Source of the DNA: Novosphingobium sp.
GTDB taxonomy: Bacteria > Pseudomonadota > Alphaproteobacteria > Sphingomonadales > Sphingomonadaceae
Length of the DNA stretch: 64,000 nt
Reading direction: 5' to 3'
Assembly: GCA_046290865.1 (NCBI GenBank)
Contig: JBKBUD010000003.1
Coordinates: 8,600-72,599, forward strand
Shown piece after piece: positions 1-64,000 of the stretch (position 1 is the stretch's first letter; every line of letters starts with the position of its first letter). The position numbers were made by a program, and so were the translations under genes. The notes beneath the pieces are model-generated. The model saw only the letters and a list, made by a program, of their open reading frames with translations, had not been told where the DNA came from and ran no database searches.

Positions 1-627
<627 letters not shown>

Positions 628-1182
628 TTAGGCCTTCATCGCCTGGGCGAGAGAATTGAGACGGGTGCGGATCGAGCTGTCGATCATCTGGCTGCCGATC
701 TTGACGACGAGGCCACCGAGGATGTCGGGATCGACACTGGTCTTGAGCTTGATCGACTTGCCGGTGCGGGCCTTCAGCTTTTCGGTGAGGGCGGCGACCT
801 GTGCATCGTCGAGCGGGTGAGCGCTGGCAACTTCGGCGCTGACTTCACCGCGATGGGCGGCGGCGATCTGGCCAAAGGCGCGGATCACGTCGGGCAGGGC
901 CGAGAGACGGCGGTTCGAAGCGAGCACGCCGAGGAACTTCTTCGTCAGTTCGCCGAGCCCAAGCAGGCCGGCAACCGAATCCATCGCGCGGCCGGCTGCA
1001 TCGCGGCCGAGCTGCGGGTTGCCGATCAGGCCCTTGAGGTCAGCCGATTCGCGCAGTGCAGCATCGAGCTTCTCGAGATCGCCTTCTACGGCGTTCACAA
1101 AGCCCTGCTCATTGGCCAGATCGAACAATGCCGAGGCGTAACGCCCTGACAGGCTGGCCGTAATGCCGCTGGAAATCTCCAC
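628..1182 (-). CDS. atpH: F0F1 ATP synthase subunit delta
   Basis: GRYASALF and [25 protein letters not shown] motifs; GTG start at 1182 preceded by a GAAGGA SD; upstream of atpA. Confidence 0.95.
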
Positions 1183-1349
1183 GCGCCGAAGTTCCTTCAT
1201 CCAGGATAAGCCGAGGCAGACCATTGCCCGGAGATGAACACCGGGTGGCCTGCAGACGGGGCGCGCCTAGCAACGTCAGGCCCATATGACAAGATGCGAC
1301 TTGGCTTCTTGTGCATAGGTATGATCGTGATTTCCCTGATGTGAGGCGA

Positions 1350-2906
1350 TCAGGGCGCAGGCTGGCAGTTGTAGCGCATCCGTTCGTTGGGTTCAGGCGG
1401 CAGCAGCGCCTTGATCGCCTGCTGGTTCTGGCCGAACTGCCGGGCTGCGTCCTCGCCAGCGCCACAGGCCGGGGCGCTGAGCTTCGCACGTGCAGCGCGC
1501 GCCTGTGTCATGGCGTCCAGTCCGACGAGAAAACGCTCGACGGTGTAGGTGCGGGTCTGCGGGTCATACGAATTTACTGAAACCGCTTCCTCGCCATTGG
1601 GAACGAGGATTCGGCTCCAGCCATCGTTGGCGAGGCCGTACTGGGTCTTGCCATTCATGCAGCCGCCCTCGTTCCAGTCGATGGGAACGTCGGTGATATC
1701 GGACACGGTGACGCGGCTGCGCTCGGGATCGAGCACGCAGATCATCCGACCGCCGCCGTCGTTGGAGGCGGCAAGGGCCGAGGCGCTCGGCGAGGGTTGT
1801 GGCTCTTCGAGCATTTCCTTGGCGCGGCTGTCGATCGACGAGAGCGAGGGGCGCAGGAACCAGACGGCGATGGCCGAGACCAACAGGGCTGCAGCGCCGA
1901 AGACGTGCTTGCGCTGGAACTTGCCGCGCCGCTTCGAGGCCTCGACCATGCCCCAACCGCCAATGCCAAGCGCGCCGACGAGCAGCAGGGCAGCAAGGGC
2001 CATGCCGTTGTCGCGCTCGGACAGGACGGCCATCTCTGCCTCGCGGCGCGTTTTTTCCAAGGCTTGCTGGCTGGCCTGGGCGCGGGCTTCGGATTCGGCG
2101 GCGAGGCGGGCCTGATCTCCCGCAGCGCGCTGGGCTTCGGCGCGATCGAGGTCGGCGATCGAGCGGCAGGGCAGGCCGCTGGTGTGGGCATCGACCTTGG
2201 CCTTGAGCAGGAAGGCGGCAAGCTCGCGCATCGAGATGGCGAAGTAGAAGGACGAATCGGTGCTGTTGTCGCTGACCGTGCCGAACGAGTTCACGCCGAT
2301 CACGCGCCCGCAGGAATCGAGCAGCGGTCCGCCGGAGTTGCCCGAACCGAGCGGGGCGGTGTGGAGAAGGGTGTCGAACGAGCGCGACGAGCGTCCGCCC
2401 GAGAGATAGCCCCGCGTCTTCACGGCTTCTTGCGGCGTCACGAGATCGGCCATCGACAGGCCCTGTGCGAGATCGACATTGCCGGGGTAGCCGACGGCGT
2501 AGACTTCAGAGCCATCGCCCGGCGCGCCTGGGAACAGCGTGATCGGCGTCAGGGTGCCGCCGCCCTCGATGCGCAGCAGGGCAAGGTCGTTACCGGGCGA
2601 ATAGGCGACGAGCTTGGCCGGGTAGCCGTTGCGGCCCTCGGCAGGGACCACACCCGCGATCAACGTGTCGTCGCCGCGCAGTTCTTCGACGACATGGGCG
2701 TTGGTGACGATAAGGTTCGGCGTGACCGCAAAGCCGGTGCCATGGGTGATCAATCGCGCCCGGTCTCCGTCGCTTTCGATGATGACCACGCGGACGACCG
2801 AGCGGCTTGCGGCGCTGATGTCTGCCGGGTCAGCCAGCGCGATGGGGGCAGATGCCAGTGCCAGGTAGGCGACCAGAAACGCGATTATCTGTTTGGCGAC
2901 ACGCAT
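1350..2906 (-). CDS. Exported/membrane-anchored trypsin-like (S1) serine protease
   Basis: Signal peptide; triad motifs TNAHVV, NDLALL and GNSGGP; coiled linker, two hydrophobic helices and a Cys-containing C-terminal domain. Start chosen at MRVAKQ. Confidence 0.85.
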   Translation of the reverse strand: MRVAKQIIAFLVAYLALASAPIALADPADISAASRSVVRVVIIESDGDRARLITHGTGFAVTPNLIVTNAHVVEELRGDDTLIAGVVPAEGRNGYPAKLVAYSPGNDLALLRIEGGGTLTPITLFPGAPGDGSEVYAVGYPGNVDLAQGLSMADLVTPQEAVKTRGYLSGGRSSRSFDTLLHTAPLGSGNSGGPLLDSCGRVIGVNSFGTVSDNSTDSSFYFAISMRELAAFLLKAKVDAHTSGLPCRSIADLDRAEAQRAAGDQARLAAESEARAQASQQALEKTRREAEMAVLSERDNGMALAALLLVGALGIGGWGMVEASKRRGKFQRKHVFGAAALLVSAIAVWFLRPSLSSIDSRAKEMLEEPQPSPSASALAASNDGGGRMICVLDPERSRVTVSDITDVPIDWNEGGCMNGKTQYGLANDGWSRILVPNGEEAVSVNSYDPQTRTYTVERFLVGLDAMTQARAARAKLSAPACGAGEDAARQFGQNQQAIKALLPPEPNERMRYNCQPAP

Positions 2907-3058
2907 GAGCGCGCTTTTTGCGCCGATTTGCTTTGACCGCAAGGTGCGGGACGCTTTGGTGAGACAAGGTGGGCACATTCTCTCCACAACGAGGAGATGA
3001 ATTGATGCGCGATGCAACACAGGCTTGCGGTGACAGCCGTGTGGCTTATCGACAGGCC

Positions 3059-4105
3059 ATGGTCAGTGCTACGGACATTTCCGACGATGAAGCGTGGCGA
3101 GCCGTGCTGGCGCGCGACCGCGCGTTTGACGGACGCTTTGTGACCGGCGTTCTCAGCACAGGAATCTACTGCCGCCCGTCTTGTTCGGCTCGGCATCCGC
3201 GCCGTGAAAACGTGCGGTTCCTGGCCGACGGGGCTGCGGCGCGGGAAGCGGGGTTGCGCCCTTGCCTCCGCTGTTCGCCGGACGATGTTTCGCGCGACGA
3301 ACGGGCGGTGCTGATGGCGATCGATGCGATCAAGGCGGCGGGGCAGACTTTGGCGCTGGCCGATCTGGCGGCGCGGTGCGGCTATTCGCCGACGCATTTC
3401 CAGCGGGTCTTTACCCGGGCGACCGGTCTTTCGCCTGCGGCCTATGCTCGTGCGTTGCAGAGGGAGCGCATGGCGGAAGTGCTGACGGGTGCGGAGAGTG
3501 TGACGGATGCGATCTACGGTGCGGGGTTCTCGGGACCTTCGCGATTCTATGCGGCGGCAGAGGAGCGTTTGGGGATGACGGCGTCGGCTTGGGCCAATGG
3601 CGGACGCGGCGTGACGATCCGTTGGGCGGTGGTGCAGACCTCGTTGGGAGACATGCTGGTTGCAGCGACCGAACGCGGGGTTTGCCGGTTGTCCTTCAAT
3701 GAGGACGTTGCCGCGCTTCGGATGCGCTTTCCCAATGCCGCGCTGGAGGAAGGGGGCGAGGAGCTTGCGGGGCTGCTTGCGCAAGTGATCGCGGCGGTAG
3801 AAACGCCCGGCGACCATTCGCACATTCCGCTCGACGTCAGGGGCACGGCTTTTCAGGAGGCGGTGTGGCAGGCGCTGCGGCGCATACCGCCCGGCGAGAC
3901 GCGCTCCTATGCCGACATTGCGGCGGCCGTGGGCAAGCCGGGGGCGGTTCGGGCGGCGGGATCTGCCAACGGGGCCAACAATGTCGCCGTTCTTATCCCC
4001 TGCCACCGCGTGATCCGTTCGGATGGATCGCTTGGCGGCTATGCCTATGGGCTTGAGATCAAGCAGCGATTGCTCGACAAGGAGCGCGAAAGCAACCGGG
4101 GGTAG
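3059..4105 (+). CDS. ada: Bifunctional transcriptional regulator / O6-methylguanine-DNA methyltransferase Ada
   Basis: N-terminal Zn site (YCRPSC...PCLRC), AraC-type HTH and C-terminal IPCHRV active site. Start uncertain (3005 or 3059). Confidence 0.92.
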   Translation: MVSATDISDDEAWRAVLARDRAFDGRFVTGVLSTGIYCRPSCSARHPRRENVRFLADGAAAREAGLRPCLRCSPDDVSRDERAVLMAIDAIKAAGQTLALADLAARCGYSPTHFQRVFTRATGLSPAAYARALQRERMAEVLTGAESVTDAIYGAGFSGPSRFYAAAEERLGMTASAWANGGRGVTIRWAVVQTSLGDMLVAATERGVCRLSFNEDVAALRMRFPNAALEEGGEELAGLLAQVIAAVETPGDHSHIPLDVRGTAFQEAVWQALRRIPPGETRSYADIAAAVGKPGAVRAAGSANGANNVAVLIPCHRVIRSDGSLGGYAYGLEIKQRLLDKERESNRG

Positions 4106-4112
4106 GTAGGGC

Positions 4113-4982
4113 ATGGACGATCTTCAGACGACAAGACCGGGGCTTGTGCGGAGGATCGTTGCCTTTCCGCTGACGTTGATGATCGTTGAGTTTCTCGGGA
4201 TAGGCATAGCAGCGTCGGCTGGGTCGTTCGCTCTGCTCAAGATCGTAACGCCGAGAACGCCCAGCTATTTCCTGGGTGGGCTGACGGTCGCGGTGCTTGC
4301 TATCCTGATTTATCTCGCGGCGCGGCGCTGGATCGAGTGGCGGGCGAACGATGAACTCCCGCTTGAGGCCTTCGGGCGCGAGGTTCCGCTTGGGCTGCTG
4401 ATCGGTGCAGCGCTGTTCACGCTGATGACGGGCATTGTTGCGCTTCTGGGCGGTTTCTCGGTCGAGCGGATCAACGGCATGGGGGCGCTCTGGGCGATGC
4501 TGGCGATGGCGGTGACTTCTGGGACGATCGAGGAGATCCTGTTCCGGGGCATTCTCCTGCGGCATATCGAGGCGATGCTCGGAACGTGGGCGGCGCTGGC
4601 GATTACTTCGGCGCTGTTCGGGCTGGCGCACCTGTCGAATCCGGGAGCGAGCCTGTTTGCCGCTTTCGCCATTGCCATGGAGGCGGGCATCCTGCTGGGC
4701 GCGGCCTATCTGTGGAAGCGGCGGCTGTGGATACCGATCGGCATTCACGCGGCATGGAATTTCACGCAAGGCTGGGTGTTCAGCGTGCCGGTATCAGGGG
4801 GCAAGGCGCCCGAGGGACTGCTGGTGACGACGCGCGAAGGGCCGGATTGGCTAACTGGCGGCGCGTTCGGCCTCGAGGCCAGTGTGATCGCGATGCTGGT
4901 TGCCACCGCTGCGGGCCTGTTCCTGCTGGTGCGTGTGGTGAAGCAGGGCGGGATCAGGCCGCCGATGTGGGTCAAACGCTAG
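4113..4982 (+). CDS. CPBP (CAAX/Abi family) intramembrane glutamic endopeptidase
   Basis: EEILFRG, FGLAH and HAAWN motifs in a multi-pass membrane protein. Confidence 0.88.
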   Translation: MDDLQTTRPGLVRRIVAFPLTLMIVEFLGIGIAASAGSFALLKIVTPRTPSYFLGGLTVAVLAILIYLAARRWIEWRANDELPLEAFGREVPLGLLIGAALFTLMTGIVALLGGFSVERINGMGALWAMLAMAVTSGTIEEILFRGILLRHIEAMLGTWAALAITSALFGLAHLSNPGASLFAAFAIAMEAGILLGAAYLWKRRLWIPIGIHAAWNFTQGWVFSVPVSGGKAPEGLLVTTREGPDWLTGGAFGLEASVIAMLVATAAGLFLLVRVVKQGGIRPPMWVKR

Positions 4983-6532
4983 CGTGCCCAACCGGGTTCT
5001 GCGGGCTCCAGCGTTTCCAGGAAGGCTTCCGCGCTCTCGAGATATTCGGCACGCTTGTCCTTGCTCATCCTGCGCCACGTGGCATAGGGCTGGGCGAGGC
5101 GGTGGTAGCCCGACAGCTTCTTCTCGTTGCGGGCGAGGAAGTGCCAGTAGAGCGCGTTGAAGGGGCAGGCACCCTCGCCGGTCTTCTTCTTCACGTCATA
5201 GGCACATTTGCCGCAGTAGTCGCTCATGCGGTCGATGTAGGCCCCGCTTGCGGCATAGGGCTTGGAGGCAAGCCGGCCCTTGTCGGCGTGCAGCACCATG
5301 CCGGCCACGTTGGGCAGTTCGACCCATTCGAAGGCATCGGCATAGACGACGAGATACCAGTCGGCGACTTCCTGCGGCTTCAGCCCCGCCAGCAGCGCGA
5401 AGTTGCCGAGCACCATCAGGCGCTGGATGTGGTGTGCATAGGCGTGATCGCGGGTGGCACGCACGCAATCTGCCAGGCAGCGCATCTTCGTCTCGCCCGT
5501 CCAGTAGAAGTCGGGGAGCGGACGATTGGCATCGAGTCCGTTGGCGTCGGCGAGACCCGGCATCTCGAGCCAGTACATCCCGCGGATGTATTCGCGCCAG
5601 CCGATGATCTGGCGGATGAAGCCTTCGACGGCTTCCAGCGGCGCACGGCCCTTGCGCCATTCGGCTTCGGCGCGGCGGCACAGGTCGAGCGGATCGAGCA
5701 GGCCGATGTTTACTGCGGGAGACAGGGCCGCGTGGAACAGGAAGTCCTCCTCCGCCACCATGGCATCCTGATACTTGCCGAACAGCGGGAGGCGGTCCTT
5801 GAGGAAGGCATCTCGCGCCTGCTCGGCCTCGGCACGGGTTACTGGCCACGCGAATTTCTCGAGTGATCCGAAATGTTTGTCGAAGTGCGTGGATACCAGA
5901 TCGAGCACTTCACGTGTCGTCGTGTCGGGCTTGAACGCCGGAAGTCCTGGCGGTTCAAGTCCTGCTTCGGGTCCGCCCCGGTTTTCCGCATCGAAGTTCC
6001 AACGGCCACCGACCGGCTTGTCGCCCTCCATCAGCAGTCCGGTCTTGCGGCGCATCTCGCGGTAGAACCACTCCATACGCAGTTCCTTGCGACCCGCCGC
6101 CCACTCGTAGAAGTCGGGCAAGGGACAGATGAAGCGCGTGTCGGGCAGGATGCGGACGCGGATGGGGAGGTCGGAGCGCCATTGCTCCATCGCCTGCCGC
6201 ACGCGCCATTCGCCCGGCTCGGTGACCTGCACGCCGCGCGCGTTGTGGCGCTCTACCGCGCGGGCGACTTCGCAGGTGAAGCTGCCGGTGTTGTCTGGGT
6301 CATCGAGGCGGATGTAATCGACTGTCCACCCGGCTTCCCGCAGTTCCTCGGAAAAATGCCGCATCGCCGAGAGGATCAGCGCGATCTTGGCCGTGTGGTG
6401 GCGGACGTAGGTCGTCTCCTCGGCCACTTCCATCATCAGGATCACGGTGTCGTCCGGCTTGCGGTCTGCAAGGCTGGAAATGTCGGGCGAAAGCTGGTCG
6501 CCGAGGATTGGTACAAGGACGGGGCCGGTCAT
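4979..6532 (-). CDS. Cryptochrome/photolyase family protein, FeS-BCP (PhrB-like (6-4) photolyase) class
   Basis: ILGDQL N-terminus, GGRWNFD, IRQIIGWREY, YAHHIQRLM, KPYAASGAYI and the FeS Cys pattern (CLADC...DYCGKC...ACPF). Confidence 0.9.
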   Translation of the reverse strand: MTGPVLVPILGDQLSPDISSLADRKPDDTVILMMEVAEETTYVRHHTAKIALILSAMRHFSEELREAGWTVDYIRLDDPDNTGSFTCEVARAVERHNARGVQVTEPGEWRVRQAMEQWRSDLPIRVRILPDTRFICPLPDFYEWAAGRKELRMEWFYREMRRKTGLLMEGDKPVGGRWNFDAENRGGPEAGLEPPGLPAFKPDTTTREVLDLVSTHFDKHFGSLEKFAWPVTRAEAEQARDAFLKDRLPLFGKYQDAMVAEEDFLFHAALSPAVNIGLLDPLDLCRRAEAEWRKGRAPLEAVEGFIRQIIGWREYIRGMYWLEMPGLADANGLDANRPLPDFYWTGETKMRCLADCVRATRDHAYAHHIQRLMVLGNFALLAGLKPQEVADWYLVVYADAFEWVELPNVAGMVLHADKGRLASKPYAASGAYIDRMSDYCGKCAYDVKKKTGEGACPFNALYWHFLARNEKKLSGYHRLAQPYATWRRMSKDKRAEYLESAEAFLETLEPAEPGWAR

Positions 6533-6580
6533 CCTTCCGGAATGGCCGAGCGCGGCAATGGTTCAACCTGCCCCTAAGGG

Positions 6581-8746
6581 TCAGACGAAACTGTAGGGGT
6601 CGATATCCACCGCCACGCGCACGCCCGGCGGGAAGCGCAGCGGATCAAGCCAGTCGCGGATCACGCGCTGCAGTTCGGTCGAGCGGCGGGCGTTGATGAG
6701 CAGGCGATAGCGGTAGCGGCCTCGCAACAACGACAGCGGAGCAGGGGCAGGGCCGAGGATCAGGACGTCGTCGAGACGAGGGGCGGAACCGCCGATGCCG
6801 CGCGCCGCATCGCGCGCTTCGGCTTCGTCCTCGCTCGATACGATGATCGCCGCCCAGCGACCGAACGGCGGCGCGCCGGCGTCGCGGCGGGCTTCGGCCT
6901 CAGCGGCGTAGAACGCGTCGCGGTCACCGCTGGCAAGCGCTTCGATCACCGGAGCCTCTGGGTGGCGGGTCTGGATGAGCACTTCGCCGGGCTTCTCGCC
7001 ACGTCCGGCACGACCCGCGACCTGAGCGACCTGCTGGTAGGTCCGTTCGGCTGCGCGCAGATCGCCGCCTTCAAGGCCCATGTCGGCATCGATCACGCCG
7101 ACGAGCGTAAGCTCAGGAAAGTGATAGCCCTTGGTGACAAGCTGCGTGCCGACGATCACGTCGATCGCCTTGTTGCTGGCCATCTCGACGAACTCCGCCG
7201 CCTTGGCCGGGCTGGTCAGCGTGTCGGAAGTGACCAGCGCAACGCGGGCTTCTGGCAGGATTGCGGCAACTTCATCGGCGATGCGCTCAACCCCCGGACC
7301 GCAGGCAACCAGGCAGTCGGGTTCGCTGCATTCCGGACAGGCATCGGGCGGCGGGATCTCATGGCCGCAGTGATGGCAGGCGAGTCGGCGCGAGAGGCGA
7401 TGCTCGACCAGCCACGCCGAGCAGTTCGGACACTGGAAGCGATAGCCGCAGGTGCGGCACAAGGTCAGCGGGGCATAGCCGCGACGGTTGAGGAACAGCA
7501 GCGACTGCTCACCCTTATCGAGCCGGTCCTTGAGTGCTTCGACCAGCGGCGGTGCAATCCAGTGGCCGCGCTCGGGCTGTTCGGTGCGCAGGTCGACGAT
7601 CTGGATGTCGGGCATCGTCGCGCCGCCAAAGCGCGCTGGCAGGACGACGCGTTCGTAACGCCCGGCCTCGGCCATCTGCAGGCTCTCCAGGGCGGGCGTG
7701 GCACTGGCAAGGATGACCGGCACCTTCTCGAAATGCGCCCGCATGACCGCCACGTCGCGCGCATTGTAGCGCACGCCGTCGTCCTGCTTGAACGAGATTT
7801 CATGTGCCTCGTCGACAACGATCAGGCCGAGTTGCGCGAAGGGCAGGAACAGCGCGCTGCGGGCACCAACGACGACCTGTGCCGTCCCTTGCGCGACTGC
7901 CCGCCATGCCCGGCGCCGCTCGGATGCCTTTAACGAGGAATGCCACGTCACCGGCGGCACCCCGAAGCGTGCCTCGTAGCGCTTGAGGAAGGTTTCGGTA
8001 AGCGCGATTTCCGGCAGCAGGACGAGCACCTGCCGCCCTTGCCGGATCGCGGCAGCAACCGCTTCGAAGTACGTCTCGGTCTTGCCGGAGCCGGTCACGC
8101 CATCCAGCAGGAAAGGATGGAATTCATGCGCTTCCACGGCGGCCACGAACCGTGCGGCCACTTCGGCTTGCTCATCGGACAGGTCGGGCGCTGCAAAATT
8201 GGCATCCGCTGGCGGGTAGGGGCGGTCGGAATCGACAACCACCGGTTCGAGTAGTCCGGCGTTGACCATCCCGCGCAGCACTCCATCGGAAACGCCTGCA
8301 ATCTCGGACAGTTCGCGGATCGTGGCCTGCTGGTCGTGCAGCAGATCGAGCGCGATGAGGCGCTGAGGGGTGATGCGCGATGGTTCGCGCCCGGTGAGGC
8401 GATACTCGGTGATCGTGCCACCACCTTGGAGCGCGGCCGTGCTGGACAGCGCCATGCGCGCGACTGCTGCCAGCGGCGCGACATAGTAGTCGGCCGTCCA
8501 CTCGATCAGGCGGCGCAAGGGGGCCGGCAGGGGGGGCACCGGCAAGACCTGCAGCAAGGGCCGCAGCTTCGAATCCGGAACTTCGGTTCCCGGCAGTCGT
8601 TCCGCTTCCCAGACCACGCCGATGATCTGCCGAGGGCCCAAGGGCGCGAGAACCACGCTGCCCGGCTCGACGCTCATCCCGGCGGGCACGCGGTAGTCCA
8701 GCGGACCGAGCGCGGAGTTGAAGACGAGGCATCGGACGCGGTTCAT
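6581..8746 (-). CDS. priA: Primosomal protein N' (replication restart helicase)
   Basis: GVTGSGKTE, VDEAH, SATP, LNRRGY, double CxxC zinc knuckles, QVAGRAGR and terminal DIDPYSF. Confidence 0.96.
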   Translation of the reverse strand: MNRVRCLVFNSALGPLDYRVPAGMSVEPGSVVLAPLGPRQIIGVVWEAERLPGTEVPDSKLRPLLQVLPVPPLPAPLRRLIEWTADYYVAPLAAVARMALSSTAALQGGGTITEYRLTGREPSRITPQRLIALDLLHDQQATIRELSEIAGVSDGVLRGMVNAGLLEPVVVDSDRPYPPADANFAAPDLSDEQAEVAARFVAAVEAHEFHPFLLDGVTGSGKTETYFEAVAAAIRQGRQVLVLLPEIALTETFLKRYEARFGVPPVTWHSSLKASERRRAWRAVAQGTAQVVVGARSALFLPFAQLGLIVVDEAHEISFKQDDGVRYNARDVAVMRAHFEKVPVILASATPALESLQMAEAGRYERVVLPARFGGATMPDIQIVDLRTEQPERGHWIAPPLVEALKDRLDKGEQSLLFLNRRGYAPLTLCRTCGYRFQCPNCSAWLVEHRLSRRLACHHCGHEIPPPDACPECSEPDCLVACGPGVERIADEVAAILPEARVALVTSDTLTSPAKAAEFVEMASNKAIDVIVGTQLVTKGYHFPELTLVGVIDADMGLEGGDLRAAERTYQQVAQVAGRAGRGEKPGEVLIQTRHPEAPVIEALASGDRDAFYAAEAEARRDAGAPPFGRWAAIIVSSEDEAEARDAARGIGGSAPRLDDVLILGPAPAPLSLLRGRYRYRLLINARRSTELQRVIRDWLDPLRFPPGVRVAVDIDPYSFV

Positions 8747-8816
8747 GTTCACCGGTCTATATGGGGCGGCAACGCAGCGGGCAAAGCCCGGGCGCAACGG
8801 AATTGAGGAGAAAAAC

Positions 8817-9500
8817 GTGTCGCAGGCTTCCACCATGATGAACCGTCGTGTCCTGCTTGGCGGCGTGACTTCGGTTGCGGTCCTGGCCTTGGCAGGCTGC
8901 GCGAGCTATCCGCAGTTCTCTCTGGAAGAAGCGGTGCGGCGATTGCTGTTCCTGTCCACCGACCGCGCTTTCTCCCGGCTGCTCGCACCGGGTGGGTTCT
9001 GGGACGATCAGATCACGCGGCTCGCCTTGCCCGAAGCTATCGGCAATCGGGGTGGCGTTCTCGCCCGCATCCTCACCGGACCGATCGTCAAGGATCGGCT
9101 GCAGCGGGCGTTCAACGACATGGCCTATGACGCGGCAGAGCGGGCGGCTCCTGCCGTTATCGACGCGGTGCGCACGATCGGCATTCGCAACTCCCTTGCG
9201 CTGCTGCGAGGCTCCGACCCCATGGGCGCAACCGCGTTCCTCCATCAGGAAATGGGCACTAGCCTCGTCGAGATCATGGTACCGGAATTCGGCGATGCGA
9301 TTCGCGTCAGCCGTGATCCACTGCTCGGCGAGGTGCTGGCGGCGTTGACCGGCGTGGACGTTGGCGGCATTGCCAACTCGCTGGCCTACGAGGCGGACAA
9401 CGCGATCTTCCGCGCGATCGGGCGCGAGGAGGCGGCGATCCGTGCCGATCCGCGCTCTACCAACGATCCGGTGCTGATGGCGGCGTTTGGCATAAAGTGA
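8817..9500 (+). CDS. DUF4197-like lipoprotein
   Basis: GTG start after GAGGAG; NRR twin-arginine-like stretch and LAGC lipobox; GREEAAIRADP C-terminal motif recalled as typical of DUF4197. Confidence 0.7.
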   Translation: MSQASTMMNRRVLLGGVTSVAVLALAGCASYPQFSLEEAVRRLLFLSTDRAFSRLLAPGGFWDDQITRLALPEAIGNRGGVLARILTGPIVKDRLQRAFNDMAYDAAERAAPAVIDAVRTIGIRNSLALLRGSDPMGATAFLHQEMGTSLVEIMVPEFGDAIRVSRDPLLGEVLAALTGVDVGGIANSLAYEADNAIFRAIGREEAAIRADPRSTNDPVLMAAFGIK

Positions 9501-9574
9501 CAGACTGACATCGGCGTCGGGCTTGCCTATAGGCGGGGGGGAATCATTCTCTCCCCGCTTGGAAGGCTGTTCCC

Positions 9575-10228
9575 ATGAAGTTCTTCGTCGATACTGCCGA
9601 CACCGCCGAAATCGCCGACCTTGCCGCGACCGGCCTGCTCGATGGCGTGACCACCAATCCCACGCTCATCGCCAAGGCGGGCAAGGACTTCATCGAAGTC
9701 ACACGCGAGATCTGCGGTCTGGTCGATGGCCCGGTCTCGGCCGAAGTTGTTGCGCTGGACCACGAGACGATGATGCGCGAGGCCGAAGTGCTGCGCAAGA
9801 TCGCCGACAACGTCTGCATAAAGGTGCCGCTGACCATCGACGGCCTCAAGACCTGCAAGGCGCTGACCGGCGACGGCACCAAGGTCAACGTCACGCTGTG
9901 CTTCTCGGCCAACCAGGCGCTGCTGGCGGCCAAGGCCGGCGCGACCTTTATCTCGCCCTTCGTCGGTCGTCATGACGACAACGGCTTCGACGGCATGGAC
10001 CTGATCCGTGATATCCGCCTGATCTACGACAACTACGCATTCGAGACCCAAATCCTCGTCGCTTCGATCCGCCACGGCGTCCATGTGCTGGAAAGCGCGC
10101 GCATCGGGGCCGACGTGATCACCGCGCCGCCCGCCGTGATCAAGGGCCTGTTCAAACATGTCCTTACGGACAAGGGCATCGAAGGCTTCCTTGCCGACTG
10201 GGCAAAGACCGGCCAGAAGATCGTCTGA
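9575..10228 (+). CDS. fsa: Fructose-6-phosphate aldolase / small transaldolase
   Basis: [21 protein letters not shown] (Schiff-base Lys), NVTLCFS and SPFVGR. Aldolase versus transaldolase activity is not resolvable by eye. Confidence 0.9.
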
Positions 10229-10255
10229 AACCTCTGAAACACAGGCAGTTGCGCA

Positions 10256-12073
10256 TTGGCTGACGAAACTCCCCTCGACCGCTTCCGTTCGGTGCTGACC
10301 GGCACTGCGCGGGCGATCTCACTCGATCCCGAGGTCGAGGTGGCGTGGACGGCCGATGCGCCGGTCCAGTCCGGGCAGTCGATGCGCGTGCCGATGCCGG
10401 GGCGCTCGCTTCCGGCAGAGCAGGTTGCCGAAGCGCGCGGCCACGCGGATTCGATGGCGCTGCGCCTGCGGCACCACAACGCCGCGCTGCATGGTCGCAA
10501 TGCACCGACCGAGGCACTGGCACGCGCCTGCTACGATGCTGTCGAGCAGGTGCGTTACGAATCGCTGGGCGCGAATGCCTATGCCGGGATGCGCGGGAAT
10601 CTGGGCGCGGCGCTGGCCATGCGCATGGCGTCGGACCCGATCAGCCGCGCCGCCAAGCCAGAAGACGTGCCATTGCCCACCGCGCTGGCGCTGCTCCTGC
10701 GCGAGAAGCTGACCGGGCAGGTATCCCCCGCCTCGACCTATACCGGCATGGCCATGGTGCGCAGCTGGATCGAGAGCAAGGTCGGCGATGACATCGAAGG
10801 GCTGGCGCTGTCGCTCGACAACCAGCGCGCCTTCCAGCAGCTCGCGCTCGACATGTTGCAGCATCTCGACCTCACGCAGTCCGCGTCAGAGCAGGACGAG
10901 GATACGCAGGACGACGAGGGCGAGGAGCAGGAAGACGAGGGCGAGGAAGAGCCTTCGAACTCCGACGATCAGGAACAGCAGCCGTCCGAAGTTGCGGGCG
11001 ATACCAGCGAGGGCGACGAGGATTCGGACTCCGAGCAGGAAATCGAGCAGGACGATGATGCCGCCGATTCCGACATGGCCGATGAGGGCGAGGAGGGCAT
11101 GCTGCCCACGCGCCCGAACCGTCCGTGGACCGACCTGCCCGAAAACTTCGACTACAAGAGCTACACCACGCAGTTCGACGAGGTCGTCTCCGCCACCGAC
11201 CTGTGCGACGAGGAAGAGCTGACGCGGCTGCGCGCCTACCTCGATACCCAGCTCAAGGGCCTGCAGGGTGTCGTCACGCGCCTCGCCAACCGGCTGCAGC
11301 GCCGCCTGATGGCGCAGCAGAACCGTTCGTGGGACTTCGACCAGGAAGAAGGCCTGCTCGATGCCGCGCGGCTCGCTCGCGTGGTGATCTCGCCCGGGCA
11401 CTCGCTGTCGTACAAGATCGAGCGCGATGTAGAGTTCAAGGACACGATCGTCACGCTGCTGATCGACAACTCCGGCTCGATGCGCGGACGCCCGATCTCT
11501 ATCGCCGCGATCAGCGCCGATATTCTGGCCCGTACATTGGAACGCTGCGGCGTGAAGACCGAAGTGCTCGGCTTCACCACCCGCGCCTGGAAGGGCGGGC
11601 AGAGCCGCGAGGCCTGGCTGGCGGGCGGCAAGCCATCGCAACCGGGCCGTCTCAACGACTTGCGCCACATCGTCTACAAGAAGGCGGACGAGCCGTGGCG
11701 CCGGGCACGCAAGAATCTCGGCCTGATGATGCGCGAGGGCCTGCTCAAGGAAAACATCGACGGCGAGGCGCTGCTGTGGGCGCACACCCGCCTGCTCGCC
11801 CGGCCCGAGGATCGCCGCATCCTGATGGTCATCTCCGACGGCGCGCCGGTCGACGATTCAACACTGTCAGTCAACAACGCAGGGTATCTCGAACAGCACC
11901 TGCGCAAGGTGATCGACTGGATCGAGAAACAATCGCCAGTGCAACTCGTCGCCATCGGCATAGGCCACGACGTGACGCGGTATTACCGTCGCGCGGTAAC
12001 CATCATGGACGCGGAACAGTTGGGCGGCACGATTATCGAACAGCTCGCGGATCTGTTCGAGGATGAGAGCTGA
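10256..12073 (+). CDS. cobT: Cobaltochelatase subunit CobT
   Basis: TTG start; acidic linker; [20 protein letters not shown]; vWA MIDAS DNSGSM; [10 protein letters not shown]; [11 protein letters not shown]. Confidence 0.93.
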
Positions 12074-12131
12074 GCGATTTCATTTATGCGATTTCGCTTG
12101 TCATCTTCATTACAGCGTTTAACCAAGGCTC

Positions 12132-12824
12132 ATGATCTGGGGGTGGGGTTTCGGGGGCGCGGCTGCGGCCGTTTTGGTTTTGGCATATCTGCCATTACAG
12201 GCAGCAATTGCGCAGGAGGCGACGGCCACGGCGCAATCTCCGGCGCCAACTGCACAAGTTGATACTCCGTCTCAGCCACCGCTCGACGCTTGTGCAGCAG
12301 CCTTGGCCGCGCAGCGGCAGGGTACATGCATTCCGGCGCTGACGCCAGTTCAGATCGAACTTTCCGAACCGCTCTCGAGTCGATCGAGCGTCACCGGTCA
12401 GACCTTTGGCCTGGCTCTCGCTTCGCCGATCTCGATAGGCGGAAATGCCCTGATCGCGGCAGGGGCGAAGGGGCAGGGCGAGGTCGTTCATGCCAAGAAG
12501 ACAGGCGTCGGCGTCGGTGGTGAACTGGTGCTCGCCGCGCGGTTTCTTCAGATCGGCGAGCAGCGATTGCGGTTGCGCAGCATGCATCTGAACGGCACCG
12601 GCAGGGACCAGCAGGGGCTCGCCTTCGCTGTTGGCGTGGCGGTCGGCTTTCCAGCACTCTTTGTAAGGGGCAAGCACATTGACGTGCCTGCCGGCGCATT
12701 CGCCGATGCCAAGACGGCAGAGGCGTTCTGGGTCGATGCCCCGGCCGACGCTGCCGAGAAGCCCGGCGAGCCTGCTCCGATTGAAAAAGTTGTGACGAAG
12801 GAAGGGGTTTCCAATGTTCCGTAA
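12132..12824 (+). CDS. Hypothetical exported protein
   Basis: Hydrophobic N-terminus; beta-rich core (VQIELSEPLSS...GQGEVVHAKK...GGELVL); overlaps the start of the next gene. Confidence 0.6.
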   Translation: MIWGWGFGGAAAAVLVLAYLPLQAAIAQEATATAQSPAPTAQVDTPSQPPLDACAAALAAQRQGTCIPALTPVQIELSEPLSSRSSVTGQTFGLALASPISIGGNALIAAGAKGQGEVVHAKKTGVGVGGELVLAARFLQIGEQRLRLRSMHLNGTGRDQQGLAFAVGVAVGFPALFVRGKHIDVPAGAFADAKTAEAFWVDAPADAAEKPGEPAPIEKVVTKEGVSNVP

Positions 12825-13368
12825 GACTGCAATTTCTCTGGCTCTGGCCGCATCGACGCTGACCAGCCCGGTGCTGGCCGCTGAGAAGTCCGATGCGCCT
12901 GCCGCACCGATTGCGATTCCTGCACCGCCTGCTGGCAAGGGGCAGGTCGTGTTCTTCCGTCCCGGCGGTATGGGCTTTGCTGTCGGTTGCTCGGTCAATG
13001 AAAAGGGCCAGAAGGTCAGCTCGCTTGGCGCGGGCCGCTACTTCGTCATGGTGACCGAGCCGGGACGTCATGAGTTCACCGTGAAGAGCGAGGCGAAGGA
13101 CGTTCTCGCTCTCGAAGTTGAAGCAGACGAAACCCAGTATGCGACGTGCCGCATCAAGATGGGCATCATGGTCGGCCGTCCTGACCTTGCACCTTCCACC
13201 GAGGCTGACTTCCGCAAGAACAACAAGCTGAAGCTGGTCGATGCCGACGACATGGGGCCGGGTGAGGGTGCGCTTCGCCCTGACCAGCTTGCCGCTGCGC
13301 TCGCAGCATCTGCCCCAGCGCCTGCAGCCGCAGCAGCTCCAGCCGAAGCGCCCGCAGCCGCAAACTGA
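12814..13368 (+). CDS. DUF2846-like exported protein
   Basis: Signal peptide; PPAGKGQVVFFRP...EPGRHEF...LEVEADETQY pattern; Ala/Pro-rich tail. Confidence 0.7.
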   Translation: MFRKTAISLALAASTLTSPVLAAEKSDAPAAPIAIPAPPAGKGQVVFFRPGGMGFAVGCSVNEKGQKVSSLGAGRYFVMVTEPGRHEFTVKSEAKDVLALEVEADETQYATCRIKMGIMVGRPDLAPSTEADFRKNNKLKLVDADDMGPGEGALRPDQLAAALAASAPAPAAAAAPAEAPAAAN

Positions 13369-13422
13369 CCCAACATGCATGCCGGGTTGACGCCCCTTCT
13401 TTAACCGGGCAGTTAATCCGGC

Positions 13423-14094
13423 ATGAGCACGATGACCGTCAGCCAAGCCGTCCTTTCCCGCCGTTCGATCCGGGCGTTCAAGCCCGACCCCGTTCCGCTT
13501 GAAACGCTGCGCAGGGTCATGGACAAGGCGCGTTGGGCGCCCTCTGGCTGCAACTTCCAGCCTTGGGAAGCCACCATCGTCACCGGTGCGCCACTGGCCG
13601 AGCTTCAGCAGAAGATGCTGGCCTCGCCGATGCAGGACCCGATCGAGTACTCCTGGTCCGATCCGGAAGTGATTCCCGAATGCAAAGCCCGGCTGCACGC
13701 TGTCGGTGCTGCGATGTACACGGCGATGGGCGTCGGCAGGAGTGATGCCGATGCGCGCGCGGATTTTGTGCGCAGCAACGCGACGTCGTTCGGCGCTCCC
13801 GCTGTGCTGCTCTGCTACTTCGACCGCCGCATGGGGCCGCCGCAGTGGTCCGACGTCGGCATGTGGCTGCAGACTGTGATGCTGCTGCTGCGCGAGGAGG
13901 GGCTTGATTCCTGTCCGCAGGAATTCCTTTCGATGTATGCTAGGCTGATCAAGGAGTTCATCGGCGTCTCCGATGAAAGCCACATCTTCTTCTGTGGCAT
14001 CGCCATCGGTTATCGCGTGGAGGACAATCCCGTGAACGGCTTCCCGCGCGAGCGCGAGCCGGTTGATGGCAACGTCCGCTTCCTCGGGTTCTGA
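13423..14094 (+). CDS. Nitroreductase family protein (copy 1)
   Basis: SRRSIRAF, APSGCNFQPW, FGAP and CGIAIGY motifs. Confidence 0.92.
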   Translation: MSTMTVSQAVLSRRSIRAFKPDPVPLETLRRVMDKARWAPSGCNFQPWEATIVTGAPLAELQQKMLASPMQDPIEYSWSDPEVIPECKARLHAVGAAMYTAMGVGRSDADARADFVRSNATSFGAPAVLLCYFDRRMGPPQWSDVGMWLQTVMLLLREEGLDSCPQEFLSMYARLIKEFIGVSDESHIFFCGIAIGYRVEDNPVNGFPREREPVDGNVRFLGF

Positions 14095-14103
14095 GACCTT
14101 GCG

Positions 14104-14775
14104 ATGGACTTGACCGAGGCAGTGATGTCGCGGCGCTCGGTCCGCAGTTTCCGGCCTGATCCGGTGCCTGTCGAGGTTCTGCGGCGGGTTCTTGAAAAGG
14201 CACAGCGCGCTCCATCGGGCGGAAACGTGCAGCCCTGGAATGCGCATGTTCTTGCGGGCGAGCCGCTTGCCCGCCTGGTTGCGGCTGTAGCCGAGGTCAT
14301 ACCCCTAGGTCGCGCTGCGCATTCGCCAGAGTACGCAGTCTATCCGCCTGAATTGGAAGGAGCCTACGAAGCGCGGCGCTTCGGGGTAGGTGAGGCAATG
14401 TATGCCGCGCTCGGCATCGGACGCGAGGACAAGCGGGGTCGGCTCGGCCAGTTCATGAACAACTTCCAAGCCTTCGGCGCGCCTGCGCTGATGCTGGTGC
14501 ATACGCCGCGCTACATGGGGCCGCCGCAATGGTCCGACATGGGCATGTGGCTGCAGACGGTAATGCTCCTGCTGCGCGAGGAGGGTCTCGATTCCTGCGC
14601 GCAGGAGGCTTGGGCGGTCTATCAGAAGCAAATCCGGCAGTGCGTCGATCTGCCGGAAGATCATGTCTTCTTCTGCGGTCTGGCCATCGGCTGGCGCGAT
14701 CCGGCAGCACCTGTGAATCAGTTCGAAGTGCCGAGGGCGCCGCTCGAGGACGTGGTCACTTTCGAAGGCTTCTGA
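14104..14775 (+). CDS. Nitroreductase family protein (copy 2)
   Basis: SRRSVRSF, APSGGNVQPW, FGAP and CGLAIGW motifs; same length (223 aa) as the upstream paralogue. Confidence 0.92.
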   Translation: MDLTEAVMSRRSVRSFRPDPVPVEVLRRVLEKAQRAPSGGNVQPWNAHVLAGEPLARLVAAVAEVIPLGRAAHSPEYAVYPPELEGAYEARRFGVGEAMYAALGIGREDKRGRLGQFMNNFQAFGAPALMLVHTPRYMGPPQWSDMGMWLQTVMLLLREEGLDSCAQEAWAVYQKQIRQCVDLPEDHVFFCGLAIGWRDPAAPVNQFEVPRAPLEDVVTFEGF

Positions 14776-14847
14776 CGTCGGATTGATACAATTTGCTCGG
14801 CTGTGACGGGTGTATCGCTTGGCATCTGCGCTGCAACGCGCCTATGC

Positions 14848-14863
14848 TGTGCCAAACGGCACA
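14848..14863. promoter_or_regulatory. CRP-family-like palindrome TGTGC-N6-GCACA upstream of the CHAT/CHASE2/TPS operon
   Basis: TGTGCCAAACGGCACA is a perfect 6-bp inverted repeat with the TGTG-N8-CACA geometry of CRP boxes, ~90 bp before the ATG. Confidence 0.4.
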
Positions 14864-14955
14864 AGAGTCCTCGGGTTACGCAAGATATTGGCTGCAATTG
14901 GCCATTGCTCTGCAACGGACGTTCCGTCCAGCGGGGCAGGCCGGGAGAGCATGTG

Positions 14956-17900
14956 ATGCGTGACCGTCAGGCAGGACATTGGGCAAGGCTCGGCGCGGGT
15001 GTTGCGGGAATTGCTCTGATGCTGGGGGCAACCTGTGGCTCTGCCGCAGCCAGAGAGGAATCGCTGCTTCTGCGCGATAGCTTTCCGCTCGGCGCAGGCG
15101 GCAGCAAGGCCCTGTGTCAGGTGCAATCCCGCACCGTCGATCCCGCCAACAGCAATCCGATGGACCGGACGTGGGCCATCGTATGCCGCGATTCCGCGCT
15201 GCCTGTCGGCTATGTCTTCGCCCTGCGCCACGGCCAGGACGATGAACTGGCGCGGCTTGCGCAGCGGCGTGGGGACAAGGTGAACTGTGCTAGCAAGACC
15301 GCCGCCTCCGTCGGTGGACGAATGCGGCAGGAGTGTCGCTGGAAGGACCCGGACCTCGCCTATGAGGTCGTGAGTGTTGCGCGTGGCAACACGACCTTCG
15401 TCGTCGAGGGCTTCTCTGCCTATCATGGTGCCCTCGATCTCGCCCTGCGCTCGATCTACGCCGATCGCCTGCTCGACGAGCCGATCGAGGTCGCCACGAC
15501 ATCGGTGAACGACACTGAGGCCTATGCGCGTATTCAGGCGCTGACGCTCGATCCGGCAACGGCGCTGGCCGAGGGTTACCGCCGCAACAATTCCGGCGAC
15601 TATGCTGAAGCCGCTGCCTACTTCGAGACGCTCGACCAGCGTCAGGCCTCGACCGGAGACGTGCCGATCGACCGGGTCGAGTTCCTCGTCAATGCTGGCC
15701 TGCAACGCTCGAACCTCGGTCAGTTTTCCGAGGCAGACCGCCTCTTTGCCGAAGCCGATGCGATGCCGGCAGGCAGCGGTGTAGTGGAGCGTCTGCGGCG
15801 TAACTACGAAGCGATCCACCTGCTCAATCAGGAGTTCTATGCCAAGGCGCTGGAGCGACTTGGCGCGCCGCTGCGCCAGACCAGCGCGATGGGGGCCGAC
15901 AGCTTGCGCGCGACGATGGAACTGACGCCATCGGTTTCCCGCCGGATCAATGCTTCGGACCTTACCGCCAATGCCATGGGCCTGGTCGATGACTTGCGCC
16001 TGACGGACGATGAACGCGCGACCATTCTCGACGCACAGAGCCTGCAATTGCGGGGCACCGCGTTGCGCCTGCTCGGCCAGCGTAGCGATGCCCGCACGGC
16101 TCTCGAACAGGCGCAGGCTCGCGCTCTGGCGGTACGCAACGGGCGGGTCGTGTCCATCGTCCGGATGCGTGCGCAGTTGCTGACTGAACTGGCAACGCTG
16201 GCCGAGGAAGAAGGCCGATTGCCAGATGCCGAGGCGCTGCTGCGCTCGGCGGTCGACATCGTCGGTGTCCAATATCCCGAGACGCGCAGCATGGCGGCAG
16301 CCCAGGCGCGGCTGGCGGCCTTTCTCGTCCGCCGTGGCCGTCCGGCCGAGGCCGAACCGCTCTATCGCGAAGTGGTGGCGCGTTCGGTGGAGCGGGAGAA
16401 CGGGCTGTCCGGCCTGTCGCGTCAGATGGCGCCATACTTCGATCTTCTGTCTGCGCGCATGGGAGCAGACACGGCAACCAGCGACGCGTTCTTCCAGGCT
16501 TCGCAGGTTCTGGTGCGGCCCGGCGTCGCGGAAACGCAAGCTGTGCTGTCTCGCGAACTTTCGGGTGGAAGCGACGAAGCTGCAAGGCTTTTCCGCCAAT
16601 CGAACAGCCTGACTCGTGCTGTCGAGAGGGCGCGCATGACTTATGCGGCGCTCCAGCGGCTCGATGACGCTGCCGCGCGGACCGACGAGATTGCCGAAGC
16701 GGCCAAGCGCGTCGCGGATCTTGAGGCGCAGGAGCAGGCAACGGTCATCGATCTTGCCAACCATGCGCGCTATCGCGTTGTTACGCAGAGGGTAATTGGC
16801 CAGAAGGAACTTCAGGAGGGCCTTGGCGCGGGCGAGGTCTATGCCAAGATGGCGGTCCTTGGCCCTGATGTGTTCGTGTTCTTTGCGGGCAAGGACAAGG
16901 CGGTGGGCTACCGCGCGCCGATCACGGCGGGCGAACTGGAAAAGTCCGTGCAAGCCGTTCGGGACTCGATTTCGCGCTTCGATGGCAAGCAGTATGTTAC
17001 CGGCACATTTGCCGCGAACGAGGCAGCGGGCATCTTCAAGGCGCTGTTCGGCCCGGTTGCGACTGAACTTGGCGCAGCGCACCATCTGATCTTCGAGCCT
17101 GACGGCGCGATGCTCAAGTTGCCGGTAAATGTGCTGATCGCCGACGAGGCTTCCGCCAAGGCCTATCTGGCGCAGGCAGAGAGCCCAGCGGGAGATCCGT
17201 TCGACCTTCGCGGGGTCAACTGGCTGGCGAAGGACAAGATCGTTTCCACCGCAGTTTCGGCCCGGTCGTTCATGGATGCGCGCAAGCAGCCGGGCTCCAA
17301 GGCTCATGAGGCCTATCTCGGACTTGGGCGCAATGCTGCCGTTTCTGCCACTTCTGCACTGGCAGTCGCCAAAGTGCGCGGCGCAGCGGGTGAGGCCATG
17401 GCGGATTGCAGCTGGCCCTTGGCGACCTGGAACAGACCGATTTCCGAAGCCGAACTGCTCAAGGCGCGCATGTTGCTGTCAGGGCAGGGGACCGACCTGA
17501 TGGTTGGCCCTGCTTTCTCGGATACTGCCATCAAATCACGGGGAGATCTGAACAATTTTCGGATCCTCCACTTCGCCACCCATGGCCTGGTGACGCCCCC
17601 GCAGCCGTCCTGCCCGGCACGTCCGGCTCTGGTGACCTCGTTCGGGCAGCAGGGGTCGGATGGTCTGCTGAGCTTTTCCGAAATATTCGACCTTCGGCTT
17701 GATGCGGACATGGTGATCCTGTCGGCTTGCGATACGGCAGGACAGGCTGACGTTGCAGCAACACGCGACGCGGGGATCGTGACTGGCGGCGGCTCTGCGC
17801 TGGAGGGCCTTGTCCGCGCGTTCATCGGTGCCGGCAGCCGGTCGGTGCTGGCCAGTCACTGGCCCGCTCCGGACGATTTCGATGCAACGGCGCGGCTGAT

Positions 17901-18123
17901 CAACGGGCTGTTCGCGGCAGCGCCCGGAACTGCAACCGGAGAAGCCCTGCTCAAGGCGCAGGATGCGCTTATGGCCGATGTGGATACGTCTCACCCCTAT
18001 TACTGGGCCGGCTTCGCTATTATCGGTGATGCGGCGCGGCCGTTGGTGGCGCAGGGTGCGCGCATGACCGCGGTCCAGCCGATGTTGCCGATGGCCATGA
18101 AAAAGGTTTTGGGGGGAAAGTGA
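14956..18123 (+). CDS. Exported TPR + CHAT-domain (caspase/HetF-like) protease
   Basis: Signal-peptide-like N-terminus; TPR helices; LIFEPDG, LHFATHG (His), VILSACDT (Cys), ASHWP and HPYYWAGF motifs. Start chosen at MRDRQ. Confidence 0.9.
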   Translation: MRDRQAGHWARLGAGVAGIALMLGATCGSAAAREESLLLRDSFPLGAGGSKALCQVQSRTVDPANSNPMDRTWAIVCRDSALPVGYVFALRHGQDDELARLAQRRGDKVNCASKTAASVGGRMRQECRWKDPDLAYEVVSVARGNTTFVVEGFSAYHGALDLALRSIYADRLLDEPIEVATTSVNDTEAYARIQALTLDPATALAEGYRRNNSGDYAEAAAYFETLDQRQASTGDVPIDRVEFLVNAGLQRSNLGQFSEADRLFAEADAMPAGSGVVERLRRNYEAIHLLNQEFYAKALERLGAPLRQTSAMGADSLRATMELTPSVSRRINASDLTANAMGLVDDLRLTDDERATILDAQSLQLRGTALRLLGQRSDARTALEQAQARALAVRNGRVVSIVRMRAQLLTELATLAEEEGRLPDAEALLRSAVDIVGVQYPETRSMAAAQARLAAFLVRRGRPAEAEPLYREVVARSVERENGLSGLSRQMAPYFDLLSARMGADTATSDAFFQASQVLVRPGVAETQAVLSRELSGGSDEAARLFRQSNSLTRAVERARMTYAALQRLDDAAARTDEIAEAAKRVADLEAQEQATVIDLANHARYRVVTQRVIGQKELQEGLGAGEVYAKMAVLGPDVFVFFAGKDKAVGYRAPITAGELEKSVQAVRDSISRFDGKQYVTGTFAANEAAGIFKALFGPVATELGAAHHLIFEPDGAMLKLPVNVLIADEASAKAYLAQAESPAGDPFDLRGVNWLAKDKIVSTAVSARSFMDARKQPGSKAHEAYLGLGRNAAVSATSALAVAKVRGAAGEAMADCSWPLATWNRPISEAELLKARMLLSGQGTDLMVGPAFSDTAIKSRGDLNNFRILHFATHGLVTPPQPSCPARPALVTSFGQQGSDGLLSFSEIFDLRLDADMVILSACDTAGQADVAATRDAGIVTGGGSALEGLVRAFIGAGSRSVLASHWPAPDDFDATARLINGLFAAAPGTATGEALLKAQDALMADVDTSHPYYWAGFAIIGDAARPLVAQGARMTAVQPMLPMAMKKVLGGK

Positions 18124-18126
18124 CGC

Positions 18127-20172
18127 ATGGCACGTGACGACCGCGCAGGCCAAGAGGGGCCGCGCGATATCGGACGCAAGGCAAGGCGCGGTCTGGCGCA
18201 ACTGGGTTGGCAGCGCTCCCTTGTTGCCGTGGTTCTGGTGGCCTTTGCGCTGTTTATCGCCTTCAACAGCTGGCGCTTGCCGCTGCTGCGGGATGCAGAA
18301 GCCGCACTCTATGATCTGCGCGCGGCAAATTTTGCGCCGCCGACCGATACCGACAAGCGCGTCACGCTCGTGGTCTACACGGCCGACACCAACCGCGCGA
18401 CTGGCCAGATATCGCCGGTCGATCGCACGATCCTAGCCAAGGCTCTGACCCAGATCGACCAGTTGGGCGCTAAGGGCATTGGCATCGACGTGCTGTTCGA
18501 CAGCCCGCAGGACGATGACGATCTGCTGCGCGCTTCGCTCAAGGCAATGCACACACCGGTGTTCCTCGCATTTGCCAACAACCGAACTAATCCCGAAGCG
18601 ATCACCTACGAGCAGGAGCAGGACCTCAAGGCTTTTCTGAAGAGCGCGGCGACAGACAGGGTCAAGCCTGCCTCGATCCTGCTGGAGACTGATGCCGATG
18701 GCGTGGCGCGTCGCTGGCCGAGGCAATATGCCGGGTTGCCGCCCTTGCTCTCGGTCGCGCTGACCAATGGAAGCGCCGATGCCGAGCCGCGTTTTGCCGC
18801 GTACACCGGCCCCATCCGCTATCGTGTGCCTTCGGCCAGCGATCGCCCGGTGTTCGACAAGATCCCGATCGATCTCGTTGCTGATCCCGATACTGCGCCT
18901 CTCGTCGCTGACGCGATAAAGGGGCGTTACGTGCTGATCGGTGGCGACTTTTCGGACTTTGACCAGTTCGATACGCCGTTTACCCGCACCGGCAATCCGG
19001 TCACGGGCGAGACGCGCATGATCGGGGTAGAGGTCCACGCCTCGATGCTCGCGCAGTTGCTCGACAAGGCCTGGAAGGAACGACCGGCGGTCTCGCTCAA
19101 GGTCATCGCCGCGGTTCTTGCCGTGGCGCTTGGCGCGGCCACTGCAATAGCGCAAGCGAGGACCTGGGTTCTGGTGCTTTGCGTTCTGGCCCAATTCGCA
19201 CTGTTCCTGTCAGTTCCCTTCATGGTCGAGCGTGCGGGCTACGATACCCTCGACATGCCCGCCACTGGCTGGCTGATCGGCTGGCTCATTGCCTACACCG
19301 CGATCAGCTCAGGCCTCAGGGCGATCAACGCCGCCCAGCGCGAGTTCGCGCAAGGTGCGCTGGGCAAGTATCTGCCGCGCTCGGTCGCGGCCGAGATCAT
19401 GCGCAACCCCGAACGGCTGTCGCTGCACGGTGAAAAACGCGAAATCTTCTGCCTGTTCAGTGACCTCGAGGGGTTCACCAAGCTCACCCATGCGGTTGAG
19501 CCGGAGATGATTGCGCGTCTGCTCAATGAATATCTCGACCGGCTGAGCGCGGTGGTGCTGCAGTACGGCGGCACGCTCGACAAGTTCGTGGGCGATGCGG
19601 TGGTCGCCTTCTGGGGGGCGCCGATTGCTTATCCCGATGACGGCGAGCGTGCGGTCAAAGCCGCATGGGCAATGTATCTGGCGGGCGAGGAATTCCGCAA
19701 GTCGGTGCCCGAAGGCGTACCGAAGATCGGCAGGACCCGTGTTGGCGTGCACTATGGCGAAGCAGTGGTCGGCAATTTCGGGGGTGAGGGCCGGATCCAG
19801 TACACCGCGCTCGGCGACGCGATGAACACCGCGGCGCGACTGGAAGGGGCGAACAAGCCGCTCGACACCCGGGTGCTGGTCAGTCGCGAGGCCGCGGAAC
19901 GGTCGGGCCTCGACTGGTTCAGGCCGATGGGGTCGGTGACCCTGCGCGGGCGCAAGACCCCGGTCGAGGTGTTCGAGCCGGTCCCTGATCTGGCCGATGC
20001 CCATCGCGCGCTTGCTGACGAGGCGGTCACGGCGCATGCGCTGGGTGACACGGATCGTGTGAAAGCTCTCACAGACACAATCCTCGAATCGGCGCATGAC
20101 GACGATGCGATGATGAACCTGATCCAGAGATTGCGACAGACGCACAAGGGAGAGAGTTATGTTCTTGGTTGA
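18127..20172 (+). CDS. CHASE2-domain class III adenylate cyclase
   Basis: N-terminal TM, CHASE2 (IGIDVLFD...DADGVARR...GVEVHA), three TMs, then FSDLEGFT, DKFVGDA and YTALGDAMNTAARLE. The Lys/Thr specificity residues indicate ATP. Confidence 0.93.
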   Translation: MARDDRAGQEGPRDIGRKARRGLAQLGWQRSLVAVVLVAFALFIAFNSWRLPLLRDAEAALYDLRAANFAPPTDTDKRVTLVVYTADTNRATGQISPVDRTILAKALTQIDQLGAKGIGIDVLFDSPQDDDDLLRASLKAMHTPVFLAFANNRTNPEAITYEQEQDLKAFLKSAATDRVKPASILLETDADGVARRWPRQYAGLPPLLSVALTNGSADAEPRFAAYTGPIRYRVPSASDRPVFDKIPIDLVADPDTAPLVADAIKGRYVLIGGDFSDFDQFDTPFTRTGNPVTGETRMIGVEVHASMLAQLLDKAWKERPAVSLKVIAAVLAVALGAATAIAQARTWVLVLCVLAQFALFLSVPFMVERAGYDTLDMPATGWLIGWLIAYTAISSGLRAINAAQREFAQGALGKYLPRSVAAEIMRNPERLSLHGEKREIFCLFSDLEGFTKLTHAVEPEMIARLLNEYLDRLSAVVLQYGGTLDKFVGDAVVAFWGAPIAYPDDGERAVKAAWAMYLAGEEFRKSVPEGVPKIGRTRVGVHYGEAVVGNFGGEGRIQYTALGDAMNTAARLEGANKPLDTRVLVSREAAERSGLDWFRPMGSVTLRGRKTPVEVFEPVPDLADAHRALADEAVTAHALGDTDRVKALTDTILESAHDDDAMMNLIQRLRQTHKGESYVLG

Positions 20173-20929
20173 TGGCAAGCAATTGCGCGCTCTTGCGGCG
20201 GGCGTGGCAGCCATTGCCGGGCTCGCGCTGGCGGGCGGAGCCGTGGCGCAATCGGTCGTGGTACGTTCGACCGGGCCGTCCTCGGCGACCTATCCGCAAG
20301 GCAAGAAGCTGCCCGCCGATGCTTCGGTGGTGCTCAAGGCCGGCGATCACGTCACCGTGCTCGACAAGGCGGGCACGCGCGTGCTGAACGGGCCGGGCAC
20401 CTTTGCGCTCAATGGTGCTATCAATCGCGATGCACCGGCTGGCGGGACTGCGCTGGCAGCGATGATGGCGCGTGGCGGTGCGTCGCGTACCCGTACCGGG
20501 GCCGTGCGCGGCGCTCCGGCAGGGCCGGTGGCAGCTGCGCCGAGCGGGCCGGAAAACGTCTGGTACATCGACGTCAGCAAGGGCGGAACTTACTGCGTTG
20601 CCGATCCGGCAACCGTGGTCCTGTGGCGGCCTGAGAAGACAGAAGAGGGCACCGGCAAGCTCCTTTCGCAGGATGGCAGCATGGCCGACGTCACCTGGCG
20701 CGCAGGGAGCGCGCTCAAGGTCTGGCCGGCCGCCAGCGTGCCCGTGGTAGATGGGCAGACCTACACGTTCAGCAATGCCGTTGGCATGCCCGTCAAGATC
20801 CGCACTATGGTCATGGCTAACGTGCCGTCGGACGAGCTTGAAGTGGCTGGCGCGATGGCGGAGAGGGGCTGCAATGCGCAACTCGACCTGCTGGCGAACC
20901 TTGCTCAGACAACCCAAGCCGGAGGCTGA
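20159..20929 (+). CDS. Hypothetical exported protein (paralogue A)
   Basis: SD and ATG overlap the cyclase 3' end; signal peptide ending AVA-Q; paralogous to the next gene. Confidence 0.8.
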   Translation: MFLVDGKQLRALAAGVAAIAGLALAGGAVAQSVVVRSTGPSSATYPQGKKLPADASVVLKAGDHVTVLDKAGTRVLNGPGTFALNGAINRDAPAGGTALAAMMARGGASRTRTGAVRGAPAGPVAAAPSGPENVWYIDVSKGGTYCVADPATVVLWRPEKTEEGTGKLLSQDGSMADVTWRAGSALKVWPAASVPVVDGQTYTFSNAVGMPVKIRTMVMANVPSDELEVAGAMAERGCNAQLDLLANLAQTTQAGG

Positions 20930-20932
20930 ATA

Positions 20933-21703
20933 ATGCGTCGCAAGCGATTGGGTTTCCTTGGTGTTCTCGGTCTCGCAGGTCTGCTTGTCGTCACCTCTCA
21001 GGCAGCGTTCGCACAGGCCGTAGTGGTGCGATCGACCGGGCCATCGGCGGTGGCCTACCCGAAGGGAAAGCGGCTTCCTGCCAATGCTTCCGTCGTATTG
21101 AAGGCAGGGGACGTCGTGACCGTGCTCGACAAGGCGGGAACCCGTGTGCTCAAGGGCGCCGGATCGTTCACGCTTGACAATGCCGTCAATCGCGATCGCA
21201 GCGCAGCGGCCTTGCTCGCACGGTCGCTCAGCAATCCGGCCTCGGTGCGGGCTGGGGCCGTACGCGGTGCGGGCGATACATCCGGTGAAAACGTGATGCC
21301 GGTGAGCATCTGGCTGGCGGATACGACCGAGGGCGGCAACGTCTGCGTGCCACGGGGAAGCGACCTCTATTTGTGGCGTGCCGAGGGCAAGTCGCGCAGC
21401 TTCACTTGGCTGACGGAAAGCGCAGGCGGTGAAATGGTTCGCATGCAGTGGCCACCAAAGACGGTTGGCATCGCCTGGCCGAAGACCATGCTCGCCCCGC
21501 AGGAAGGCCGCACCTATCGCATCTACGACGAGACCACGCCCGACAAGGCGGCAGAGTTTCGTATCGTCATGCTCGAGCCCGAGGCCGTTCCGGCAGACGC
21601 CGCGTCGCTTGGCACGCTGCTGCTCGACAACGGTTGCAAGGCACAATTCGATTGGCTTGCAGCAACCCTTGCAGAACCGGAAATACTGGAGCAACATCCT
21701 TAG
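20933..21703 (+). CDS. Hypothetical exported protein (paralogue B)
   Basis: Signal peptide ending AFA-Q; N-terminal ~60 aa closely match paralogue A; same length (256 aa). Confidence 0.8.
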   Translation: MRRKRLGFLGVLGLAGLLVVTSQAAFAQAVVVRSTGPSAVAYPKGKRLPANASVVLKAGDVVTVLDKAGTRVLKGAGSFTLDNAVNRDRSAAALLARSLSNPASVRAGAVRGAGDTSGENVMPVSIWLADTTEGGNVCVPRGSDLYLWRAEGKSRSFTWLTESAGGEMVRMQWPPKTVGIAWPKTMLAPQEGRTYRIYDETTPDKAAEFRIVMLEPEAVPADAASLGTLLLDNGCKAQFDWLAATLAEPEILEQHP

Positions 21704-21816
21704 GGAAAGTACGTTGACCGGTTTTGCCCGGTTGGATATTTTCTCAAAAATAACAAGGTCTTGTTAGGCCACTGAAGTTAACCGCCACGGGTCGCACCTG
21801 TGGAGATTCGACTAAA

Positions 21817-23709
21817 ATGGCCGATTACGCTGCCGCCACGCCCTGCGTCAAAGGGGCACTCCCTGCTCCAATGCGGGACGAGCCGCCAATTGCCGGTCGT
21901 CGATCGGCGACTGGTCTGGCTCTTCGGGCGGCAGCACTCGCATCGGTTCTTACCCTGGGTCTGATCGGAACAGTTGCTTCTGCGCAGACTGTGCCACCGC
22001 CTTCGATCCAGCCCCCGACCCGTGAGGAAATCCAGCGCGGGGTTGCAGAAGGTACGCTGAATCGCAGCGGTCCGGTTGCCGTTGACGCTTCAGCGATCGA
22101 GCGCGCACCGTGCCCTCTTGCGGCGCCGGACTTCGCCGGAATCCGGCTCAAGCTGTCGTCGGTCACCTTTTCCGGCATGCAGGATCTGCCCGGCTTCGAT
22201 CTGCAGCAGAGCTACGCCGAGTTTCTCGGGACAGAGCAGCCGGTTTCGGTGATCTGCGAGATCCGCGACCGCGCCGCGACGGCCCTGCGTCAGGCAGGCT
22301 ACCTTGCGGCCGTGCAGGTGCCCCCGCAGAAGATCGATGGTGGCGCGGTGAGGCTCGACGTGCTGCTGGCTCATCTCAAGCGGGTGCAGGTCAAGGGCGA
22401 TCCGGGACGCTCGGAAAAAGCCCTGCTGCGCTATCTGAACAAGCTGACGCAAGAGCCTGTTTTCAATACGCACAAGGCTGAGCGGTACCTGCTGCTGGCC
22501 AAGGATGTTCCGGGCCTAGATGTGCGTCTCGCGTTGCGTCCGCTCGAAGGGTCGCCAGGTGAGGTAGTCGGCGAAGTCTCGGTCCGCCGCATACCGGTCT
22601 ATGCCGAAGTAGGGGTGCAGAATTACGGTTCGCGTGCGGTTGGTCGCTACAGCGGGCTTGCGCGCGTCCAGCTGAACGGGCTCACCGGGCTGGGAGATTC
22701 GACGACCGCCAGCTTCTTTGCAACGACCGACCTTCACGAGCAGAAGGTGCTCCAGCTCGGCCATGAAATGCGCATTGGCGGCGAAGGCTTCAGCTTGCGG
22801 GGAGACTTCACCTACGGCTGGACCAATCCGACCGTGATCGATGCGAGAGCCGACTTCCACTCGCGGACACTGTCTGCCTCGCTCGAAGGCAGCTACCCGG
22901 TGATCCGCTCGCAGGCCTACAACCTTTCGCTCGCCCTCGGTGGCCAGATTGCCGATCAGGACCTCGATTTCGGCAGCATTCCGCTCAACAAGGACCGCCT
23001 GCGGGTGCTTTACCTGCGCGCGGACACCAACGGAGTCAGCCGCCGCAGTCTCACCGGGGCAGACGGGTTTACCCCGTTTGAACCGCACTGGTCGTGGGGA
23101 CTGTCTCTCGAAGCGCGTCATGGCGTCGACGTGTTCGGGGCAACCAAGGGATGTCTTGGCGCGCTGGCGCCGACGTGCCGCGGGGCAGGGAAGATCACGC
23201 CAAGCCGCATCGAGGGCACGGCCAAGGGCTTCGTCCTGCGGGTTTCAGGAACCTTCGACTATCGCCCGATCCGCAAGCTGACCTTCAGCTTGCAGCCGCG
23301 CGCCCAGTATTCGCCAGACAAGCTCCTGTCCTACGAAGAGTTTTCCGGCGGTAACTACACCATCGGACGCGGCTACGATCCGGGCGCCGTGATCGGTGAC
23401 AGCGGTGTGGGTGTGCGCGGTGAAGTGCGCGTCGGCTCGCTTATCCCGAAGGTTGTCGGTGGCACCGCGCTCCAGCCCTATGCCTTTGTCGATGCGGCAT
23501 GGGTGTGGAATCACGACAGCACGTTCGACGGGCTCGATCCGCAAAAGGTCGTCTCGGTCGGCGGTGGCCTTCGGGCAGCAATCCGTGATGCGATCCGGCT
23601 TGATGCCGGTGTCGCCGTGCCCCTGCACGATCCGCTGGGCCTGAACGTCAAGGGCAAGGCCCGGTTCATGCTCAATCTTTCGTTCCAGCTCCTGCCGTGG
23701 AGGCTGTGA
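21817..23709 (+). CDS. ShlB/FhaC/HecB-family two-partner secretion transporter (TpsB)
   Basis: POTRA-like GYLAAVQVPPQ; NYGSRAVGR barrel start; loop-6 motif GGNYTIGRGY; stop overlaps the start of the giant exoprotein (TGATG). Start may lie further downstream. Confidence 0.9.
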   Translation: MADYAAATPCVKGALPAPMRDEPPIAGRRSATGLALRAAALASVLTLGLIGTVASAQTVPPPSIQPPTREEIQRGVAEGTLNRSGPVAVDASAIERAPCPLAAPDFAGIRLKLSSVTFSGMQDLPGFDLQQSYAEFLGTEQPVSVICEIRDRAATALRQAGYLAAVQVPPQKIDGGAVRLDVLLAHLKRVQVKGDPGRSEKALLRYLNKLTQEPVFNTHKAERYLLLAKDVPGLDVRLALRPLEGSPGEVVGEVSVRRIPVYAEVGVQNYGSRAVGRYSGLARVQLNGLTGLGDSTTASFFATTDLHEQKVLQLGHEMRIGGEGFSLRGDFTYGWTNPTVIDARADFHSRTLSASLEGSYPVIRSQAYNLSLALGGQIADQDLDFGSIPLNKDRLRVLYLRADTNGVSRRSLTGADGFTPFEPHWSWGLSLEARHGVDVFGATKGCLGALAPTCRGAGKITPSRIEGTAKGFVLRVSGTFDYRPIRKLTFSLQPRAQYSPDKLLSYEEFSGGNYTIGRGYDPGAVIGDSGVGVRGEVRVGSLIPKVVGGTALQPYAFVDAAWVWNHDSTFDGLDPQKVVSVGGGLRAAIRDAIRLDAGVAVPLHDPLGLNVKGKARFMLNLSFQLLPWRL

Positions 23710-26700
23710 TGCCCCGTTCTGGCCCCCGTAGTGGTAAGGTTTCGTCGCACACCCACCGCAAGCCCGGCGTTGCCCGATTGCTTGCAGGCGTATCCATTGG
23801 TGCCGCGTCGCTCGTCCTTGCCGCGTCGCCGCTGAACGCGCAGGCCGTCAACGGTACGCCAACCCCGCAATTCGGCATCGGCGGCATCTCGCGCTCGACG
23901 CCGGGTCTTGATGCGGTCTTCGTCACGGGCAGCGAAGCCCTGGTCGACTGGACGGCGAGCGACAGCGGCGGCGTGTTCCTGCCCGAGGGCAACACCCTGC
24001 GCTTCATCTACGACGGCAGCGCGCCCTATACGGTGCTGAACCGCGTGACCGACACTGCTGTCGGGGGGCCTCTGTCGATTTCCGGGACGGTGGAATCAAG
24101 TAGCCTGGGCAAGGTCTGGTTCTACAACGCCGGCGGCTGGGTTGTCGGGCCCAAGGGCGTGTTCAACGTTGGCAGCCTTGTGCTCACGTCCCTGCCGATA
24201 GCCGTCGATCCCGCCACCGACACAGTCTCGCGTCTCTATGGTGACAAGAACGAGATCCGCTTCGGTTCTGCGCTAGACCCCAAGTCTTCGGTGACCATCC
24301 AGTCGGGGGCGCAGATCAACGCCAGCCTTGCCAACAGCAGCTACGTGGCCTTGGTGGCGCCACGCGTGGAGCAGGCGGGCACGGTCTCGGTCAACGGCTC
24401 CGCAGCCTATGTCGCGGCCCAAGCTGCGACCATGACCATCAACAGCGGCTTGTTCGACATCGTCGTCGACAGTGGCAGCGATGACCTTGAAGGCGTCGTT
24501 CATACCGGCACCACCAAATGGCCAGCCAACGCCAGTTCCACCGATGCCAACCACCGGGTCTATCTTGTCGCCGTGCCCAAGAATCAGGCGATGACTGCGG
24601 TAGTCTCGGGCTCGCTCGGCTATGACGGGGCGACCTCGGCAAGTGTAGTCGATGGCTCGATTGTGCTTTCGGCGGGCTACAATGTCATCGGCGGCGACGT
24701 TGTCTCCACCAACCCGGTCGGTGGCGATGCCTCGCTGGCGATCAGCGGGCTGACCGTCGGCCAGAAGGGCGCGACAACCAACCTGACGGGTCTCGCCACG
24801 GGCGATGTGACGATTGACGCCCGAGGGTCGACGACATCCGTTCGCGGCTCGGTCGATCTCGTGGCTCGGGGCAACATCTCGGCGACGATCGACAAGACCA
24901 ATGCGCTGCTGGTCGACAGCGACCTTTCCCTTGGCTCGCTGAATGGCGCGAAGGCCGGGAACGTCTCGGTATCGGTGGCAGGCGGCGGCTTGCTGGCAGT
25001 TGGCGGCACGCTTGATCTGTATTCGATTGCCACTGGTGCGATCCAGACCGACCCGTTGAACGGCGATGCCTTGCTGGCTGCAAGCGTTGGCGAGGACGCC
25101 GTATCGGGCAATGTCCGCCTGACCGTCAACGACGCCAACTTCAGCCTCGGCGGTTCTGCGCTGACCAGCATCGCGACCTCGGGCGTAGGTGAGTTGTCTG
25201 CAGGCAGCGCGACGTCCGGGTCCGTCTCGATCAACATTGCCCAGACCGCTGGTGCCACTGCGACGTTCGGCGGTTCGCTTGGCGACGTGTCGCTCTACAC
25301 CAATGCGGCCAACGGCACATTCGGCCCGCAATCGCCGATCCGCGGCGGCAATTCAGTGTCGGGTGCGGCTACGCTTGCGGTAAACGGCGGCATCTTCGAT
25401 GCAACCAGCATATCGTTGGGTTCCGATGCGGTGACCTACGCGGGGTCCGAAGCAATACCGCTCGATGCGACGGCCGGGGCGGTCACGCTCAGCTTCGCGA
25501 ATGCCAATGGCACCTTCTTTACAGGCGGCATCAACGCCGGGAACTTCGCATCTGCCAGCGATGGCGGCATTGCCACGCTCGGTGACGTCAGCCTCTCATA
25601 CGACAATGTCCAGAGCGCGACGTCGGATTCGATCGGATCTATCGACCTCCAGTCTTTCGCGTTCGGCAATCTGGTCACGCCAAACACCGTGTCGTTGAGC
25701 CTGTCCGGCGGCTCCAGCCTCGAGACTTACGATTCCGTGGTCTCTCTCTTTGCCCAAGGTCGCAACAGCACCGGGGCACAGCTTGCGGGCAATGTCGCTT
25801 TCCTGGCCGATGCCAGCACATTGAACGCAGCGCGGCTCGACATGACTTCGCAGGCCCTTGGGGGCGACAGTGGCAGCGATGCGGTGGGGGGCAATGTCAG
25901 CGCAATATTGCGCAACGGCGCCAACCTCGCGCTGGGCAACCTGGCCTCTCTGCGATCGACCGCGCGGGGCGGCAATGGGCCGGACGGTGGCAATGGCACT
26001 GGCGGCGATGTGTCGTTCACCCTCGCCGATTCATCCTTCACCGGCGATCTCGGCCTCAGTTCCAACGGCGTAGCCGGGCAACGCTCGGATGCAGGCGGGC
26101 GCTCCGGCATCGGCCAAGGCGGCAAGGTTTCCTTCAGCCAGACCGGCAAGGCGGCAAGCTTCCTTGGCAATACGGTGACCTTGGACAGCCTTGGTCAGGG
26201 CGGCAGACCGGCCATTTCCGCCCGCACGGGGCTCGTGGCCCAGGCGGGTGACGGTGCTGCAGGTGTCGGGGGCGATGCTTCCTTCAGTGTCGCGGAGGGC
26301 ACATTCAGGGCTTCGTCCCTGACCGTCGGGGCGAACGGCGAGGGTGGCAACGCGCAGAACGTCGCCGGTTTCGCACCGGGCACCGGCGGCAGCGGATCGG
26401 GCGGGTCGGCAGCCCTGTCTGTCACCGGCGGCCTCCTGACAGTCAACACCGTCGACGTGACCGCATCAGGCTTTGGCGGTGACGGTGCACAATCGTCCGA
26501 TGCTCTCGGCATAGTCGGTGGCATCGGCGGCGCTGGCACCGGTGGCAGCGCAACAGTCAATCTCACTGGTGGGACCTTGCAGACGCAGGGTCTCACCATC
26601 GAAGCCAACGGCAACAAATCGCAATTCGACGGCTTCGAGTTCAGCTACTTCGGCAACGGCGGCAACGATTTCTTCGGCACGGGCGCAGGGGGCGCAGGCG

Positions 26701-29700
26701 GTGTTGGCACAGGCGGAAACGCACTGCTGACAGTCGACGGCGGAACGCTGGGCGAGGTGACCCTTTCGTCGGCGGGCCTTCCGGTGACGGTAACTGTGAA
26801 CGCAATCGGTGAGGGCGGCGCCGGCGGCTACGCCTTCACCATGGCCACGGGGGCGGGCAATCGGTCCGGAGCCGGTGGCGACGGCCAGGGTGGCACTGCT
26901 GCTATCCGGCACCTGTCGGGCACGCTGGATGCCCAGACGATCGGAATCGATGCGACGGGTCTCGGCGGGCTGCCGGGCAACGATGCCGCAACTGTGGGCG
27001 AGTTCGCTCTTAACGCCGGCAAAGGCGGCGATGGTGCCGGGGGCACTTCCACGTTCGAGATCGCAACCGACTTCGCCTCGACGACACTATCCGGCAGCAC
27101 CCGCTCCGTCGACGTGCGCGCGGACGGCATCGGGCAGGCTGGCGAAAGCGGCCTGATCGGCGGGGCTGGCGGCAGTGGTACTGGCGGTACGGCACGCATT
27201 CTGGCGACCGGCGGTAACTCCTCGCTTTCGGCGCCTGTCCTGTCAGCCGAAGGGATGGGGAAGGCCGGAGGCAACTCCACCGATGGATACCGGGGCGGCG
27301 CGGGCGGTAGCGGCACAGGCGGGCAGGCGCTGGTCGCGGTTATCGGCGACGGAACGCGGTTGGGCGTCGACAATGCGTCGTTGCGGGTTTCGGGGACCGG
27401 TGGTGTCGGCGGCCGTGGCGGCCTCGGTTCCGATCCGGTCGACGAAGCCGGTGATGGAGGTGACGGCGGCGCCGGGACCGGTGGCGCGATCGGCCTGGTC
27501 GCTTCGAACTTCGGGCAGCTTTCCATCTCGGGCACGGCAGGTTCGTCATTCGCTGCCAGCGGTACGGGTGGCAAAGGCGGGCTTGGTGGCAACTCGGCCT
27601 TCAACGGCTGGAGGACGTTGGGCGACGGCGGCGACGGCGGCATCGGCCGTGGCGGTACGTTCGACGCGCTAGCCGAAAGCGGCGGCACGGTCACGTTCGA
27701 CGATCTCACGCTCACTCTCAACGGACAAGGCGGGGCGGGTGGATCATTCGCCTCGCTCGACGTCAGCGGCACTTATGACCAGTCGGTCGGCGGCGCAGGC
27801 GGGGCGGGCTTCGGCGGCGCCATCAACCTCCAGGCTGTAGGGCTGGATTCGCGGCTGGAAGCGCCGAGCCTCGTGGCCGACGCCACTGGTCGCGGTGGCG
27901 CAGGCGTGGATGGCTTCGGCTATGCTGCCGACGGCAGTTCTGCCAATGGCAGCGCCGGGGGCAGTGCCACCGGCGGCAACATTTCGATCCTCGCCGATGC
28001 AGGAGGCGCGATTGCGCTGGCCACGGGGGACGGCAACGTCGCACTTTCGGCCAACGCCCTGGGCGGCAATGGTGGGCGCGCTTTTGCCGCCATCACCGCA
28101 CCGACCGGGATCGGTGGCAATGGCGGCAATGGCGGAGACAGCGGCGCGGGCACGGGCGGCACGATTGCCATTACGGCGTCCGACAGCGGGAATGCCTCGC
28201 TGGGCCTGCTCGGCACGGTCACGCTCTCGGCAAATGGTACTGGCGGCCTCGCTGGTCTCGGCGGCGATGGCGCGAACTCGACGGCTCCCGTCACGCTGGG
28301 CGGCAGTGGCGGCAACAACGGGCTGGCCAATGCTGGCAGGGGCGGCGCGATCTCGGTCGGTGCAACCGGAGCGACCGCGCGCTTTGGCACGCTGGCCGTC
28401 AACGCCACCGGCGAAACGTTCGATCGGCCTTTTGGCGGAGCAGGGGGTAGCGGAACCAGCGGGCTCGGTCTGCCAGGTAGCTCGGCTTTCGTCACGCCCT
28501 CTGGCGGAACGGTGTCGTTTTCCTCCGCCGACCTAGGCACGGCCAGCACCGGCTCGCTCGTTGCAGGTGACACCAGTGTCGATGTCACGTCCAAACGCAC
28601 GTTCCCACTGGCGTCCGGCGCTTTCATCAAGGAGCTTGGCGGGGCCATCTCGCTTACCTCGTCGAGCACGGCGACCACCGATGCGATGCGCTTTGCCAGT
28701 TTCTCCGGCAATGCTGCCGGGAGCGGGGCAGGATTCTCCGACCCGGCCATCTCGCTGACGGCGCTTTCGGGGCCAATCGCGTTCGATGGGGATCTCACTC
28801 TCCTGTCCGCAGGCGCCATCGCGCTTTCGGTGGGCGATGGCCTGACGGTCGGTGCAGGAGGCGCTGCGCGCTTCGTAAGCGACACCGGAATCGACATCGC
28901 CGCGACCGGTACCGGACGCTTTTCCGCAAATTCCATCCGGCTTGAAACGCTCGGCAGCGTCGGCATCACGTCGAGTTCTTGTGCCACGGCAACCTGCCGC
29001 CCCATCGAAGCGGCGACCAGCTTGGTCGTCGACGCACAGGGCAACTTCGCCATTTCAGGCCCTGCGGTCGTGGCGGGCCTCGGGTCGCTGGACGTCTATG
29101 CCTTTGGCAATGTCACCGGAAGCGCGAACAGCGGCTATCTCTCGAACGGCAGCCTGCGCGTGCGGGCGGGCAGCAATGCCACGATCCGCAACGCCAGCGG
29201 CAGCAGCCTCGATCTCGAAGCCGGCGCCGTTCCTGACGGGGTGACGCTGTATTACAACGGCCTCCTGACGCTTGGCGAGGCTGCAGGTGGCGGCGCGTTC
29301 AACGCGACGGGGGACATCGTCTTCGCCAGCGGTGGCGGTATTGCCGTGACCAACGGCAACAGCTTCAGCGCAGGCCGTGGCATCGATGTTCGTTCGGGCA
29401 ACGACATTGTCGTCGGCCAGAACAACAGCTTCACAGCCAACACAACTGCAACCGTTCCCGGCCTCCCGGTCAGATTCGCGGCGGGCAGTCTTACGCTGCA
29501 GTACTCGCTTGCCCCCACTGACATCGCGGCGCTGTCGTTCGGCAGTGGCACCACAGTTGCAGCAGGAACCGGCGCAATCGCGATTTCAGGCGCAGCGATC
29601 GATGCGAGGGTGGCAAGCTTCACCGGCGCAAGCTTCCGTGCCGACGTGCTGCAGACGCTGGGCCTGGCTTCGCCTCGCCGGAACAACAGCGAGCGTCTCG

Positions 29701-32700
29701 ATCCCGCGTGCCTTGAAGGTGCGATCTGCATCGGCAATGTCGACGTGACGGGCACGGTCCGCATCGGCAACACCGATACGGTTCCGCTCGACATTCGCGC
29801 GGTCGGCCGGATTGCCGGGTCTGACGTGCGGCTGCTGGCCACCGGTAACGTCACCCTTGAAGGCGTGGGACGTGTTTCGCAGATCGTTGCGTCGGGTAAT
29901 CTCTCGATCCGGTCAGTCTCACGCGAGATCGCGTTGCTGGGCGGTGCGGTGGTCGAGGGAGGCACCGTGCGTTTTGCTGCGGGCACAAATATCTCGGGCA
30001 CGGGCAACATCACTGCCACGGTCGATGACGTTGGCCTCTTTGCGGGCGGCGATATCGATGCAGCCTCGCTTACCGCCGCGCGCGAGCTGACGTCTGATCT
30101 TGCTGCTGGCGGCGTGGCCGAGGGAGCTTTCTCCACCATCGGGGCCTTGCGTGTCGGTACGCTCACGCTCGGCGCGAACGCCAACATCACCGCCGGCAAG
30201 AGCATCGAGATCGGTGCGCTGTCTCTGGGCGGCTTCAGCGGTACGCTCAAAGCCGGTACGCTGCTCGATCTCGGCTCAACCACCGAAGTGCAGGACCTGT
30301 CCCTGACGGCGGCGACCACCGTCCGCTTCACGTCGCCCTCCGTGGGCGGCAATCTGGCCATTTCGGGGCAGTCCGTCAGCGGTACGAGCGCGCAGGCAGA
30401 TGGCACCCTGTCGATCACCAGCGACGAGTTGACGGTCGACCAGCTTCAGTCGGCAGGTGACCTGACGCTGACGATCGCCAACACCGCTGCCCTGGGCTTG
30501 GTCGGCTCGACTGGTGGATCGGTGTTCATTGACCCGGCGACACTGACTTTCGACGCGATCACTTCGGCAAACGCCATAAGCCTCGCAGGCGGCACCATCA
30601 CCGGCGGCACACTCGACGCGGGAACCGGCATCGACGTCAATGCCAGCGGTGCCTTGACCCTCGCTTCGGCCAAGGCGGGCACGACTCTGTCTCTCGTGGC
30701 CGACAGCCTGCAGTCCGGCGCGCTCGACGCCGGGAGCAATCTTTCGCTGACTGTCACCAAGGGTGCTACCCTGACCGGGGCAGCAACGTCCGCAGGCGAC
30801 ATCACTGCCGGCTTCGGGACGCTTGATTTCACGACGCTGGATACCGCGGGACTTGTCAGCCTCGAGGGAACCGACCTTTCCGGCAACGGCATCACCTCAG
30901 GTACCAGTCTGACCGCGTTGCTGACGGGCGACTACGCGGTCACCAGTGCCGAAGCTGGAACCAGCCTAGCACTGCAAGCCGCGACGGCCACGGCGACTTC
31001 GCTGTCGGCCGGGGCAAATCTCGATGCGACGGTAACGGGACTTGCCGATCTGGCAGGCGTGACGGCAACAGGCGATCTCACGCTCACTGCAGGATCGCTG
31101 CTGTCGACGACGATCACCGCCGGGGGGCCCGTCGACATAGGCGTGAGCGGCAACGCGAGTGTCGGCTCCGCAAGCTCCGGCACCACGCTGACGGCCGACG
31201 TCGGCACACTGGACGCGGGCGATCTCGTGGCGGGGACGGTCTTGTCGCTGAAAGCCGCGACCACGGCGTCCATCACCGGCAAAGCCCAGGCCGGCACCGA
31301 TGCAACGATCAACGCAGCAAGCCTTGTCGGTGGATCGTTCATCGCCAGTGGCGATCTCGGCATCACCACCACTGGCGATGCCAGCTTTGTCGATGCTTCG
31401 GCAGGTGGCACCCTTACCGTGTCGAGCGCGGATCTGTCGTTCAACAGTCTCGCCGGCAAGACGGTTGGCGTCACGGCGGCCAACGTCCTCGGCAACCAGA
31501 TCGCCTTGACCGATGCCCTGACGATCAATGCGACCGGCAACGTCACCCTTGCGTTGATCGGCCCGACGGCAGGGACGGTCGATATCAAGGCTGCGAACCT
31601 TTCGCTGGATCTGATCAGCGCGGGAGATCTTGGCGTTGATGTCTCGGGCAATGCCCGGCTCGGCGCTGTGCTCGGCTCGGGCGCAGTAACCCTCTCGGCA
31701 GACAATCTTCTGGTCGACAACCTCTCTGCCGTGGGCACGGTGTCGCTGTCCGGCACGGGCATCAATGCCGGCACGATCCTTGCTGAAAGCGATCTCGGCA
31801 TTACGGCCACCGCCGACGTTGCGATCGACCGGGCCGCGGCGGGAGGTACGCTGAACATCACCGCAGCGGGCCTCGCTGCAAACACACTGGCTGCTGCCGG
31901 CGACCTTACTCTTCAGGTAACCAACACCGCCGCACTCGGCACGGTCACGTCGAGCGGCGGCTCGGTCGTCATCGATCCGGCGCTGTTGACGTTCAGCGCC
32001 ATCAACGCTTCGGGCGATATCACACTGAGTGGCGGCACGATCACCGGTGGCACGCTTGAAGCAGGCGGAGCTATCGATGCGACTGCGACCGCAGGTCTGA
32101 CCCTGACCACCGCCCTCTCGGGGACGACGCTTGGCCTCGCTGGAGCAAACATCGATGCCGCAAATCTGACTGCAGGCACCGACCTCACGCTGACGGCAAC
32201 GAACAGCATCAATATTGCAACCGCGGCCAGCGCGCCCAGAACGCTGACACTCTCCGCTCCCGATATTGCCTTCAAGCTGCTCGAAGGTGGCAGGGCGACT
32301 CTGACGGGAGGACAAGTCACCGGTGGCGACTTTACGGGAGAGAGCCTGTCGGTCGACATCACCGGGGCGCTTGCGCTCGGCAATGCCGTTGGCGACCATT
32401 TCGACCTGAAGGCCGGCAGCATTGCCGCCAGCTCCATTCAGGGCGTGACCAGTGGCCTCGGCTTCGACGTGGCCCTGACGGCGACCGGCGGCATCACCGT
32501 GGGCTCGGTGTCGAGCGGAAACGACTTGCTGATTTCTTCCGCCTCGCTTGATGCGACGACGCTTGACGCGGTGCGCAGCATCACGGTCAACGCCAGCGGC
32601 ACGGCAAACATCGGCGGCGCGGTTTCCTCGCTCGTCAGCATCACCGCGGGCAATCTCGGGCTGGATCTGGTTGACGCCAAGGACGTGACGATCGACGTCA

Positions 32701-35700
32701 CCGGCACTGCCACGCTTGGCAGCATCAATGCCTCGACCGGAACTGTCGCGATCACGGCGGGAACCCTCTCGTTCGACAACATCCAGTCGCTGACGACAAC
32801 AAGCCTCACAGCTGGCTCGGTCACCGGCAACACGGTCGGTGCAGGAACGGTGCTGACAGTTCGGTCGGCAGGTTCGGTAAATCTCGCAGACGTCACCGCC
32901 GGATCGGTCGATCTCGCCGTGGGCGACCTGCAGATCGGCAGCCTCCTCACCACGAACCTCGCCGCTTTGCGCGCGGACACGATGGCAAACATCGGCACGG
33001 CCAATGTCGGCAGCCTCGATTACCGCGCTGCCTCAGCAAGCTTCGGGACGATCGACACCACTGGGGCTGCGTCGATCATCGGCGGCACCGTTTCGGGCAA
33101 TGCCCTCAACGCTGGCACGCTGCTGTCGATAACGGCAACAGACCTGAATGCGCTGACGCTCGCCGCCAACGGCAACGTCACGCTTGCCGTTACCAACACG
33201 GCAACCCTTGGCACCGTAACTTCGAGCGGCGGTTCGGTCGCGATCGATCCGGCGACATTGACCTTCGATGCTGTCACCGCCTCCGGTGACATTGCGCTGA
33301 GCGGCGGGACGATTACGGGCGGCACCCTTGATGCCGGCGCAAGCATTGGCCTCACGGCGACCGGCGCTCTGACTCTGACCTCGGCAAAGTCGGGGACCAC
33401 ACTGTCGCTCACTGCCGACAGCCTACGGGCAGGTGGTCTTGATGCAGGCAGCGACCTCAATCTTGCGACAACTGCGGACATCACTCTGTCCGACATCGCC
33501 AATGCAGGCGGGGCGGTCCGGGCTACCTTCTCGACATTCGAGTTCGTGGGTCTCAACGCGGGTGGCCTGCTCGATCTTGCCGGGACCGATCTGGTTGGAA
33601 CCAACCTTGGCGGGCCGAGCATCTCGGCAGGCGGGGACGCCAGCATCGCCCTGACTGGCCGCTACGCGGTGACCGGGCTGACCGTGGACGGAAACCTCCT
33701 GTTCGGTGCCCAGACCGCAAGCGGCGCGGCCATCGACGTGATCGGCAATGCCGACCTCAATGTCGCAGGTCTGACCTCGGTTTCCACGTACTTTGCGGGT
33801 GGCACCCTGTCGCTGACCGCTGGCGAGCTTTCGGCACTGGCGCTCAGCGGCGGTAACGTCGATGCGCGCATTGCCGGGGCGGCGACGCTGGATAGCGGCG
33901 ATGCGGGGGCAAACTTCGCCCTCTCGGCAGCTTCGCTCAACGCCGGCACGTTCCGTACAGGTGGCGATCTTTCGCTTTCCACCACCGGCTCGCTGACCAT
34001 TTCGGGAGATGTCAACGCGGCAGGCAACCTTGCGATTGTCGCTGGCGATCTCGATGCCTTCTCGCTCGCCGCTGATGGGGGCATCGACCTGAATGTCAGC
34101 AACAATGCAAATGTCGATTTTGCCGTAGCCGGACAACTTCTGCACGTCGTTGCGGGAGGTCTGTCGCTGCAAAGCCTGTCGGCTGCCGACATCGCGATCG
34201 ATGCGGGTTCGGTGAGCGGCGACGGGGTGAGCGCAGCAAACTCGCTGAGCATCATCTCCACCGGGTTGGTCGATCTCGGCGCTGCCCTTGCCGGCGGCGC
34301 GCTCTCCATCGCCTCGCGCAACCTGACCGCCTCGATCGTGCAATCGCGCGGCGGAAACGTGAGTCTTTCGGTCGGCGCTTTGGCAAATCTGGGCGACGTC
34401 TCCGCTCTGGCTGGAGACATCTCCGCCACGGCGGGCCGCCTGAACTTCGTCTCTGCAAGCGCCAGTGGACAGGTCCAACTCGGCGGTGTCGTGATCGGCG
34501 GGGGCGTCGTGAACGCCGGAACGTCCGCGCTTGTAAGCGCGACGAATTCCATGGTTCTCGATACGATCACCGCAGGAGCAGGCGTCGATCTGAATGGCGG
34601 CGACATCGACATCAACGCGGTGAATGCCGGCACCTTTGCCGACTATGCTGGCCGCGATGTGCGGGTCGGGACAACGAAGGCCGGTACCTTCGCGACAGTC
34701 GCTACCCGCAACTTCGCGTTCGACGCGCTGAGCGCCACCGACAACGTCGGCATACGCACAACACGCGACATTGTCGGCGGCACGATCGATGCCGGGACCA
34801 CTCTCGACATCGACGCAACCGGCGTCGTGTCTCTCGATGTCGCCAGGAGCGGCGATGCCCTGCGTGCCCGGTTCTCCACGCTCGGCTTCAACCTGCTCGA
34901 CGCAGGCGGACGACTTGATCTGGCTGGCACCGATCTCACCGGCACGAACATCGTCGCTGGCGGCAATGCCCTCATCGCACTGACCGGCAGCTATGCGGTC
35001 GGCTCGATCACGGGCGTTGGCCAACTCGATCTCACCGCGAAAAGCGCCAGAAGCAACACGATCGCCATTGATGGCAATGTTTCGCTGACAGTTGCCGACA
35101 CGGCGGCCTTGGGCACGATCACCTCGAACACCGGCTCGGTCACGATCGATCCTGCACTGCTCACCTTCGATGCCATCACCGCGGCGGGCGACATCGCGTT
35201 GAGCGGGGGCACGATCACTGGTGGAACGCTCGAGGCAGGCGCTGCAATCGGGGTGACTGCAAGCGGTGCGCTTACCTTGGCCTCTGCCAAGGCCGGCACC
35301 AACCTTGCGCTCGGCGCGGACACTCTTCAGTCCGGTGCGCTCGACGCAAGTGGCAACATCGCGTTGACTGTTGCGAAGACTGCCGCGCTGACCGGTGTTG
35401 CCAACGCTGGCGCCGATTTCTCGAGCACGGCCGGTTCCCTCGACTTCACCACGATCAATGCCGGCGCGGCTGCCATCTTCGGCGGCGGCTCGATCAATGG
35501 GACACTGGTGGATGCCAAGGGAGCGGTCTCGGCATCGCTCTCGGCCGGCGCGACGCTGGACAGCGTCAACAGCGGTACAACTCTTGCCATCGGTGCGGAC
35601 TCGATCTCGGCAACGACCCTCACCGCAGGAACGGGCCTGTCGCTGTTTGCCAACAAGACGATGGCTATCGGCACAGCGACGGCAGGCGGCGACGCCTCGC

Positions 35701-38700
35701 TCAACGCGGCTTCGATCCAGTTCGACAGCGTTTCCAGCACCGGCCTTGCCGCGATCGCTGGCGGTACTGTCGCTGGTGGCATTCTGGCCGGAACCGGCGG
35801 GATCGACATTGCGGTTACGGGCCCTGTCACGCTGACCAGTGCGACGTCCGGCGCAGGCCTCACCATCGATGCCGCCAGTCTTGTCACGACTTCGCTCACG
35901 GCAGCAGGCGATGCCCGCCTGACTGCGACAGGCAATCTCGATCTTGGCACGACGCAGGCTGGTGGCAGCCTCTATGCCCAAGGTCTCGACCTGTCGTTCC
36001 TGTCGCTCACAGGGCAGACCGTGGAGCTTGCCGGACGAACGATAACCGGCGGCACCATCGACGCTCGCTCGACCCTGCTGGTCCAGGCAGACGGCCTGGC
36101 AAGGCTCGACCGCGCGCAGGCAGGAAGTACCGCGGAATTCTATGTCGGCAGCCTCGAATTGCCGGAAATCTTCGCGGGCGATGTGGCGGTCGGCGCGCGC
36201 GGCCCAGCGAAGCTCGGCAGGATCGACGCAGCAGGAATCGTCAGCATCGCGGCCAATTCGCTCGAGTTTTCGGCAATCAACGCTGCCGGGCCGGCAAGCA
36301 TTTCTGCGGGAAGCATCACCGGTGGCACGATTTCCGGCCGGTTCGGCGTCTCATTGAACTCGGACGGGGCAATCGCGATAAGTTCAGCGCGCGCATCGAG
36401 GTCGTTGACCGTAAGCGGCGCAAGCGTGACTGCCGACAGCCTTTCTAGCGAAGACAGCCTGATTGTTCACGCTACGGGCAATGTTTCGGTCGGGGCGCTA
36501 TATGGTGCATTGGCCGCAGCAATCGACGGGAACGAGATTACTTTCGACATAGCGAGCAGTGACGCAGTTGTCGGCATAACCGGGACTTCGGTCAAAGGCG
36601 GTCGCATCGATACACCCGGCTCGGTTTTCGTCTCCGCAACCGGGAATGTCGCGCTCACCGCAGTCGATGCGGGCTTTGGCGTTCAGATAGCAGCAAATAC
36701 GCTCGATCTGCCATCGTTGCAGGCTGGACGGGACGTGCGGCTAACGATCACCAATACTGCCACGCTTGGCACGGTGACTTCGACCGGCGGTTCCGTCACG
36801 ATCGACCCGACCCTCCTGACGTTCAGCAGCATAACCTCGGCCAATGCCATCAGCCTGTCGGGCGGCACCATCACTGGCGGGACGCTGGATGCGGGCACCA
36901 GCATCGATGTCAACGCGACTGGCAACCTTGTCCTCGACCTGGCCGATGCCGGAACCACGCTCTCGCTGGTCGGCGCAAATGTAGAGGTAGGCTCACTGCT
37001 TTCCGGGGGGAGCAGTTCCGTCTCCGCTCAGGACCTTGTCAGGATCACTAGTGCGATCAATTCGGGTGGCGACATATCGGTCACCGCCGCCCGGTTCACG
37101 ACACCGCTGCTGCAGTCGAACAGCGGAAACGTCTCCCTCACGATCAGTGGTCGGGCGGACCTGACAAACATCATCGCCTTTGGCGGCGATCTCACCATCA
37201 ACGCTGGAACCTTGCGTTTCACTTCTGCGGGCGCACTTGGCGCGGTCAGGCTGGGTGGCGCAGACCTTGCCGGTACGACGGTCACTTCCGGGACCTCCAC
37301 AAACATTGCCGCTGGCACCGTTGCGAACATCGGAACGGTGACCGCAGGATCAAGCGTCACGCTTGGCGGACCCAATGTCACGGTGACCAAGGTTACCGCT
37401 GGCACCTTCGCCGATTTCGACGGCCGGGCGATAAACGTTGCCGAGACGACGGCGGGAACCACCGCTTTCATCGATGCGCGCGACTTCACCTTCAGCAAGC
37501 TCACAGCTGGTGAAAGCGTCGAGATCCTCAGCTCGGGCAATACCACCGGCGGCACGATCGACGCGGGAACGACGCTGAAGATCTCTGCACGCGGTGATGT
37601 AAATCTCGATGATGCCAAGGCAGGCGGTGCGATCACGATCGGCGCGGCGAACATAAATGCGCTGACGATCACCGGCGATGCAGGTCTCTCGCTTACTGCC
37701 ACCAACGCGATCGATCTAGGCACCGTCAAGGTTCTGGGCGCGTTTGACCTCTCCGGTGCGTCGCTCGTCCTGAGCTCCAGCAGTTCGGGCCTCGACAGCA
37801 CTTTCTCGCTCACCGGCAATGCCACGATCGGCACCGTCGCGGCGGGTCTCGCCAGCACCGGTCAGAACCTCGTCCAGGTCGTGGTGCAGGCTCTCGGCAA
37901 CTCCTTCACCGGTGGCACGCTGGTGCCGGTATTCGATGTGGTGCAGGGACAGACGATCACGGTCTCGTCTTCCACCAACGACCTGTGGAGTGCCGGTTTC
38001 CTGCCACGCTTCTCGGACGGCGATGGCCTCATCGCCTTCCGCCTCGCCACGGCGCAGGACGATTCCGGCGTGCAGCCCGGTACCCAGATCGGTGCAGCCT
38101 TCGGAAACCTGACCATCGGCAACTTCAGCGCACCGTTCGGAGCGCTTGTCGGGCAGATCGGCAACCAGAACGTGCTGATCGGCGCCAATGGCACGGTCAC
38201 AGCGCCGGCAACCGGCACCCTCTCGGTCGGCTACTGGGATTCCAACGCGGGTGACAACACCGGCTCCATCGCCTTCACCTTTGGCAATGGCACGGGCGGC
38301 GGCGGCGCCTCGAACCCCGCAAATGTCAGCATCTCGACCGGCGGCAACCTGACGGTCAGCTCGGCCAATGCCAGCAGCGCGATAACGCTCGACGCGGCCG
38401 GCGCGCTCAAGCTCGACAGTGCCGACGCCGGGACCGCCCTGTCCCTGACAGGCAACACGATCGACGCAGGAACACTCAAGGCCGGGACCGACATCACGCT
38501 TGCCAGCACCGGAGCGAGCGTGATCGGCTCGGCAACAGCAGGTGGTCGTTTCTCGGCGGACATCGGCGCGCTCGATTTCACGCTGATCGATGCAGTGGGC
38601 GCGGTCGACATCGCCTCGCTTGCCGGTGTCGGTGGCGGTGACATCCGTTCGGGCGCCAGCATCGTGGTCGATGCTTCTGGTAGTATCACGATCCGGGATG

Positions 38701-40895
38701 CCAGCGCGGCGACCGATCTTGCGCTCACGTCTGGCGCAACGGGTGATATTTCCGCCCGGGCCCTTGCCGCAGGTGGAAGCATCGGCATCGAAGGGCGCGA
38801 CACCACGCTCGGTAGCGCAGCGGCTGGCGGTAATTTCAGCGCTGCGGTCCGCTCGCTCGCGAGCCCGTCGATCACTGCGGGCGCCACCTTCACGGTGTCC
38901 GGCACCGGCGCGGTGGAACTTGGCACAGCAAGCGCGGGCAGTGCGCTCAGCGTGAACAGCCAGACGCTGACCTTCACCCGCATGTCCTCGGGTGGCACGC
39001 TCCTTGTCGGCACCAGTGGCGACGTCAGCGGCGGCGATCTCGTCGCTACCGGAACCATGCGCATCAACACCGGGACTGGCCGCTTCACCTATGGCACTCT
39101 CGACGGCGGCGACATCGCGATCGTCGGCGGTTCGGCGTCCGGTGGCAGCATCCGGGTCCGGGCCGGGGATCTCAATCTCGGCGTTGCTGGAGAGGCGAAT
39201 GTCGGGGCGATCGACGCCAGCGGCAACGTCGCTATCGACGCCCAGCGCCTTGTCTTCAGCACGATTTCGGCCGGCGGCACTTTCGGTACCACCAACCGCT
39301 CGATGACAGGCACCTCGATCTCGGTCGGCAATGACGTTTCCATCTCGAGCCAGGGCGACATTGCGCTCGCGGGCCTGACCGGCGCATCCGCGCAGATCAG
39401 GTCGGCCGGCATCGTCAACATCACGGGCGTGCAACTCTCGGGCGTGATCTCGGTCTCTGCCGATGCTGTCGGCCTCGACGCTCTGGGCGATCTCGCGATC
39501 CGCACCATCGCCGCCGATCGCGGCAATGTCGATGTCACGGCAGAGGGTTCGATCACCGGCAACACCATCAACGCGCTCGGCGACATCAATCTCTTGGCCC
39601 GCAACGGCGATGTCGTGATCAGCCATCTTTCTGCAGGCTACTCGAACGTCTTCGGCGGTTCGGTCCGCCCTCAGGGCACCGTCACCGCCGGGGCCATCGG
39701 CCAAGGCAACATCGATATCGTGGCGAACGGCGATATCGTCATCAACGACGTGGCCGATGCAGCCAAGGCCTTCACCATGAACGCCGGCAACACCATCCGC
39801 ATCAACGGACTGGCGACCGGGGCAACGATGGACCTCACCTCGGCCGATCTCGAGATCGGAGCCAGTGGGCGCCTTGGCGAAGCCGCGCACACCGACGCGA
39901 TCACCCTGCGCAACACCGGCCAGGGACCGCTGCGGCTGGGCGACAACATCGCTTCCACGGTCAGCGGCTATGCCATCTCGCAAGCCGAGTTCGCGCGCAT
40001 CCGCTCGCGCGGTGATCTGACGATCCGGGCGAACCAGGCGCTGCTGGTGGGCGATCTTGCAGTCGTTGCCCAAGCTGGCACGGTGCAGGGACAGATCGGT
40101 GAGAACGGCACCTTGTCATTGCGCTCGGGTAGTCTGGCGAGCTTCCTCGGCGCGCTGTCGATGACCAACGCGGGGGGTAACACCTTGGCCATCAACAGCC
40201 AGAGCGGGGTGTTCCTTGATGCCGCCACGGGCTCGATCCGCCTGCTCGAGGGCACGGTGGGTGGAGGAGCCCTCGCGATTTCCGGAACCGGCATCGCCAT
40301 GGTCACGCGCAGCGCGCTTAATGACATCTCGCAACTGACCGACACCGCCCTGATCACGGATCGTCTCGGCCTCAACGATGGCGTCGCCGATGGCCGGACC
40401 CTGGTCGAGGCCGACACCATCCAGTTGCGTTCCGATCGCGATGTCTACATCCAGAACACCTCGCTAGGCACCAGGCTGGATGACCGCCGCGGCCTGGTCG
40501 CGCGCGCGCTGCGCATCGGCAGCCGCGATGGCAGCCAGCTCGACATCGTGATCAACGGCATCGTCAACGGTCAGGTCGGCGTCGATGCAATCGAGCAGAT
40601 CACCTTCGAGGAAGCCTTCACCGATCTTTCCTCGGTCAACGGCTGCGTGATCGTCAATGCCAACACCTGCAACAAGCTGCCGTTCGAGATCATCGAGCTG
40701 CGCGATCTCGTCGAGGAAGTGCTGAAGAGCGATCCCGAGGACAGCGCGCTGCAGGTGACCGACAGCTTCACCAAGACCACGCTGATCCAGTTGAACCAGA
40801 TCGCACCGGCTGGCTTCGAACCACTGATCGACGAGCCGGTCACCGGCACCGGCAACGACGATCTGCTCGGAGAAGGCAAGCAGGACGGCGAGTGA
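23709..40895 (+). CDS. Giant (5728 aa) filamentous haemagglutinin-like TpsA exoprotein / adhesin
   Basis: Uninterrupted 17.2 kb ORF; signal peptide; TPS-like N-domain (TVLNRV...KVWFYNAGG...FNVGSLVL); Gly-rich tract; long beta-helix-type repeats; coupled to the TpsB gene. Confidence 0.9.
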   Translation: MPRSGPRSGKVSSHTHRKPGVARLLAGVSIGAASLVLAASPLNAQAVNGTPTPQFGIGGISRSTPGLDAVFVTGSEALVDWTASDSGGVFLPEGNTLRFIYDGSAPYTVLNRVTDTAVGGPLSISGTVESSSLGKVWFYNAGGWVVGPKGVFNVGSLVLTSLPIAVDPATDTVSRLYGDKNEIRFGSALDPKSSVTIQSGAQINASLANSSYVALVAPRVEQAGTVSVNGSAAYVAAQAATMTINSGLFDIVVDSGSDDLEGVVHTGTTKWPANASSTDANHRVYLVAVPKNQAMTAVVSGSLGYDGATSASVVDGSIVLSAGYNVIGGDVVSTNPVGGDASLAISGLTVGQKGATTNLTGLATGDVTIDARGSTTSVRGSVDLVARGNISATIDKTNALLVDSDLSLGSLNGAKAGNVSVSVAGGGLLAVGGTLDLYSIATGAIQTDPLNGDALLAASVGEDAVSGNVRLTVNDANFSLGGSALTSIATSGVGELSAGSATSGSVSINIAQTAGATATFGGSLGDVSLYTNAANGTFGPQSPIRGGNSVSGAATLAVNGGIFDATSISLGSDAVTYAGSEAIPLDATAGAVTLSFANANGTFFTGGINAGNFASASDGGIATLGDVSLSYDNVQSATSDSIGSIDLQSFAFGNLVTPNTVSLSLSGGSSLETYDSVVSLFAQGRNSTGAQLAGNVAFLADASTLNAARLDMTSQALGGDSGSDAVGGNVSAILRNGANLALGNLASLRSTARGGNGPDGGNGTGGDVSFTLADSSFTGDLGLSSNGVAGQRSDAGGRSGIGQGGKVSFSQTGKAASFLGNTVTLDSLGQGGRPAISARTGLVAQAGDGAAGVGGDASFSVAEGTFRASSLTVGANGEGGNAQNVAGFAPGTGGSGSGGSAALSVTGGLLTVNTVDVTASGFGGDGAQSSDALGIVGGIGGAGTGGSATVNLTGGTLQTQGLTIEANGNKSQFDGFEFSYFGNGGNDFFGTGAGGAGGVGTGGNALLTVDGGTLGEVTLSSAGLPVTVTVNAIGEGGAGGYAFTMATGAGNRSGAGGDGQGGTAAIRHLSGTLDAQTIGIDATGLGGLPGNDAATVGEFALNAGKGGDGAGGTSTFEIATDFASTTLSGSTRSVDVRADGIGQAGESGLIGGAGGSGTGGTARILATGGNSSLSAPVLSAEGMGKAGGNSTDGYRGGAGGSGTGGQALVAVIGDGTRLGVDNASLRVSGTGGVGGRGGLGSDPVDEAGDGGDGGAGTGGAIGLVASNFGQLSISGTAGSSFAASGTGGKGGLGGNSAFNGWRTLGDGGDGGIGRGGTFDALAESGGTVTFDDLTLTLNGQGGAGGSFASLDVSGTYDQSVGGAGGAGFGGAINLQAVGLDSRLEAPSLVADATGRGGAGVDGFGYAADGSSANGSAGGSATGGNISILADAGGAIALATGDGNVALSANALGGNGGRAFAAITAPTGIGGNGGNGGDSGAGTGGTIAITASDSGNASLGLLGTVTLSANGTGGLAGLGGDGANSTAPVTLGGSGGNNGLANAGRGGAISVGATGATARFGTLAVNATGETFDRPFGGAGGSGTSGLGLPGSSAFVTPSGGTVSFSSADLGTASTGSLVAGDTSVDVTSKRTFPLASGAFIKELGGAISLTSSSTATTDAMRFASFSGNAAGSGAGFSDPAISLTALSGPIAFDGDLTLLSAGAIALSVGDGLTVGAGGAARFVSDTGIDIAATGTGRFSANSIRLETLGSVGITSSSCATATCRPIEAATSLVVDAQGNFAISGPAVVAGLGSLDVYAFGNVTGSANSGYLSNGSLRVRAGSNATIRNASGSSLDLEAGAVPDGVTLYYNGLLTLGEAAGGGAFNATGDIVFASGGGIAVTNGNSFSAGRGIDVRSGNDIVVGQNNSFTANTTATVPGLPVRFAAGSLTLQYSLAPTDIAALSFGSGTTVAAGTGAIAISGAAIDARVASFTGASFRADVLQTLGLASPRRNNSERLDPACLEGAICIGNVDVTGTVRIGNTDTVPLDIRAVGRIAGSDVRLLATGNVTLEGVGRVSQIVASGNLSIRSVSREIALLGGAVVEGGTVRFAAGTNISGTGNITATVDDVGLFAGGDIDAASLTAARELTSDLAAGGVAEGAFSTIGALRVGTLTLGANANITAGKSIEIGALSLGGFSGTLKAGTLLDLGSTTEVQDLSLTAATTVRFTSPSVGGNLAISGQSVSGTSAQADGTLSITSDELTVDQLQSAGDLTLTIANTAALGLVGSTGGSVFIDPATLTFDAITSANAISLAGGTITGGTLDAGTGIDVNASGALTLASAKAGTTLSLVADSLQSGALDAGSNLSLTVTKGATLTGAATSAGDITAGFGTLDFTTLDTAGLVSLEGTDLSGNGITSGTSLTALLTGDYAVTSAEAGTSLALQAATATATSLSAGANLDATVTGLADLAGVTATGDLTLTAGSLLSTTITAGGPVDIGVSGNASVGSASSGTTLTADVGTLDAGDLVAGTVLSLKAATTASITGKAQAGTDATINAASLVGGSFIASGDLGITTTGDASFVDASAGGTLTVSSADLSFNSLAGKTVGVTAANVLGNQIALTDALTINATGNVTLALIGPTAGTVDIKAANLSLDLISAGDLGVDVSGNARLGAVLGSGAVTLSADNLLVDNLSAVGTVSLSGTGINAGTILAESDLGITATADVAIDRAAAGGTLNITAAGLAANTLAAAGDLTLQVTNTAALGTVTSSGGSVVIDPALLTFSAINASGDITLSGGTITGGTLEAGGAIDATATAGLTLTTALSGTTLGLAGANIDAANLTAGTDLTLTATNSINIATAASAPRTLTLSAPDIAFKLLEGGRATLTGGQVTGGDFTGESLSVDITGALALGNAVGDHFDLKAGSIAASSIQGVTSGLGFDVALTATGGITVGSVSSGNDLLISSASLDATTLDAVRSITVNASGTANIGGAVSSLVSITAGNLGLDLVDAKDVTIDVTGTATLGSINASTGTVAITAGTLSFDNIQSLTTTSLTAGSVTGNTVGAGTVLTVRSAGSVNLADVTAGSVDLAVGDLQIGSLLTTNLAALRADTMANIGTANVGSLDYRAASASFGTIDTTGAASIIGGTVSGNALNAGTLLSITATDLNALTLAANGNVTLAVTNTATLGTVTSSGGSVAIDPATLTFDAVTASGDIALSGGTITGGTLDAGASIGLTATGALTLTSAKSGTTLSLTADSLRAGGLDAGSDLNLATTADITLSDIANAGGAVRATFSTFEFVGLNAGGLLDLAGTDLVGTNLGGPSISAGGDASIALTGRYAVTGLTVDGNLLFGAQTASGAAIDVIGNADLNVAGLTSVSTYFAGGTLSLTAGELSALALSGGNVDARIAGAATLDSGDAGANFALSAASLNAGTFRTGGDLSLSTTGSLTISGDVNAAGNLAIVAGDLDAFSLAADGGIDLNVSNNANVDFAVAGQLLHVVAGGLSLQSLSAADIAIDAGSVSGDGVSAANSLSIISTGLVDLGAALAGGALSIASRNLTASIVQSRGGNVSLSVGALANLGDVSALAGDISATAGRLNFVSASASGQVQLGGVVIGGGVVNAGTSALVSATNSMVLDTITAGAGVDLNGGDIDINAVNAGTFADYAGRDVRVGTTKAGTFATVATRNFAFDALSATDNVGIRTTRDIVGGTIDAGTTLDIDATGVVSLDVARSGDALRARFSTLGFNLLDAGGRLDLAGTDLTGTNIVAGGNALIALTGSYAVGSITGVGQLDLTAKSARSNTIAIDGNVSLTVADTAALGTITSNTGSVTIDPALLTFDAITAAGDIALSGGTITGGTLEAGAAIGVTASGALTLASAKAGTNLALGADTLQSGALDASGNIALTVAKTAALTGVANAGADFSSTAGSLDFTTINAGAAAIFGGGSINGTLVDAKGAVSASLSAGATLDSVNSGTTLAIGADSISATTLTAGTGLSLFANKTMAIGTATAGGDASLNAASIQFDSVSSTGLAAIAGGTVAGGILAGTGGIDIAVTGPVTLTSATSGAGLTIDAASLVTTSLTAAGDARLTATGNLDLGTTQAGGSLYAQGLDLSFLSLTGQTVELAGRTITGGTIDARSTLLVQADGLARLDRAQAGSTAEFYVGSLELPEIFAGDVAVGARGPAKLGRIDAAGIVSIAANSLEFSAINAAGPASISAGSITGGTISGRFGVSLNSDGAIAISSARASRSLTVSGASVTADSLSSEDSLIVHATGNVSVGALYGALAAAIDGNEITFDIASSDAVVGITGTSVKGGRIDTPGSVFVSATGNVALTAVDAGFGVQIAANTLDLPSLQAGRDVRLTITNTATLGTVTSTGGSVTIDPTLLTFSSITSANAISLSGGTITGGTLDAGTSIDVNATGNLVLDLADAGTTLSLVGANVEVGSLLSGGSSSVSAQDLVRITSAINSGGDISVTAARFTTPLLQSNSGNVSLTISGRADLTNIIAFGGDLTINAGTLRFTSAGALGAVRLGGADLAGTTVTSGTSTNIAAGTVANIGTVTAGSSVTLGGPNVTVTKVTAGTFADFDGRAINVAETTAGTTAFIDARDFTFSKLTAGESVEILSSGNTTGGTIDAGTTLKISARGDVNLDDAKAGGAITIGAANINALTITGDAGLSLTATNAIDLGTVKVLGAFDLSGASLVLSSSSSGLDSTFSLTGNATIGTVAAGLASTGQNLVQVVVQALGNSFTGGTLVPVFDVVQGQTITVSSSTNDLWSAGFLPRFSDGDGLIAFRLATAQDDSGVQPGTQIGAAFGNLTIGNFSAPFGALVGQIGNQNVLIGANGTVTAPATGTLSVGYWDSNAGDNTGSIAFTFGNGTGGGGASNPANVSISTGGNLTVSSANASSAITLDAAGALKLDSADAGTALSLTGNTIDAGTLKAGTDITLASTGASVIGSATAGGRFSADIGALDFTLIDAVGAVDIASLAGVGGGDIRSGASIVVDASGSITIRDASAATDLALTSGATGDISARALAAGGSIGIEGRDTTLGSAAAGGNFSAAVRSLASPSITAGATFTVSGTGAVELGTASAGSALSVNSQTLTFTRMSSGGTLLVGTSGDVSGGDLVATGTMRINTGTGRFTYGTLDGGDIAIVGGSASGGSIRVRAGDLNLGVAGEANVGAIDASGNVAIDAQRLVFSTISAGGTFGTTNRSMTGTSISVGNDVSISSQGDIALAGLTGASAQIRSAGIVNITGVQLSGVISVSADAVGLDALGDLAIRTIAADRGNVDVTAEGSITGNTINALGDINLLARNGDVVISHLSAGYSNVFGGSVRPQGTVTAGAIGQGNIDIVANGDIVINDVADAAKAFTMNAGNTIRINGLATGATMDLTSADLEIGASGRLGEAAHTDAITLRNTGQGPLRLGDNIASTVSGYAISQAEFARIRSRGDLTIRANQALLVGDLAVVAQAGTVQGQIGENGTLSLRSGSLASFLGALSMTNAGGNTLAINSQSGVFLDAATGSIRLLEGTVGGGALAISGTGIAMVTRSALNDISQLTDTALITDRLGLNDGVADGRTLVEADTIQLRSDRDVYIQNTSLGTRLDDRRGLVARALRIGSRDGSQLDIVINGIVNGQVGVDAIEQITFEEAFTDLSSVNGCVIVNANTCNKLPFEIIELRDLVEEVLKSDPEDSALQVTDSFTKTTLIQLNQIAPAGFEPLIDEPVTGTGNDDLLGEGKQDGE
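30480..36965 (+). repeat. Five dispersed intragenic copies of a ~70-codon repeat
   Basis: (N/D)TA(A/T)LGx(V/I)xSxxGSVxIDPxxLTFxA(I/V)...GGTITGGTL(D/E)AG begins at 30480, 31923, 33195, 35097 and 36753. Confidence 0.85.
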
Positions 40896-40933
40896 CTTGA
40901 CCTGATGCGGGGGCGCGGGGCAATGGCTGATCC

Positions 40934-42415
40934 ATGTCAGTCCACGGCCCCGCTCCCTTCGCGCCCTCCGCACCGCTCAAGCTGTTCAACAGCCTGACGC
41001 GTCAGCTGGAGGAGTTCCAGCCCGTCCACGCAGGCGAGGCGCGCGTCTATTCCTGCGGACCGACGGTCTACAACTACCCGCACATCGGCAACATGCGCGC
41101 CTATGTCTTTGCCGACATCCTTGGCCGCACGCTGTCGTTCAAGGGCCTGAAGCTCACCCACGTCATCAACATCACCGACGTCGGCCACCTCACCGACGAT
41201 GCCGATGATGGCGAGGACAAAATGGAGAAGATGGCCCGCGCCCAAGCGCAGTCGATCTGGGACATCGCGCAGCACTATACCCAGGCCTACTGGGAGGACG
41301 TGAAGGCGCTCAACATCCGCCAACCCGCACGTTGGACGATTGCCACCGAATACGTGCCCCAGATGATCGCCTTCGCTGAAAAGATCGCGGCAAAGCACTG
41401 CTACGAACTCGACAGCGGCCTCTATTTCGACGTCTCGACCGTTGCCGACTACGGTCGGCTGGCGCGCGCACAGACCGAGGACGGCGAGGGCCGCATCGAA
41501 GCCGTCGAAGGCAAGCGCAATGCCGCCGACTTCGCCATCTGGCGCAAGACCCCACCCGGCGAGAAGCGCCAGATGGAATGGGATTCGCCATGGGGGAAGG
41601 GCGCTCCCGGCTGGCATCTCGAATGCTCGGTCATGTCGGGCGAGGTGCTAGGTTTCCCGTTCGACATCCACACCGGCGGCATCGACCACCGCGAGATTCA
41701 CCACCCGAACGAGATCGCCCAGAACCAGGCGTTCTGCTGCACGAATGGGTTGGACCTGCCCGCGAACTCCGGCGCGCGGGTGTGGATGCACAACAACTTC
41801 CTCGTCGAACGCTCGGGCAAGATGAGCAAGTCGTCGGGCGAATTCCTCCGCCTGCAACTGCTGATCGACAAGGGCTACTCCCCGCTCGCTTACCGCCTGA
41901 TGTGCTTGCAAGCGCATTACCGCAGCGAACTGGAGTTCTCGTGGGACGGCCTTGCCGCTGCCCTGACCCGCCTCAAGCGCATGCTGATCGCAGTCGGCCA
42001 GTTGAAGGACCGCGCCGAAGTCTCGGAGAAGGAGCCCGGTCCCCGCTTCACGCCGTTCCTCGAACGCTTCGACGCTGCGGTCTCCGACGACCTCAACACC
42101 CCGGTCGCGCTCACGGTGTTCGAGGAGGTCCTCGCACTGAAAAAGGTGGACGCCTCCGAAAAGCTCGCGGCCCTCTCGGCGATGGACGCCGTTCTCGGCC
42201 TCGGCCTGATCGCACTCGATCGCAAGGCACTGCGCTTGAAGCCCAAGGGTGTGGAAATCGAAGAAGCTGAAATCGAGTCTGCCCTCGAAGCCCGCAAGGA
42301 GGCCCGCGCCGCCAAGGACTTCGCCCGCTCTGACACCCTGCGCGACGAACTCGCCGTCAAGGGCGTCGAGGTCATGGACGGCGATCCGCTGGGCTGGGAG
42401 TGGAAACTCGCCTGA
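40934..42415 (+). CDS. cysS: Cysteine--tRNA ligase
   Basis: YSCGPTVY, HIGN, PGWHLECS, DIHTGGIDH and KMSKS motifs. Confidence 0.97.
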   Translation: MSVHGPAPFAPSAPLKLFNSLTRQLEEFQPVHAGEARVYSCGPTVYNYPHIGNMRAYVFADILGRTLSFKGLKLTHVINITDVGHLTDDADDGEDKMEKMARAQAQSIWDIAQHYTQAYWEDVKALNIRQPARWTIATEYVPQMIAFAEKIAAKHCYELDSGLYFDVSTVADYGRLARAQTEDGEGRIEAVEGKRNAADFAIWRKTPPGEKRQMEWDSPWGKGAPGWHLECSVMSGEVLGFPFDIHTGGIDHREIHHPNEIAQNQAFCCTNGLDLPANSGARVWMHNNFLVERSGKMSKSSGEFLRLQLLIDKGYSPLAYRLMCLQAHYRSELEFSWDGLAAALTRLKRMLIAVGQLKDRAEVSEKEPGPRFTPFLERFDAAVSDDLNTPVALTVFEEVLALKKVDASEKLAALSAMDAVLGLGLIALDRKALRLKPKGVEIEEAEIESALEARKEARAAKDFARSDTLRDELAVKGVEVMDGDPLGWEWKLA

Positions 42416-42549
42416 CGTTTGCGGCGATTGCTCCGCAGAGCCTCGCTGACAACGGCAGGCCCGAGGCAAAATGGCAAGAGAATGCGTTTCAATTCAGAGG
42501 TTCTCTCCGCTAGTCCGGCTGTAGTTGATGCCTGGGGAGAGCCTTGTAG

Positions 42550-43488
42550 ATGACCGTCCTCGTGATGAATGCCATGGCCGCGCCGTTCATCGAGGCGCAT
42601 CTGCCCGATTGGATCGAGCCTCGCTTCTTCACCACCGCCGAGGAACTGTTCGCGCTGGCCCCTTCCGCCGAAATCGGCTGGTTCGATCTGTACCAGCCAG
42701 GCGGCATGGACAAGGCGATCCGCCTTGCCACGAAGCTCCGCTGGCTCAACTCGATTTACGCAGGGGTGGATTTCTTTCCTCTGGACGTGCTGCGTGACCG
42801 CGGCGTCGTGCTTACCAACGGGGCCGGGATCAATGCCGTCACCATTGCCGAATACGTGGTCATGGGCATGCTCGTGGTCGCCAAGGGCTATCGCGAGGTC
42901 GTGCGGTCGCAGGACCGGCACGAGTGGCTGCGCGACAGTCCGGGCAAGGTGGAGCTTGCTGGCAGCCGTGCCCTGATCCTGGGCTATGGCGCCATCGGAC
43001 AGCGGGTCGAGCGCATGTTGCAGGGATTTGATGTCGATGTGGTGAAGGTGCGGCGGTCGGGCGGCGAAGGGGTGCTTGGCCCCGGAGATTGGCGGGCCGA
43101 ACTGGGAACCTTCGACTGGGTGATCCTCGCCGTCCCCGCGACGCCCGAGACCGAAGGCATGATCGGCGCGGCCGAGATCGCCGCGATGAAGCCCGGTTCG
43201 ACGCTGGTCAACGTCGCGCGCGGCAGCGTCGTCGTTCAGGAGGCGCTGATTGCCGGGCTCAAGGCGGGGACGCCCGGCCATGCCTTCCTTGACGTGGTAA
43301 CACCGGAACCCCTGCCAGCCGACCATCCACTTTGGGACGTGCCCAATGCCCACGTCACCAGCCACCTCTCAGGCAGGGCGCAGACGAAGATGTTCGAGCG
43401 CTCGGTCACCCGCTTCCTCGCAAACCTGAACCGTTTCCGCGCAGGCGAACCACTCCAGCCGCAGGTTGATCTTTCGCTCGGCTACTGA
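42550..43488 (+). CDS. D-2-hydroxyacid dehydrogenase family protein
   Basis: GYGAIG, LVNVARG, LDVVTPEPL and TSHLSG motifs. Confidence 0.9.
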   Translation: MTVLVMNAMAAPFIEAHLPDWIEPRFFTTAEELFALAPSAEIGWFDLYQPGGMDKAIRLATKLRWLNSIYAGVDFFPLDVLRDRGVVLTNGAGINAVTIAEYVVMGMLVVAKGYREVVRSQDRHEWLRDSPGKVELAGSRALILGYGAIGQRVERMLQGFDVDVVKVRRSGGEGVLGPGDWRAELGTFDWVILAVPATPETEGMIGAAEIAAMKPGSTLVNVARGSVVVQEALIAGLKAGTPGHAFLDVVTPEPLPADHPLWDVPNAHVTSHLSGRAQTKMFERSVTRFLANLNRFRAGEPLQPQVDLSLGY

Positions 43489-43654
43489 CTCGCTAGGGCG
43501 TGACTCCGCCGCCCGCCTTTGATAGCCATGCAGCCAAGGGCAGGTGCGGGGGCCATAACGACACGCACCGGTTTCAAGTCCCGTGAGGTCGCATCCGAGT
43601 TGGGGAGGGTAACGCAGCCTTGGCCGCGCGTTCCCGTTGATGGAGCGACCAAAA

Positions 43655-45310
43655 ATGGCCGAAGGCAAGAAGGCGTCAGACCTGTTCATCGAGTGCCTTG
43701 AGGAAGAAGGCTGCGAATACATCTTCGGCGTTCCAGGCGAAGAAAACCTCGATTTCCTCGATTCGCTGTCCCGCTCGAAGAAGATCAAGCTGATCCTCAC
43801 CCGCCACGAACAGGGCGCCGGCTTCATGGCCGCGACCTATGGCCGCCACACCGGCAAGACCGGCGTCTGCATCGCCACGCTGGGGCCGGGCGCGACCAAC
43901 TTCGTCACCGCGGCCGCCTATGCCACGCTCGGCGGCATGCCGATGCTGATGATCACCGGCCAGAAGCCGATCAAGAAGTCGAAGCAGGGCCGCTTCCAGA
44001 TCCTCGACGTCGTTTCGATGATGGGGCCGATCACCAAGTTTACCCACCAGATGGCGAGCTCGGACAACATCCCCAGCCGCGTGCGCGAGGCCTATCGCCT
44101 GGCGGAAGAGGAAAAGCCCGGCGCAACCCACATCGAACTGCCCGAGGACATCGCCGACGAGCATACCGACTCCGTCCCATTGAAGCGCAGCCTCGTCCGC
44201 CGCCCCAATGCCGATGGCAAGTCTGTGGCGCAGGCGGTCCATGCCTTGCAGAACGCCAAGGCTCCGGTGCTGGTGATTGGCGCGGGCGCTAACCGCAAGA
44301 TGACGGGCAAGATGCTCGCCGAACTGGTCGAGAAGACCGGGATTCCGTTCCTGACCACCCAGCTCGGCAAGGGCGTGATCGACGAGCGCCATCCCAAGTT
44401 CCTCGGCTGCGCCGCGCTTTCCGCCGGTGACTTTGTCCATCGTGCCGTCGAAGATGCGGACTTGATCGTCAACATCGGCCACGACGTGATCGAAAAGCCG
44501 CCGTTCTTCATGCGCGAAGGTGGCACGCCGGTCATTCACGTCTCCACCAAGACCGCCGAGGTCGACCCGGTCTATTTCCCCTCGATCGAGGTGATCGGCG
44601 ATATCGCCAACGCGATCTGGCAGATCAAGGAAGCAATCACGCCAAACCCGGCGTGGAACTTCGATCACATGCTCGCCTATCGCGCCGCTGAAGTCGCGCA
44701 CACCGCGCCGCTCGCCGCCGATACCCGTTTCCCGATCTTCCCGCCGCACCTCGTCCAGCAGATCCGCGATGCCCTGCCCGAGGACGCGATCATCTGCCTC
44801 GACAACGGCGTCTACAAAATCTGGTTCGCGCGCGGCTACACTGCCTACCATCCCAACACCGTGCTGCTCGACAATGCGCTCGCCACGATGGGGGCAGGGC
44901 TGCCCTCGGCGATGATGAGCGCGATGCTCTATCCCGAGCGCAAGGTCATGGCGATCTGCGGTGACGGCGGCTTCATGATGAACAGCCAGGAGATGGAGAC
45001 CGCAGTCCGCCTCGGCCTCAACCTCACGGTGCTGATCCTCAACGACAGCTCCTATGGCATGATCCGCTGGAAGCAGGCCAACATGGGCTTCGAGGACTTC
45101 GGCCTGACTTACGGCAATCCCGATTTCGTGAAGTACGCCGAAAGCTACGGCGCCCACGGCCATCGCGTCACCAGTTCCGAACACCTCAAGGAACTGCTCG
45201 CCCATTGCCGCGATACGCCGGGCGTCCACCTGATCGATTGCCCGGTCGACTATTCGGAGAACGATCAGATCCTCAACAAGGACATCAAGGAACTGTCGAA
45301 GGCGCTCTAG
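43655..45310 (+). CDS. ThDP-dependent acetolactate-synthase-like enzyme (possible 2-oxoacid decarboxylase)
   Basis: FGVPGEEN, RHEQGA, TLGPGATN and the GDGGF...ND ThDP motif; no small regulatory subunit adjacent. Confidence 0.85.
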   Translation: MAEGKKASDLFIECLEEEGCEYIFGVPGEENLDFLDSLSRSKKIKLILTRHEQGAGFMAATYGRHTGKTGVCIATLGPGATNFVTAAAYATLGGMPMLMITGQKPIKKSKQGRFQILDVVSMMGPITKFTHQMASSDNIPSRVREAYRLAEEEKPGATHIELPEDIADEHTDSVPLKRSLVRRPNADGKSVAQAVHALQNAKAPVLVIGAGANRKMTGKMLAELVEKTGIPFLTTQLGKGVIDERHPKFLGCAALSAGDFVHRAVEDADLIVNIGHDVIEKPPFFMREGGTPVIHVSTKTAEVDPVYFPSIEVIGDIANAIWQIKEAITPNPAWNFDHMLAYRAAEVAHTAPLAADTRFPIFPPHLVQQIRDALPEDAIICLDNGVYKIWFARGYTAYHPNTVLLDNALATMGAGLPSAMMSAMLYPERKVMAICGDGGFMMNSQEMETAVRLGLNLTVLILNDSSYGMIRWKQANMGFEDFGLTYGNPDFVKYAESYGAHGHRVTSSEHLKELLAHCRDTPGVHLIDCPVDYSENDQILNKDIKELSKAL

Positions 45311-45331
45311 GGTTCAGGCGATTCATCTTGT

Positions 45332-45419
45332 CGTCACCCCGGGCTGGCCCAGGGGTCCCGCTTTTCCACCTGCGGCGGTTCGATAAATAGCGGGATCCCG
45401 GGTTTAGCCCGGGATGACG
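45332..45419. repeat. REP/REPIN-like composite palindrome
   Basis: 31-bp arms CGTCACCCCGGGCTGGCCCAGGGGTCCCGCT and AGCGGGATCCCGGGTTTAGCCCGGGATGACG are imperfect inverted repeats, each internally palindromic. Confidence 0.75.
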
Positions 45420-45433
45420 TTGGAGGTTATCAA

Positions 45434-46870
45434 GTGTCACAGCTCAAGGACGTCTACCCGCTCTACCTCAACAACAAGGCGGTGCAGCCCAACGCCGACC
45501 TGAAGGTTACGGACAAGTTCACCGGCGAAGTTGCCTTCCGCACCGCGCTTGCCACGCCTGACGTGATCGACGAAGCGATTGCTGGTGCCGTCCGCGCAGC
45601 CGAGCCCATGTCCCGGCTGGCGTCCTACGAAAAGCGCGACGTCCTCGACCACTGTGTCCGCCGCTTTGCCGAACGCAAAGACGAGCTGGCCTATGCCCTG
45701 TGCGTCGAGGCCGGGAAGCCCATTGCCGATTCCGAAGGCGAGGTCGGTCGCCTGATCGACACCTTCCGCATCGCTGCCGAGGAAGCCACCCGCAACTACG
45801 GCGAAGTCCAGCCGCTCGACATCAGCCCGCGCGCCAAAGGCTACATGGGCATGTGGAAGCGCGTGCCGATCGGGCCGTGCAGCTTCATCTCGCCGTTCAA
45901 CTTCCCGCTGAACCTCGCGGCCCACAAGATTGCGCCTGCGATCGCCATGGGCTGCCCCTTCGTGATGAAGCCCGCCTCGCTCACTCCCCTCGGCGCGATC
46001 ATCATGGGCGAAGTCCTCGCCGAATGCGACGTCCTGCCCGAGGGTGCCTTCTCGATCCTGCCCGCCAGCCGCGATGGCGCTGACCTGTTCACCACCGACG
46101 AGCGGCTGAAGCTCCTTTCCTTCACCGGCTCGCCCGGCGTCGGCTGGGAACTCAAGGCCAAGGCGGGCAAGAAGAAGGTCGTCCTCGAACTCGGCGGCAA
46201 TGCGGCCGTCGTGGTCGACAAGGACGCCGACCTCGACCATGCGCTCGCCCGCATCATCTTCGGCGGGTACTACCAGTCCGGCCAGTCGTGCATCCACGTC
46301 CAGCGCGTGATCATCCACGCCGATATCTACGACCAGTTCCGCGACATGCTCGCCGCCAAGGTCAAGACTCTCAAGTCCGGTGACCCCAAGAACCGTGATA
46401 CCTTCATCGGTCCGATGATCTCGGCCAAGGAAGCCCAGCGCCTCAAGACCTGGATCGATGCGGCTGTGGCAGGCGGGGCGAAGCTGCTCGCCGGCGGTGG
46501 CTGCGAAGGCAACATGCTCGAGGCGACTCTGCTCGAAGGCTGCAGCCGCGACATGGACGTCTACACCGAAGAAGCCTTCGGCCCCGTCGTCATCCTGTCG
46601 AAGTTCACCGACTGGGATGCCGCGCTCGAAGAGGTGAACGACAGCAAGTTCGGCCTCCAGGCCGGCCTGTTCACGTCCGACATCCACAAGGTCATGGACG
46701 CCTGGGACAAGCTCGATGTTGGCGGCATCGTCGTCAACGACGTCTCGTCCTACCGCGTCGACAACATGCCCTATGGCGGCGTCAAGGATTCGGGCCTTGG
46801 CCGCGAAGGCATCCGTTTCGCGATGGAAGATATGTCCGAAATCCGGAACATGGTGATCCGGCGGCGCTGA
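45434..46870 (+). CDS. NAD(P)-dependent aldehyde dehydrogenase
   Basis: GTG after GGAGG; SPFNFP, FTGS, LELGGN, GQSCI (catalytic Cys), EEAFGP and PYGGVKDSG motifs. Confidence 0.93.
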   Translation: MSQLKDVYPLYLNNKAVQPNADLKVTDKFTGEVAFRTALATPDVIDEAIAGAVRAAEPMSRLASYEKRDVLDHCVRRFAERKDELAYALCVEAGKPIADSEGEVGRLIDTFRIAAEEATRNYGEVQPLDISPRAKGYMGMWKRVPIGPCSFISPFNFPLNLAAHKIAPAIAMGCPFVMKPASLTPLGAIIMGEVLAECDVLPEGAFSILPASRDGADLFTTDERLKLLSFTGSPGVGWELKAKAGKKKVVLELGGNAAVVVDKDADLDHALARIIFGGYYQSGQSCIHVQRVIIHADIYDQFRDMLAAKVKTLKSGDPKNRDTFIGPMISAKEAQRLKTWIDAAVAGGAKLLAGGGCEGNMLEATLLEGCSRDMDVYTEEAFGPVVILSKFTDWDAALEEVNDSKFGLQAGLFTSDIHKVMDAWDKLDVGGIVVNDVSSYRVDNMPYGGVKDSGLGREGIRFAMEDMSEIRNMVIRRR

Positions 46871-47056
46871 GATTTGTCGAGGTTTGCCGCGTATCTTGCC
46901 GATATGTTTCCATGAAACCGGATTAGCCACTTGAACCCATGGGGCAGAGTGTCCTAGTCTCCGGTCAAACGGGGTCGCATTGCAGCACTTCCGGCCAGAG
47001 CTTCCGCACAAGGCATAAAGCCGCGCGGCAGGCAGCGCCGGTGGGGACGAGGGGCA

Positions 47057-48478
47057 ATGCAGGGTATCATCTTGGGAATCGGGCGACTGGCGGCACTTTG
47101 CCGGGCGATTCCGCGCTCCGGCGCTGTGGCTGTTGCAGCGTGTCTGGCCATGGCCGGAGCCTCGCTCGGCGCCTCCTCGCTCATCTCGCCTGCTGCAGTT
47201 CAGGCTCAGGGCACTGCACCGGCAGTTCTGCGCGGACACGTCGGAGTCGCCTCGTGCGCCGGTTCCACCTGCCATGGCCGCAGCGTCGCCGACGGAGCGG
47301 TTGTCCGTCAGGATGAACTCATGCGCTGGCAGGAAGATTCCTCGCCCTCCGGAGCGCACAGCCGCGCGTGGCGCGTGATTCAGGAGCCGCGCGGTCAGGC
47401 AATCGTCCGCCGCATGGGCCTTGATACCGCTGGCGTGCAGCGCGAATGCGCCGGTTGCCATGCCTCGCCGGGCTCCTCGCGCCCGTCCGATGGCGTCGAT
47501 TGCGAAGCCTGTCATGGTGCATCCGGCGGCTGGCTTTCCACCCACTACACCGTCGGTGCCAGCCACGCCCGCAACGTCGCGCAAGGCATGACCGATCTGA
47601 CCCGCCCGCAGGTCAAGGCCCAGGTCTGCCTCGATTGCCACTTCTCCGGTGATGCCAAGGGCCAGTTCATCGCCCACCGCATCATGGCCGCCGGCCACCC
47701 GCGCATCTCGTTCGAACTGGACCTGTTCACCACGCTCCAGCAGCACCATGACGAGGACGCCGACTACGTCCAGCGCAAGGGCGGCAAGACCAACTCGATG
47801 CGCATGTGGGCCGTGGGCCAAGCCGAAGCCGTCAAGCGCAGCCTCGAACTCTACAGCCAGCCGGCCCGGGCGATGGACGGGATCTTCCCCGAATTCACCT
47901 TCTACGATTGCCACTCCTGCCACCGCCGCATTTATGACAGCGAGGACGGCAACGTTACCGCCGTGCGCAATCCGGGCCGCCCCGTCGATCTCGGCACGCC
48001 GCCCTACAACGACGAGAACATGATTATGCTTCTCGCCGCCGCCCGCGTCGTCGCACCCGATGCGGCTGCCACGTTCGACGCCCGCGCCAAGGCCTTCCAC
48101 AAGGCGATGCTGGCCAACCGCGCCGAAACCGTCGCCGCGGCTCAGGCGCTGCGCCAGTCGGCCGATGCGCTGTCTTCGCGCTTTGCCTCTGCCAGCTTCA
48201 CCCGCGAACAGACCTTCGCCATCATGGACTCCATCGCCAGCGACGCCATCGGCGAGCGCTTCACCGATTACGAAGGCGCAGTGCAGTCGGTCATGGCGGT
48301 CGACACCCTGCTCAACGGCCTCGTCAATCAGGGCATGGTCGCGCCGGGTTCGGCCAATGGCCTGCGTGTCCAGATCAACCAGGCCTATGCCGCCGTTCGT
48401 GATCCCAACGGCTTCCAGCCCCTTGCCTTCCGCCGCGCTCTCGGCAGCGCGGTACGTTCGATCCGGAGCCTTCGCTGA
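47057..48478 (+). CDS. Periplasmic multihaem c-type cytochrome (c554-like; 4 CxxCH + 1 CX4CH)
   Basis: Signal peptide; CAGSTCH, CAGCH, CEACH, CLDCH and CHSCH; helical C-terminal domain. Confidence 0.88.
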   Translation: MQGIILGIGRLAALCRAIPRSGAVAVAACLAMAGASLGASSLISPAAVQAQGTAPAVLRGHVGVASCAGSTCHGRSVADGAVVRQDELMRWQEDSSPSGAHSRAWRVIQEPRGQAIVRRMGLDTAGVQRECAGCHASPGSSRPSDGVDCEACHGASGGWLSTHYTVGASHARNVAQGMTDLTRPQVKAQVCLDCHFSGDAKGQFIAHRIMAAGHPRISFELDLFTTLQQHHDEDADYVQRKGGKTNSMRMWAVGQAEAVKRSLELYSQPARAMDGIFPEFTFYDCHSCHRRIYDSEDGNVTAVRNPGRPVDLGTPPYNDENMIMLLAAARVVAPDAAATFDARAKAFHKAMLANRAETVAAAQALRQSADALSSRFASASFTREQTFAIMDSIASDAIGERFTDYEGAVQSVMAVDTLLNGLVNQGMVAPGSANGLRVQINQAYAAVRDPNGFQPLAFRRALGSAVRSIRSLR

Positions 48479-50466
48479 TGCGCATGCCGTTGGCTTTCCG
48501 GCAGACCACCGCCGTCGCACTCGCGCTCTCTCTCACACTGTCAGGGTGCGGCGGCGGTGATTCTGGCTCGGGCGGTACGTTCACGCCGACTCCCACGCCG
48601 ACCTCGGCCTCGCGCTTCTTCGCCGATCCTGCGCAGGAAGCGCTGACGGCTGCCGAAGTCCAGCAGATCATCGCGCAGGCCGTGGGTGAGGCCAAGGCGC
48701 TCAATTACCCCGCCATCATCGCTGTGGTCGATCGTGTCGGCAATGTCCTTGCCGTATTCCGCATGAACGGTGCGGCCACCCGCATGCTGATCAGCCAGCG
48801 CACTGCCACCGGCGAAATCTCCCCGCGCGAGGTCGATGCCCAGGGCCTCGAAGTCGAAGCGACGATGGGGGCGATCTCCAAGGCCGTGACTGCCGCCTAC
48901 CTGTCGTCCAGCGGGAACGCCTTCTCCACCCGGACGGCCAGCATGATCGTGCAGGAGCATTTCCCTCCCGCACCCAACACGCCCGGCCTGGAATCCGGCC
49001 CGCTGTTCGGCGTGCAGTTCAGCCAGTTGCCCTGTTCCGACCTTGCTGCCCGCTTCGCCACCGGTAACGCCGGAAGCGCCGCCTTCATCGGCCCCAAGCG
49101 CGCCCCGCTGGGCCTTTCTGCTGACCCTGGCGGATTGCCGCTCTACAAGAATGGCGTCGTCGTCGGCGGTATCGGCATCATGGCCGATGGCGACTATGCC
49201 TATGACCCCGACGTTACGGACGTCGATGGCGATCCCGAAGAGTTCATGGCGCTCGCCGGTATCCAGGGCTTTGCCCCGCCAGCCGAGATCCGCGCCGACC
49301 GCATCCCGGTTGACGGATCGACCCTGCGCTTCTCCGATGCCCGCGTCGAAGGCTTGCACCCTCTGCAGACCAGCTTCTCTGCGATCAACAACACTGCCGG
49401 AACCCTGATCCCGGTGCGCGGATACTACGACGGAACCGCCGTCCTTGCCGGAACGCCTTACGGCACCGAAGCCAGCGGCATCCGCAGGGCCACCTCTGCC
49501 GAATTTTCGCTCGCAGATGCCTATGTGCTGAGTAACGGTTCTGGCACCAATCGTTACCCGATCAAGGCCGGCACCGATGCCGCTGCGGTCGGCACGCCGT
49601 TGACCGCTGCCGAAGTCCGCGCCGTGCTCGAAGAGGCCTTCACGATCATGACGCGCGCCCGCGCGCAGATCCGCCGTCCGCTCGACAGCCGCGCGCAAGT
49701 CTCGATCTCGGTGGTCGATACTTACGGCGAGGTCCTCGGCCTCGTCCGCGGGCCAGACGCGCCGATCTTCGGCATCGACGTCTCGCTGCAGAAGGCGCGA
49801 ACGGCAGCGTTCTTCTCCAACCCGGTCGCTGCACAACAGCTTCAGGACGATACCGACGCCGAGATCCCCGCGTTCGTCCAGCGCGCTCGCGATTTCCTTG
49901 GGGATCAGACGGCGCTGACGGGCAAGATCGCCTTTGCCGATCGCTCTGGCGGCAACTTGTCCCGTCCGTTCTTCCCCGACGGCGAGGTCGGCCGCCCGCA
50001 CGGCCCGTTCTCGCGTCCGATCAATGATTTCAGCCCTCTCGCCACCGGTCTCCAGATCGCCCTGGTCAAGGCCAACCTGCTCCAGCACGCGGTCTTCGTC
50101 GAAGGCTCGCTGAATGCGCGCGACGTGGTGCAGCGCTGCACGGCGGTCCCCGATACCCCGACCGGCAAGAAGCGCCTCGCCAACGGCATCCAGATTTTCC
50201 CCGGCTCGGTCCCGATCTACCGCAACGGCAAGCTCGTCGGCGCCATCGGCATTTCGGGTGACGGCATCGATCAGGACGACATGATCGCCTTCCTCGGTAC
50301 GCACAACGGCGGGGCCAAGGTCGGGACCATCGGCAATGCGCCCAAGGAAATCCGCGCTGACACCATCGTCGTGCCGGTCGGGCAGGGCGTCCGCCTGCGC
50401 TACGTCAACTGCCCCTTCGCCCCGTTCCTCGATACGAGCGAACAGAATGTCTGCGAGGGCAAGTGA
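48478..50466 (+). CDS. Lipoprotein with two GlcG/HbpS-like haem-binding domains
   Basis: LSGC lipobox and PT linker; two repeats of (I/V)(A/S)VVDxxG...KAxTAA...G(G/S)xPxY(K/R)NGxxVG(G/A)IGI. Confidence 0.82.
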   Translation: MRMPLAFRQTTAVALALSLTLSGCGGGDSGSGGTFTPTPTPTSASRFFADPAQEALTAAEVQQIIAQAVGEAKALNYPAIIAVVDRVGNVLAVFRMNGAATRMLISQRTATGEISPREVDAQGLEVEATMGAISKAVTAAYLSSSGNAFSTRTASMIVQEHFPPAPNTPGLESGPLFGVQFSQLPCSDLAARFATGNAGSAAFIGPKRAPLGLSADPGGLPLYKNGVVVGGIGIMADGDYAYDPDVTDVDGDPEEFMALAGIQGFAPPAEIRADRIPVDGSTLRFSDARVEGLHPLQTSFSAINNTAGTLIPVRGYYDGTAVLAGTPYGTEASGIRRATSAEFSLADAYVLSNGSGTNRYPIKAGTDAAAVGTPLTAAEVRAVLEEAFTIMTRARAQIRRPLDSRAQVSISVVDTYGEVLGLVRGPDAPIFGIDVSLQKARTAAFFSNPVAAQQLQDDTDAEIPAFVQRARDFLGDQTALTGKIAFADRSGGNLSRPFFPDGEVGRPHGPFSRPINDFSPLATGLQIALVKANLLQHAVFVEGSLNARDVVQRCTAVPDTPTGKKRLANGIQIFPGSVPIYRNGKLVGAIGISGDGIDQDDMIAFLGTHNGGAKVGTIGNAPKEIRADTIVVPVGQGVRLRYVNCPFAPFLDTSEQNVCEGK

Positions 50467-52472
50467 TGCAGCAGGTCGCTCTCCTTCTCGCACCGGTCCT
50501 CGGCATCACCCAGCCGCATGTCCAGCCCGCGCCACTGACGTTCTACCTGCAGGACGCGTCAGGATCGGCACCGGGAACGGCCGAGCCCCAGCAAGCGCCA
50601 ACGGTTGACAGCAAGGCGCCGCTCCCCGGTGGCGAGACCGACGCCGACGGTGCGCTGATCGATGGCCGCCGCCGCCCCGGCTTCAACAAGCAGCTCCCCG
50701 AGAAGGTCGAGCAGGACAATCCCGGCGCCGTCAATGCTCCGCCGCCGGAGGCGTTCTACGACAAGTATGACGGCGAAGGCCCTGTCGGCGATCTCGGCCT
50801 CGACGTCAGCCTGCCCGATCGCTGGCGCATCATGGCCTCGCTGTGTCCCAAGAAGGATCCGGCGACTGGCAAGAAGGACCGCTCTCTTTACACCCTGTTC
50901 CCGAAGCTCGAATTTGCCTGCCATTCGCAGCTCGATCCGTTTCATCACAACCTCCTGAAGGGCGACCGCCCGCTCGCACGCGGCAAGCGTCCCGGCTTCC
51001 TCAAGGGGGACGACTGGTACCTGCTGGCAGGCGCGGTTTCCGATACCGTGGTCGAGCCGCGCAGCTTCCCGATCCCGGTTGGCAATCAGACGACGACCAA
51101 CCCCAACGAGATCGACACTTTCGGCCGCAGCCACAGCCTCGTGCTGTCGCAGACCTTCATCGCGAGCCTCTCGCTGCTCAAGGGCATGACCGCCTACAAG
51201 CCGCCGGTGGTCGAGTACCGCATCGCCATCGCCGGCAACATCAACCACGTCGAAGTCCCGGAACGCCGCGTCCTGTTCGTCGAACCGTCCAAGGGCACCA
51301 AGCGCACCGACGGCTTCATCGGCCTGCAGGAAGCCTTCATCGACTACCACATTGGCCGGTTCGACACGAAGCGCTACGATTTCATCTCCTTGCGCACCGG
51401 CATCCAGCCGATGCAGTCGGATTTCCGCGGCTTCCTGTTCAACGACAACCAGCTTGGCATCCGCCTCTTCGGCAACCGTGACAACAACCGCGTCCAGTTC
51501 AATCTCGCGGCGTTCTGGCGGCTCGAGAAGGAAACCAACTCGGGCCTCAACGACATCAGCCGCGCCCCGCGCAATGACTGGGTGTTCATGGCGAACCTTT
51601 ATCGCCAGGACTTCCCCGTCGTCGGCCTGACCAGCCAGATTTCGGTCACCTACAACATGAACCGTGAGCGCAACGAGATCACGGTCGACACCAACGGCTT
51701 CCCTGTCCGTCCGGCGCTGATCGGCGACTTGCGGGGCCGCGAGTATGACGTCGTCTATCTCGGCTATGCGGCTGACGGCCATATCGGCCGCCTCAACCTC
51801 ACCGCGCAGGCCTATGCCGCGCTGGGTGAGGACCGGAACAATTTCCTCACCAGCCGCGCGGCCGAGATCAAGGCCTTCATGGCTGCGGCCGAGGTCAGCT
51901 ACGACTTCGACTGGACCCGCGTTCGGCTGTCGGGCCTCTGGGCCAGCGGTGACAGCGACCCTTACGACAAGACCGAAGGCGGCTTCGACGCGATCTTTGA
52001 AAACCCCCAGTTCGCCGGTGCCGATACCAGCTACTGGATCCGCCAGACCATCCCGTTCGCGGGCGGCGGCCGCAACATTTCGGTCAATGGTCGCAACGGC
52101 ATCCTCAATTCGCTGCGCTCGTCGAAGGAACAGGGCCAGTCGAACTTCACCAACCCCGGCACCATGCTGGTCGGCCTCGGCACCGATTTCGACCTGACGC
52201 CCACCTTGCGCGTCTCGACCAACGTCAATCACCTCTGGTTCGAGAACACCAAGATCCTGCAGGTCCTGCGGAACGAAGGCTCGATCCCGCGCGACATCGG
52301 CTGGGACGCCTCGGTCTCGGCGATCTGGCGCCCCAACGCCTCGCAGAACCTCGTCTTCCGCCTCTCGGGCGCCGTGCTCGATCCGGGCGCGGGCTTCGAT
52401 GATCTCTTTGCCCAGATGGGCAAGGCAAGCCGCTTCTACTCCGTCCTCGCCAATGCGACCCTGGCCTTCTGA
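50466..52472 (+). CDS. Probable outer-membrane beta-barrel protein
   Basis: N-terminal extension followed by many amphipathic aromatic-rich strands; ends YSVLANATLAF (terminal-Phe beta-signal). Confidence 0.72.
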   Translation: MQQVALLLAPVLGITQPHVQPAPLTFYLQDASGSAPGTAEPQQAPTVDSKAPLPGGETDADGALIDGRRRPGFNKQLPEKVEQDNPGAVNAPPPEAFYDKYDGEGPVGDLGLDVSLPDRWRIMASLCPKKDPATGKKDRSLYTLFPKLEFACHSQLDPFHHNLLKGDRPLARGKRPGFLKGDDWYLLAGAVSDTVVEPRSFPIPVGNQTTTNPNEIDTFGRSHSLVLSQTFIASLSLLKGMTAYKPPVVEYRIAIAGNINHVEVPERRVLFVEPSKGTKRTDGFIGLQEAFIDYHIGRFDTKRYDFISLRTGIQPMQSDFRGFLFNDNQLGIRLFGNRDNNRVQFNLAAFWRLEKETNSGLNDISRAPRNDWVFMANLYRQDFPVVGLTSQISVTYNMNRERNEITVDTNGFPVRPALIGDLRGREYDVVYLGYAADGHIGRLNLTAQAYAALGEDRNNFLTSRAAEIKAFMAAAEVSYDFDWTRVRLSGLWASGDSDPYDKTEGGFDAIFENPQFAGADTSYWIRQTIPFAGGGRNISVNGRNGILNSLRSSKEQGQSNFTNPGTMLVGLGTDFDLTPTLRVSTNVNHLWFENTKILQVLRNEGSIPRDIGWDASVSAIWRPNASQNLVFRLSGAVLDPGAGFDDLFAQMGKASRFYSVLANATLAF

Positions 52473-55400
52473 TGACCCAGCTCATGACCCAAACGCGCCG
52501 CCTTCGCACTCTCTCGCTGGCATGGCTGGTCGCCGCGCTTGCTGCGCTGCTGGTCCCGAGCGCGCTCTACGCCTCGGGCGAGGAACCCGCGCAGAAGGTC
52601 AGCCACACCCGCGCCCCCGCCGCGCCGCGCGGCCAGCCGGGTGACACTGCGGAAGAGCAGTGGGCCTACGTCGACAAGCAGAACGCCGGGTGCGTCAGCT
52701 GCCACACCAAGAGCGATCACCGCACCATGCACGCCAGCCCGGCGGTGGTGCTGTCCTGCGCCGATTGCCACGGCGGCAACACCAAGGTCATGGCCGACCG
52801 CTCGTGGAACCGCAATTCGATCGAATACATTGCCGCGCTGAAGGACGCGCATGTCCTTCCGAAGTATCCGGCGGCTTGGGGCTGGCCCTCTTCGGCCAAT
52901 CCCAAGCGCTCCTATGGTTTGCTCGCCAAGGAAAGCCCGGAATTCATCCGCTTCATCAACCCGTCGGACTATCGCGTCGCCCGCGATTCCTGCGGCGCCT
53001 GCCACATGCAGATCATCGAAGCGTCAGAACGCTCGCTGATGTCGACCGGCGCCATGCTGTGGGGCGGCGCGGCCTACAATAACGGCATCGTCCCCTTCAA
53101 GAACTACCTCTTCGGCGAAAGCTTCACCCGCAATGGCGAGCCCGCCCTGCTCAAGTCCGCGTCGAAGGAAATCGGCCCCGATGGCAAGCCGATGTGGGGG
53201 ACCGTCACGCCGAAGGAGAAGGCGCGCGGCGCATTGCCGATCATGTATCCGCTGCCGCGCTGGCACACGATCCCGCCGGGCGACGTCTTCCGCGTGTTCG
53301 AGGACGGCGGCCGCACGATCAACCCGCAGTTCCCCGAAATCGGCTTGCCCAACTCGACGGGCCTGATCCAGCGCCTCGACGAGCCGGGCCGCCCTGACCT
53401 GAAGCAGTCCAACCGTGGCCCCGCCACCGGCCTGCGCGTCGCGATTCCGGTGCTCAACATCCACAAGACGCGCCTCAATGACCCGTTCCTGTTCCAGATG
53501 GGCACCAACGACCAGCCGGGCGACTACCGCTCCTCGGGCTGCGCTGCCTGCCATGTCATCTACGCCAACGACCGCGAACCACGCCACTCGCTGAACTACG
53601 GCAAGTGCGGGCGGGATGGCCAGACGATCACCGCCGACCCGACGATCAATTCCCTGCGCGAAGGCCAGCACCGCAAGGGCGCCTACGGCTCCTATGACGC
53701 TGAAAAGGCAGAGCATCACGACAAGGTCCGCGGCACCGTGCTCGGCGGCAAGCGTGGTTACCTCGGTGGCGACCGGACCGATCCAGAACAGTCGGCCGAC
53801 ATGGAGGGCGATTGCGCCCGCGCCATCTCGTCTGCCGAACAGCTGGTCTATTCGCCGGGCAAGGGCGTCGCCCCCCATGGTTCGATGGATCATGACAAGA
53901 TGGACCAGGCCTCGGCCCACGCCATGGCCGGTCTGGATGCCAAGGGGCACCCGAAGAAGGATGCCCACGGCGAGGACGCGCACGACTCTGATGGCCCCGT
54001 TGCGATGCAGGATCGCGAACGGGGGCACCCGCTGGTCCACGCCTTCACCCGCGCGATCCCGACGGCGCAGTGCATGAACTGCCACATGCACCAGCCCAAC
54101 ATCTTCCTGAACTCGTACCTCGGTTACACCATGTGGGACTATGAGTCCGACGCGCCGAGCATGTGGCCGGGACCTGAAAACCGCGCGCCAAAGCCCGCCG
54201 GCATGTCCGATGCGGACTACGAGAAGACGTTCAGGAAGCAGTTCTATCCGAATATCGACGAGCAGCGCGAAGTGCTCGATCGCAACCCGGAGGGTGCGTC
54301 CACCCGCGGCCTGTGGCGCGATGTCGAGTTCCTGCGCAACGTCTATGACCTGAACGACAAGCTCGAACGCACCCAGTTTGCCGATTACCACGGCCATGGC
54401 TGGAACTTCCGCGCAATCCTCAAGCGCGATCGCCGCGGCAACCTGCTCGATGACGAAGGCGACATGTCGTCCTACGGCACCGACAAGGCGCACATCATCT
54501 CGCCCGAGGATCCCGAAAAGTTCCGCAAGGCAGGCGAGGGCAAGTTCGTCGAACCGGGCGAAAGCAACCCCGGCAAGGCTGTCCACATGATGGACATCCA
54601 TGCTCAGCTCGGCATGCAGTGCGCCGATTGTCACTTCTCGCAGGACAGCCACGGCAACGGCATGATCTACGGCGAAGTCGCCAATGCGGTCGAGATCGGC
54701 TGCAAGGACTGCCACGGTACGCCGGACAATTACCCGACGCTGCTGACCTCGAACATGGCGGCGCCCGAAAAGGGCAACAACCTCGCGCTGCTGCGCAATG
54801 CCGATGGCCAGCGCCGCTTCGAATGGTTCAATGAGGCCGATGGGCGGCGCGTGCTGGTCCAGCGCTCGATCATCGATCCCAACCTGTCCTGGCGCGTCAG
54901 CCTGGTGAAGGATTCGGTCGACGCTCGCTATGCCGGCAAGATGGATTCCACCGGCAAGCCGATCTTCAACCCGAAGGCCGCGCGTGCCAAGCTCATGGCC
55001 AAGTCCGCGTCAGAGGACGGCGTCTACAAGTTCGGCACCGGCGTGCCCAAGGAAGCCCGCGCCCACCGTGACGACGACATGGCCTGCTTCACCTGCCACC
55101 TGTCGTGGACCACGTCGTGCGCCGGCTGCCACCTGCCGATCGAGGCGAACTGGAAGTCGGCCACGCACAAGTACGAGGAAGACTATACCCGCAACTACGC
55201 GACCTATAACCCGCAGGTCGCGCGCGATGACATGTTCCAACTCGGCAAGCACCAGCGCAACAAGTCGTCCGGCTCCGATCCGGTGCAGTTCGATGCGTCG
55301 GGCAACCCCGTCGCGGGCAAGGCGATCACCGCGCCGATCCGCTCCACCTCGGCGCTGATCCTGTCGTCGACCAACATCAACCGCGAACGCATCTATGTGC

Positions 55401-57061
55401 AGCAGCCGCCGATCTCCTCGATTGGCTACTCCTCACAAGCCTTTGCGCCGCACTTCCCGCACACCGTTCGCAAGAACGAGACCAAGCAGTGCACCGATTG
55501 CCACGTCTCTCAGGACGAGGACAACAACGCCACGATGGCGCAGCTGCTCCTGCTCGGCACCAATTACGTCAACTTTGTCGGCATGAACGCCTGGTTCGGT
55601 CTCGACGGCGGCTTCGAAGCGGTCCGCGTCACCGAATGGGACGAGCCGCAGGCCGTGATCGGCTCCTACCTCCACCGCTATGCCTATCCGGATTACTGGA
55701 AGGAGCATGTCGAGAAGAACGGCCGCGAGTTGAAGAACTGGACGCGCGGCAAGGCCTTCGATGGCAAGCTTTCGGGCGAAACCACCGGGCACGAGCAGTT
55801 CTCGAACATTGTCGAAGGCACCAAGGACTCGGTGCGCTGCCTGCAGATGCGCGGCGAATACATGTACGTCGCCGAAGGAAAGGGCGGCTTCCGCGCCTAC
55901 GACATCGCCGCAATCGGCAACAAAGGCTTCTCCGAACGCATCGTCAACGCGCCGTTCTCGCCGCTCGGCCATGACACGCATGTCGCCACCAGCAACGCCA
56001 CCTGCATGGCGCTGCCGACCAACCAGTCGATCGCGCCCACGCGCAACACGCCCGAGCTGCGCGGCCTCAACCAGGAGCAGCCTTTCTCGCCGATCTACAG
56101 CTATGCCTTCGTCACCGATGCGGTCGAAGGCCTGATCGCGGTCAACGTCGATACGCTGGCCGATGGCGAGTTCCGCAACAACTTCTTCAACCGCGCGCTG
56201 ACCTTCAATCCGAATGGCGTCCTCACCGGTGCCCGCCACATCACGCTGGCCGGTGACTATGCCTACATCGTGACCGACAAGAACCTGGTCACGGTCCACC
56301 TGCCCAAGCCATGGTCGCCGCAGAAGCCGTGCGAAGTCAGTGAGAAGAAGGGCGGCGAGACCTGCCTCGATCCGCGCATCACTTCGGTCGTGCCCTTGCG
56401 CGATCCGCGCGCCACGGCGGTGCAGTTCCGCTACCTCTGGGTGACGACGGCCAATGGCCTCGAACTGATGGACATCACCAACCTCGCACAGCCCAAGGCC
56501 GTCCCCTCGGCCATTGTGCCGCTGGCCGACGCCCGCCGCGTCTATCTTGCGCGCACTTACGCTTATGTCGCGGCCAAGTCGCAGGGTCTGGTCATTGTCG
56601 ACATCACCGCGCCGACGCGTCCGTCAATCTACACCAGCTACACCGCCGACGGGCAGTTGAACGATGCCGAGGACGTGATCGTCGCGTCCACCAACGCCTC
56701 GCTCTTCGCCTATGTCGCCGATGGCCGGAACGGGATGAAGGTGCTGCAGCTGACGTCTCCCGCCAGCCAGCCCAACTTCTACGGCTTCTCGCCCGAGCCC
56801 AAGCCCGAGCTGATCGCCTGGGCCCGCACGCCCACGCCCGCCCTCGCGCTGTCCAAGGGGCTCGACCGTGACCGCGGCGTGGACGAGACGGGTGGGCAGA
56901 TGGCAGTCTTCGGCCGCCTCGGCTCCCGCCCGTTCACGCGGCCGGAAATGGAAGAGCTGTTCCTCAACAGCAAGGGTGATGTCTTCCGCGTTTCCAACGC
57001 TGTCGACATGAGCCTGTGGGTGGGCGCCAAGCCTGCGCCGTTGCTCGCCAGGACGAATTGA
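52472..57061 (+). CDS. Large decahaem c-type cytochrome fused to a C-terminal LVIVD-repeat beta-propeller
   Basis: Signal peptide; ten CxxCH motifs (CVSCH, CADCH, CGACH, CAACH, CMNCH, CADCH, CKDCH, CFTCH, CAGCH, CTDCH); about six YAYVA...GLVIVDI-type repeats. Confidence 0.88.
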   Translation: MTQLMTQTRRLRTLSLAWLVAALAALLVPSALYASGEEPAQKVSHTRAPAAPRGQPGDTAEEQWAYVDKQNAGCVSCHTKSDHRTMHASPAVVLSCADCHGGNTKVMADRSWNRNSIEYIAALKDAHVLPKYPAAWGWPSSANPKRSYGLLAKESPEFIRFINPSDYRVARDSCGACHMQIIEASERSLMSTGAMLWGGAAYNNGIVPFKNYLFGESFTRNGEPALLKSASKEIGPDGKPMWGTVTPKEKARGALPIMYPLPRWHTIPPGDVFRVFEDGGRTINPQFPEIGLPNSTGLIQRLDEPGRPDLKQSNRGPATGLRVAIPVLNIHKTRLNDPFLFQMGTNDQPGDYRSSGCAACHVIYANDREPRHSLNYGKCGRDGQTITADPTINSLREGQHRKGAYGSYDAEKAEHHDKVRGTVLGGKRGYLGGDRTDPEQSADMEGDCARAISSAEQLVYSPGKGVAPHGSMDHDKMDQASAHAMAGLDAKGHPKKDAHGEDAHDSDGPVAMQDRERGHPLVHAFTRAIPTAQCMNCHMHQPNIFLNSYLGYTMWDYESDAPSMWPGPENRAPKPAGMSDADYEKTFRKQFYPNIDEQREVLDRNPEGASTRGLWRDVEFLRNVYDLNDKLERTQFADYHGHGWNFRAILKRDRRGNLLDDEGDMSSYGTDKAHIISPEDPEKFRKAGEGKFVEPGESNPGKAVHMMDIHAQLGMQCADCHFSQDSHGNGMIYGEVANAVEIGCKDCHGTPDNYPTLLTSNMAAPEKGNNLALLRNADGQRRFEWFNEADGRRVLVQRSIIDPNLSWRVSLVKDSVDARYAGKMDSTGKPIFNPKAARAKLMAKSASEDGVYKFGTGVPKEARAHRDDDMACFTCHLSWTTSCAGCHLPIEANWKSATHKYEEDYTRNYATYNPQVARDDMFQLGKHQRNKSSGSDPVQFDASGNPVAGKAITAPIRSTSALILSSTNINRERIYVQQPPISSIGYSSQAFAPHFPHTVRKNETKQCTDCHVSQDEDNNATMAQLLLLGTNYVNFVGMNAWFGLDGGFEAVRVTEWDEPQAVIGSYLHRYAYPDYWKEHVEKNGRELKNWTRGKAFDGKLSGETTGHEQFSNIVEGTKDSVRCLQMRGEYMYVAEGKGGFRAYDIAAIGNKGFSERIVNAPFSPLGHDTHVATSNATCMALPTNQSIAPTRNTPELRGLNQEQPFSPIYSYAFVTDAVEGLIAVNVDTLADGEFRNNFFNRALTFNPNGVLTGARHITLAGDYAYIVTDKNLVTVHLPKPWSPQKPCEVSEKKGGETCLDPRITSVVPLRDPRATAVQFRYLWVTTANGLELMDITNLAQPKAVPSAIVPLADARRVYLARTYAYVAAKSQGLVIVDITAPTRPSIYTSYTADGQLNDAEDVIVASTNASLFAYVADGRNGMKVLQLTSPASQPNFYGFSPEPKPELIAWARTPTPALALSKGLDRDRGVDETGGQMAVFGRLGSRPFTRPEMEELFLNSKGDVFRVSNAVDMSLWVGAKPAPLLARTN

Positions 57062-57077
57062 CCGGTTGGAGAGGAGA

Positions 57078-57101
57078 GCGGGTGCCTCACGGGGCACCCG
57101 C
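57078..57101. terminator. GC-rich hairpin between convergent genes (probable bidirectional terminator)
   Basis: GCGGGTGCC-TCACGG-GGCACCCGC perfect 9-bp stem lying between the stops at 57061 (+) and 57110 (-). Confidence 0.7.
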
Positions 57102-57109
57102 CAATTCTC

Positions 57110-57493
57110 TCAATCCGCATCCAGCAGCAGGATCTCGCACTCCACCTCCATCAGCGGCGCCGGCAACAGCTCATGGTCCACCCGCGTGACTGCCGCATCG
57201 GCCACCAGTTCGCGCCGGAGCTTGAACTCGTGTTCGGGCAGGGTCGTTACGAAGTTCTCACCATCGCTCACCGCATCGCTTCCGGCGAAGCGCAGCACCA
57301 ACCGGTGACGCGCGCCGGAAAAGGTGATGCTCGCCCACGGTGTCTCGTCATGGCTGACCACTTCGGCGTGAGGCCCGCTGATCTCGCGCACCGCGCGCAT
57401 CAATCGCTCGGCAGTCGACGGGCGATGAGCCAGCGGGGGAGGGGCGTTCTCGGAAATCGCCCTGGTCTCGAAGGCGTGAAGATCAAGCAGCAT
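57110..57493 (-). CDS. Hypothetical protein (127 aa)
   Basis: ATG 7 nt after GGAGGG; ETPWASITFSGARH...LPEHEF...LVADA; overlaps the stop of the upstream small gene. Confidence 0.7.
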   Translation of the reverse strand: MLLDLHAFETRAISENAPPPLAHRPSTAERLMRAVREISGPHAEVVSHDETPWASITFSGARHRLVLRFAGSDAVSDGENFVTTLPEHEFKLRRELVADAAVTRVDHELLPAPLMEVECEILLLDAD

Positions 57494-57671
57494 GGACATT
57501 CCCTCCAAATTTGTTCATGAAATGTTCTATACGTTCCACCATTCCGGAACGCGGTTCGCGGCCGTTGCGCAAGTCGCCGACCAGACGCGGGTCATGCGCG
57601 GCAAGGCGGCCGAACTTGGTGGCGGGCATGCCCGTCTGGCGAAGGAAGCTCTCGATCTTGCGGAGCAGCAT
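57483..57671 (-). CDS. Small Cro-like HTH protein (62 aa)
   Basis: MLLRKIESFLRQTGMPATKFGRLAAHDPRLVGDLRNGREPR...; GGAGGG SD; divergent from the S24 repressor. Confidence 0.75.
   Translation of the reverse strand: MLLRKIESFLRQTGMPATKFGRLAAHDPRLVGDLRNGREPRSGMVERIEHFMNKFGGNVHAA
57513..57527. promoter_or_regulatory. Alphaproteobacterial LexA (SOS) box GTTC-N7-GTTC
   Basis: GTTCATGAAATGTTC is an exact consensus match ~20 bp upstream of the 127-aa gene start, in a locally AT-rich stretch. Confidence 0.6.
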
Positions 57672-57717
57672 GGTGATTCTTTCCCTCCAGCTATGGAGTC
57701 GGGGGAGACGACTCGAA

Positions 57718-57772
57718 ATAGGATTTTTCCTATGTTGATCTCTAAATCCTACAATGCTAGGAAAAGTCCTTC
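57718..57772. promoter_or_regulatory. Operator array TAGGA-N4-TCCTA between the divergent regulators
   Basis: ATAGGATTTTTCCTAT (57718-33), half-match ...TAAATCCTAC (57737-52) and CTAGGAAAAGTCCTTC (57757-72). Confidence 0.6.
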
Positions 57773-57792
57773 GAAAGTGGAGGAAGGCGCAA

Positions 57793-58491
57793 ATGGTCCT
57801 TGCAGACAGCGAATCGGATGACGGCGCCCGCACCTGCCTCGTTGGCCTTGCGGCCCAGCGCGGTGTCAGCCTGTCCGCGCTCTCGGCGCTGATTGGTCGC
57901 AACACCACCTATCTCCAGCAGTTCGTCCGCAAGGGCAGCCCGCGCAAGCTTGAGGAAAACGACCGTCGCACTCTGGCGGAATTCTTCGGTGTGCCGGAAA
58001 GCGATCTCGGCGCCGCTTCGCGCGGCGGGGTGATCGCAGCAGGGCAGGGCACCCCGCGCAATCCCCTGCCGCCCCGCGCCATCAATGCGGAATGGGCCGA
58101 CATTCCCCGCCTGCCGCTCGGCGCGTCTGCTGGCCCCGGCACGCTTCCGGCGGAGGAAATTCCCTCCGGCCGCCTGCGTTTCAACCACCGCTGGCTCAAA
58201 GGCCAAGGCCTCGAACCCGCAATGCTCTCGGTGATCGAGGTCGAAGGCGACTCGATGGAGCCGACGCTGCGCGATGGCGACGAAATCCTCGTCGACCGCA
58301 CCCCGCGCCCCTTGCGCGCCGGCATCCATGTCATTCGGCTCGATGATGTCCTGCTGGTCAAGCGCCTCGAGCCCGGCCCCGGCGGCACGGTGCGGATCAT
58401 CTCCGACAACCCCGCCTATCCCCGCCTCGAGCGCCCGCTGCACGAAGTCGAGCTCGTCGGGCGCGTGGTCTGGAAGGGCGGCCGTCTTTAG
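57793..58491 (+). CDS. CI/LexA-like repressor: N-terminal HTH + S24 peptidase
   Basis: HTH (SLSALSALIGRNTTYLQQFV), Ala-Gly cleavage site ASAGPG, catalytic GDSMEP (Ser) and LVKRL (Lys). Confidence 0.88.
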   Translation: MVLADSESDDGARTCLVGLAAQRGVSLSALSALIGRNTTYLQQFVRKGSPRKLEENDRRTLAEFFGVPESDLGAASRGGVIAAGQGTPRNPLPPRAINAEWADIPRLPLGASAGPGTLPAEEIPSGRLRFNHRWLKGQGLEPAMLSVIEVEGDSMEPTLRDGDEILVDRTPRPLRAGIHVIRLDDVLLVKRLEPGPGGTVRIISDNPAYPRLERPLHEVELVGRVVWKGGRL

Positions 58492-58535
58492 CGCACCGGC
58501 TTGCCAATTCGCCGTCCACGCGCCATCTCATCGCC

Positions 58536-59204
58536 ATGACCCAGCCAACAGCCGAACCGCCCTTCAAGGTCGCGATCATCCCCGTCACCCCGCTCCAGCA
58601 AAACTGCACGCTGGTCTGGTGCACGAAGACGATGAAGGGCGCCTTCATCGATGCCGGCGGCGATCTCGACAAGTTGCGCAAGGCCATCGCCATGACCGGC
58701 GTGACCATCGAAAAGCTGCTCGTCACCCACGGCCACCTCGATCATTGCGGCAGCGTCGGCATCTTTGCGCGGGAGCTTGGCGTGCCCATCGAAGGCCCGC
58801 AGGAAGCAGACCGTTTCTGGATCGCGCAACTCGATGAAGATTCACAGCGCTGGGGCATCCCGGCCGAGGTGTTCGAACCCACCCGCTGGCTCAATGATGG
58901 CGACAAGGTCACTGTCGGCGAAGTCGAGCTCGACGTGATCCACTGCCCCGGCCACACCCCCGGCCACGTGATCTTCCACCACGCGCCCACGCGAGTGGCG
59001 ATTGTCGGCGATGTCCTGTTCCAGGGTTCGATCGGCCGCACCGACTTCCCGATGGGCAATCACCAGGACCTGATCGATTCGATCACGCAGAAGCTCTGGC
59101 CGCTCGGCAACGACGTCACCTTCGTCCCCGGACACGGCCCCAACAGCACCTTCGGCCGCGAACGCCAGACCAACGCCTACGTCAGCGACTACGTCCTGAG
59201 CTGA
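58536..59204 (+). CDS. MBL-fold metallo-hydrolase (YcbL/GloC-like)
   Basis: THGHLDH, PGHTPGH, GDVLF.GSIGRTD and PGHGP motifs. Confidence 0.9.
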   Translation: MTQPTAEPPFKVAIIPVTPLQQNCTLVWCTKTMKGAFIDAGGDLDKLRKAIAMTGVTIEKLLVTHGHLDHCGSVGIFARELGVPIEGPQEADRFWIAQLDEDSQRWGIPAEVFEPTRWLNDGDKVTVGEVELDVIHCPGHTPGHVIFHHAPTRVAIVGDVLFQGSIGRTDFPMGNHQDLIDSITQKLWPLGNDVTFVPGHGPNSTFGRERQTNAYVSDYVLS

Positions 59205-59209
59205 CCAAT

Positions 59210-59245
59210 CCCCCCTCCCGCATGCGGGAGGGAGTGGGGGTGGGC
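59210..59245. repeat. Short REP-like palindrome between convergent genes
   Basis: CCCTCCCGCATGCGGGAGGG perfect 20-bp palindrome (59213-59232) followed by a G-rich tail AGTGGGGGTGGGC. Confidence 0.65.
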
Positions 59246-59271
59246 AGGATGCTCCGCCACCCCCGAAATTT

Positions 59272-59664
59272 TCACATATCCAGCGCGATGGAAACGGCCC
59301 ACACGCCAAGCCCCAGCTGCGTCAGCATCGTCGTGAGCGTGCCGACGCCGCGCAGGAAGCCCAGCGGCCCGCCGTCCATGCCGATGCCGTGGCCGACGCG
59401 GCCCAACATGAACACGGCGGCCACGCCCATCAGGTAAGGATTGCCGGTCCGCGCCAGTTCCACCGCGGCGATCAGCACCAGCACGATCGGCGTGTTCTCG
59501 ACAAAGTTTGCCTGCGCCCGCATCCGCGCGATCAGGTCCATGTCGCCCCCGTCGCCGATGCTGATCTTCTTGGCGCTGCGCACCATGCCGCAGCGGATCG
59601 AAAGCCAGATGTTGATGGCCGCTGCTGCGGCGGCGGCGCACAGCGTAATTGGCAGAATTGTCAT
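59272..59664 (-). CDS. MAPEG family membrane protein
   Basis: ISIGDGG...RMRAQANFVENTP...GRVGHGIG; hydrophobic helices. Confidence 0.85.
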   Translation of the reverse strand: MTILPITLCAAAAAAAINIWLSIRCGMVRSAKKISIGDGGDMDLIARMRAQANFVENTPIVLVLIAAVELARTGNPYLMGVAAVFMLGRVGHGIGMDGGPLGFLRGVGTLTTMLTQLGLGVWAVSIALDM

Positions 59665-59730
59665 GCCTCTGATTATCCCCTCTCTCATGGCCCCTCGCGG
59701 GAACCGAGGCAGAGGCTAGCGCGGGCGCGC

Positions 59731-59758
59731 TTGCAAAGCATCAGAAAATCCGTATAGG
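59731..59758 (+). promoter_or_regulatory. Putative sigma70 promoter of the rpmF-plsX-fabH operon
   Basis: TTGCAA-N16-TATAGG followed by a GC-rich CGCGCC discriminator-like stretch. Confidence 0.5.
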
Positions 59759-59906
59759 CGCGCCTTCGCCCAGCGATTGGCGAATCCCGTGACTTGTGGC
59801 GTCCTTCGCCGCGTATGGGTCCTGCCGCAAACAGGGCTTGTGCGATGAACCGGTTTTCCCTATCGCGCCCGCAACAAAACTACGCAATTCAGGAACAGGT
59901 GCCGAG

Positions 59907-60086
59907 ATGGCCGTCCCCAAAAGAAAGACTTCGCCCTCACGCCGGGGCATGCGCCGCAGCCATGACGCACTGAGCGTCGAAGCGTTCCACGAATGCTCGA
60001 ACTGCGGTGAACTCAAGCGCCCGCACAACCTGTGCAACGCTTGCGGTCACTACAACGGTCGCGAAGTCATCGCCGTCGGGCTCTAA
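59907..60086 (+). CDS. rpmF: 50S ribosomal protein L32 (Zn-ribbon form)
   Basis: [19 protein letters not shown]...CSNC...CNACGHY; upstream of plsX. Confidence 0.97.
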
Positions 60087-60111
60087 GCCTTAATACGGGG
60101 GGACTGAGGAC

Positions 60112-61215
60112 ATGAGCCTGCCGCGTATCGCCGTCGATGCGATGGGCGGCGATGAGGGCGTGCGCGTGATGGTCGAAGGCGCGGCGCTTGCCCGTCGTCG
60201 TCATGACCGCTTCAAGTTCCTCCTCGTTGGTGACGAGGGCCGCATCAAGCAGGCCCTCGAAAACCACCCCAACCTTCGCGAAGCGTCAGAGATTCTCCAC
60301 GCCCCCGATGTCGTATCGGGTGACGAGAAGCCGACGCAGGCCCTCCGTCGCGCCAAGACCACCTCGATGGGGCTGGCGATCAACGCGGTGAAGCAGGGCC
60401 ATGCCGGCGCTGCTGTCAGCGCGGGCAACACCGGCGCGCTCATGGCCATGGCCAAGCTCGCCCTGCGCACCATGCCCGGCATCGATCGCCCCGCGCTCTC
60501 GGCCCTGCTGCCGACGCTTGGCGAGCATGACCTGATCATGCTCGATCTCGGTGCCAACACCGATTGCGATGCGCGCAACCTCGTCCAGTTCGCGATCATG
60601 GGTGCGGCCTATGCCCGCATCGTCAACGGCCTCGAATCCCCGCGCGTCCGCCTGCTGAATATCGGCACGGAGGAGACCAAGGGCACTGATTCCCTGCGCG
60701 ATGCGGCCAACCAGTTGAAGGCGCTCGCAGGCGATCTCGCGCTGACCTTCGATGGGTTCACCGAGGCCGACAAGCTTTCGCGCGGCGATTGCGATGTCGT
60801 CGTCACCGATGGCTTCTCCGGCAACATCGCGCTGAAGTCGATGGAAGGTGCCGCCCGCTTCGTGGCGGACCTGCTGCGCCGCAGCTTCTCCTCGTCGCTG
60901 CGTTCGAAGTTCGGCTTCCTGATCTCGCGTCCGGCGACCGAGCTGCTCAAGCACCACCTCGATCCGAACAACCACAACGGCGCGGTCTTCCTCGGCCTCA
61001 ACGGCGTGGTCGTGAAAAGCCACGGCAGCGCCTCGGCGCTCGGCGTCGCCAATGCCGTTGCCGTCACCGCTCGCCTGCTGGAGGAAAACCTGACCGAGCG
61101 TATCGAAGCCGACCTCGCACGCCTCGGCGCCGAGACGATTCGGACTTCCGGCCGCACGTCGCGCGCCAAGGCCCCGGCCGATACAGGGCCAGAGAACGGT
61201 GAGGACGCGGCATGA
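60112..61215 (+). CDS. plsX: Phosphate acyltransferase PlsX
   Basis: [27 protein letters not shown] and VVKSHG motifs. Confidence 0.96.
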
Positions 61216-62189
61216 CGGTGCGCTCGATCATTCGCGGCAGCGGCTCGGCCCTGCCCAAGCGCTGCGTCACCAACGCCGAAATGGCGCAGATGGTCGACAC
61301 TACCGACGAATGGATCGTCGAGCGTACCGGCATCCGCCAGCGCTATCTCGCGGGGGAAGGGGAGACCACCTCCACCCTCGCCACCGAGGCTGGCCGTCGC
61401 GCGCTCGAAGCTGCCGGCATCGAGGCATCCAAAGTCGATCTGATCGTGCTGGCCACCGCCACGCCCGACCAGACCTTCCCGGCCACCGCCACCATCGTCC
61501 AGCACAACCTCGGCTGCAACGGCGGCATCGCCTTTGACGTCGCCGCCGTCTGCTCAGGGTTCCTCTACGCCCTCGCCACCGCGGACTCGATGGTCCGCAC
61601 CGGCATGGCCAAGTGCGCGCTGGTGATCGGCGCTGAAACCTTCAGCAATATCCTCGACTGGGAAGACCGCACCACCTGCGTGCTGTTCGGCGACGGTGCC
61701 GGCGCGATCGTGCTCGAAGCCCAGGACGTCGACGACTCCGACCCGGCTGCCCCCGGCGTCATCGCCACGCGCCTCCACGCCGATGGCGCGCACAACGAAC
61801 TGCTCTATGTCGATGGCGGCGTGTCCACCACCGGCACCGTCGGCAAGGTCCGCATGAAGGGCCGCGAGGTCTTCCGCCACGCCGTCACCAATCTCGCCAA
61901 TGTCCTGCGCGAAGTGCTTGAAACCACAGGCCATGACGCATCCGAGATCGATTGGGTCGTGCCGCACCAGGCCAACTTCCGCATCCTCGATGCCACCGCG
62001 CGCAAGCTCGACCTGCCGGCCGAGAAGGTCGTCGTCACGGTCGATCAGCATGCCAACACCAGCGCCGCCTCGGTGCCGCTGGCGTTCGACGTTGCCATGC
62101 GCGATGGCCGGATCAAGAAGGGCGATCTGGTGATGTTCGAGGCCATGGGCGGCGGCTTCACCTGGGGCGCCAGCCTCGCCCGCATCTGA
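61212..62189 (+). CDS. fabH: Beta-ketoacyl-ACP synthase III
   Basis: [14 protein letters not shown] (Cys), [13 protein letters not shown] (His), ANTSAAS (Asn) and GGGFTWG motifs. Confidence 0.96.
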
Positions 62190-62316
62190 CCGGACGCGGT
62201 TCGTCCCGCAACGGTCCAGTCTTATCCTTTGTCCGCAACGCATTGCATTGCGTTCCGCAGAATCAGCGTTATTGTCGGCCCCCTTGGCGTCTTCTGACTT
62301 CTGGGGGGAATAAAGG

Positions 62317-62613
62317 ATGCGTTCTGTAGGTACACTGACCCGGGCCGATCTGGCCGAGAGCATCAACCGCCGCGTGGGGCTGTCCCGTGCGGATTCGCTC
62401 GAAATGGTTGAATCCATCCTTCAGCACATGTGCGAGGCACTGGCTGAGGGTGAAAACGTGAAGATTTCGGGCTTCGGCACCTTCCTGCTGCGCGACAAGG
62501 CGGAGCGGATCGGCCGCAATCCCAAGACCGGCATCGAAGTGCCGATCACGCCGCGCCGCGTCCTCAGCTTCCGCGCTAGCCAGATGCTGAAGGACCGCAT
62601 CGGCCAGGGCTGA
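62317..62613 (+). CDS. ihfA: Integration host factor subunit alpha
   Basis: TLTRADL...VKISGFGTF...RIGRNPKTG...RRVLSFRAS; conserved fabH-ihfA-merR order. Confidence 0.95.
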
Positions 62614-62623
62614 TCACCAGCGG

Positions 62624-63034
62624 ATGAGCGAACCCGAACTTCCCGATGCCGGACCTATTCCGGACGACGGTAAAGACCCGGGGGCTTTCCGCACGATCGG
62701 CGAAGTCGCCAAGACGCTCGGCATCCGCCAACACGTCCTGCGCTACTGGGAAGAGCAATTTCCCACGCTCCGCCCGCTCACCCGAGCGGGCGGCCGCCGC
62801 TATTACCGCCCCGAAGACGTCGCCCTGATCACCGAGATCCACCGCCTCCTCCACAAGGAAGGCTTCACGATCAAAGGCGCAAGGCAAGCACTGCGAGGAA
62901 AGAAGGGCGCGGCTGCACCTGCAGCGCCAGCGCTCGAACCGGCACCAACAATGCCGGAAAACCAATCCGCCGCCCCACTCCTGACTTACCTCCAATCCAT
63001 TCGCGACCGGTTGGCTGCTGCGCTGGAGGAGTAG
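62624..63034 (+). CDS. MerR-family HTH regulator
   Basis: FRTIGEVA...HVLRYWE...[10 protein letters not shown]...GFTIKGA. Confidence 0.9.
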
Positions 63035-63177
63035 GTATGCGTACCTGCTGCAGCGCTTGAATAATCATTAGTGCAGATGTACGATCTGGTGAAAATTACC
63101 GGCATGGGTTGCCATGCAACCGGCAGCTTTCAAGTTTCAATAGTATATTGTTGACCCTGACTATTGAGAGGGTGAGG

Positions 63178-64000
63178 GTGAAGGGCTTTTTCAAGCGCGC
63201 GTTCAAAAGAACGTCAGATCACACCAGTGTAGAAGACGAGACGCCACTCTCTGCAATAGCACCTGGGCAAGTATACTCGTTTCAAACTCGACCTTACTCG
63301 GATTTCGGCCCAGCCGATACGTGTCGATTTGCTGCTATCAAAATACTCGGTGTCAGCGGTAGCCACGTCGTTGTTGCAGTGTTGGACGGTGTCTGGCCTG
63401 AGGCGCCTGCCGCAAGAGGAATTCAAGCCACTTCCATACTCAATGAGCATCGTTTCGCCCACATTGGCAGACCAGCGGTTTTTGGTGTCAACCGTGATTG
63501 GTGGAAGCCCGAGGGCGATCTTGACAAGTTTACTTTCGTCGGGACTCTCCCAGTATCTCGGGCGGAGCAAGCGCACGTCGAAGCGGTCGAGGGATTTGCG
63601 GCAGGCTCACGGTTTTCAACACTGCACGCGGCCAATCACGCTGCGGAAGGCGAATGGCGTTGGGCAAATGATCGTGAGGCCTTCGTCATCGAGGCTGAGA
63701 AAAAGAATGCAAAGAATGAAGCCGAGCGTGCGGCCAAGGAGAAGCGGTATCGAACCCGGTTGAGCAAGCTCACGTGGGAGCAACTTGAAGCGGAGACGCC
63801 ATTCGAGCGGTGGACCCCGTCGCCGCCATTTCCAACCGAAGAGTTCACTGTTGCCGCTCGCGCCACGATACGCAGCGCTTGCGACGCCATCAAAGAGCTT
63901 GGCCCGAAGCCGCGCAAGGCAGATGTCCGGGCGATCCTGAAGAAGACTGTCTTCTGGTTCAATGATGCGGATGCGAAGGCTGGGGAAGTCATCGAAACGG
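63178..64000 (+). CDS. Hypothetical protein, 5' part (runs off the right edge)
   Basis: Manual translation from GTG 63178 (purine-rich GAGAGGG upstream) is open for 274 codons: MKGFFKRAF...PGQVYSF...RFAAIKILG...EGEWRW...FWFNDADAKAGEVIET. Absent from the ORF track. Confidence 0.75.
   Translation, partial: MKGFFKRAFKRTSDHTSVEDETPLSAIAPGQVYSFQTRPYSDFGPADTCRFAAIKILGVSGSHVVVAVLDGVWPEAPAARGIQATSILNEHRFAHIGRPAVFGVNRDWWKPEGDLDKFTFVGTLPVSRAEQAHVEAVEGFAAGSRFSTLHAANHAAEGEWRWANDREAFVIEAEKKNAKNEAERAAKEKRYRTRLSKLTWEQLEAETPFERWTPSPPFPTEEFTVAARATIRSACDAIKELGPKPRKADVRAILKKTVFWFNDADAKAGEVIET

What the first reader, a model, noticed from the sequence alone, without database searches (positions are those of the whole stretch)
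14956..40895. Candidate trans-envelope signalling system: giant TPS adhesin + periplasmic caspase-like protease + CHASE2 adenylate cyclase
Seen: six co-oriented genes with gaps of 3 bp, overlap, 3 bp, 113 bp and a TGATG overlap. They encode a TPR-CHAT protease with a signal peptide and intact His/Cys dyad, a CHASE2 cyclase with a complete catalytic set, two paralogous exported proteins, TpsB and a 5728-aa TpsA with no toxin/immunity module. Every envelope compartment is represented. Established: CHAT domains are caspase/separase-fold proteases usually gated by TPRs; CHASE2 ligands are largely unknown; TPS-CHAT-CHASE2 gene neighbourhoods are recognisable in cyanobacteria and proteobacteria, but I know of no worked-out mechanism. 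Inference: surface binding by the filament changes its periplasmic tail, activating the protease, which cleaves the small proteins to generate a CHASE2 ligand and raise cAMP.
Basis: partly seen in the sequence, partly recalled or inferred. Interest (0 to 1): 0.86.

Follow-up and report, generated by a model that had tools for sequence, protein, structure and literature searches.

The report
Adhesin, caspase-like protease, cAMP sensor module
A Novosphingobium genome carries six linked genes (a giant secreted surface fibre, its exporter, an exported caspase-like protease, a membrane cAMP-making sensor and two copies of an unnamed small exported protein) that recur together in many bacteria; no study of the set was found, and it offers a testable lead to what CHASE2 sensors detect.

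Summary
Six co-oriented genes at 14956-40895 encode an exported TPR-CHAT protease, a CHASE2 class III cyclase, two 42%-identical exported proteins with no Pfam family, a TpsB, and a 5728-aa divergent TpsA without a toxin end.

The linkage is not chance.
- In 67 Sphingomonadales loci, CHASE2 plus small protein is always present. CHAT and TpsB/TpsA are both present (51) or both absent (16), never one alone.
- In 28 loci from 26 other Alphaproteobacteria, the small protein sits next to a CHASE2 cyclase in 21-23.
- A caspase-fold protease lies nearby in 14 of those 28, and a giant secreted protein lies directly upstream of CHAT in 5, in several gene orders.
- CHAT paralogues with the same N-terminal region follow other TpsA genes (8 of 8).
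- Every CHAT-linked TpsA ends in a proline-rich linker plus a GN-x-x-L-W type tail. Four TpsAs without CHAT lack that tail.

My reading is two coupled units. The TPS fibre and its dedicated periplasmic protease form one; the CHASE2 cyclase and its small partner form the other. The small protein probably bridges them.

This scan already noted the same module in at least 38 other genomes. I found no paper on it.

The parts
14819..14848 (+). sigma-70-like promoter match upstream of the CHAT start codon
   Evidence: Consensus scan, 9 of 12 matches. Weak evidence. It lies inside the alternative GTG-14803 reading, so it favours the ATG at 14956, as do orthologue lengths of 1040-1058 aa.
14956..18123 (+). 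Exported TPR-CHAT caspase-fold protease (1055 aa): signal peptide, beta-rich N-domain with invariant Cys54/77/127 (aa ~42-153), TPR-like helical solenoid (aa ~187-600), CHAT domain (aa ~616-1030)
   Evidence: Pfam CHAT 4.2e-48. The AF2 model (pLDDT 72) best matches Csx29 TPR-CHAT, DdvA and separase (Foldseek E 2e-9 to 1e-7).
17569..17736 (+). Catalytic dyad region: HFATHG (His876) and LSACDT (Cys925)
   Evidence: Both motifs are invariant in 30 orthologues and in 16 orthologue/paralogue CHAT domains.
18127..20172 (+). CHASE2 class III adenylate cyclase (681 aa): TM1 about aa 26-54, periplasmic CHASE2 aa 42-331, TM cluster about aa 319-368, cyclase aa 438-610
   Evidence: Pfam CHASE2 1.2e-27 and Guanylate_cyc 8.2e-15. 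Hydrophobic segments. Catalytic motifs FSDLEGFT, LDKFVGD and GDAMNTAARLE are conserved. It is the only CHASE2 gene found in this 78%-complete assembly.
20159..20929 (+). Small exported protein A (256 aa). This is the copy orthologous to the single gene of other genera. It overlaps the cyclase stop by 14 bp.
   Evidence: No Pfam or NCBIfam family. Family alignments A1 and A4. It is closer than copy B to the single-copy orthologues.
20492..20512 (+). RTGAVRG motif in the disordered linker of small protein A
   Evidence: R-x-G-A-V-R is invariant in 35 family members and kept in all 38 small proteins of CHAT-less loci. The G..R core is conserved family-wide. The linker has low pLDDT in the model of paralogue B.
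20933..21703 (+). Small exported protein B (256 aa), a paralogue 42% identical to A
   Evidence: BLASTP 1e-47. AF2 model pLDDT 80: N-terminal beta domain aa 29-80, linker, beta-sandwich aa 128-214 plus two helices, with Cys138 and Cys235 invariant.
21248..21268 (+). RAGAVRG motif in the linker of small protein B
21714..21742 (+). Terminator-like hairpin with T-run, overlapping a promoter-like match, in the 113-bp gap before tpsB
   Evidence: Consensus scan. It suggests, weakly, two transcription units: CHAT-cyclase-A-B and TpsB-TpsA.
21817..23709 (+). TpsB outer-membrane transporter (630 aa)
   Evidence: Pfam ShlB 7.5e-21 and POTRA_2 3e-8. Its stop overlaps the tpsA start (TGATG).
23709..40895 (+). 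Giant TpsA (5728 aa; 54% Gly+Ala+Thr+Ser), with no toxin end
   Evidence: No Pfam family. Composition and three close Cys pairs. Orthologues in Sphingobium, Parasphingorhabdus and Blastomonas are about 2100-2600 aa.
23856..24698 (+). Divergent TPS secretion domain (VLNRV ... FYNAGG in place of the NPNG motif)
   Evidence: TIGR01901 at 22.5 bits is below its cut-off. A profile of 21 orthologues matches the HxuA TPS domain 4i84, E 1.6e-6.
40638..40670 (+). Conserved C-terminal Cys loop NGC-x7-C of TpsA
   Evidence: Conserved in Sphingobium, Parasphingorhabdus and a third TpsA paralogue family.
40821..40868 (+). Conserved extreme C-terminal tail motif PLIDEPVTGTGNDDLL of TpsA
   Evidence: Conserved across genera. 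Variants of a GN-[DEP]-[AD]-L-[WFLI] tail after a Pro-rich linker end every CHAT-linked giant protein examined. The tail is absent from four TpsAs without CHAT in the same genomes.

Best explanation
The six genes form one conserved envelope module built from two coupled units.

Unit 1 is a two-partner secretion system with its own periplasmic protease. TpsB exports the 5728-aa TpsA fibre. Its C-terminal Cys loop, linker and conserved GN-x-x-L-W type tail are proposed to stay on the periplasmic side, as in CdrA and FhaB. The exported TPR-CHAT protein is proposed to dock on that tail through its TPR solenoid and to be the system's protease.

Unit 2 is a sensor. The CHASE2 adenylate cyclase works with the small exported protein (duplicated here) as its periplasmic partner.

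The small protein is the probable bridge between the units. It has a retention-module-like N-domain, a disordered linker with an invariant Arg motif, and a DUF928/DUF4384-like beta-sandwich. I propose that the CHAT protease cuts it in that linker when the state of the fibre's tail changes. The cut would change what the CHASE2 domain sees and so change cAMP synthesis.

Shown here: the gene content, the intact catalytic residues, the co-inheritance of the parts, and the CHAT-specific TpsA tail. Inferred: the periplasmic location of the tail, TPR-tail docking, cleavage of the small protein (or of the tail), and the direction of signalling.
For: Co-inheritance in Sphingomonadales. At one fixed chromosomal site (cobT-nitroreductase ... 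cysS), 51 of 67 loci carry CHAT-CHASE2-small-TpsB-TpsA and 16 carry only CHASE2-small, with none discordant. CHAT and TpsB/TpsA lie on opposite sides of the retained pair, so each loss needed two deletions. At least 2 such co-losses map on the tree. A Sphingobium megareplicon carries the same five genes in a different context.

Outside Sphingomonadales. The small family occurs in 28 of 401 sampled Alphaproteobacteria, in 23 genera. It is adjacent to a CHASE2 cyclase in 21-23 of 28 fetched loci. CHAT (10) or Peptidase_C14 (4) lies within the fetched stretch in 14 of 28, in several gene orders. A giant TPS/MBG_2/DUF5649 protein lies directly upstream of CHAT in 5.

CHAT-TPS tie. Eight of 8 CHAT paralogues sharing this N-terminal region lie directly downstream of another 2110-2519-aa TpsA, without CHASE2.

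Tail motif. It is present in all CHAT-linked giant proteins and absent from 4 TpsAs that have no CHAT on the contig.

Small protein and protease. A small-Peptidase_C14 lipoprotein-small triad exists without CHASE2 in the 10 kb upstream and 1.6 kb downstream that the contig allows. The N-domain resembles 5ix9, the template for the LapA retention module that precedes the LapG cut site (Z 8.0 over 65 residues; 10.1101/198937). DUF928, which has an R-x-GGGVRG motif, occupies the same position in CHAT/CHASE2/TpsB clusters of other Pseudomonadota.

Catalysis and fold. The His/Cys dyad is invariant, and the model matches Csx29, DdvA and separase.

Precedents. LapG cuts the periplasmic tail of the TpsA CdrA (PMC5422565). 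Separase cuts after Arg, and the periplasmic TPR-CHAT of DdvA is proposed to cut a flexible linker on a signal (PMC11506125).
Against: No biochemical or expression data exist for any member.

CHASE2-small pairs occur with no protease gene nearby: 16 Novosphingobium loci, and about 8 of 28 distant loci with none within 10 kb. A protease encoded beside the pair is therefore not obligatory. The five Novosphingobium genomes checked do hold 1-4 other CHAT genes elsewhere.

TpsB-TpsA-CHAT operons occur without CHASE2, so the two units can work apart.

The co-loss count is small (2-3 events; sign test not significant). Most other counts come from related genomes and from home-made HMMs, only part of which were cross-checked with Pfam.

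Homology of the small protein to FecR or DUF928 could not be shown. The 5ix9 match is at a Z level where small beta domains can match by chance. The periplasmic location of the TpsA tail is assumed by analogy.
Confidence: 0.45

Rival explanations
1. Two independent systems that are merely neighbours or co-regulated. TPR-CHAT only matures or releases its TpsA, like LapG with CdrA or the proteases acting on the FhaB prodomain. CHASE2 plus small protein is a separate envelope sensor whose cAMP output may at most control transcription of the adhesin genes. No signal passes from fibre or protease to cyclase.
For: Each unit occurs alone: TpsB-TpsA-CHAT without CHASE2, and CHASE2-small without CHAT/TPS. 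A terminator-like hairpin and a promoter-like site separate the two halves in the window.
Against: The units are found together in many families and in different gene orders, and in a different genomic context in Sphingobium. The small protein also pairs with caspase-fold proteases where no CHASE2 gene lies within the fetched stretch. In the window CHAT is encoded with the cyclase, not with the TPS genes. With DUF928 in place of the small protein, the same combination recurs in other Pseudomonadota.
Confidence: 0.3
2. Inside-out or gating control. The CHASE2 periplasmic domain together with the small protein holds or releases the CHAT protease, as LapD does with LapG. Release of the fibre would then depend on what the sensor detects, and cAMP would be a parallel output rather than the end point.
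For: Same gene associations as above. There is a precedent in LapD sequestering LapG (10.1101/198937; PMC5422565). TPR-CHAT proteases are generally held inactive until a partner changes (PMC11506125).
Against: The cyclase has no cyclic-nucleotide-binding or other cytoplasmic input domain, so there is no route for an inside signal. CHAT paralogues work with TpsAs without any CHASE2 gene nearby.
Confidence: 0.12
3. The TpsA is a contact-dependent inhibition or other toxin-delivery protein, and the other genes serve toxin processing.
For: Giant TpsA with a TpsB. Proteases are used to release toxins in some polymorphic toxin systems (from my own knowledge).
Against: No toxin family matches the last 833 aa. 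There is no room for an immunity gene, because cysS starts 38 bp after the stop. The C-terminus is conserved across genera rather than variable.
Confidence: 0.03

Closest known systems
Pseudomonas aeruginosa CdrA/CdrB with the periplasmic protease LapG and inner-membrane LapD (and LapA/LapE/LapG/LapD of P. fluorescens)
   Same: A giant surface adhesin, which is a TpsA in the CdrA case, keeps a tail in the periplasm. A periplasmic cysteine protease cuts that tail. An inner-membrane second-messenger protein is part of the circuit (PMC5422565; 10.1101/198937). The small protein's N-domain resembles the fold used to model the LapA retention module, which is followed by a flexible linker carrying the cut site.
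   Different: The protease here is a TPR-CHAT caspase-fold enzyme, not LapG (pfam06035). The membrane protein is a CHASE2 adenylate cyclase that makes cAMP, not a c-di-GMP receptor. An extra small periplasmic protein is present. The likely direction of signalling is outside-in. No lapG or lapD gene lies in the cluster.
Sinorhizobium meliloti NsrA with the CHASE2 adenylate cyclases CyaK, CyaD1 and CyaD2 (Clr pathway)
   Same: This is the only studied case of signalling across the envelope to CHASE2 cyclases. An outer-membrane-associated protein is needed for a peptidic signal to raise cAMP (PMC7529298; PMC13001267). nsrA is start-stop coupled to cyaK. NsrA contains TPRs and an outer-membrane barrel, parts that are also present here on separate proteins. 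The Clr-target study places a FecR-domain protein (SMc02177) and a periplasmic protein of unknown function (SMc02178) in the same pathway as CyaD1 (PMC5498481).
   Different: NsrA is one 1190-aa FecR-TPR-barrel protein. There is no CHAT, no TpsA and no member of the small family. The small protein shows no detectable FecR similarity.
[quoted passage not shown]
   Same: It is the only characterised periplasmic TPR-CHAT, and it is proposed to cut a flexible linker upon a signal and so pass information across the inner membrane (PMC11506125). It is among the best structural matches of the CHAT model (8rot/8rw5, E 3-5e-9).
   Different: DdvA is membrane-anchored and fused to its own signalling domain, acts on an ECF sigma factor, and serves phage defence. 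Here CHAT is a soluble exported protein tied to a TPS adhesin and a cyclase.
Bordetella FhaB/FhaC
   Same: A TpsA with a C-terminal part that includes a proline-rich region and a conserved extreme C-terminus, stays in the periplasm and is removed by proteases. These FhaB details are from my own knowledge. PMC5422565 covers SphB1 maturation and DegP degradation.
   Different: The FhaB proteases are not CHAT enzymes and are not encoded in the operon. No cyclase or small partner is involved.
FecR/LysM protein with CHASE2 histidine kinase operons (Burkholderia 'BiofilmReg', P. aeruginosa homologue)
   Same: A CHASE2 sensor is encoded next to a small exported partner protein, and the operon controls biofilm formation (PMC5192318).
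   Different: The output is a histidine kinase. The partner is a LysM-FecR protein. There is no protease and no TPS system.
Type III-E CRISPR craspase (Csx29 TPR-CHAT cutting Csx30)
   Same: Same TPR-CHAT architecture (best Foldseek matches). The protease is switched on by a partner and cuts a small regulatory protein to pass on a signal (PMC11506125 summarises this).
   Different: It is cytoplasmic, RNA-guided and serves defence.

Membership tests
Two-partner secretion (type Vb) | TpsB: Omp85-type barrel with ShlB-type POTRA domains | tested here: met
   Pfam ShlB 7.5e-21 and POTRA_2 3e-8, both above cut-off.
Two-partner secretion (type Vb) | TpsA: N-terminal TPS secretion domain after a signal peptide | tested here: met
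   Pfam TPS gives no hit, and TIGR01901 at 22.5 bits is below its 29.1 cut-off. A profile of 21 orthologues matches the TPS domain of HxuA (4i84), E 1.6e-6, over the NRV ... NPNG-equivalent core. The domain is divergent but present.
Two-partner secretion (type Vb) | tpsB and tpsA adjacent and co-inherited | tested here: met
   TGATG overlap. The two are present or absent together in 67 loci.
CHAT / clan CD caspase-fold protease | CHAT domain with a conserved His-Cys dyad | tested here: met
   Pfam CHAT 4.2e-48. His876 and Cys925 are invariant.
CHAT / clan CD caspase-fold protease | TPR-CHAT fold like separase, Csx29 and DdvA | tested here: met
   The AF2 model (pLDDT 72) matches Csx29, DdvA and separase chains at Foldseek E 2e-9 to 1e-7. 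Global TM scores are low (0.2-0.4) because of domain orientation.
CHAT / clan CD caspase-fold protease | Proteolytic activity and a defined substrate | not testable with these tools
   Needs biochemistry.
CHASE2 class III adenylate cyclase | TM-CHASE2-TM topology with a cytoplasmic cyclase domain | tested here: met
   Pfam CHASE2 aa 42-331 and Guanylate_cyc aa 438-610. Hydrophobic segments at aa 26-54 and aa 319-368.
CHASE2 class III adenylate cyclase | Two metal-binding Asp, Lys/Asp adenine-specifying pair, Asn/Arg transition-state residues | tested here: met
   F-x-D-x-x-GFT, DK-x-x-GD and GD-x-x-N-x-A-x-RLE are conserved at 95% or more in 14-23 sequences. Assignment of roles is by comparison with class III cyclases from my own knowledge.
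FecR domain (PF04773) for the small proteins | Sequence match to the FecR profile | tested here: not met
   No Pfam hit even at E 10. hhalign against the NsrA FecR region gave probability 0.8%. The Atlas fold match to a FecR cluster was weak, TM 0.35/0.25.
DUF928 (PF06051) for the small proteins | Sequence or profile match to DUF928 | tested here: inconclusive
   No Pfam hit. hhalign A1 against two DUF928 proteins gave probability 0.5%. Even so, DUF928 holds the same position in CHAT/CHASE2/TpsB clusters, has an R-x-GGGVRG motif before a beta-sandwich, and DUF928/DUF4384 clusters are among the nearest Atlas folds, TM 0.38-0.44.
Lap-type adhesin control (LapG/LapD) | LapG (pfam06035) protease and LapD c-di-GMP receptor | tested here: not met
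   None of the six proteins matches these families. The resemblance is functional only.
CDI / polymorphic toxin TpsA | Variable C-terminal toxin domain plus an adjacent immunity gene | tested here: not met
   No family matches the last 833 aa. The C-terminus is conserved across genera. cysS follows after 38 bp.

The most novel reading that the evidence does not exclude
The module is a previously undescribed signalling route from the surface to the cytoplasm. The mechanical or binding state of a two-partner-secreted fibre is read in the periplasm by a TPR-CHAT caspase-like protease docked on the fibre's conserved C-terminal tail. The protease cuts the small protein (DUF928-like) after the invariant Arg of its linker. 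The cut protein is the long-sought natural ligand or co-receptor of the CHASE2 domain, switching cAMP synthesis. This would be a bacterial 'caspase cascade' for surface sensing.
Probability: 0.3. Interest if true: 0.9.

Novelty: new variant of a known kind. Interest (0 to 1): 0.72.

Why it matters
Pfam's own entry, as quoted in PMC5192318, says the factors sensed by CHASE2 domains are unknown. Soluble exported CHAT proteases have no known substrate, and neither DUF928 nor this small-protein family has a function.

This module puts all of them in one conserved genetic unit with a giant adhesin. That yields concrete candidates that can be tested: a partner or ligand for CHASE2 (the small protein), substrates for a periplasmic caspase-like enzyme (the small protein's Arg linker and the TpsA tail), and a recognisable tail motif that marks the TpsA fibres under CHAT control.

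If the parts are wired as proposed, it would be a new way for Gram-negative bacteria to turn surface contact into a cAMP signal. It would parallel the c-di-GMP/LapG system but use unrelated parts.

Tried and rejected
- Complex prediction of the CHASE2 periplasmic domain (aa 50-325) with small protein A (aa 30-250), both as alignments, gave no verdict (score 0.02). It says nothing either way.
- Pfam and NCBIfam scans of the small proteins and of ten family representatives found nothing.
- Foldseek of the small-protein model against the PDB gave only low-TM cupredoxin-like matches (TM about 0.2). They are not informative for a two-domain model.
- hhalign of the small family against the NsrA FecR region and against DUF928 was not significant.
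- The RxGAVR motif persists in loci without CHAT. I first took this as evidence against cleavage. I dropped that argument after finding other CHAT paralogues in those genomes.
- Tandem Repeats Finder and a BLASTP self-comparison found no repeats in TpsA under the settings used, so I make no statement about how the extra length arose.
- A 301-genome CHASE2 scan showed the domain in 190 genomes. Its match list was truncated, so I did not use it for adjacency statistics.
- The homologue search with the CHAT protein returned only Sphingomonadales orthologues among the 120 listed.
- Paper searches pairing CHASE2 or 'CHAT domain' with two-partner secretion terms found no paper holding both. DUF928 appears in only one unrelated paper.
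- The NsrA paper (PMC5952392) is not held.
Full report
**1. What is in the window**

Six + strand ORFs fill 14956-40895. The junctions are a 3-bp gap, a 14-bp overlap, a 3-bp gap, a 113-bp gap and a TGATG stop/start overlap. The flanking genes are housekeeping: cobT and two nitroreductases upstream, cysS 38 bp downstream.

Pfam gives these assignments:
- CHAT (4e-48) with weak TPR hits for the 1055-aa first protein.
- CHASE2 (1e-27) plus Guanylate_cyc (8e-15) for the second.
- ShlB plus POTRA_2 for the fifth.

The two 256-aa proteins are 42% identical and match no Pfam or NCBIfam family.

The 5728-aa protein has no Pfam hit and only a sub-threshold TIGR01901 match. A profile of 21 orthologous N-termini matches the TPS domain of the TpsA HxuA (4i84, E 1.6e-6). 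It is therefore a real but divergent TpsA. Its last 833 residues match no toxin family.

All five non-membrane proteins begin with signal-peptide-like segments. I judged this by eye.

The CHAT His876/Cys925 dyad is invariant in 30 orthologues and in paralogues. The class III cyclase catalytic motifs are conserved. An AF2 model of the CHAT protein (pLDDT 72) has a beta-rich N-domain, a TPR-like solenoid and a CHAT domain. Its best PDB matches are Csx29, DdvA and separase.

The organism is a Novosphingobium, with closest relative N. taihuense. The assembly is a 78%-complete MAG with one CHASE2 gene and three CHAT genes.

**2. Is the linkage real? Sphingomonadales**

I used the small protein as the anchor and fetched 80 genome loci with 10-kb flanks. 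I located homologues of all six proteins and of the flanking genes by tblastn.

The locus sits at one chromosomal site (cobT-nitroreductase ... cysS) in Novosphingobium, Parasphingorhabdus, Sphingorhabdus and Blastomonas. Of 67 loci with enough flank, all have CHASE2-cyclase plus small protein. Fifty-one also have CHAT, TpsB and TpsA; 16 have none of the three; none has CHAT without TPS or the reverse.

CHAT lies upstream and TpsB/TpsA downstream of the retained pair, so each short locus needed two separate deletions. On a cyclase tree this happened at least twice. That is too few events for a significant test, but it is striking because the deleted parts are not contiguous. All other genera carry the full set at this site, so the short form is most simply a loss.

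A 1.28-Mb Sphingobium replicon carries the same five genes in a different neighbourhood.

The second copy of the small gene is found in Novosphingobium and one Sphingorhabdus-type clade. Copy A is the orthologue of the single gene elsewhere.

**3. Beyond Sphingomonadales**

A profile of the small family finds 1592 representatives at 50% clustering. It matches 28 of 401 sampled Alphaproteobacteria genomes, in 23 genera.

I fetched 28 loci from 26 genomes. I annotated them with HMMs built from my own alignments and cross-checked key ORFs with Pfam. The results:
- The small gene is adjacent to a CHASE2 cyclase in 21 loci. The count is 23 if I include two loci where only the genome search scored the small gene.
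- A caspase-fold protease lies within the fetched stretch in 14 loci. Ten are TPR-CHAT. Four are Peptidase_C14, fused to FGE-sulfatase or Sel1/SH3 domains, or standing alone.
- A giant secreted-type protein lies directly upstream of CHAT in five loci. One has a canonical Pfam TPS domain with TpsB, in the order TpsB-TpsA-CHAT-small-cyclase. Two have MBG_2 repeats (one of them with TpsB), one has DUF5649 repeats, and one has no family.

Gene orders differ between families. A metagenomic relative shows small-Peptidase_C14 lipoprotein-small with no CHASE2 in the 10 kb upstream and 1.6 kb downstream that the contig allows.

In other Pseudomonadota, DUF928 takes the place of the small protein: TpsB | CHAT-CHASE2 cyclase-DUF928, CHASE2-DUF928, and TpsB-CHAT-DUF928.

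**4. CHAT belongs to the TpsA**

Five Novosphingobium genomes whose main locus lacks CHAT still hold 14 CHAT genes. Eight of them share the N-terminal region of the window's CHAT. All eight lie directly downstream of another 2110-2519-aa TpsA, with TpsB upstream where visible and no CHASE2 nearby. Of the six with unrelated N-termini, only one has a ShlB-type gene nearby.

Every CHAT-linked giant protein ends the same way, with a Pro- or PT-rich or acidic linker followed by a short tail. The tails are:
- ...PLIDEPVTGTGNDDLL... in the window.
- ...V[AT]GSGNPALIG... in the second paralogue family.
- ...LVGTNNDALFDD... in the third paralogue family.
- ...SSWGNEAFWQ-end and ...GWGNTALWQ-end in distant families.

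Two of the Novosphingobium families also keep an NGC-x(6-7)-C loop before the linker.

The four remaining TpsB loci of the same five genomes encode TpsAs of 2519-4621 aa. These lack this tail and have no CHAT on the contig. The tail is therefore a mark of CHAT-linked TpsAs. By family the sample is small: three or more families with the tail against three without.

**5. The small protein**

The AF2 model of copy B (pLDDT 80) has three parts. An N-terminal beta domain covers aa 29-80. A low-confidence linker carries the invariant R-x-G-A-V-R motif. A beta-sandwich with two helices carries two invariant Cys. Family-wide, the G..R core of the linker motif, the Cys pair and several Trp are conserved.

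The N-domain's best PDB match is 5ix9 (Z 8.0, 65 of 76 residues). That structure is the N-terminal domain of the Marinomonas adhesin and was used as the template for the LapA retention module. In LapA that module is followed by a flexible stretch carrying the LapG cut site (10.1101/198937).

The nearest Atlas folds of the C-domain include DUF4384 and DUF928 clusters (TM 0.38-0.44). DUF928 proteins carry R-x-GGGVRG just before their beta-sandwich. Sequence homology to FecR or DUF928 could not be shown.

**6. Interpretation**

Shown: the six genes are a conserved module made of a TPS-plus-CHAT unit and a CHASE2-plus-small unit. Each unit also occurs alone. The small protein (or DUF928) is found with CHASE2, with caspase-fold proteases, or with both.

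Inferred:
- The TpsA tail stays periplasmic and is the docking site for TPR-CHAT. This rests on analogy with CdrA-LapG (PMC5422565) and with FhaB (from my own knowledge).
- CHAT cuts the small protein at its Arg linker, the tail, or both. Separase cuts after Arg, and the periplasmic DdvA TPR-CHAT is proposed to cut a flexible linker on a signal (PMC11506125).
- This changes CHASE2-dependent cAMP synthesis. The only studied CHASE2 cyclases, S. meliloti CyaK/CyaD1/D2, need the envelope protein NsrA (PMC7529298). I found NsrA to be a FecR-TPR-barrel protein start-stop coupled to cyaK.

I put 0.45 on this integrated reading, 0.30 on two independent units, and 0.12 on a gating model in which the sensor controls the protease.

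**7. Novelty**

No paper in the held library pairs CHASE2 or 'CHAT domain' with two-partner secretion. The scan's own index holds 47 earlier notes in at least 38 genomes on the same combination, including DUF928 versions in cyanobacteria. These are unchecked AI notes. They agree with what I tested here.

Specific to this window and session:
- The duplicated small gene.
- A TpsA more than twice the length of those orthologues whose length I could read.
- The paired loss of CHAT and TPS in Novosphingobium.
- The CHAT-specific TpsA tail.
- The small-Peptidase_C14 triads.
- The retention-module-like N-domain.

Noticed in passing
window 47057-57061; L084 22789-25833: In Sphingobium sp. TomTYG65 the CHAT-CHASE2-small-TpsB-TpsA cluster is followed directly by orthologues (59-64% identity) of the window's multihaem cytochrome operon. 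In Novosphingobium that operon lies about 6 kb downstream, after cysS, a 2-hydroxyacid dehydrogenase and a ThDP enzyme, and it is also present in genomes that lack CHAT/TPS. This may be residual synteny or a functional neighbourhood.
   Followed up: partly
L088 8538-10714; L089 363-2539: A metagenomic lineage has two small-family genes flanking a 231-aa Peptidase_C14 lipoprotein (lipobox LLAGC, with His and Cys present). No CHASE2, CHAT or TPS gene lies in the 10 kb upstream and 1.6 kb downstream that the contig allows.
   Followed up: partly
L118 5489-7390; L124 about 5500-7400: A Peptidase_C14 domain fused to an FGE-sulfatase (formylglycine-generating enzyme-like) domain is encoded just upstream of CHASE2 cyclase-small in two related genomes. 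In L120 a Sel1-SH3-Peptidase_C14 protein is in the same neighbourhood.
   Followed up: no
G000 contigs C374 (L112) and C311 (L113): The window's own genome has two further CHAT genes. The one on C374 belongs to the paralogue family that follows a second TpsA in other Novosphingobium genomes. The contig is too short to show its neighbours.
   Followed up: partly
window 23709-40895: The TpsA (5728 aa) is more than twice as long as orthologues in Sphingobium (2067 aa), Parasphingorhabdus and Blastomonas (about 2200-2600 aa). It has three close Cys pairs (aa 1758/1763, 2001/2007, 5646/5654). No tandem DNA repeat of period up to 500 was found.
   Followed up: no
L083 4295-9816 (S. meliloti pSymB): The gene start-stop coupled upstream of cyaK encodes a 1190-aa protein with a FecR domain (aa 66-160), TPRs (aa 378-587) and a weak outer-membrane barrel match. 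Its size and position fit NsrA.
   Followed up: partly
L134 9690-13795: In one genome the small-family gene is followed by a 1118-aa YdbH-like (intermembrane phospholipid transport) protein instead of a CHASE2 cyclase.
   Followed up: no
window 12391-14247 (- strand): A 618-aa ORF with no family overlaps the two nitroreductase genes on the opposite strand. It is most likely a spurious high-GC reading frame.
   Followed up: no

What the first reader, a model, noticed from the sequence alone, without database searches (positions are those of the whole stretch)
47057..57061. Uncharacterised porin-multihaem cytochrome operon (14-15 haems) in a sphingomonad-like genome
Seen: four genes joined by three consecutive TGATG stop/start overlaps (48476-80, 50464-68, 52470-74) and closed by a hairpin. 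They encode a 4-5-haem cytochrome, a double-GlcG lipoprotein, a beta-barrel ending in Phe and a 1529-aa decahaem-propeller protein; all appear exported. Established: decahaem + beta-barrel pairs (MtrAB, PioAB, MtoAB) carry electrons across the outer membrane, but their decahaems are ~300-aa, densely packed proteins. Here ten haems are spread over ~950 aa with large inserts, and the partners are not Mtr components. Inference: a distinct outer-membrane redox machine, either an electron conduit or a surface/periplasmic oxidoreductase with fixed stoichiometry. No quinol-oxidising partner is encoded here.
Basis: partly seen in the sequence, partly recalled or inferred. Interest (0 to 1): 0.85.

Follow-up and report, generated by a model that had tools for sequence, protein, structure and literature searches.

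The report
Outer half of multihaem electron chain
These four genes are real and strongly conserved. They look like the outer-membrane half of an unstudied electron-transfer system of common oxygen-breathing bacteria, but the barrel is a small AlgE/OprD-type channel rather than a sheath for a haem wire, and what the system reduces or oxidises is unknown.

Summary
Four coupled genes at 47057-57061 encode:
- a pentahaem cytochrome (P1);
- a double HbpS/GlcG lipoprotein (P2);
- an outer-membrane barrel ending in Phe (P3);
- a 1529-aa decahaem protein with an LVIVD propeller (P4).

Distribution: at least 562 species genomes encode a P4 relative, and the 80 loci examined span Alpha-, Beta- and Gammaproteobacteria and Acidobacteriota. 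The order P2-P3-P4 is kept wherever the flank suffices. No experimental study was found.

Barrel: P3 models as 18 strands, closest to AlgE and OprD/Occ channels. MtrB has 26. A threaded haem chain is therefore unlikely.

Partners: they exist but lie outside this window. They are an FAD/NAD(P)H, cNMP-binding, 4Fe-4S protein, a five-helix dihaem-b-type membrane protein, and an FHA-anchored decahaem cytochrome. In most other taxa they sit directly upstream of P2. Within the genus they occur in exactly the same 14 of 36 genomes as P4. They were not found in this 77.6%-complete assembly.

Closest described systems: the predicted PCC4/ptd clusters share this inner unit and P1, but have an unrelated porin and terminal cytochrome.

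Best reading: the outer module of an NAD(P)H-fed envelope electron chain. The scan has reported this system before on other DNA.

The parts
47057..48478 (+). P1: exported pentahaem cytochrome c of 473 aa (4 CxxCH plus a conserved CX4CH) with a helical C-terminal half. It is a homologue of the 'tetrahaem' cytochrome of PCC4/ptd-type clusters.
   Evidence: Motifs. Pfam Cytochrome_C554 at 2.2e-07. 46 of 47 homologues keep CX4CH plus 4 CxxCH. 34% identity over 422 aa, E 3e-75, to the 4-CxxCH cytochrome of the PCC4-type locus L122. Its position varies: upstream in sphingomonads and caulobacters, downstream in other taxa.
48478..50466 (+). P2: lipoprotein of 662 aa (LSGC lipobox, Gly/Ser/Thr/Pro-rich tether) with two HbpS/GlcG-like (DUF336) regions.
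   Evidence: PF03928 at E 1.3e-25 in 3 stretches. Weak PDB sequence hits to EfgA (6bws), 2a2l and the PduO-type domain. A lipobox is present in 40 of 51 homologues. It always lies directly upstream of P3.
50466..52472 (+). P3: outer-membrane 18-strand beta-barrel of 668 aa counted from the ATG (a GTG lies at 50463). It has a disordered but conserved N-terminal extension of about 120-180 aa and a C-terminal aromatic beta-signal.
   Evidence: AF2 model with 18 long antiparallel strands, mean pLDDT 66 and up to about 90 in the barrel. Foldseek top hits are AlgE (E 4.5e-16, TM by target 0.60-0.67), then OprD/Occ and chitoporin. No Pfam family matches. 59 of 59 homologues end in F, Y or W.
52472..57061 (+). 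P4: exported protein of 1529 aa. It has a decahaem region (residues 74-1011, window 52691-55504) and a C-terminal LVIVD beta-propeller (about residues 1118-1510, window 55823-57001).
   Evidence: 10 CxxCH motifs. All are conserved in the alignments. 12 further conserved His residues. LVIVD PF08309 at 4.8e-17. About 5-6 LVIVD-like blades by motif. No sequence or fold match in the PDB.
53669..54016 (+). Clade-specific His/Asp/Lys-rich insert within P4 (about residues 400-515). It is absent or different in most relatives.
   Evidence: Matches in relatives split at about 411/495. The AF2 model has pLDDT below 50 here. Composition is read from the translation.
57064..57115 (+). Strong stem-loop directly after the P4 stop codon. 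It is a possible transcript end, but has no T-run.
   Evidence: Fold -32.1 kcal/mol, z -5.18. Not listed by the terminator scan.

Best explanation
P1-P4 form the periplasm and outer-membrane module of a two-part envelope electron-transfer system.

The inner module is encoded elsewhere in the closest relatives, and directly upstream of P2 in most other taxa. It has three parts:
- c5, a cytoplasmic protein with an FAD/NAD(P)H domain, two cNMP-binding domains and 4Fe-4S clusters;
- c6, a 5-helix membrane protein with two W-x3-H-x13-H motifs, predicted to bind two b haems;
- c4, a decahaem cytochrome c with a cytoplasmic FHA domain and one membrane helix.

Inferred electron path: NAD(P)H, then FAD, FeS and two b haems across the inner membrane, then the ten c haems of c4, the five of P1 and the ten of P4.

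I place P4 in the periplasm at the outer membrane, together with the lipoprotein P2 and the 18-strand channel P3. On this reading P3 lets a small or polymeric solute pass between the outside and P4, whose propeller is the likely binding or catalytic end. It does not sheath a haem wire.

Outward flow, meaning reduction of an external or periplasmic acceptor, is favoured. NAD(P)H lies at low potential, and the membrane potential helps electrons move outward.

Shown here: gene content, conservation, co-occurrence and the barrel fold. Inferred: cofactor content of c6, direction of flow, localisation of P4, and the physical complex. The acceptor is unknown.
For: 1. The order P2-P3-P4 is kept in every locus with enough flank, from Sphingomonadales to Burkholderiales, Woeseiaceae and Acidobacteriota.

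2. 17 of 20 loci from the alphaproteobacterial sample read c5-c6-c4-P2-P3-P4, and the Rhodospirillaceae, beta, gamma and acidobacterial loci that reach far enough upstream read the same; c5 lies downstream in several Burkholderiales loci.

3. Phylogenetic profile in the genus: P4 and c4 occur in exactly the same 14 of 36 genomes and in 0 of 24 genomes from other families of the order. In a phylum sample, 7 of 7 P4-positive genomes are c4-positive. Related genomes are not independent samples.

4. c5 carries Pyr_redox, two cNMP-binding and 4Fe-4S domains. c6 has at least two W-x3-H-x13-H motifs in 23 of 23 homologues and SGxxG in 21 of 23. This is the ferric-reductase-like dihaem-b signature described for the PCC3/PCC4 inner-membrane protein (PMC5566968). 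c4 has an FHA domain, one TM helix and 10 CxxCH in 38 of 38 homologues.

5. P3 is an 18-strand AlgE/OprD-like barrel.

6. P4 has a Sec-type signal and no lipobox. P2 has a lipobox.

7. P4 has 12 conserved non-motif His residues, enough for bis-His ligation of all ten haems.
Against: - The inner module was not found in this organism's assembly. The assembly is 77.6% complete with a median contig of 3.2 kb, and a flank-synteny check was inconclusive. This strain may run the operon without the inner module.
- No direct evidence shows that the proteins bind each other, or where P4 sits.
- Barrel-cytochrome gene adjacency is the hallmark of trans-outer-membrane conduits, and LVIVD repeats are frequent in surface proteins.
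- Haem ligation, and hence 'relay' versus 'enzyme', cannot be read from a haem-free model with pLDDT 61.
- The direction of flow rests on thermodynamic reasoning only.
Confidence: 0.5

Rival explanations
1. A true trans-outer-membrane porin-cytochrome conduit, functionally like MtrCAB or Geobacter Pcc. Part of P4 or P1 plugs or crosses P3 and the LVIVD propeller is exposed on the cell surface. This would allow reduction of insoluble acceptors such as Fe/Mn oxides, humics or electrodes.
For: - The barrel gene is translationally coupled to multihaem cytochrome genes.
- LVIVD repeats are described as common on cell surfaces (bioRxiv 10.1101/2022.05.06.490989).
- P3 has a long, conserved, disordered N-terminal extension that could hold a partner.
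- From my own knowledge: Cyc2 shows that a small barrel can hold one haem domain.
Against: - P3 has 18 strands and is closest to AlgE and OprD channels. From my own knowledge, MtrB has 26 strands.
- P4 is 1529 aa with widely spaced haems and no lipobox.
- The MtrA/DmsE and MtrC/OmcA models are far below their cut-offs.
- No secretion genes are linked to the operon.
Confidence: 0.2
2. An electron-uptake system. P4 oxidises an external donor such as Fe(II) or Mn(II), and electrons flow inward, as hypothesised for PCC4 by He et al. 2017.
For: PCC4-type clusters share the inner unit and P1. They were first found in Fe(II) oxidisers and Hyphomicrobium (PMC5566968). The Ferrigenium NHC unit is expressed during Fe(II) oxidation.
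Against: - Most carriers named are genera I know as aerobic heterotrophs (Novosphingobium, Erythrobacter, Caulobacter, Sphingopyxis).
- Inward flow to an NAD(P)-linked flavoprotein is uphill and opposed by the membrane potential, and no coupling site is evident.
- The Ferrigenium unit was expressed under all conditions tested, not specifically under Fe(II) oxidation.
Confidence: 0.1
3. A self-contained periplasmic multihaem enzyme (P4, fed by P1 from the ordinary cytochrome c or quinol pool) with its own substrate porin (P3) and accessory lipoprotein (P2). In this strain it works independently of any c5-c6-c4 unit.
For: - The inner unit was not found in this assembly.
- In the nearest relatives it is unlinked, on another contig.
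- Wide haem spacing and large inserts look enzyme-like.
- There are weak profile similarities to NrfA, NrfB and ActA haem packing and to ExtM over 51 residues.
Against: - Co-occurrence with c4 is strict in 14 of 14 genus genomes and 7 of 7 phylum-sample genomes.
- The assembly is incomplete.
- There are enough conserved His residues for bis-His ligation of all ten haems, so no open catalytic haem is evident.
Confidence: 0.15

Closest known systems
PCC4 predicted porin-cytochrome cluster (He, Barco, Emerson and Roden 2017, PMC5566968). By its described gene content I take it to be the same kind as the ptdABCDEFG cluster of marine Alphaproteobacteria (bioRxiv 10.1101/2023.11.21.568154). Both are predictions with no experimental test.
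   Same: - The inner unit matches: a FAD/NAD(P) plus cNMP/4Fe-4S protein, a 5-TM inner-membrane protein with two W-x3-H-x13-H motifs and SGxxG, and a decahaem cytochrome.
- P1 is a full-length homologue (34% identity, E 3e-75) of the 4-CxxCH cytochrome in a PCC4-type locus.
- A porin gene lies next to the multihaem cytochrome genes.
   Different: - The terminal module differs. PCC4/ptd has a pentahaem protein of about 600-640 aa (NrfA COG, C-terminal beta-sandwich) and a porin of about 535 aa.
- Neither shows detectable homology to P4 or P3 (hhalign probability 24% over 39 columns, and 0.2%).
- PCC4/ptd has no HbpS/GlcG lipoprotein and no LVIVD propeller.
- Here the inner unit is not linked to the operon.
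- I recognised the PCC4-type loci (L121, L122) by gene content, not by comparison with the published sequences.
MtrCAB / MtoAB / PioAB porin-cytochrome conduits
   Same: A decahaem cytochrome gene lies next to an outer-membrane barrel gene. The haem chain is plausibly long enough to cross the periplasm.
   Different: - The barrel has 18 strands and is AlgE/OprD-like, not 26 strands.
- The decahaem protein has 1529 aa with a propeller, not a compact MtrA of about 300 aa.
- The DmsE and MtrC family models are far below their cut-offs.
- The predicted electron source is a cytoplasmic NAD(P)H flavoprotein acting through a dihaem b protein, not a CymA-type quinol dehydrogenase.
Ferrigenium straubiae 'NHC' cluster: an FHA-anchored nonahaem cytochrome, a 5-TM protein and a [4Fe-4S] protein (bioRxiv 10.64898/2026.01.22.701106, section 6.3.2)
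   Same: It has the same three-gene inner unit as the c5-c6-c4 partner of this operon. Stand-alone units of this kind were seen here in L102-L104.
   Different: It has no P1-P4 genes next to it. The authors propose inward flow to quinone. That unit is not present in this window.
AlgE alginate export barrel and OprD/Occ substrate channels
   Same: The 18-strand barrel fold of P3 matches (Foldseek E 4.5e-16 to 1e-8). UniRef names one homologue 'Alginate export domain-containing protein'.
   Different: There is no Pfam Alginate_exp match, sequence identity is 11-13%, and there are no polysaccharide genes nearby. P3 also has an N-terminal extension of 120-180 aa.
NOX / ferric reductase (FRD) and MsrQ-type transmembrane dihaem b electron carriers (my own knowledge and PMC5566968)
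   Same: The logic is the same: cytoplasmic NAD(P)H/flavin, then two b haems across the membrane, then an acceptor on the outer side. The H-x13-H pairs sit on two helices.
   Different: c6 matches Pfam Ferric_reduct, cytochrome b561 and DUF4405 only below threshold. The acceptor here is a chain of 25 c haems. The flavoprotein carries cNMP-binding domains and FeS clusters.

Membership tests
MtrAB/MtoAB/PioAB-type porin-cytochrome complex | A large (about 26-strand) MtrB-type barrel able to sheath a decahaem cytochrome | tested here: not met
   The AF2 model has 18 strands. The best fold matches are AlgE, OprD/Occ and chitoporin, and no MtrB appears among the top 50.
MtrAB/MtoAB/PioAB-type porin-cytochrome complex | A compact MtrA/DmsE-family decahaem cytochrome (TIGR03508) or an MtrC/OmcA family member (TIGR03507) | tested here: not met
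   P1 scores 18.2 and 16.5 bits against cut-offs of 192 and 209. P4 does not match these models.
MtrAB/MtoAB/PioAB-type porin-cytochrome complex | Barrel gene adjacent to a multihaem cytochrome gene | tested here: met
   P3 overlaps P4 by TGATG, and the order is conserved in all loci with enough flank.
PCC4 / ptdABCDEFG predicted cluster | A 5-TM inner-membrane protein with two W-x3-H-x13-H motifs and SGxxG, next to an FeS/flavoprotein and a decahaem cytochrome | tested here: inconclusive
   Met in partner loci of relatives: 23 of 23 and 21 of 23 for the motifs, domains, and strict co-occurrence. Not found in this 77.6%-complete assembly.
PCC4 / ptdABCDEFG predicted cluster | Periplasmic 'tetrahaem' cytochrome (PtdD-like) | tested here: met
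   P0001 against the 4-CxxCH cytochrome of the PCC4-type locus L122: 34% identity over 422 aa, E 3e-75, with the CX4CH motif aligned.
PCC4 / ptdABCDEFG predicted cluster | PCC4-type porin (PtdB-like) | tested here: not met
   hhalign of the P3 profile against the L122 porin-like protein gives probability 0.2%.
PCC4 / ptdABCDEFG predicted cluster | [quoted passage not shown] | tested here: not met
   hhalign of the P4 profile against the L122 pentahaem protein aligns only 39 columns around two haem motifs, probability 24%.
HbpS/GlcG-like (PF03928, DUF336) | Match above the Pfam gathering score | tested here: met
   P2 scores 90.4 bits against a cut-off of 25, in 3 stretches.
LVIVD repeat beta-propeller (PF08309) | Match above the Pfam gathering score, with repeated blades | tested here: met
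   P4 scores 61.4 bits against a cut-off of 20.2. About 5-6 LVIVD-like motifs lie between residues 1136 and 1430. The propeller fold itself was not modelled.
AlgE / alginate export (PF13372) | 18-strand barrel fold | tested here: met
   Foldseek E 4.5e-16, TM by target 0.60-0.67.
AlgE / alginate export (PF13372) | Sequence family membership and a polysaccharide-export gene context | tested here: not met
   No Pfam hit even at E 10. The neighbours are cytochromes, not alg genes.

The most novel reading that the evidence does not exclude
Ordinary aerobic heterotrophs (sphingomonads, caulobacters and many others) carry a signal-gated, quinone-independent electron-export pathway, controlled through cNMP-binding and FHA domains. 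It would run from cytoplasmic NAD(P)H through FeS clusters, two b haems and 25 c haems to a propeller-bearing terminal protein at a dedicated outer-membrane channel. In effect this is a bacterial NOX/ferric-reductase principle extended across the whole envelope. Its job would be to reduce an external substrate, for example Fe(III) or Mn oxides or chelates, humics, or O2 to extracellular superoxide.
Probability: 0.35. Interest if true: 0.85.

Novelty: new variant of a known kind. Interest (0 to 1): 0.6.

Why it matters
The module occurs in at least 562 species genomes, and many of those named belong to genera that I know as abundant aerobic heterotrophs of water and soil. It has no tested function. 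If the inferred chain is real, it is a route for cytoplasmic reducing power to reach the cell envelope or the outside without passing through the quinone pool.

That would bear on open questions such as how heterotrophs make extracellular superoxide, reduce iron or manganese, or interact with humics. It would also widen the porin-cytochrome concept beyond Mtr-type sheathed wires.

Several carriers are cultured genera (Novosphingobium, Blastomonas, Erythrobacter, Caulobacter), so the question can be tested directly by genetics.

Tried and rejected
- **Complex prediction.** P3 (residues 62-668) was folded with the P4 propeller (1118-1510), both with alignments. The score was 0.01 and the tool gave no verdict. 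I do not use it either way.
- **Fold of the P4 haem domain.** The AF2 model was poor (pLDDT 60.7). Foldseek against the PDB found nothing at E <= 0.001, and VIA-align wide found nothing at Z >= 2. The model is too large and haem-free, so this shows nothing about novelty of the fold.
- **PDB by sequence.** The single sequence gave nothing. The profile gave only weak ActA, NrfA and NrfB hits at E 1e-3 to 3e-2.
- **ESM Atlas, residues 520-1100.** Only generic multihaem clusters appeared, and there was no structure search.
- **Literature on LVIVD plus multihaem.** This led only to the Tenderiales uet cluster, which has different proteins.
- **Searches for any study in Novosphingobium or Sphingomonadales.** Nothing relevant was found.
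- **Promoter and terminator scan.** It found no sigma-70-like site, and the four terminator-like sites are all on the minus strand and fewer than in shuffles.
- **Search for c4, c5 and c6 in the own assembly.** c4 and c6 gave no hit; c5 gave only partial domain hits, E 4.8e-14 at best.
- **Deletion versus non-assembly of the inner unit.** I mapped the G019 partner locus onto the own contigs. The flanks fall on 2-4 kb contigs, and C364 is not syntenic beyond the rpoN-side flank. The result is inconclusive.
- **Is P3 a PCC4 porin, or P4 a duplicated PtdA?** Both ideas are rejected by hhalign.
- **RNA evidence.** One metatranscriptomic library (X2) holds a few near-identical contigs. DNA carry-over cannot be excluded, so this is only a weak hint.

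Full report
**1. Observation**

- P1: 47057-48478
- P2: 48478-50466
- P3: 50463/50466-52472
- P4: 52472-57061

Each junction is a TGATG overlap.

P1 carries four CxxCH motifs plus CAGSTCH. P4 carries ten CxxCH motifs at residues 74, 96, 174, 357, 534, 717, 744, 872, 883 and 1007.

Pfam gives the following:
- multihaem families for P1 and P4;
- HbpS-like PF03928 for P2 (E 1.3e-25, three stretches);
- LVIVD PF08309 for the P4 C-terminus (E 4.8e-17);
- nothing for P3.

NCBIfam gives no equivalog. The DmsE and MtrC models score about 17-18 bits against cut-offs near 200. The best hit is a 51-residue stretch of ExtM.

The stem-loop after P4 is strong (-32.1 kcal/mol, z -5.2) but has no T-run.

The neighbouring genes are unrelated: cysS, a 2-hydroxyacid dehydrogenase, a ThDP enzyme and an aldehyde dehydrogenase upstream; an S24 repressor, a metallo-beta-lactamase-fold protein, plsX and fabH downstream. 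The operon is therefore self-contained in this window.

**2. Conservation**

P4 has thousands of relatives, all named hypothetical, 'LVIVD repeat-containing' or 'multiheme cytochrome'. The nearest are from Novosphingobium. P3 behaves the same way.

The 80 kept loci come from the following groups:
- Sphingomonadales
- Caulobacterales
- Rhodospirillaceae
- Burkholderiales
- Woeseiaceae
- Pseudomonadales
- Acidobacteriota

In every locus with enough flank the order P2-P3-P4 is kept. P1 lies upstream in sphingomonads and caulobacters, and downstream in the others, sometimes on the opposite strand.

Conserved features across homologues:
- exactly ten CxxCH in 66 of 69 P4 homologues;
- CX4CH plus four CxxCH in 46 of 47 P1 homologues;
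- a C-terminal aromatic residue in 59 of 59 P3 homologues;
- a lipobox in 40 of 51 P2 homologues.

Within the genus the operon is patchy: 14 of 36 other genomes have it. It was found in 0 of 24 genomes from other families of the order.

**3. The barrel**

With a 35-sequence alignment, AlphaFold2 models P3 as 18 long antiparallel strands (residues 184-667) after a disordered but conserved N-terminal region of about 120-180 residues. Mean pLDDT is 66, reaching about 90 in barrel blocks.

Foldseek places it next to AlgE (E 4.5e-16, TM by target 0.60-0.67), then OprD/Occ channels and chitoporin.

It also argues against a threaded haem chain. From my own knowledge, Mtr-type sheaths have 26 strands, whereas 18-strand barrels of this class are narrow solute or polymer channels.

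**4. Partners outside the window**

I clustered the neighbours across the 80 loci and annotated the recurrent ones. Three recurrent genes stood out:
- c5: about 816 aa, with Pyr_redox FAD/NAD(P), two cNMP-binding domains and 4Fe-4S diclusters.
- c6: about 289 aa, with four to five predicted helices (five in the Ferrigenium and PCC3/PCC4 descriptions), no Pfam family above threshold, and weak cytochrome b561, DUF4405 and ferric-reductase similarity. At least two W-x3-H-x13-H motifs occur in 23 of 23 homologues and SGxxG in 21 of 23.
- c4: about 586 aa, with a cytoplasmic FHA domain, one membrane helix and ten CxxCH in 38 of 38 homologues.

A CHASE2-adenylate cyclase, a metallophosphoesterase and a CcmH-like TPR protein are also frequent neighbours.

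Among 20 loci fetched around c4 from an alphaproteobacterial sample, 17 read c5-c6-c4-P2-P3-P4.

In the genus, c4 is present in exactly the 14 genomes that have P4. In a 400-genome phylum sample, all 7 other P4-positive genomes are c4-positive. Because related genomes are not independent, I treat these counts as strong co-occurrence, not as a statistical test.

In the four nearest complete relatives the c5-c6-c4 unit lies on a different contig from the operon.

In the window's own assembly the unit was not found. That assembly is 77.6% complete, in 413 contigs with a median length of 3.2 kb. The flank contigs are too short, and partly non-syntenic, to tell loss from non-assembly.

**5. Literature**

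Three texts describe related predicted clusters. None includes experiments on function.

- *He et al. 2017 (PMC5566968).* They defined PCC4 as a porin, periplasmic cytochromes with 4, 5 and 10 haems, an FeS protein and a conserved 5-TM inner-membrane protein. That protein has two W-x3-H-x13-H motifs and SGxxG, and they liken it to ferric-reductase domains.
- *A marine oxygen-deficient-zone preprint (10.1101/2023.11.21.568154).* It names ptdABCDEFG, which has the same content.
- *A Ferrigenium preprint (10.64898/2026.01.22.701106).* It describes the FHA-nonahaem, 5-TM and [4Fe-4S] trio on its own.

I found PCC4-type loci in my sample, L121 and L122. In L122 a 4-haem, a 5-haem and a porin-like gene stand divergent from c4-c6-c5; in L121 they follow c4 on the same strand, with a second 4-haem gene after the porin.

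Comparisons with the L122 proteins:
- P1 is a clear homologue of the PCC4-type 4-CxxCH cytochrome (34% identity, E 3e-75).
- P3 shows no detectable homology to the PCC4-type porin.
- P4 shows no detectable homology to the PCC4-type pentahaem protein.

The system here therefore shares the inner unit and P1 with PCC4/ptd, but uses a different outer module: P2, P3 and P4.

Stand-alone inner units also exist, in L102-L104, some with c5 and c6 fused. The inner unit looks like a general electron-export cassette combined with different terminal modules.

**6. Mechanism**

Shown by this work: gene content, domain content, conservation, co-occurrence and the barrel fold.

Inferred:
- c6 binds two b haems and passes electrons across the inner membrane from the c5 flavin and FeS clusters to c4.
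- P1 bridges c4 to P4.
- P4 sits in the periplasm at the outer membrane. It has a Sec signal and no lipobox, and no secretion genes are linked.
- P4 sits there together with the lipoprotein P2 and the channel P3.
- Flow is outward, because NAD(P)H is a low-potential donor and the membrane potential favours outward electron movement.

The cNMP and FHA domains, and the frequent cyclase neighbour, suggest that the chain is gated by signalling.

Whether P4 is a relay or an enzyme remains open. Twelve conserved non-motif His residues would allow bis-His ligation of all ten haems. The haem-free model is poor, and no structural relative was found.

**7. Other evidence**

One metatranscriptomic library holds near-identical contigs. 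One of them, 528 nt with 2 mismatches, spans the P3/P4 junction (52077-52604). DNA carry-over cannot be excluded, so this is only a weak hint of expression.

The complex prediction gave no verdict.

**8. Verdict**

The system is a new variant of a predicted but uncharacterised kind (PCC4/ptd-like envelope multihaem systems). It is widespread and testable.

The scan has already reported this same system from other genomes. Those notes gave me the lead to the PCC4 paper. I had found the ptd and Ferrigenium texts independently.

Interest is moderate to high for the system as a whole. It is lower for this window, which holds only the outer half in a fragmentary assembly.

Noticed in passing
window 23697-40895 (+): A single ORF of 5732 aa lies upstream and ends 38 bp before cysS. 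I did not examine it.
   Followed up: no
window 53669-54016 (P4 residues about 400-515): A His/Asp/Lys-rich, low-confidence insert is specific to this Novosphingobium clade. Relatives' alignments break at about 411/495. It could be a metal-binding loop or merely a disordered linker.
   Followed up: partly
L102:5050-8406 and L104:5880-9287: In two genomes of another family, the FAD/cNMP/FeS protein and the dihaem-b-type membrane protein are fused into one ORF of 1118-1135 aa. An FHA cytochrome with 8-9 CxxCH follows, and there are no P1-P4 genes nearby. The fusion supports a direct c5-c6 partnership.
   Followed up: partly
L121:10919-17022 and L122:4347-9309: These are PCC4/ptd-type loci, with a 4-haem gene, a 5-haem gene and a porin of about 535 aa ending in ...RRKF or ...RWKF next to c4-c6-c5. 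L121 has a second P1-like gene after the porin.
   Followed up: partly
L119:6262-13734: This locus has c5-c6-c4 and a P1-like 4-CxxCH cytochrome but no porin or terminal cytochrome within 20 kb. It is a third arrangement of the cassette.
   Followed up: no
window 52077-52604: A 528-nt contig from a metatranscriptomic library (run X2) matches with 2 mismatches and bridges the P3/P4 junction. Further short near-identical contigs lie at 47832-47930 and 55649-55791.
   Followed up: partly
loci L015-L070, for example L037:535-2610 and L037:13596-14450: In many sphingomonad loci a CHASE2-adenylate/guanylate cyclase, a calcineurin-like phosphoesterase and a CcmH-like TPR protein accompany the cluster. 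This fits cyclic-nucleotide control and dedicated cytochrome maturation.
   Followed up: partly
window 50463-50540 (P3 N-terminus): In sphingomonads, P3 starts with a short uncharged hydrophobic stretch (for example MQQVALLLAPVLG...) rather than a canonical signal peptide. Homologues in Acidobacteriota, Burkholderiales and Rhodospirillaceae have canonical signals.
   Followed up: partly
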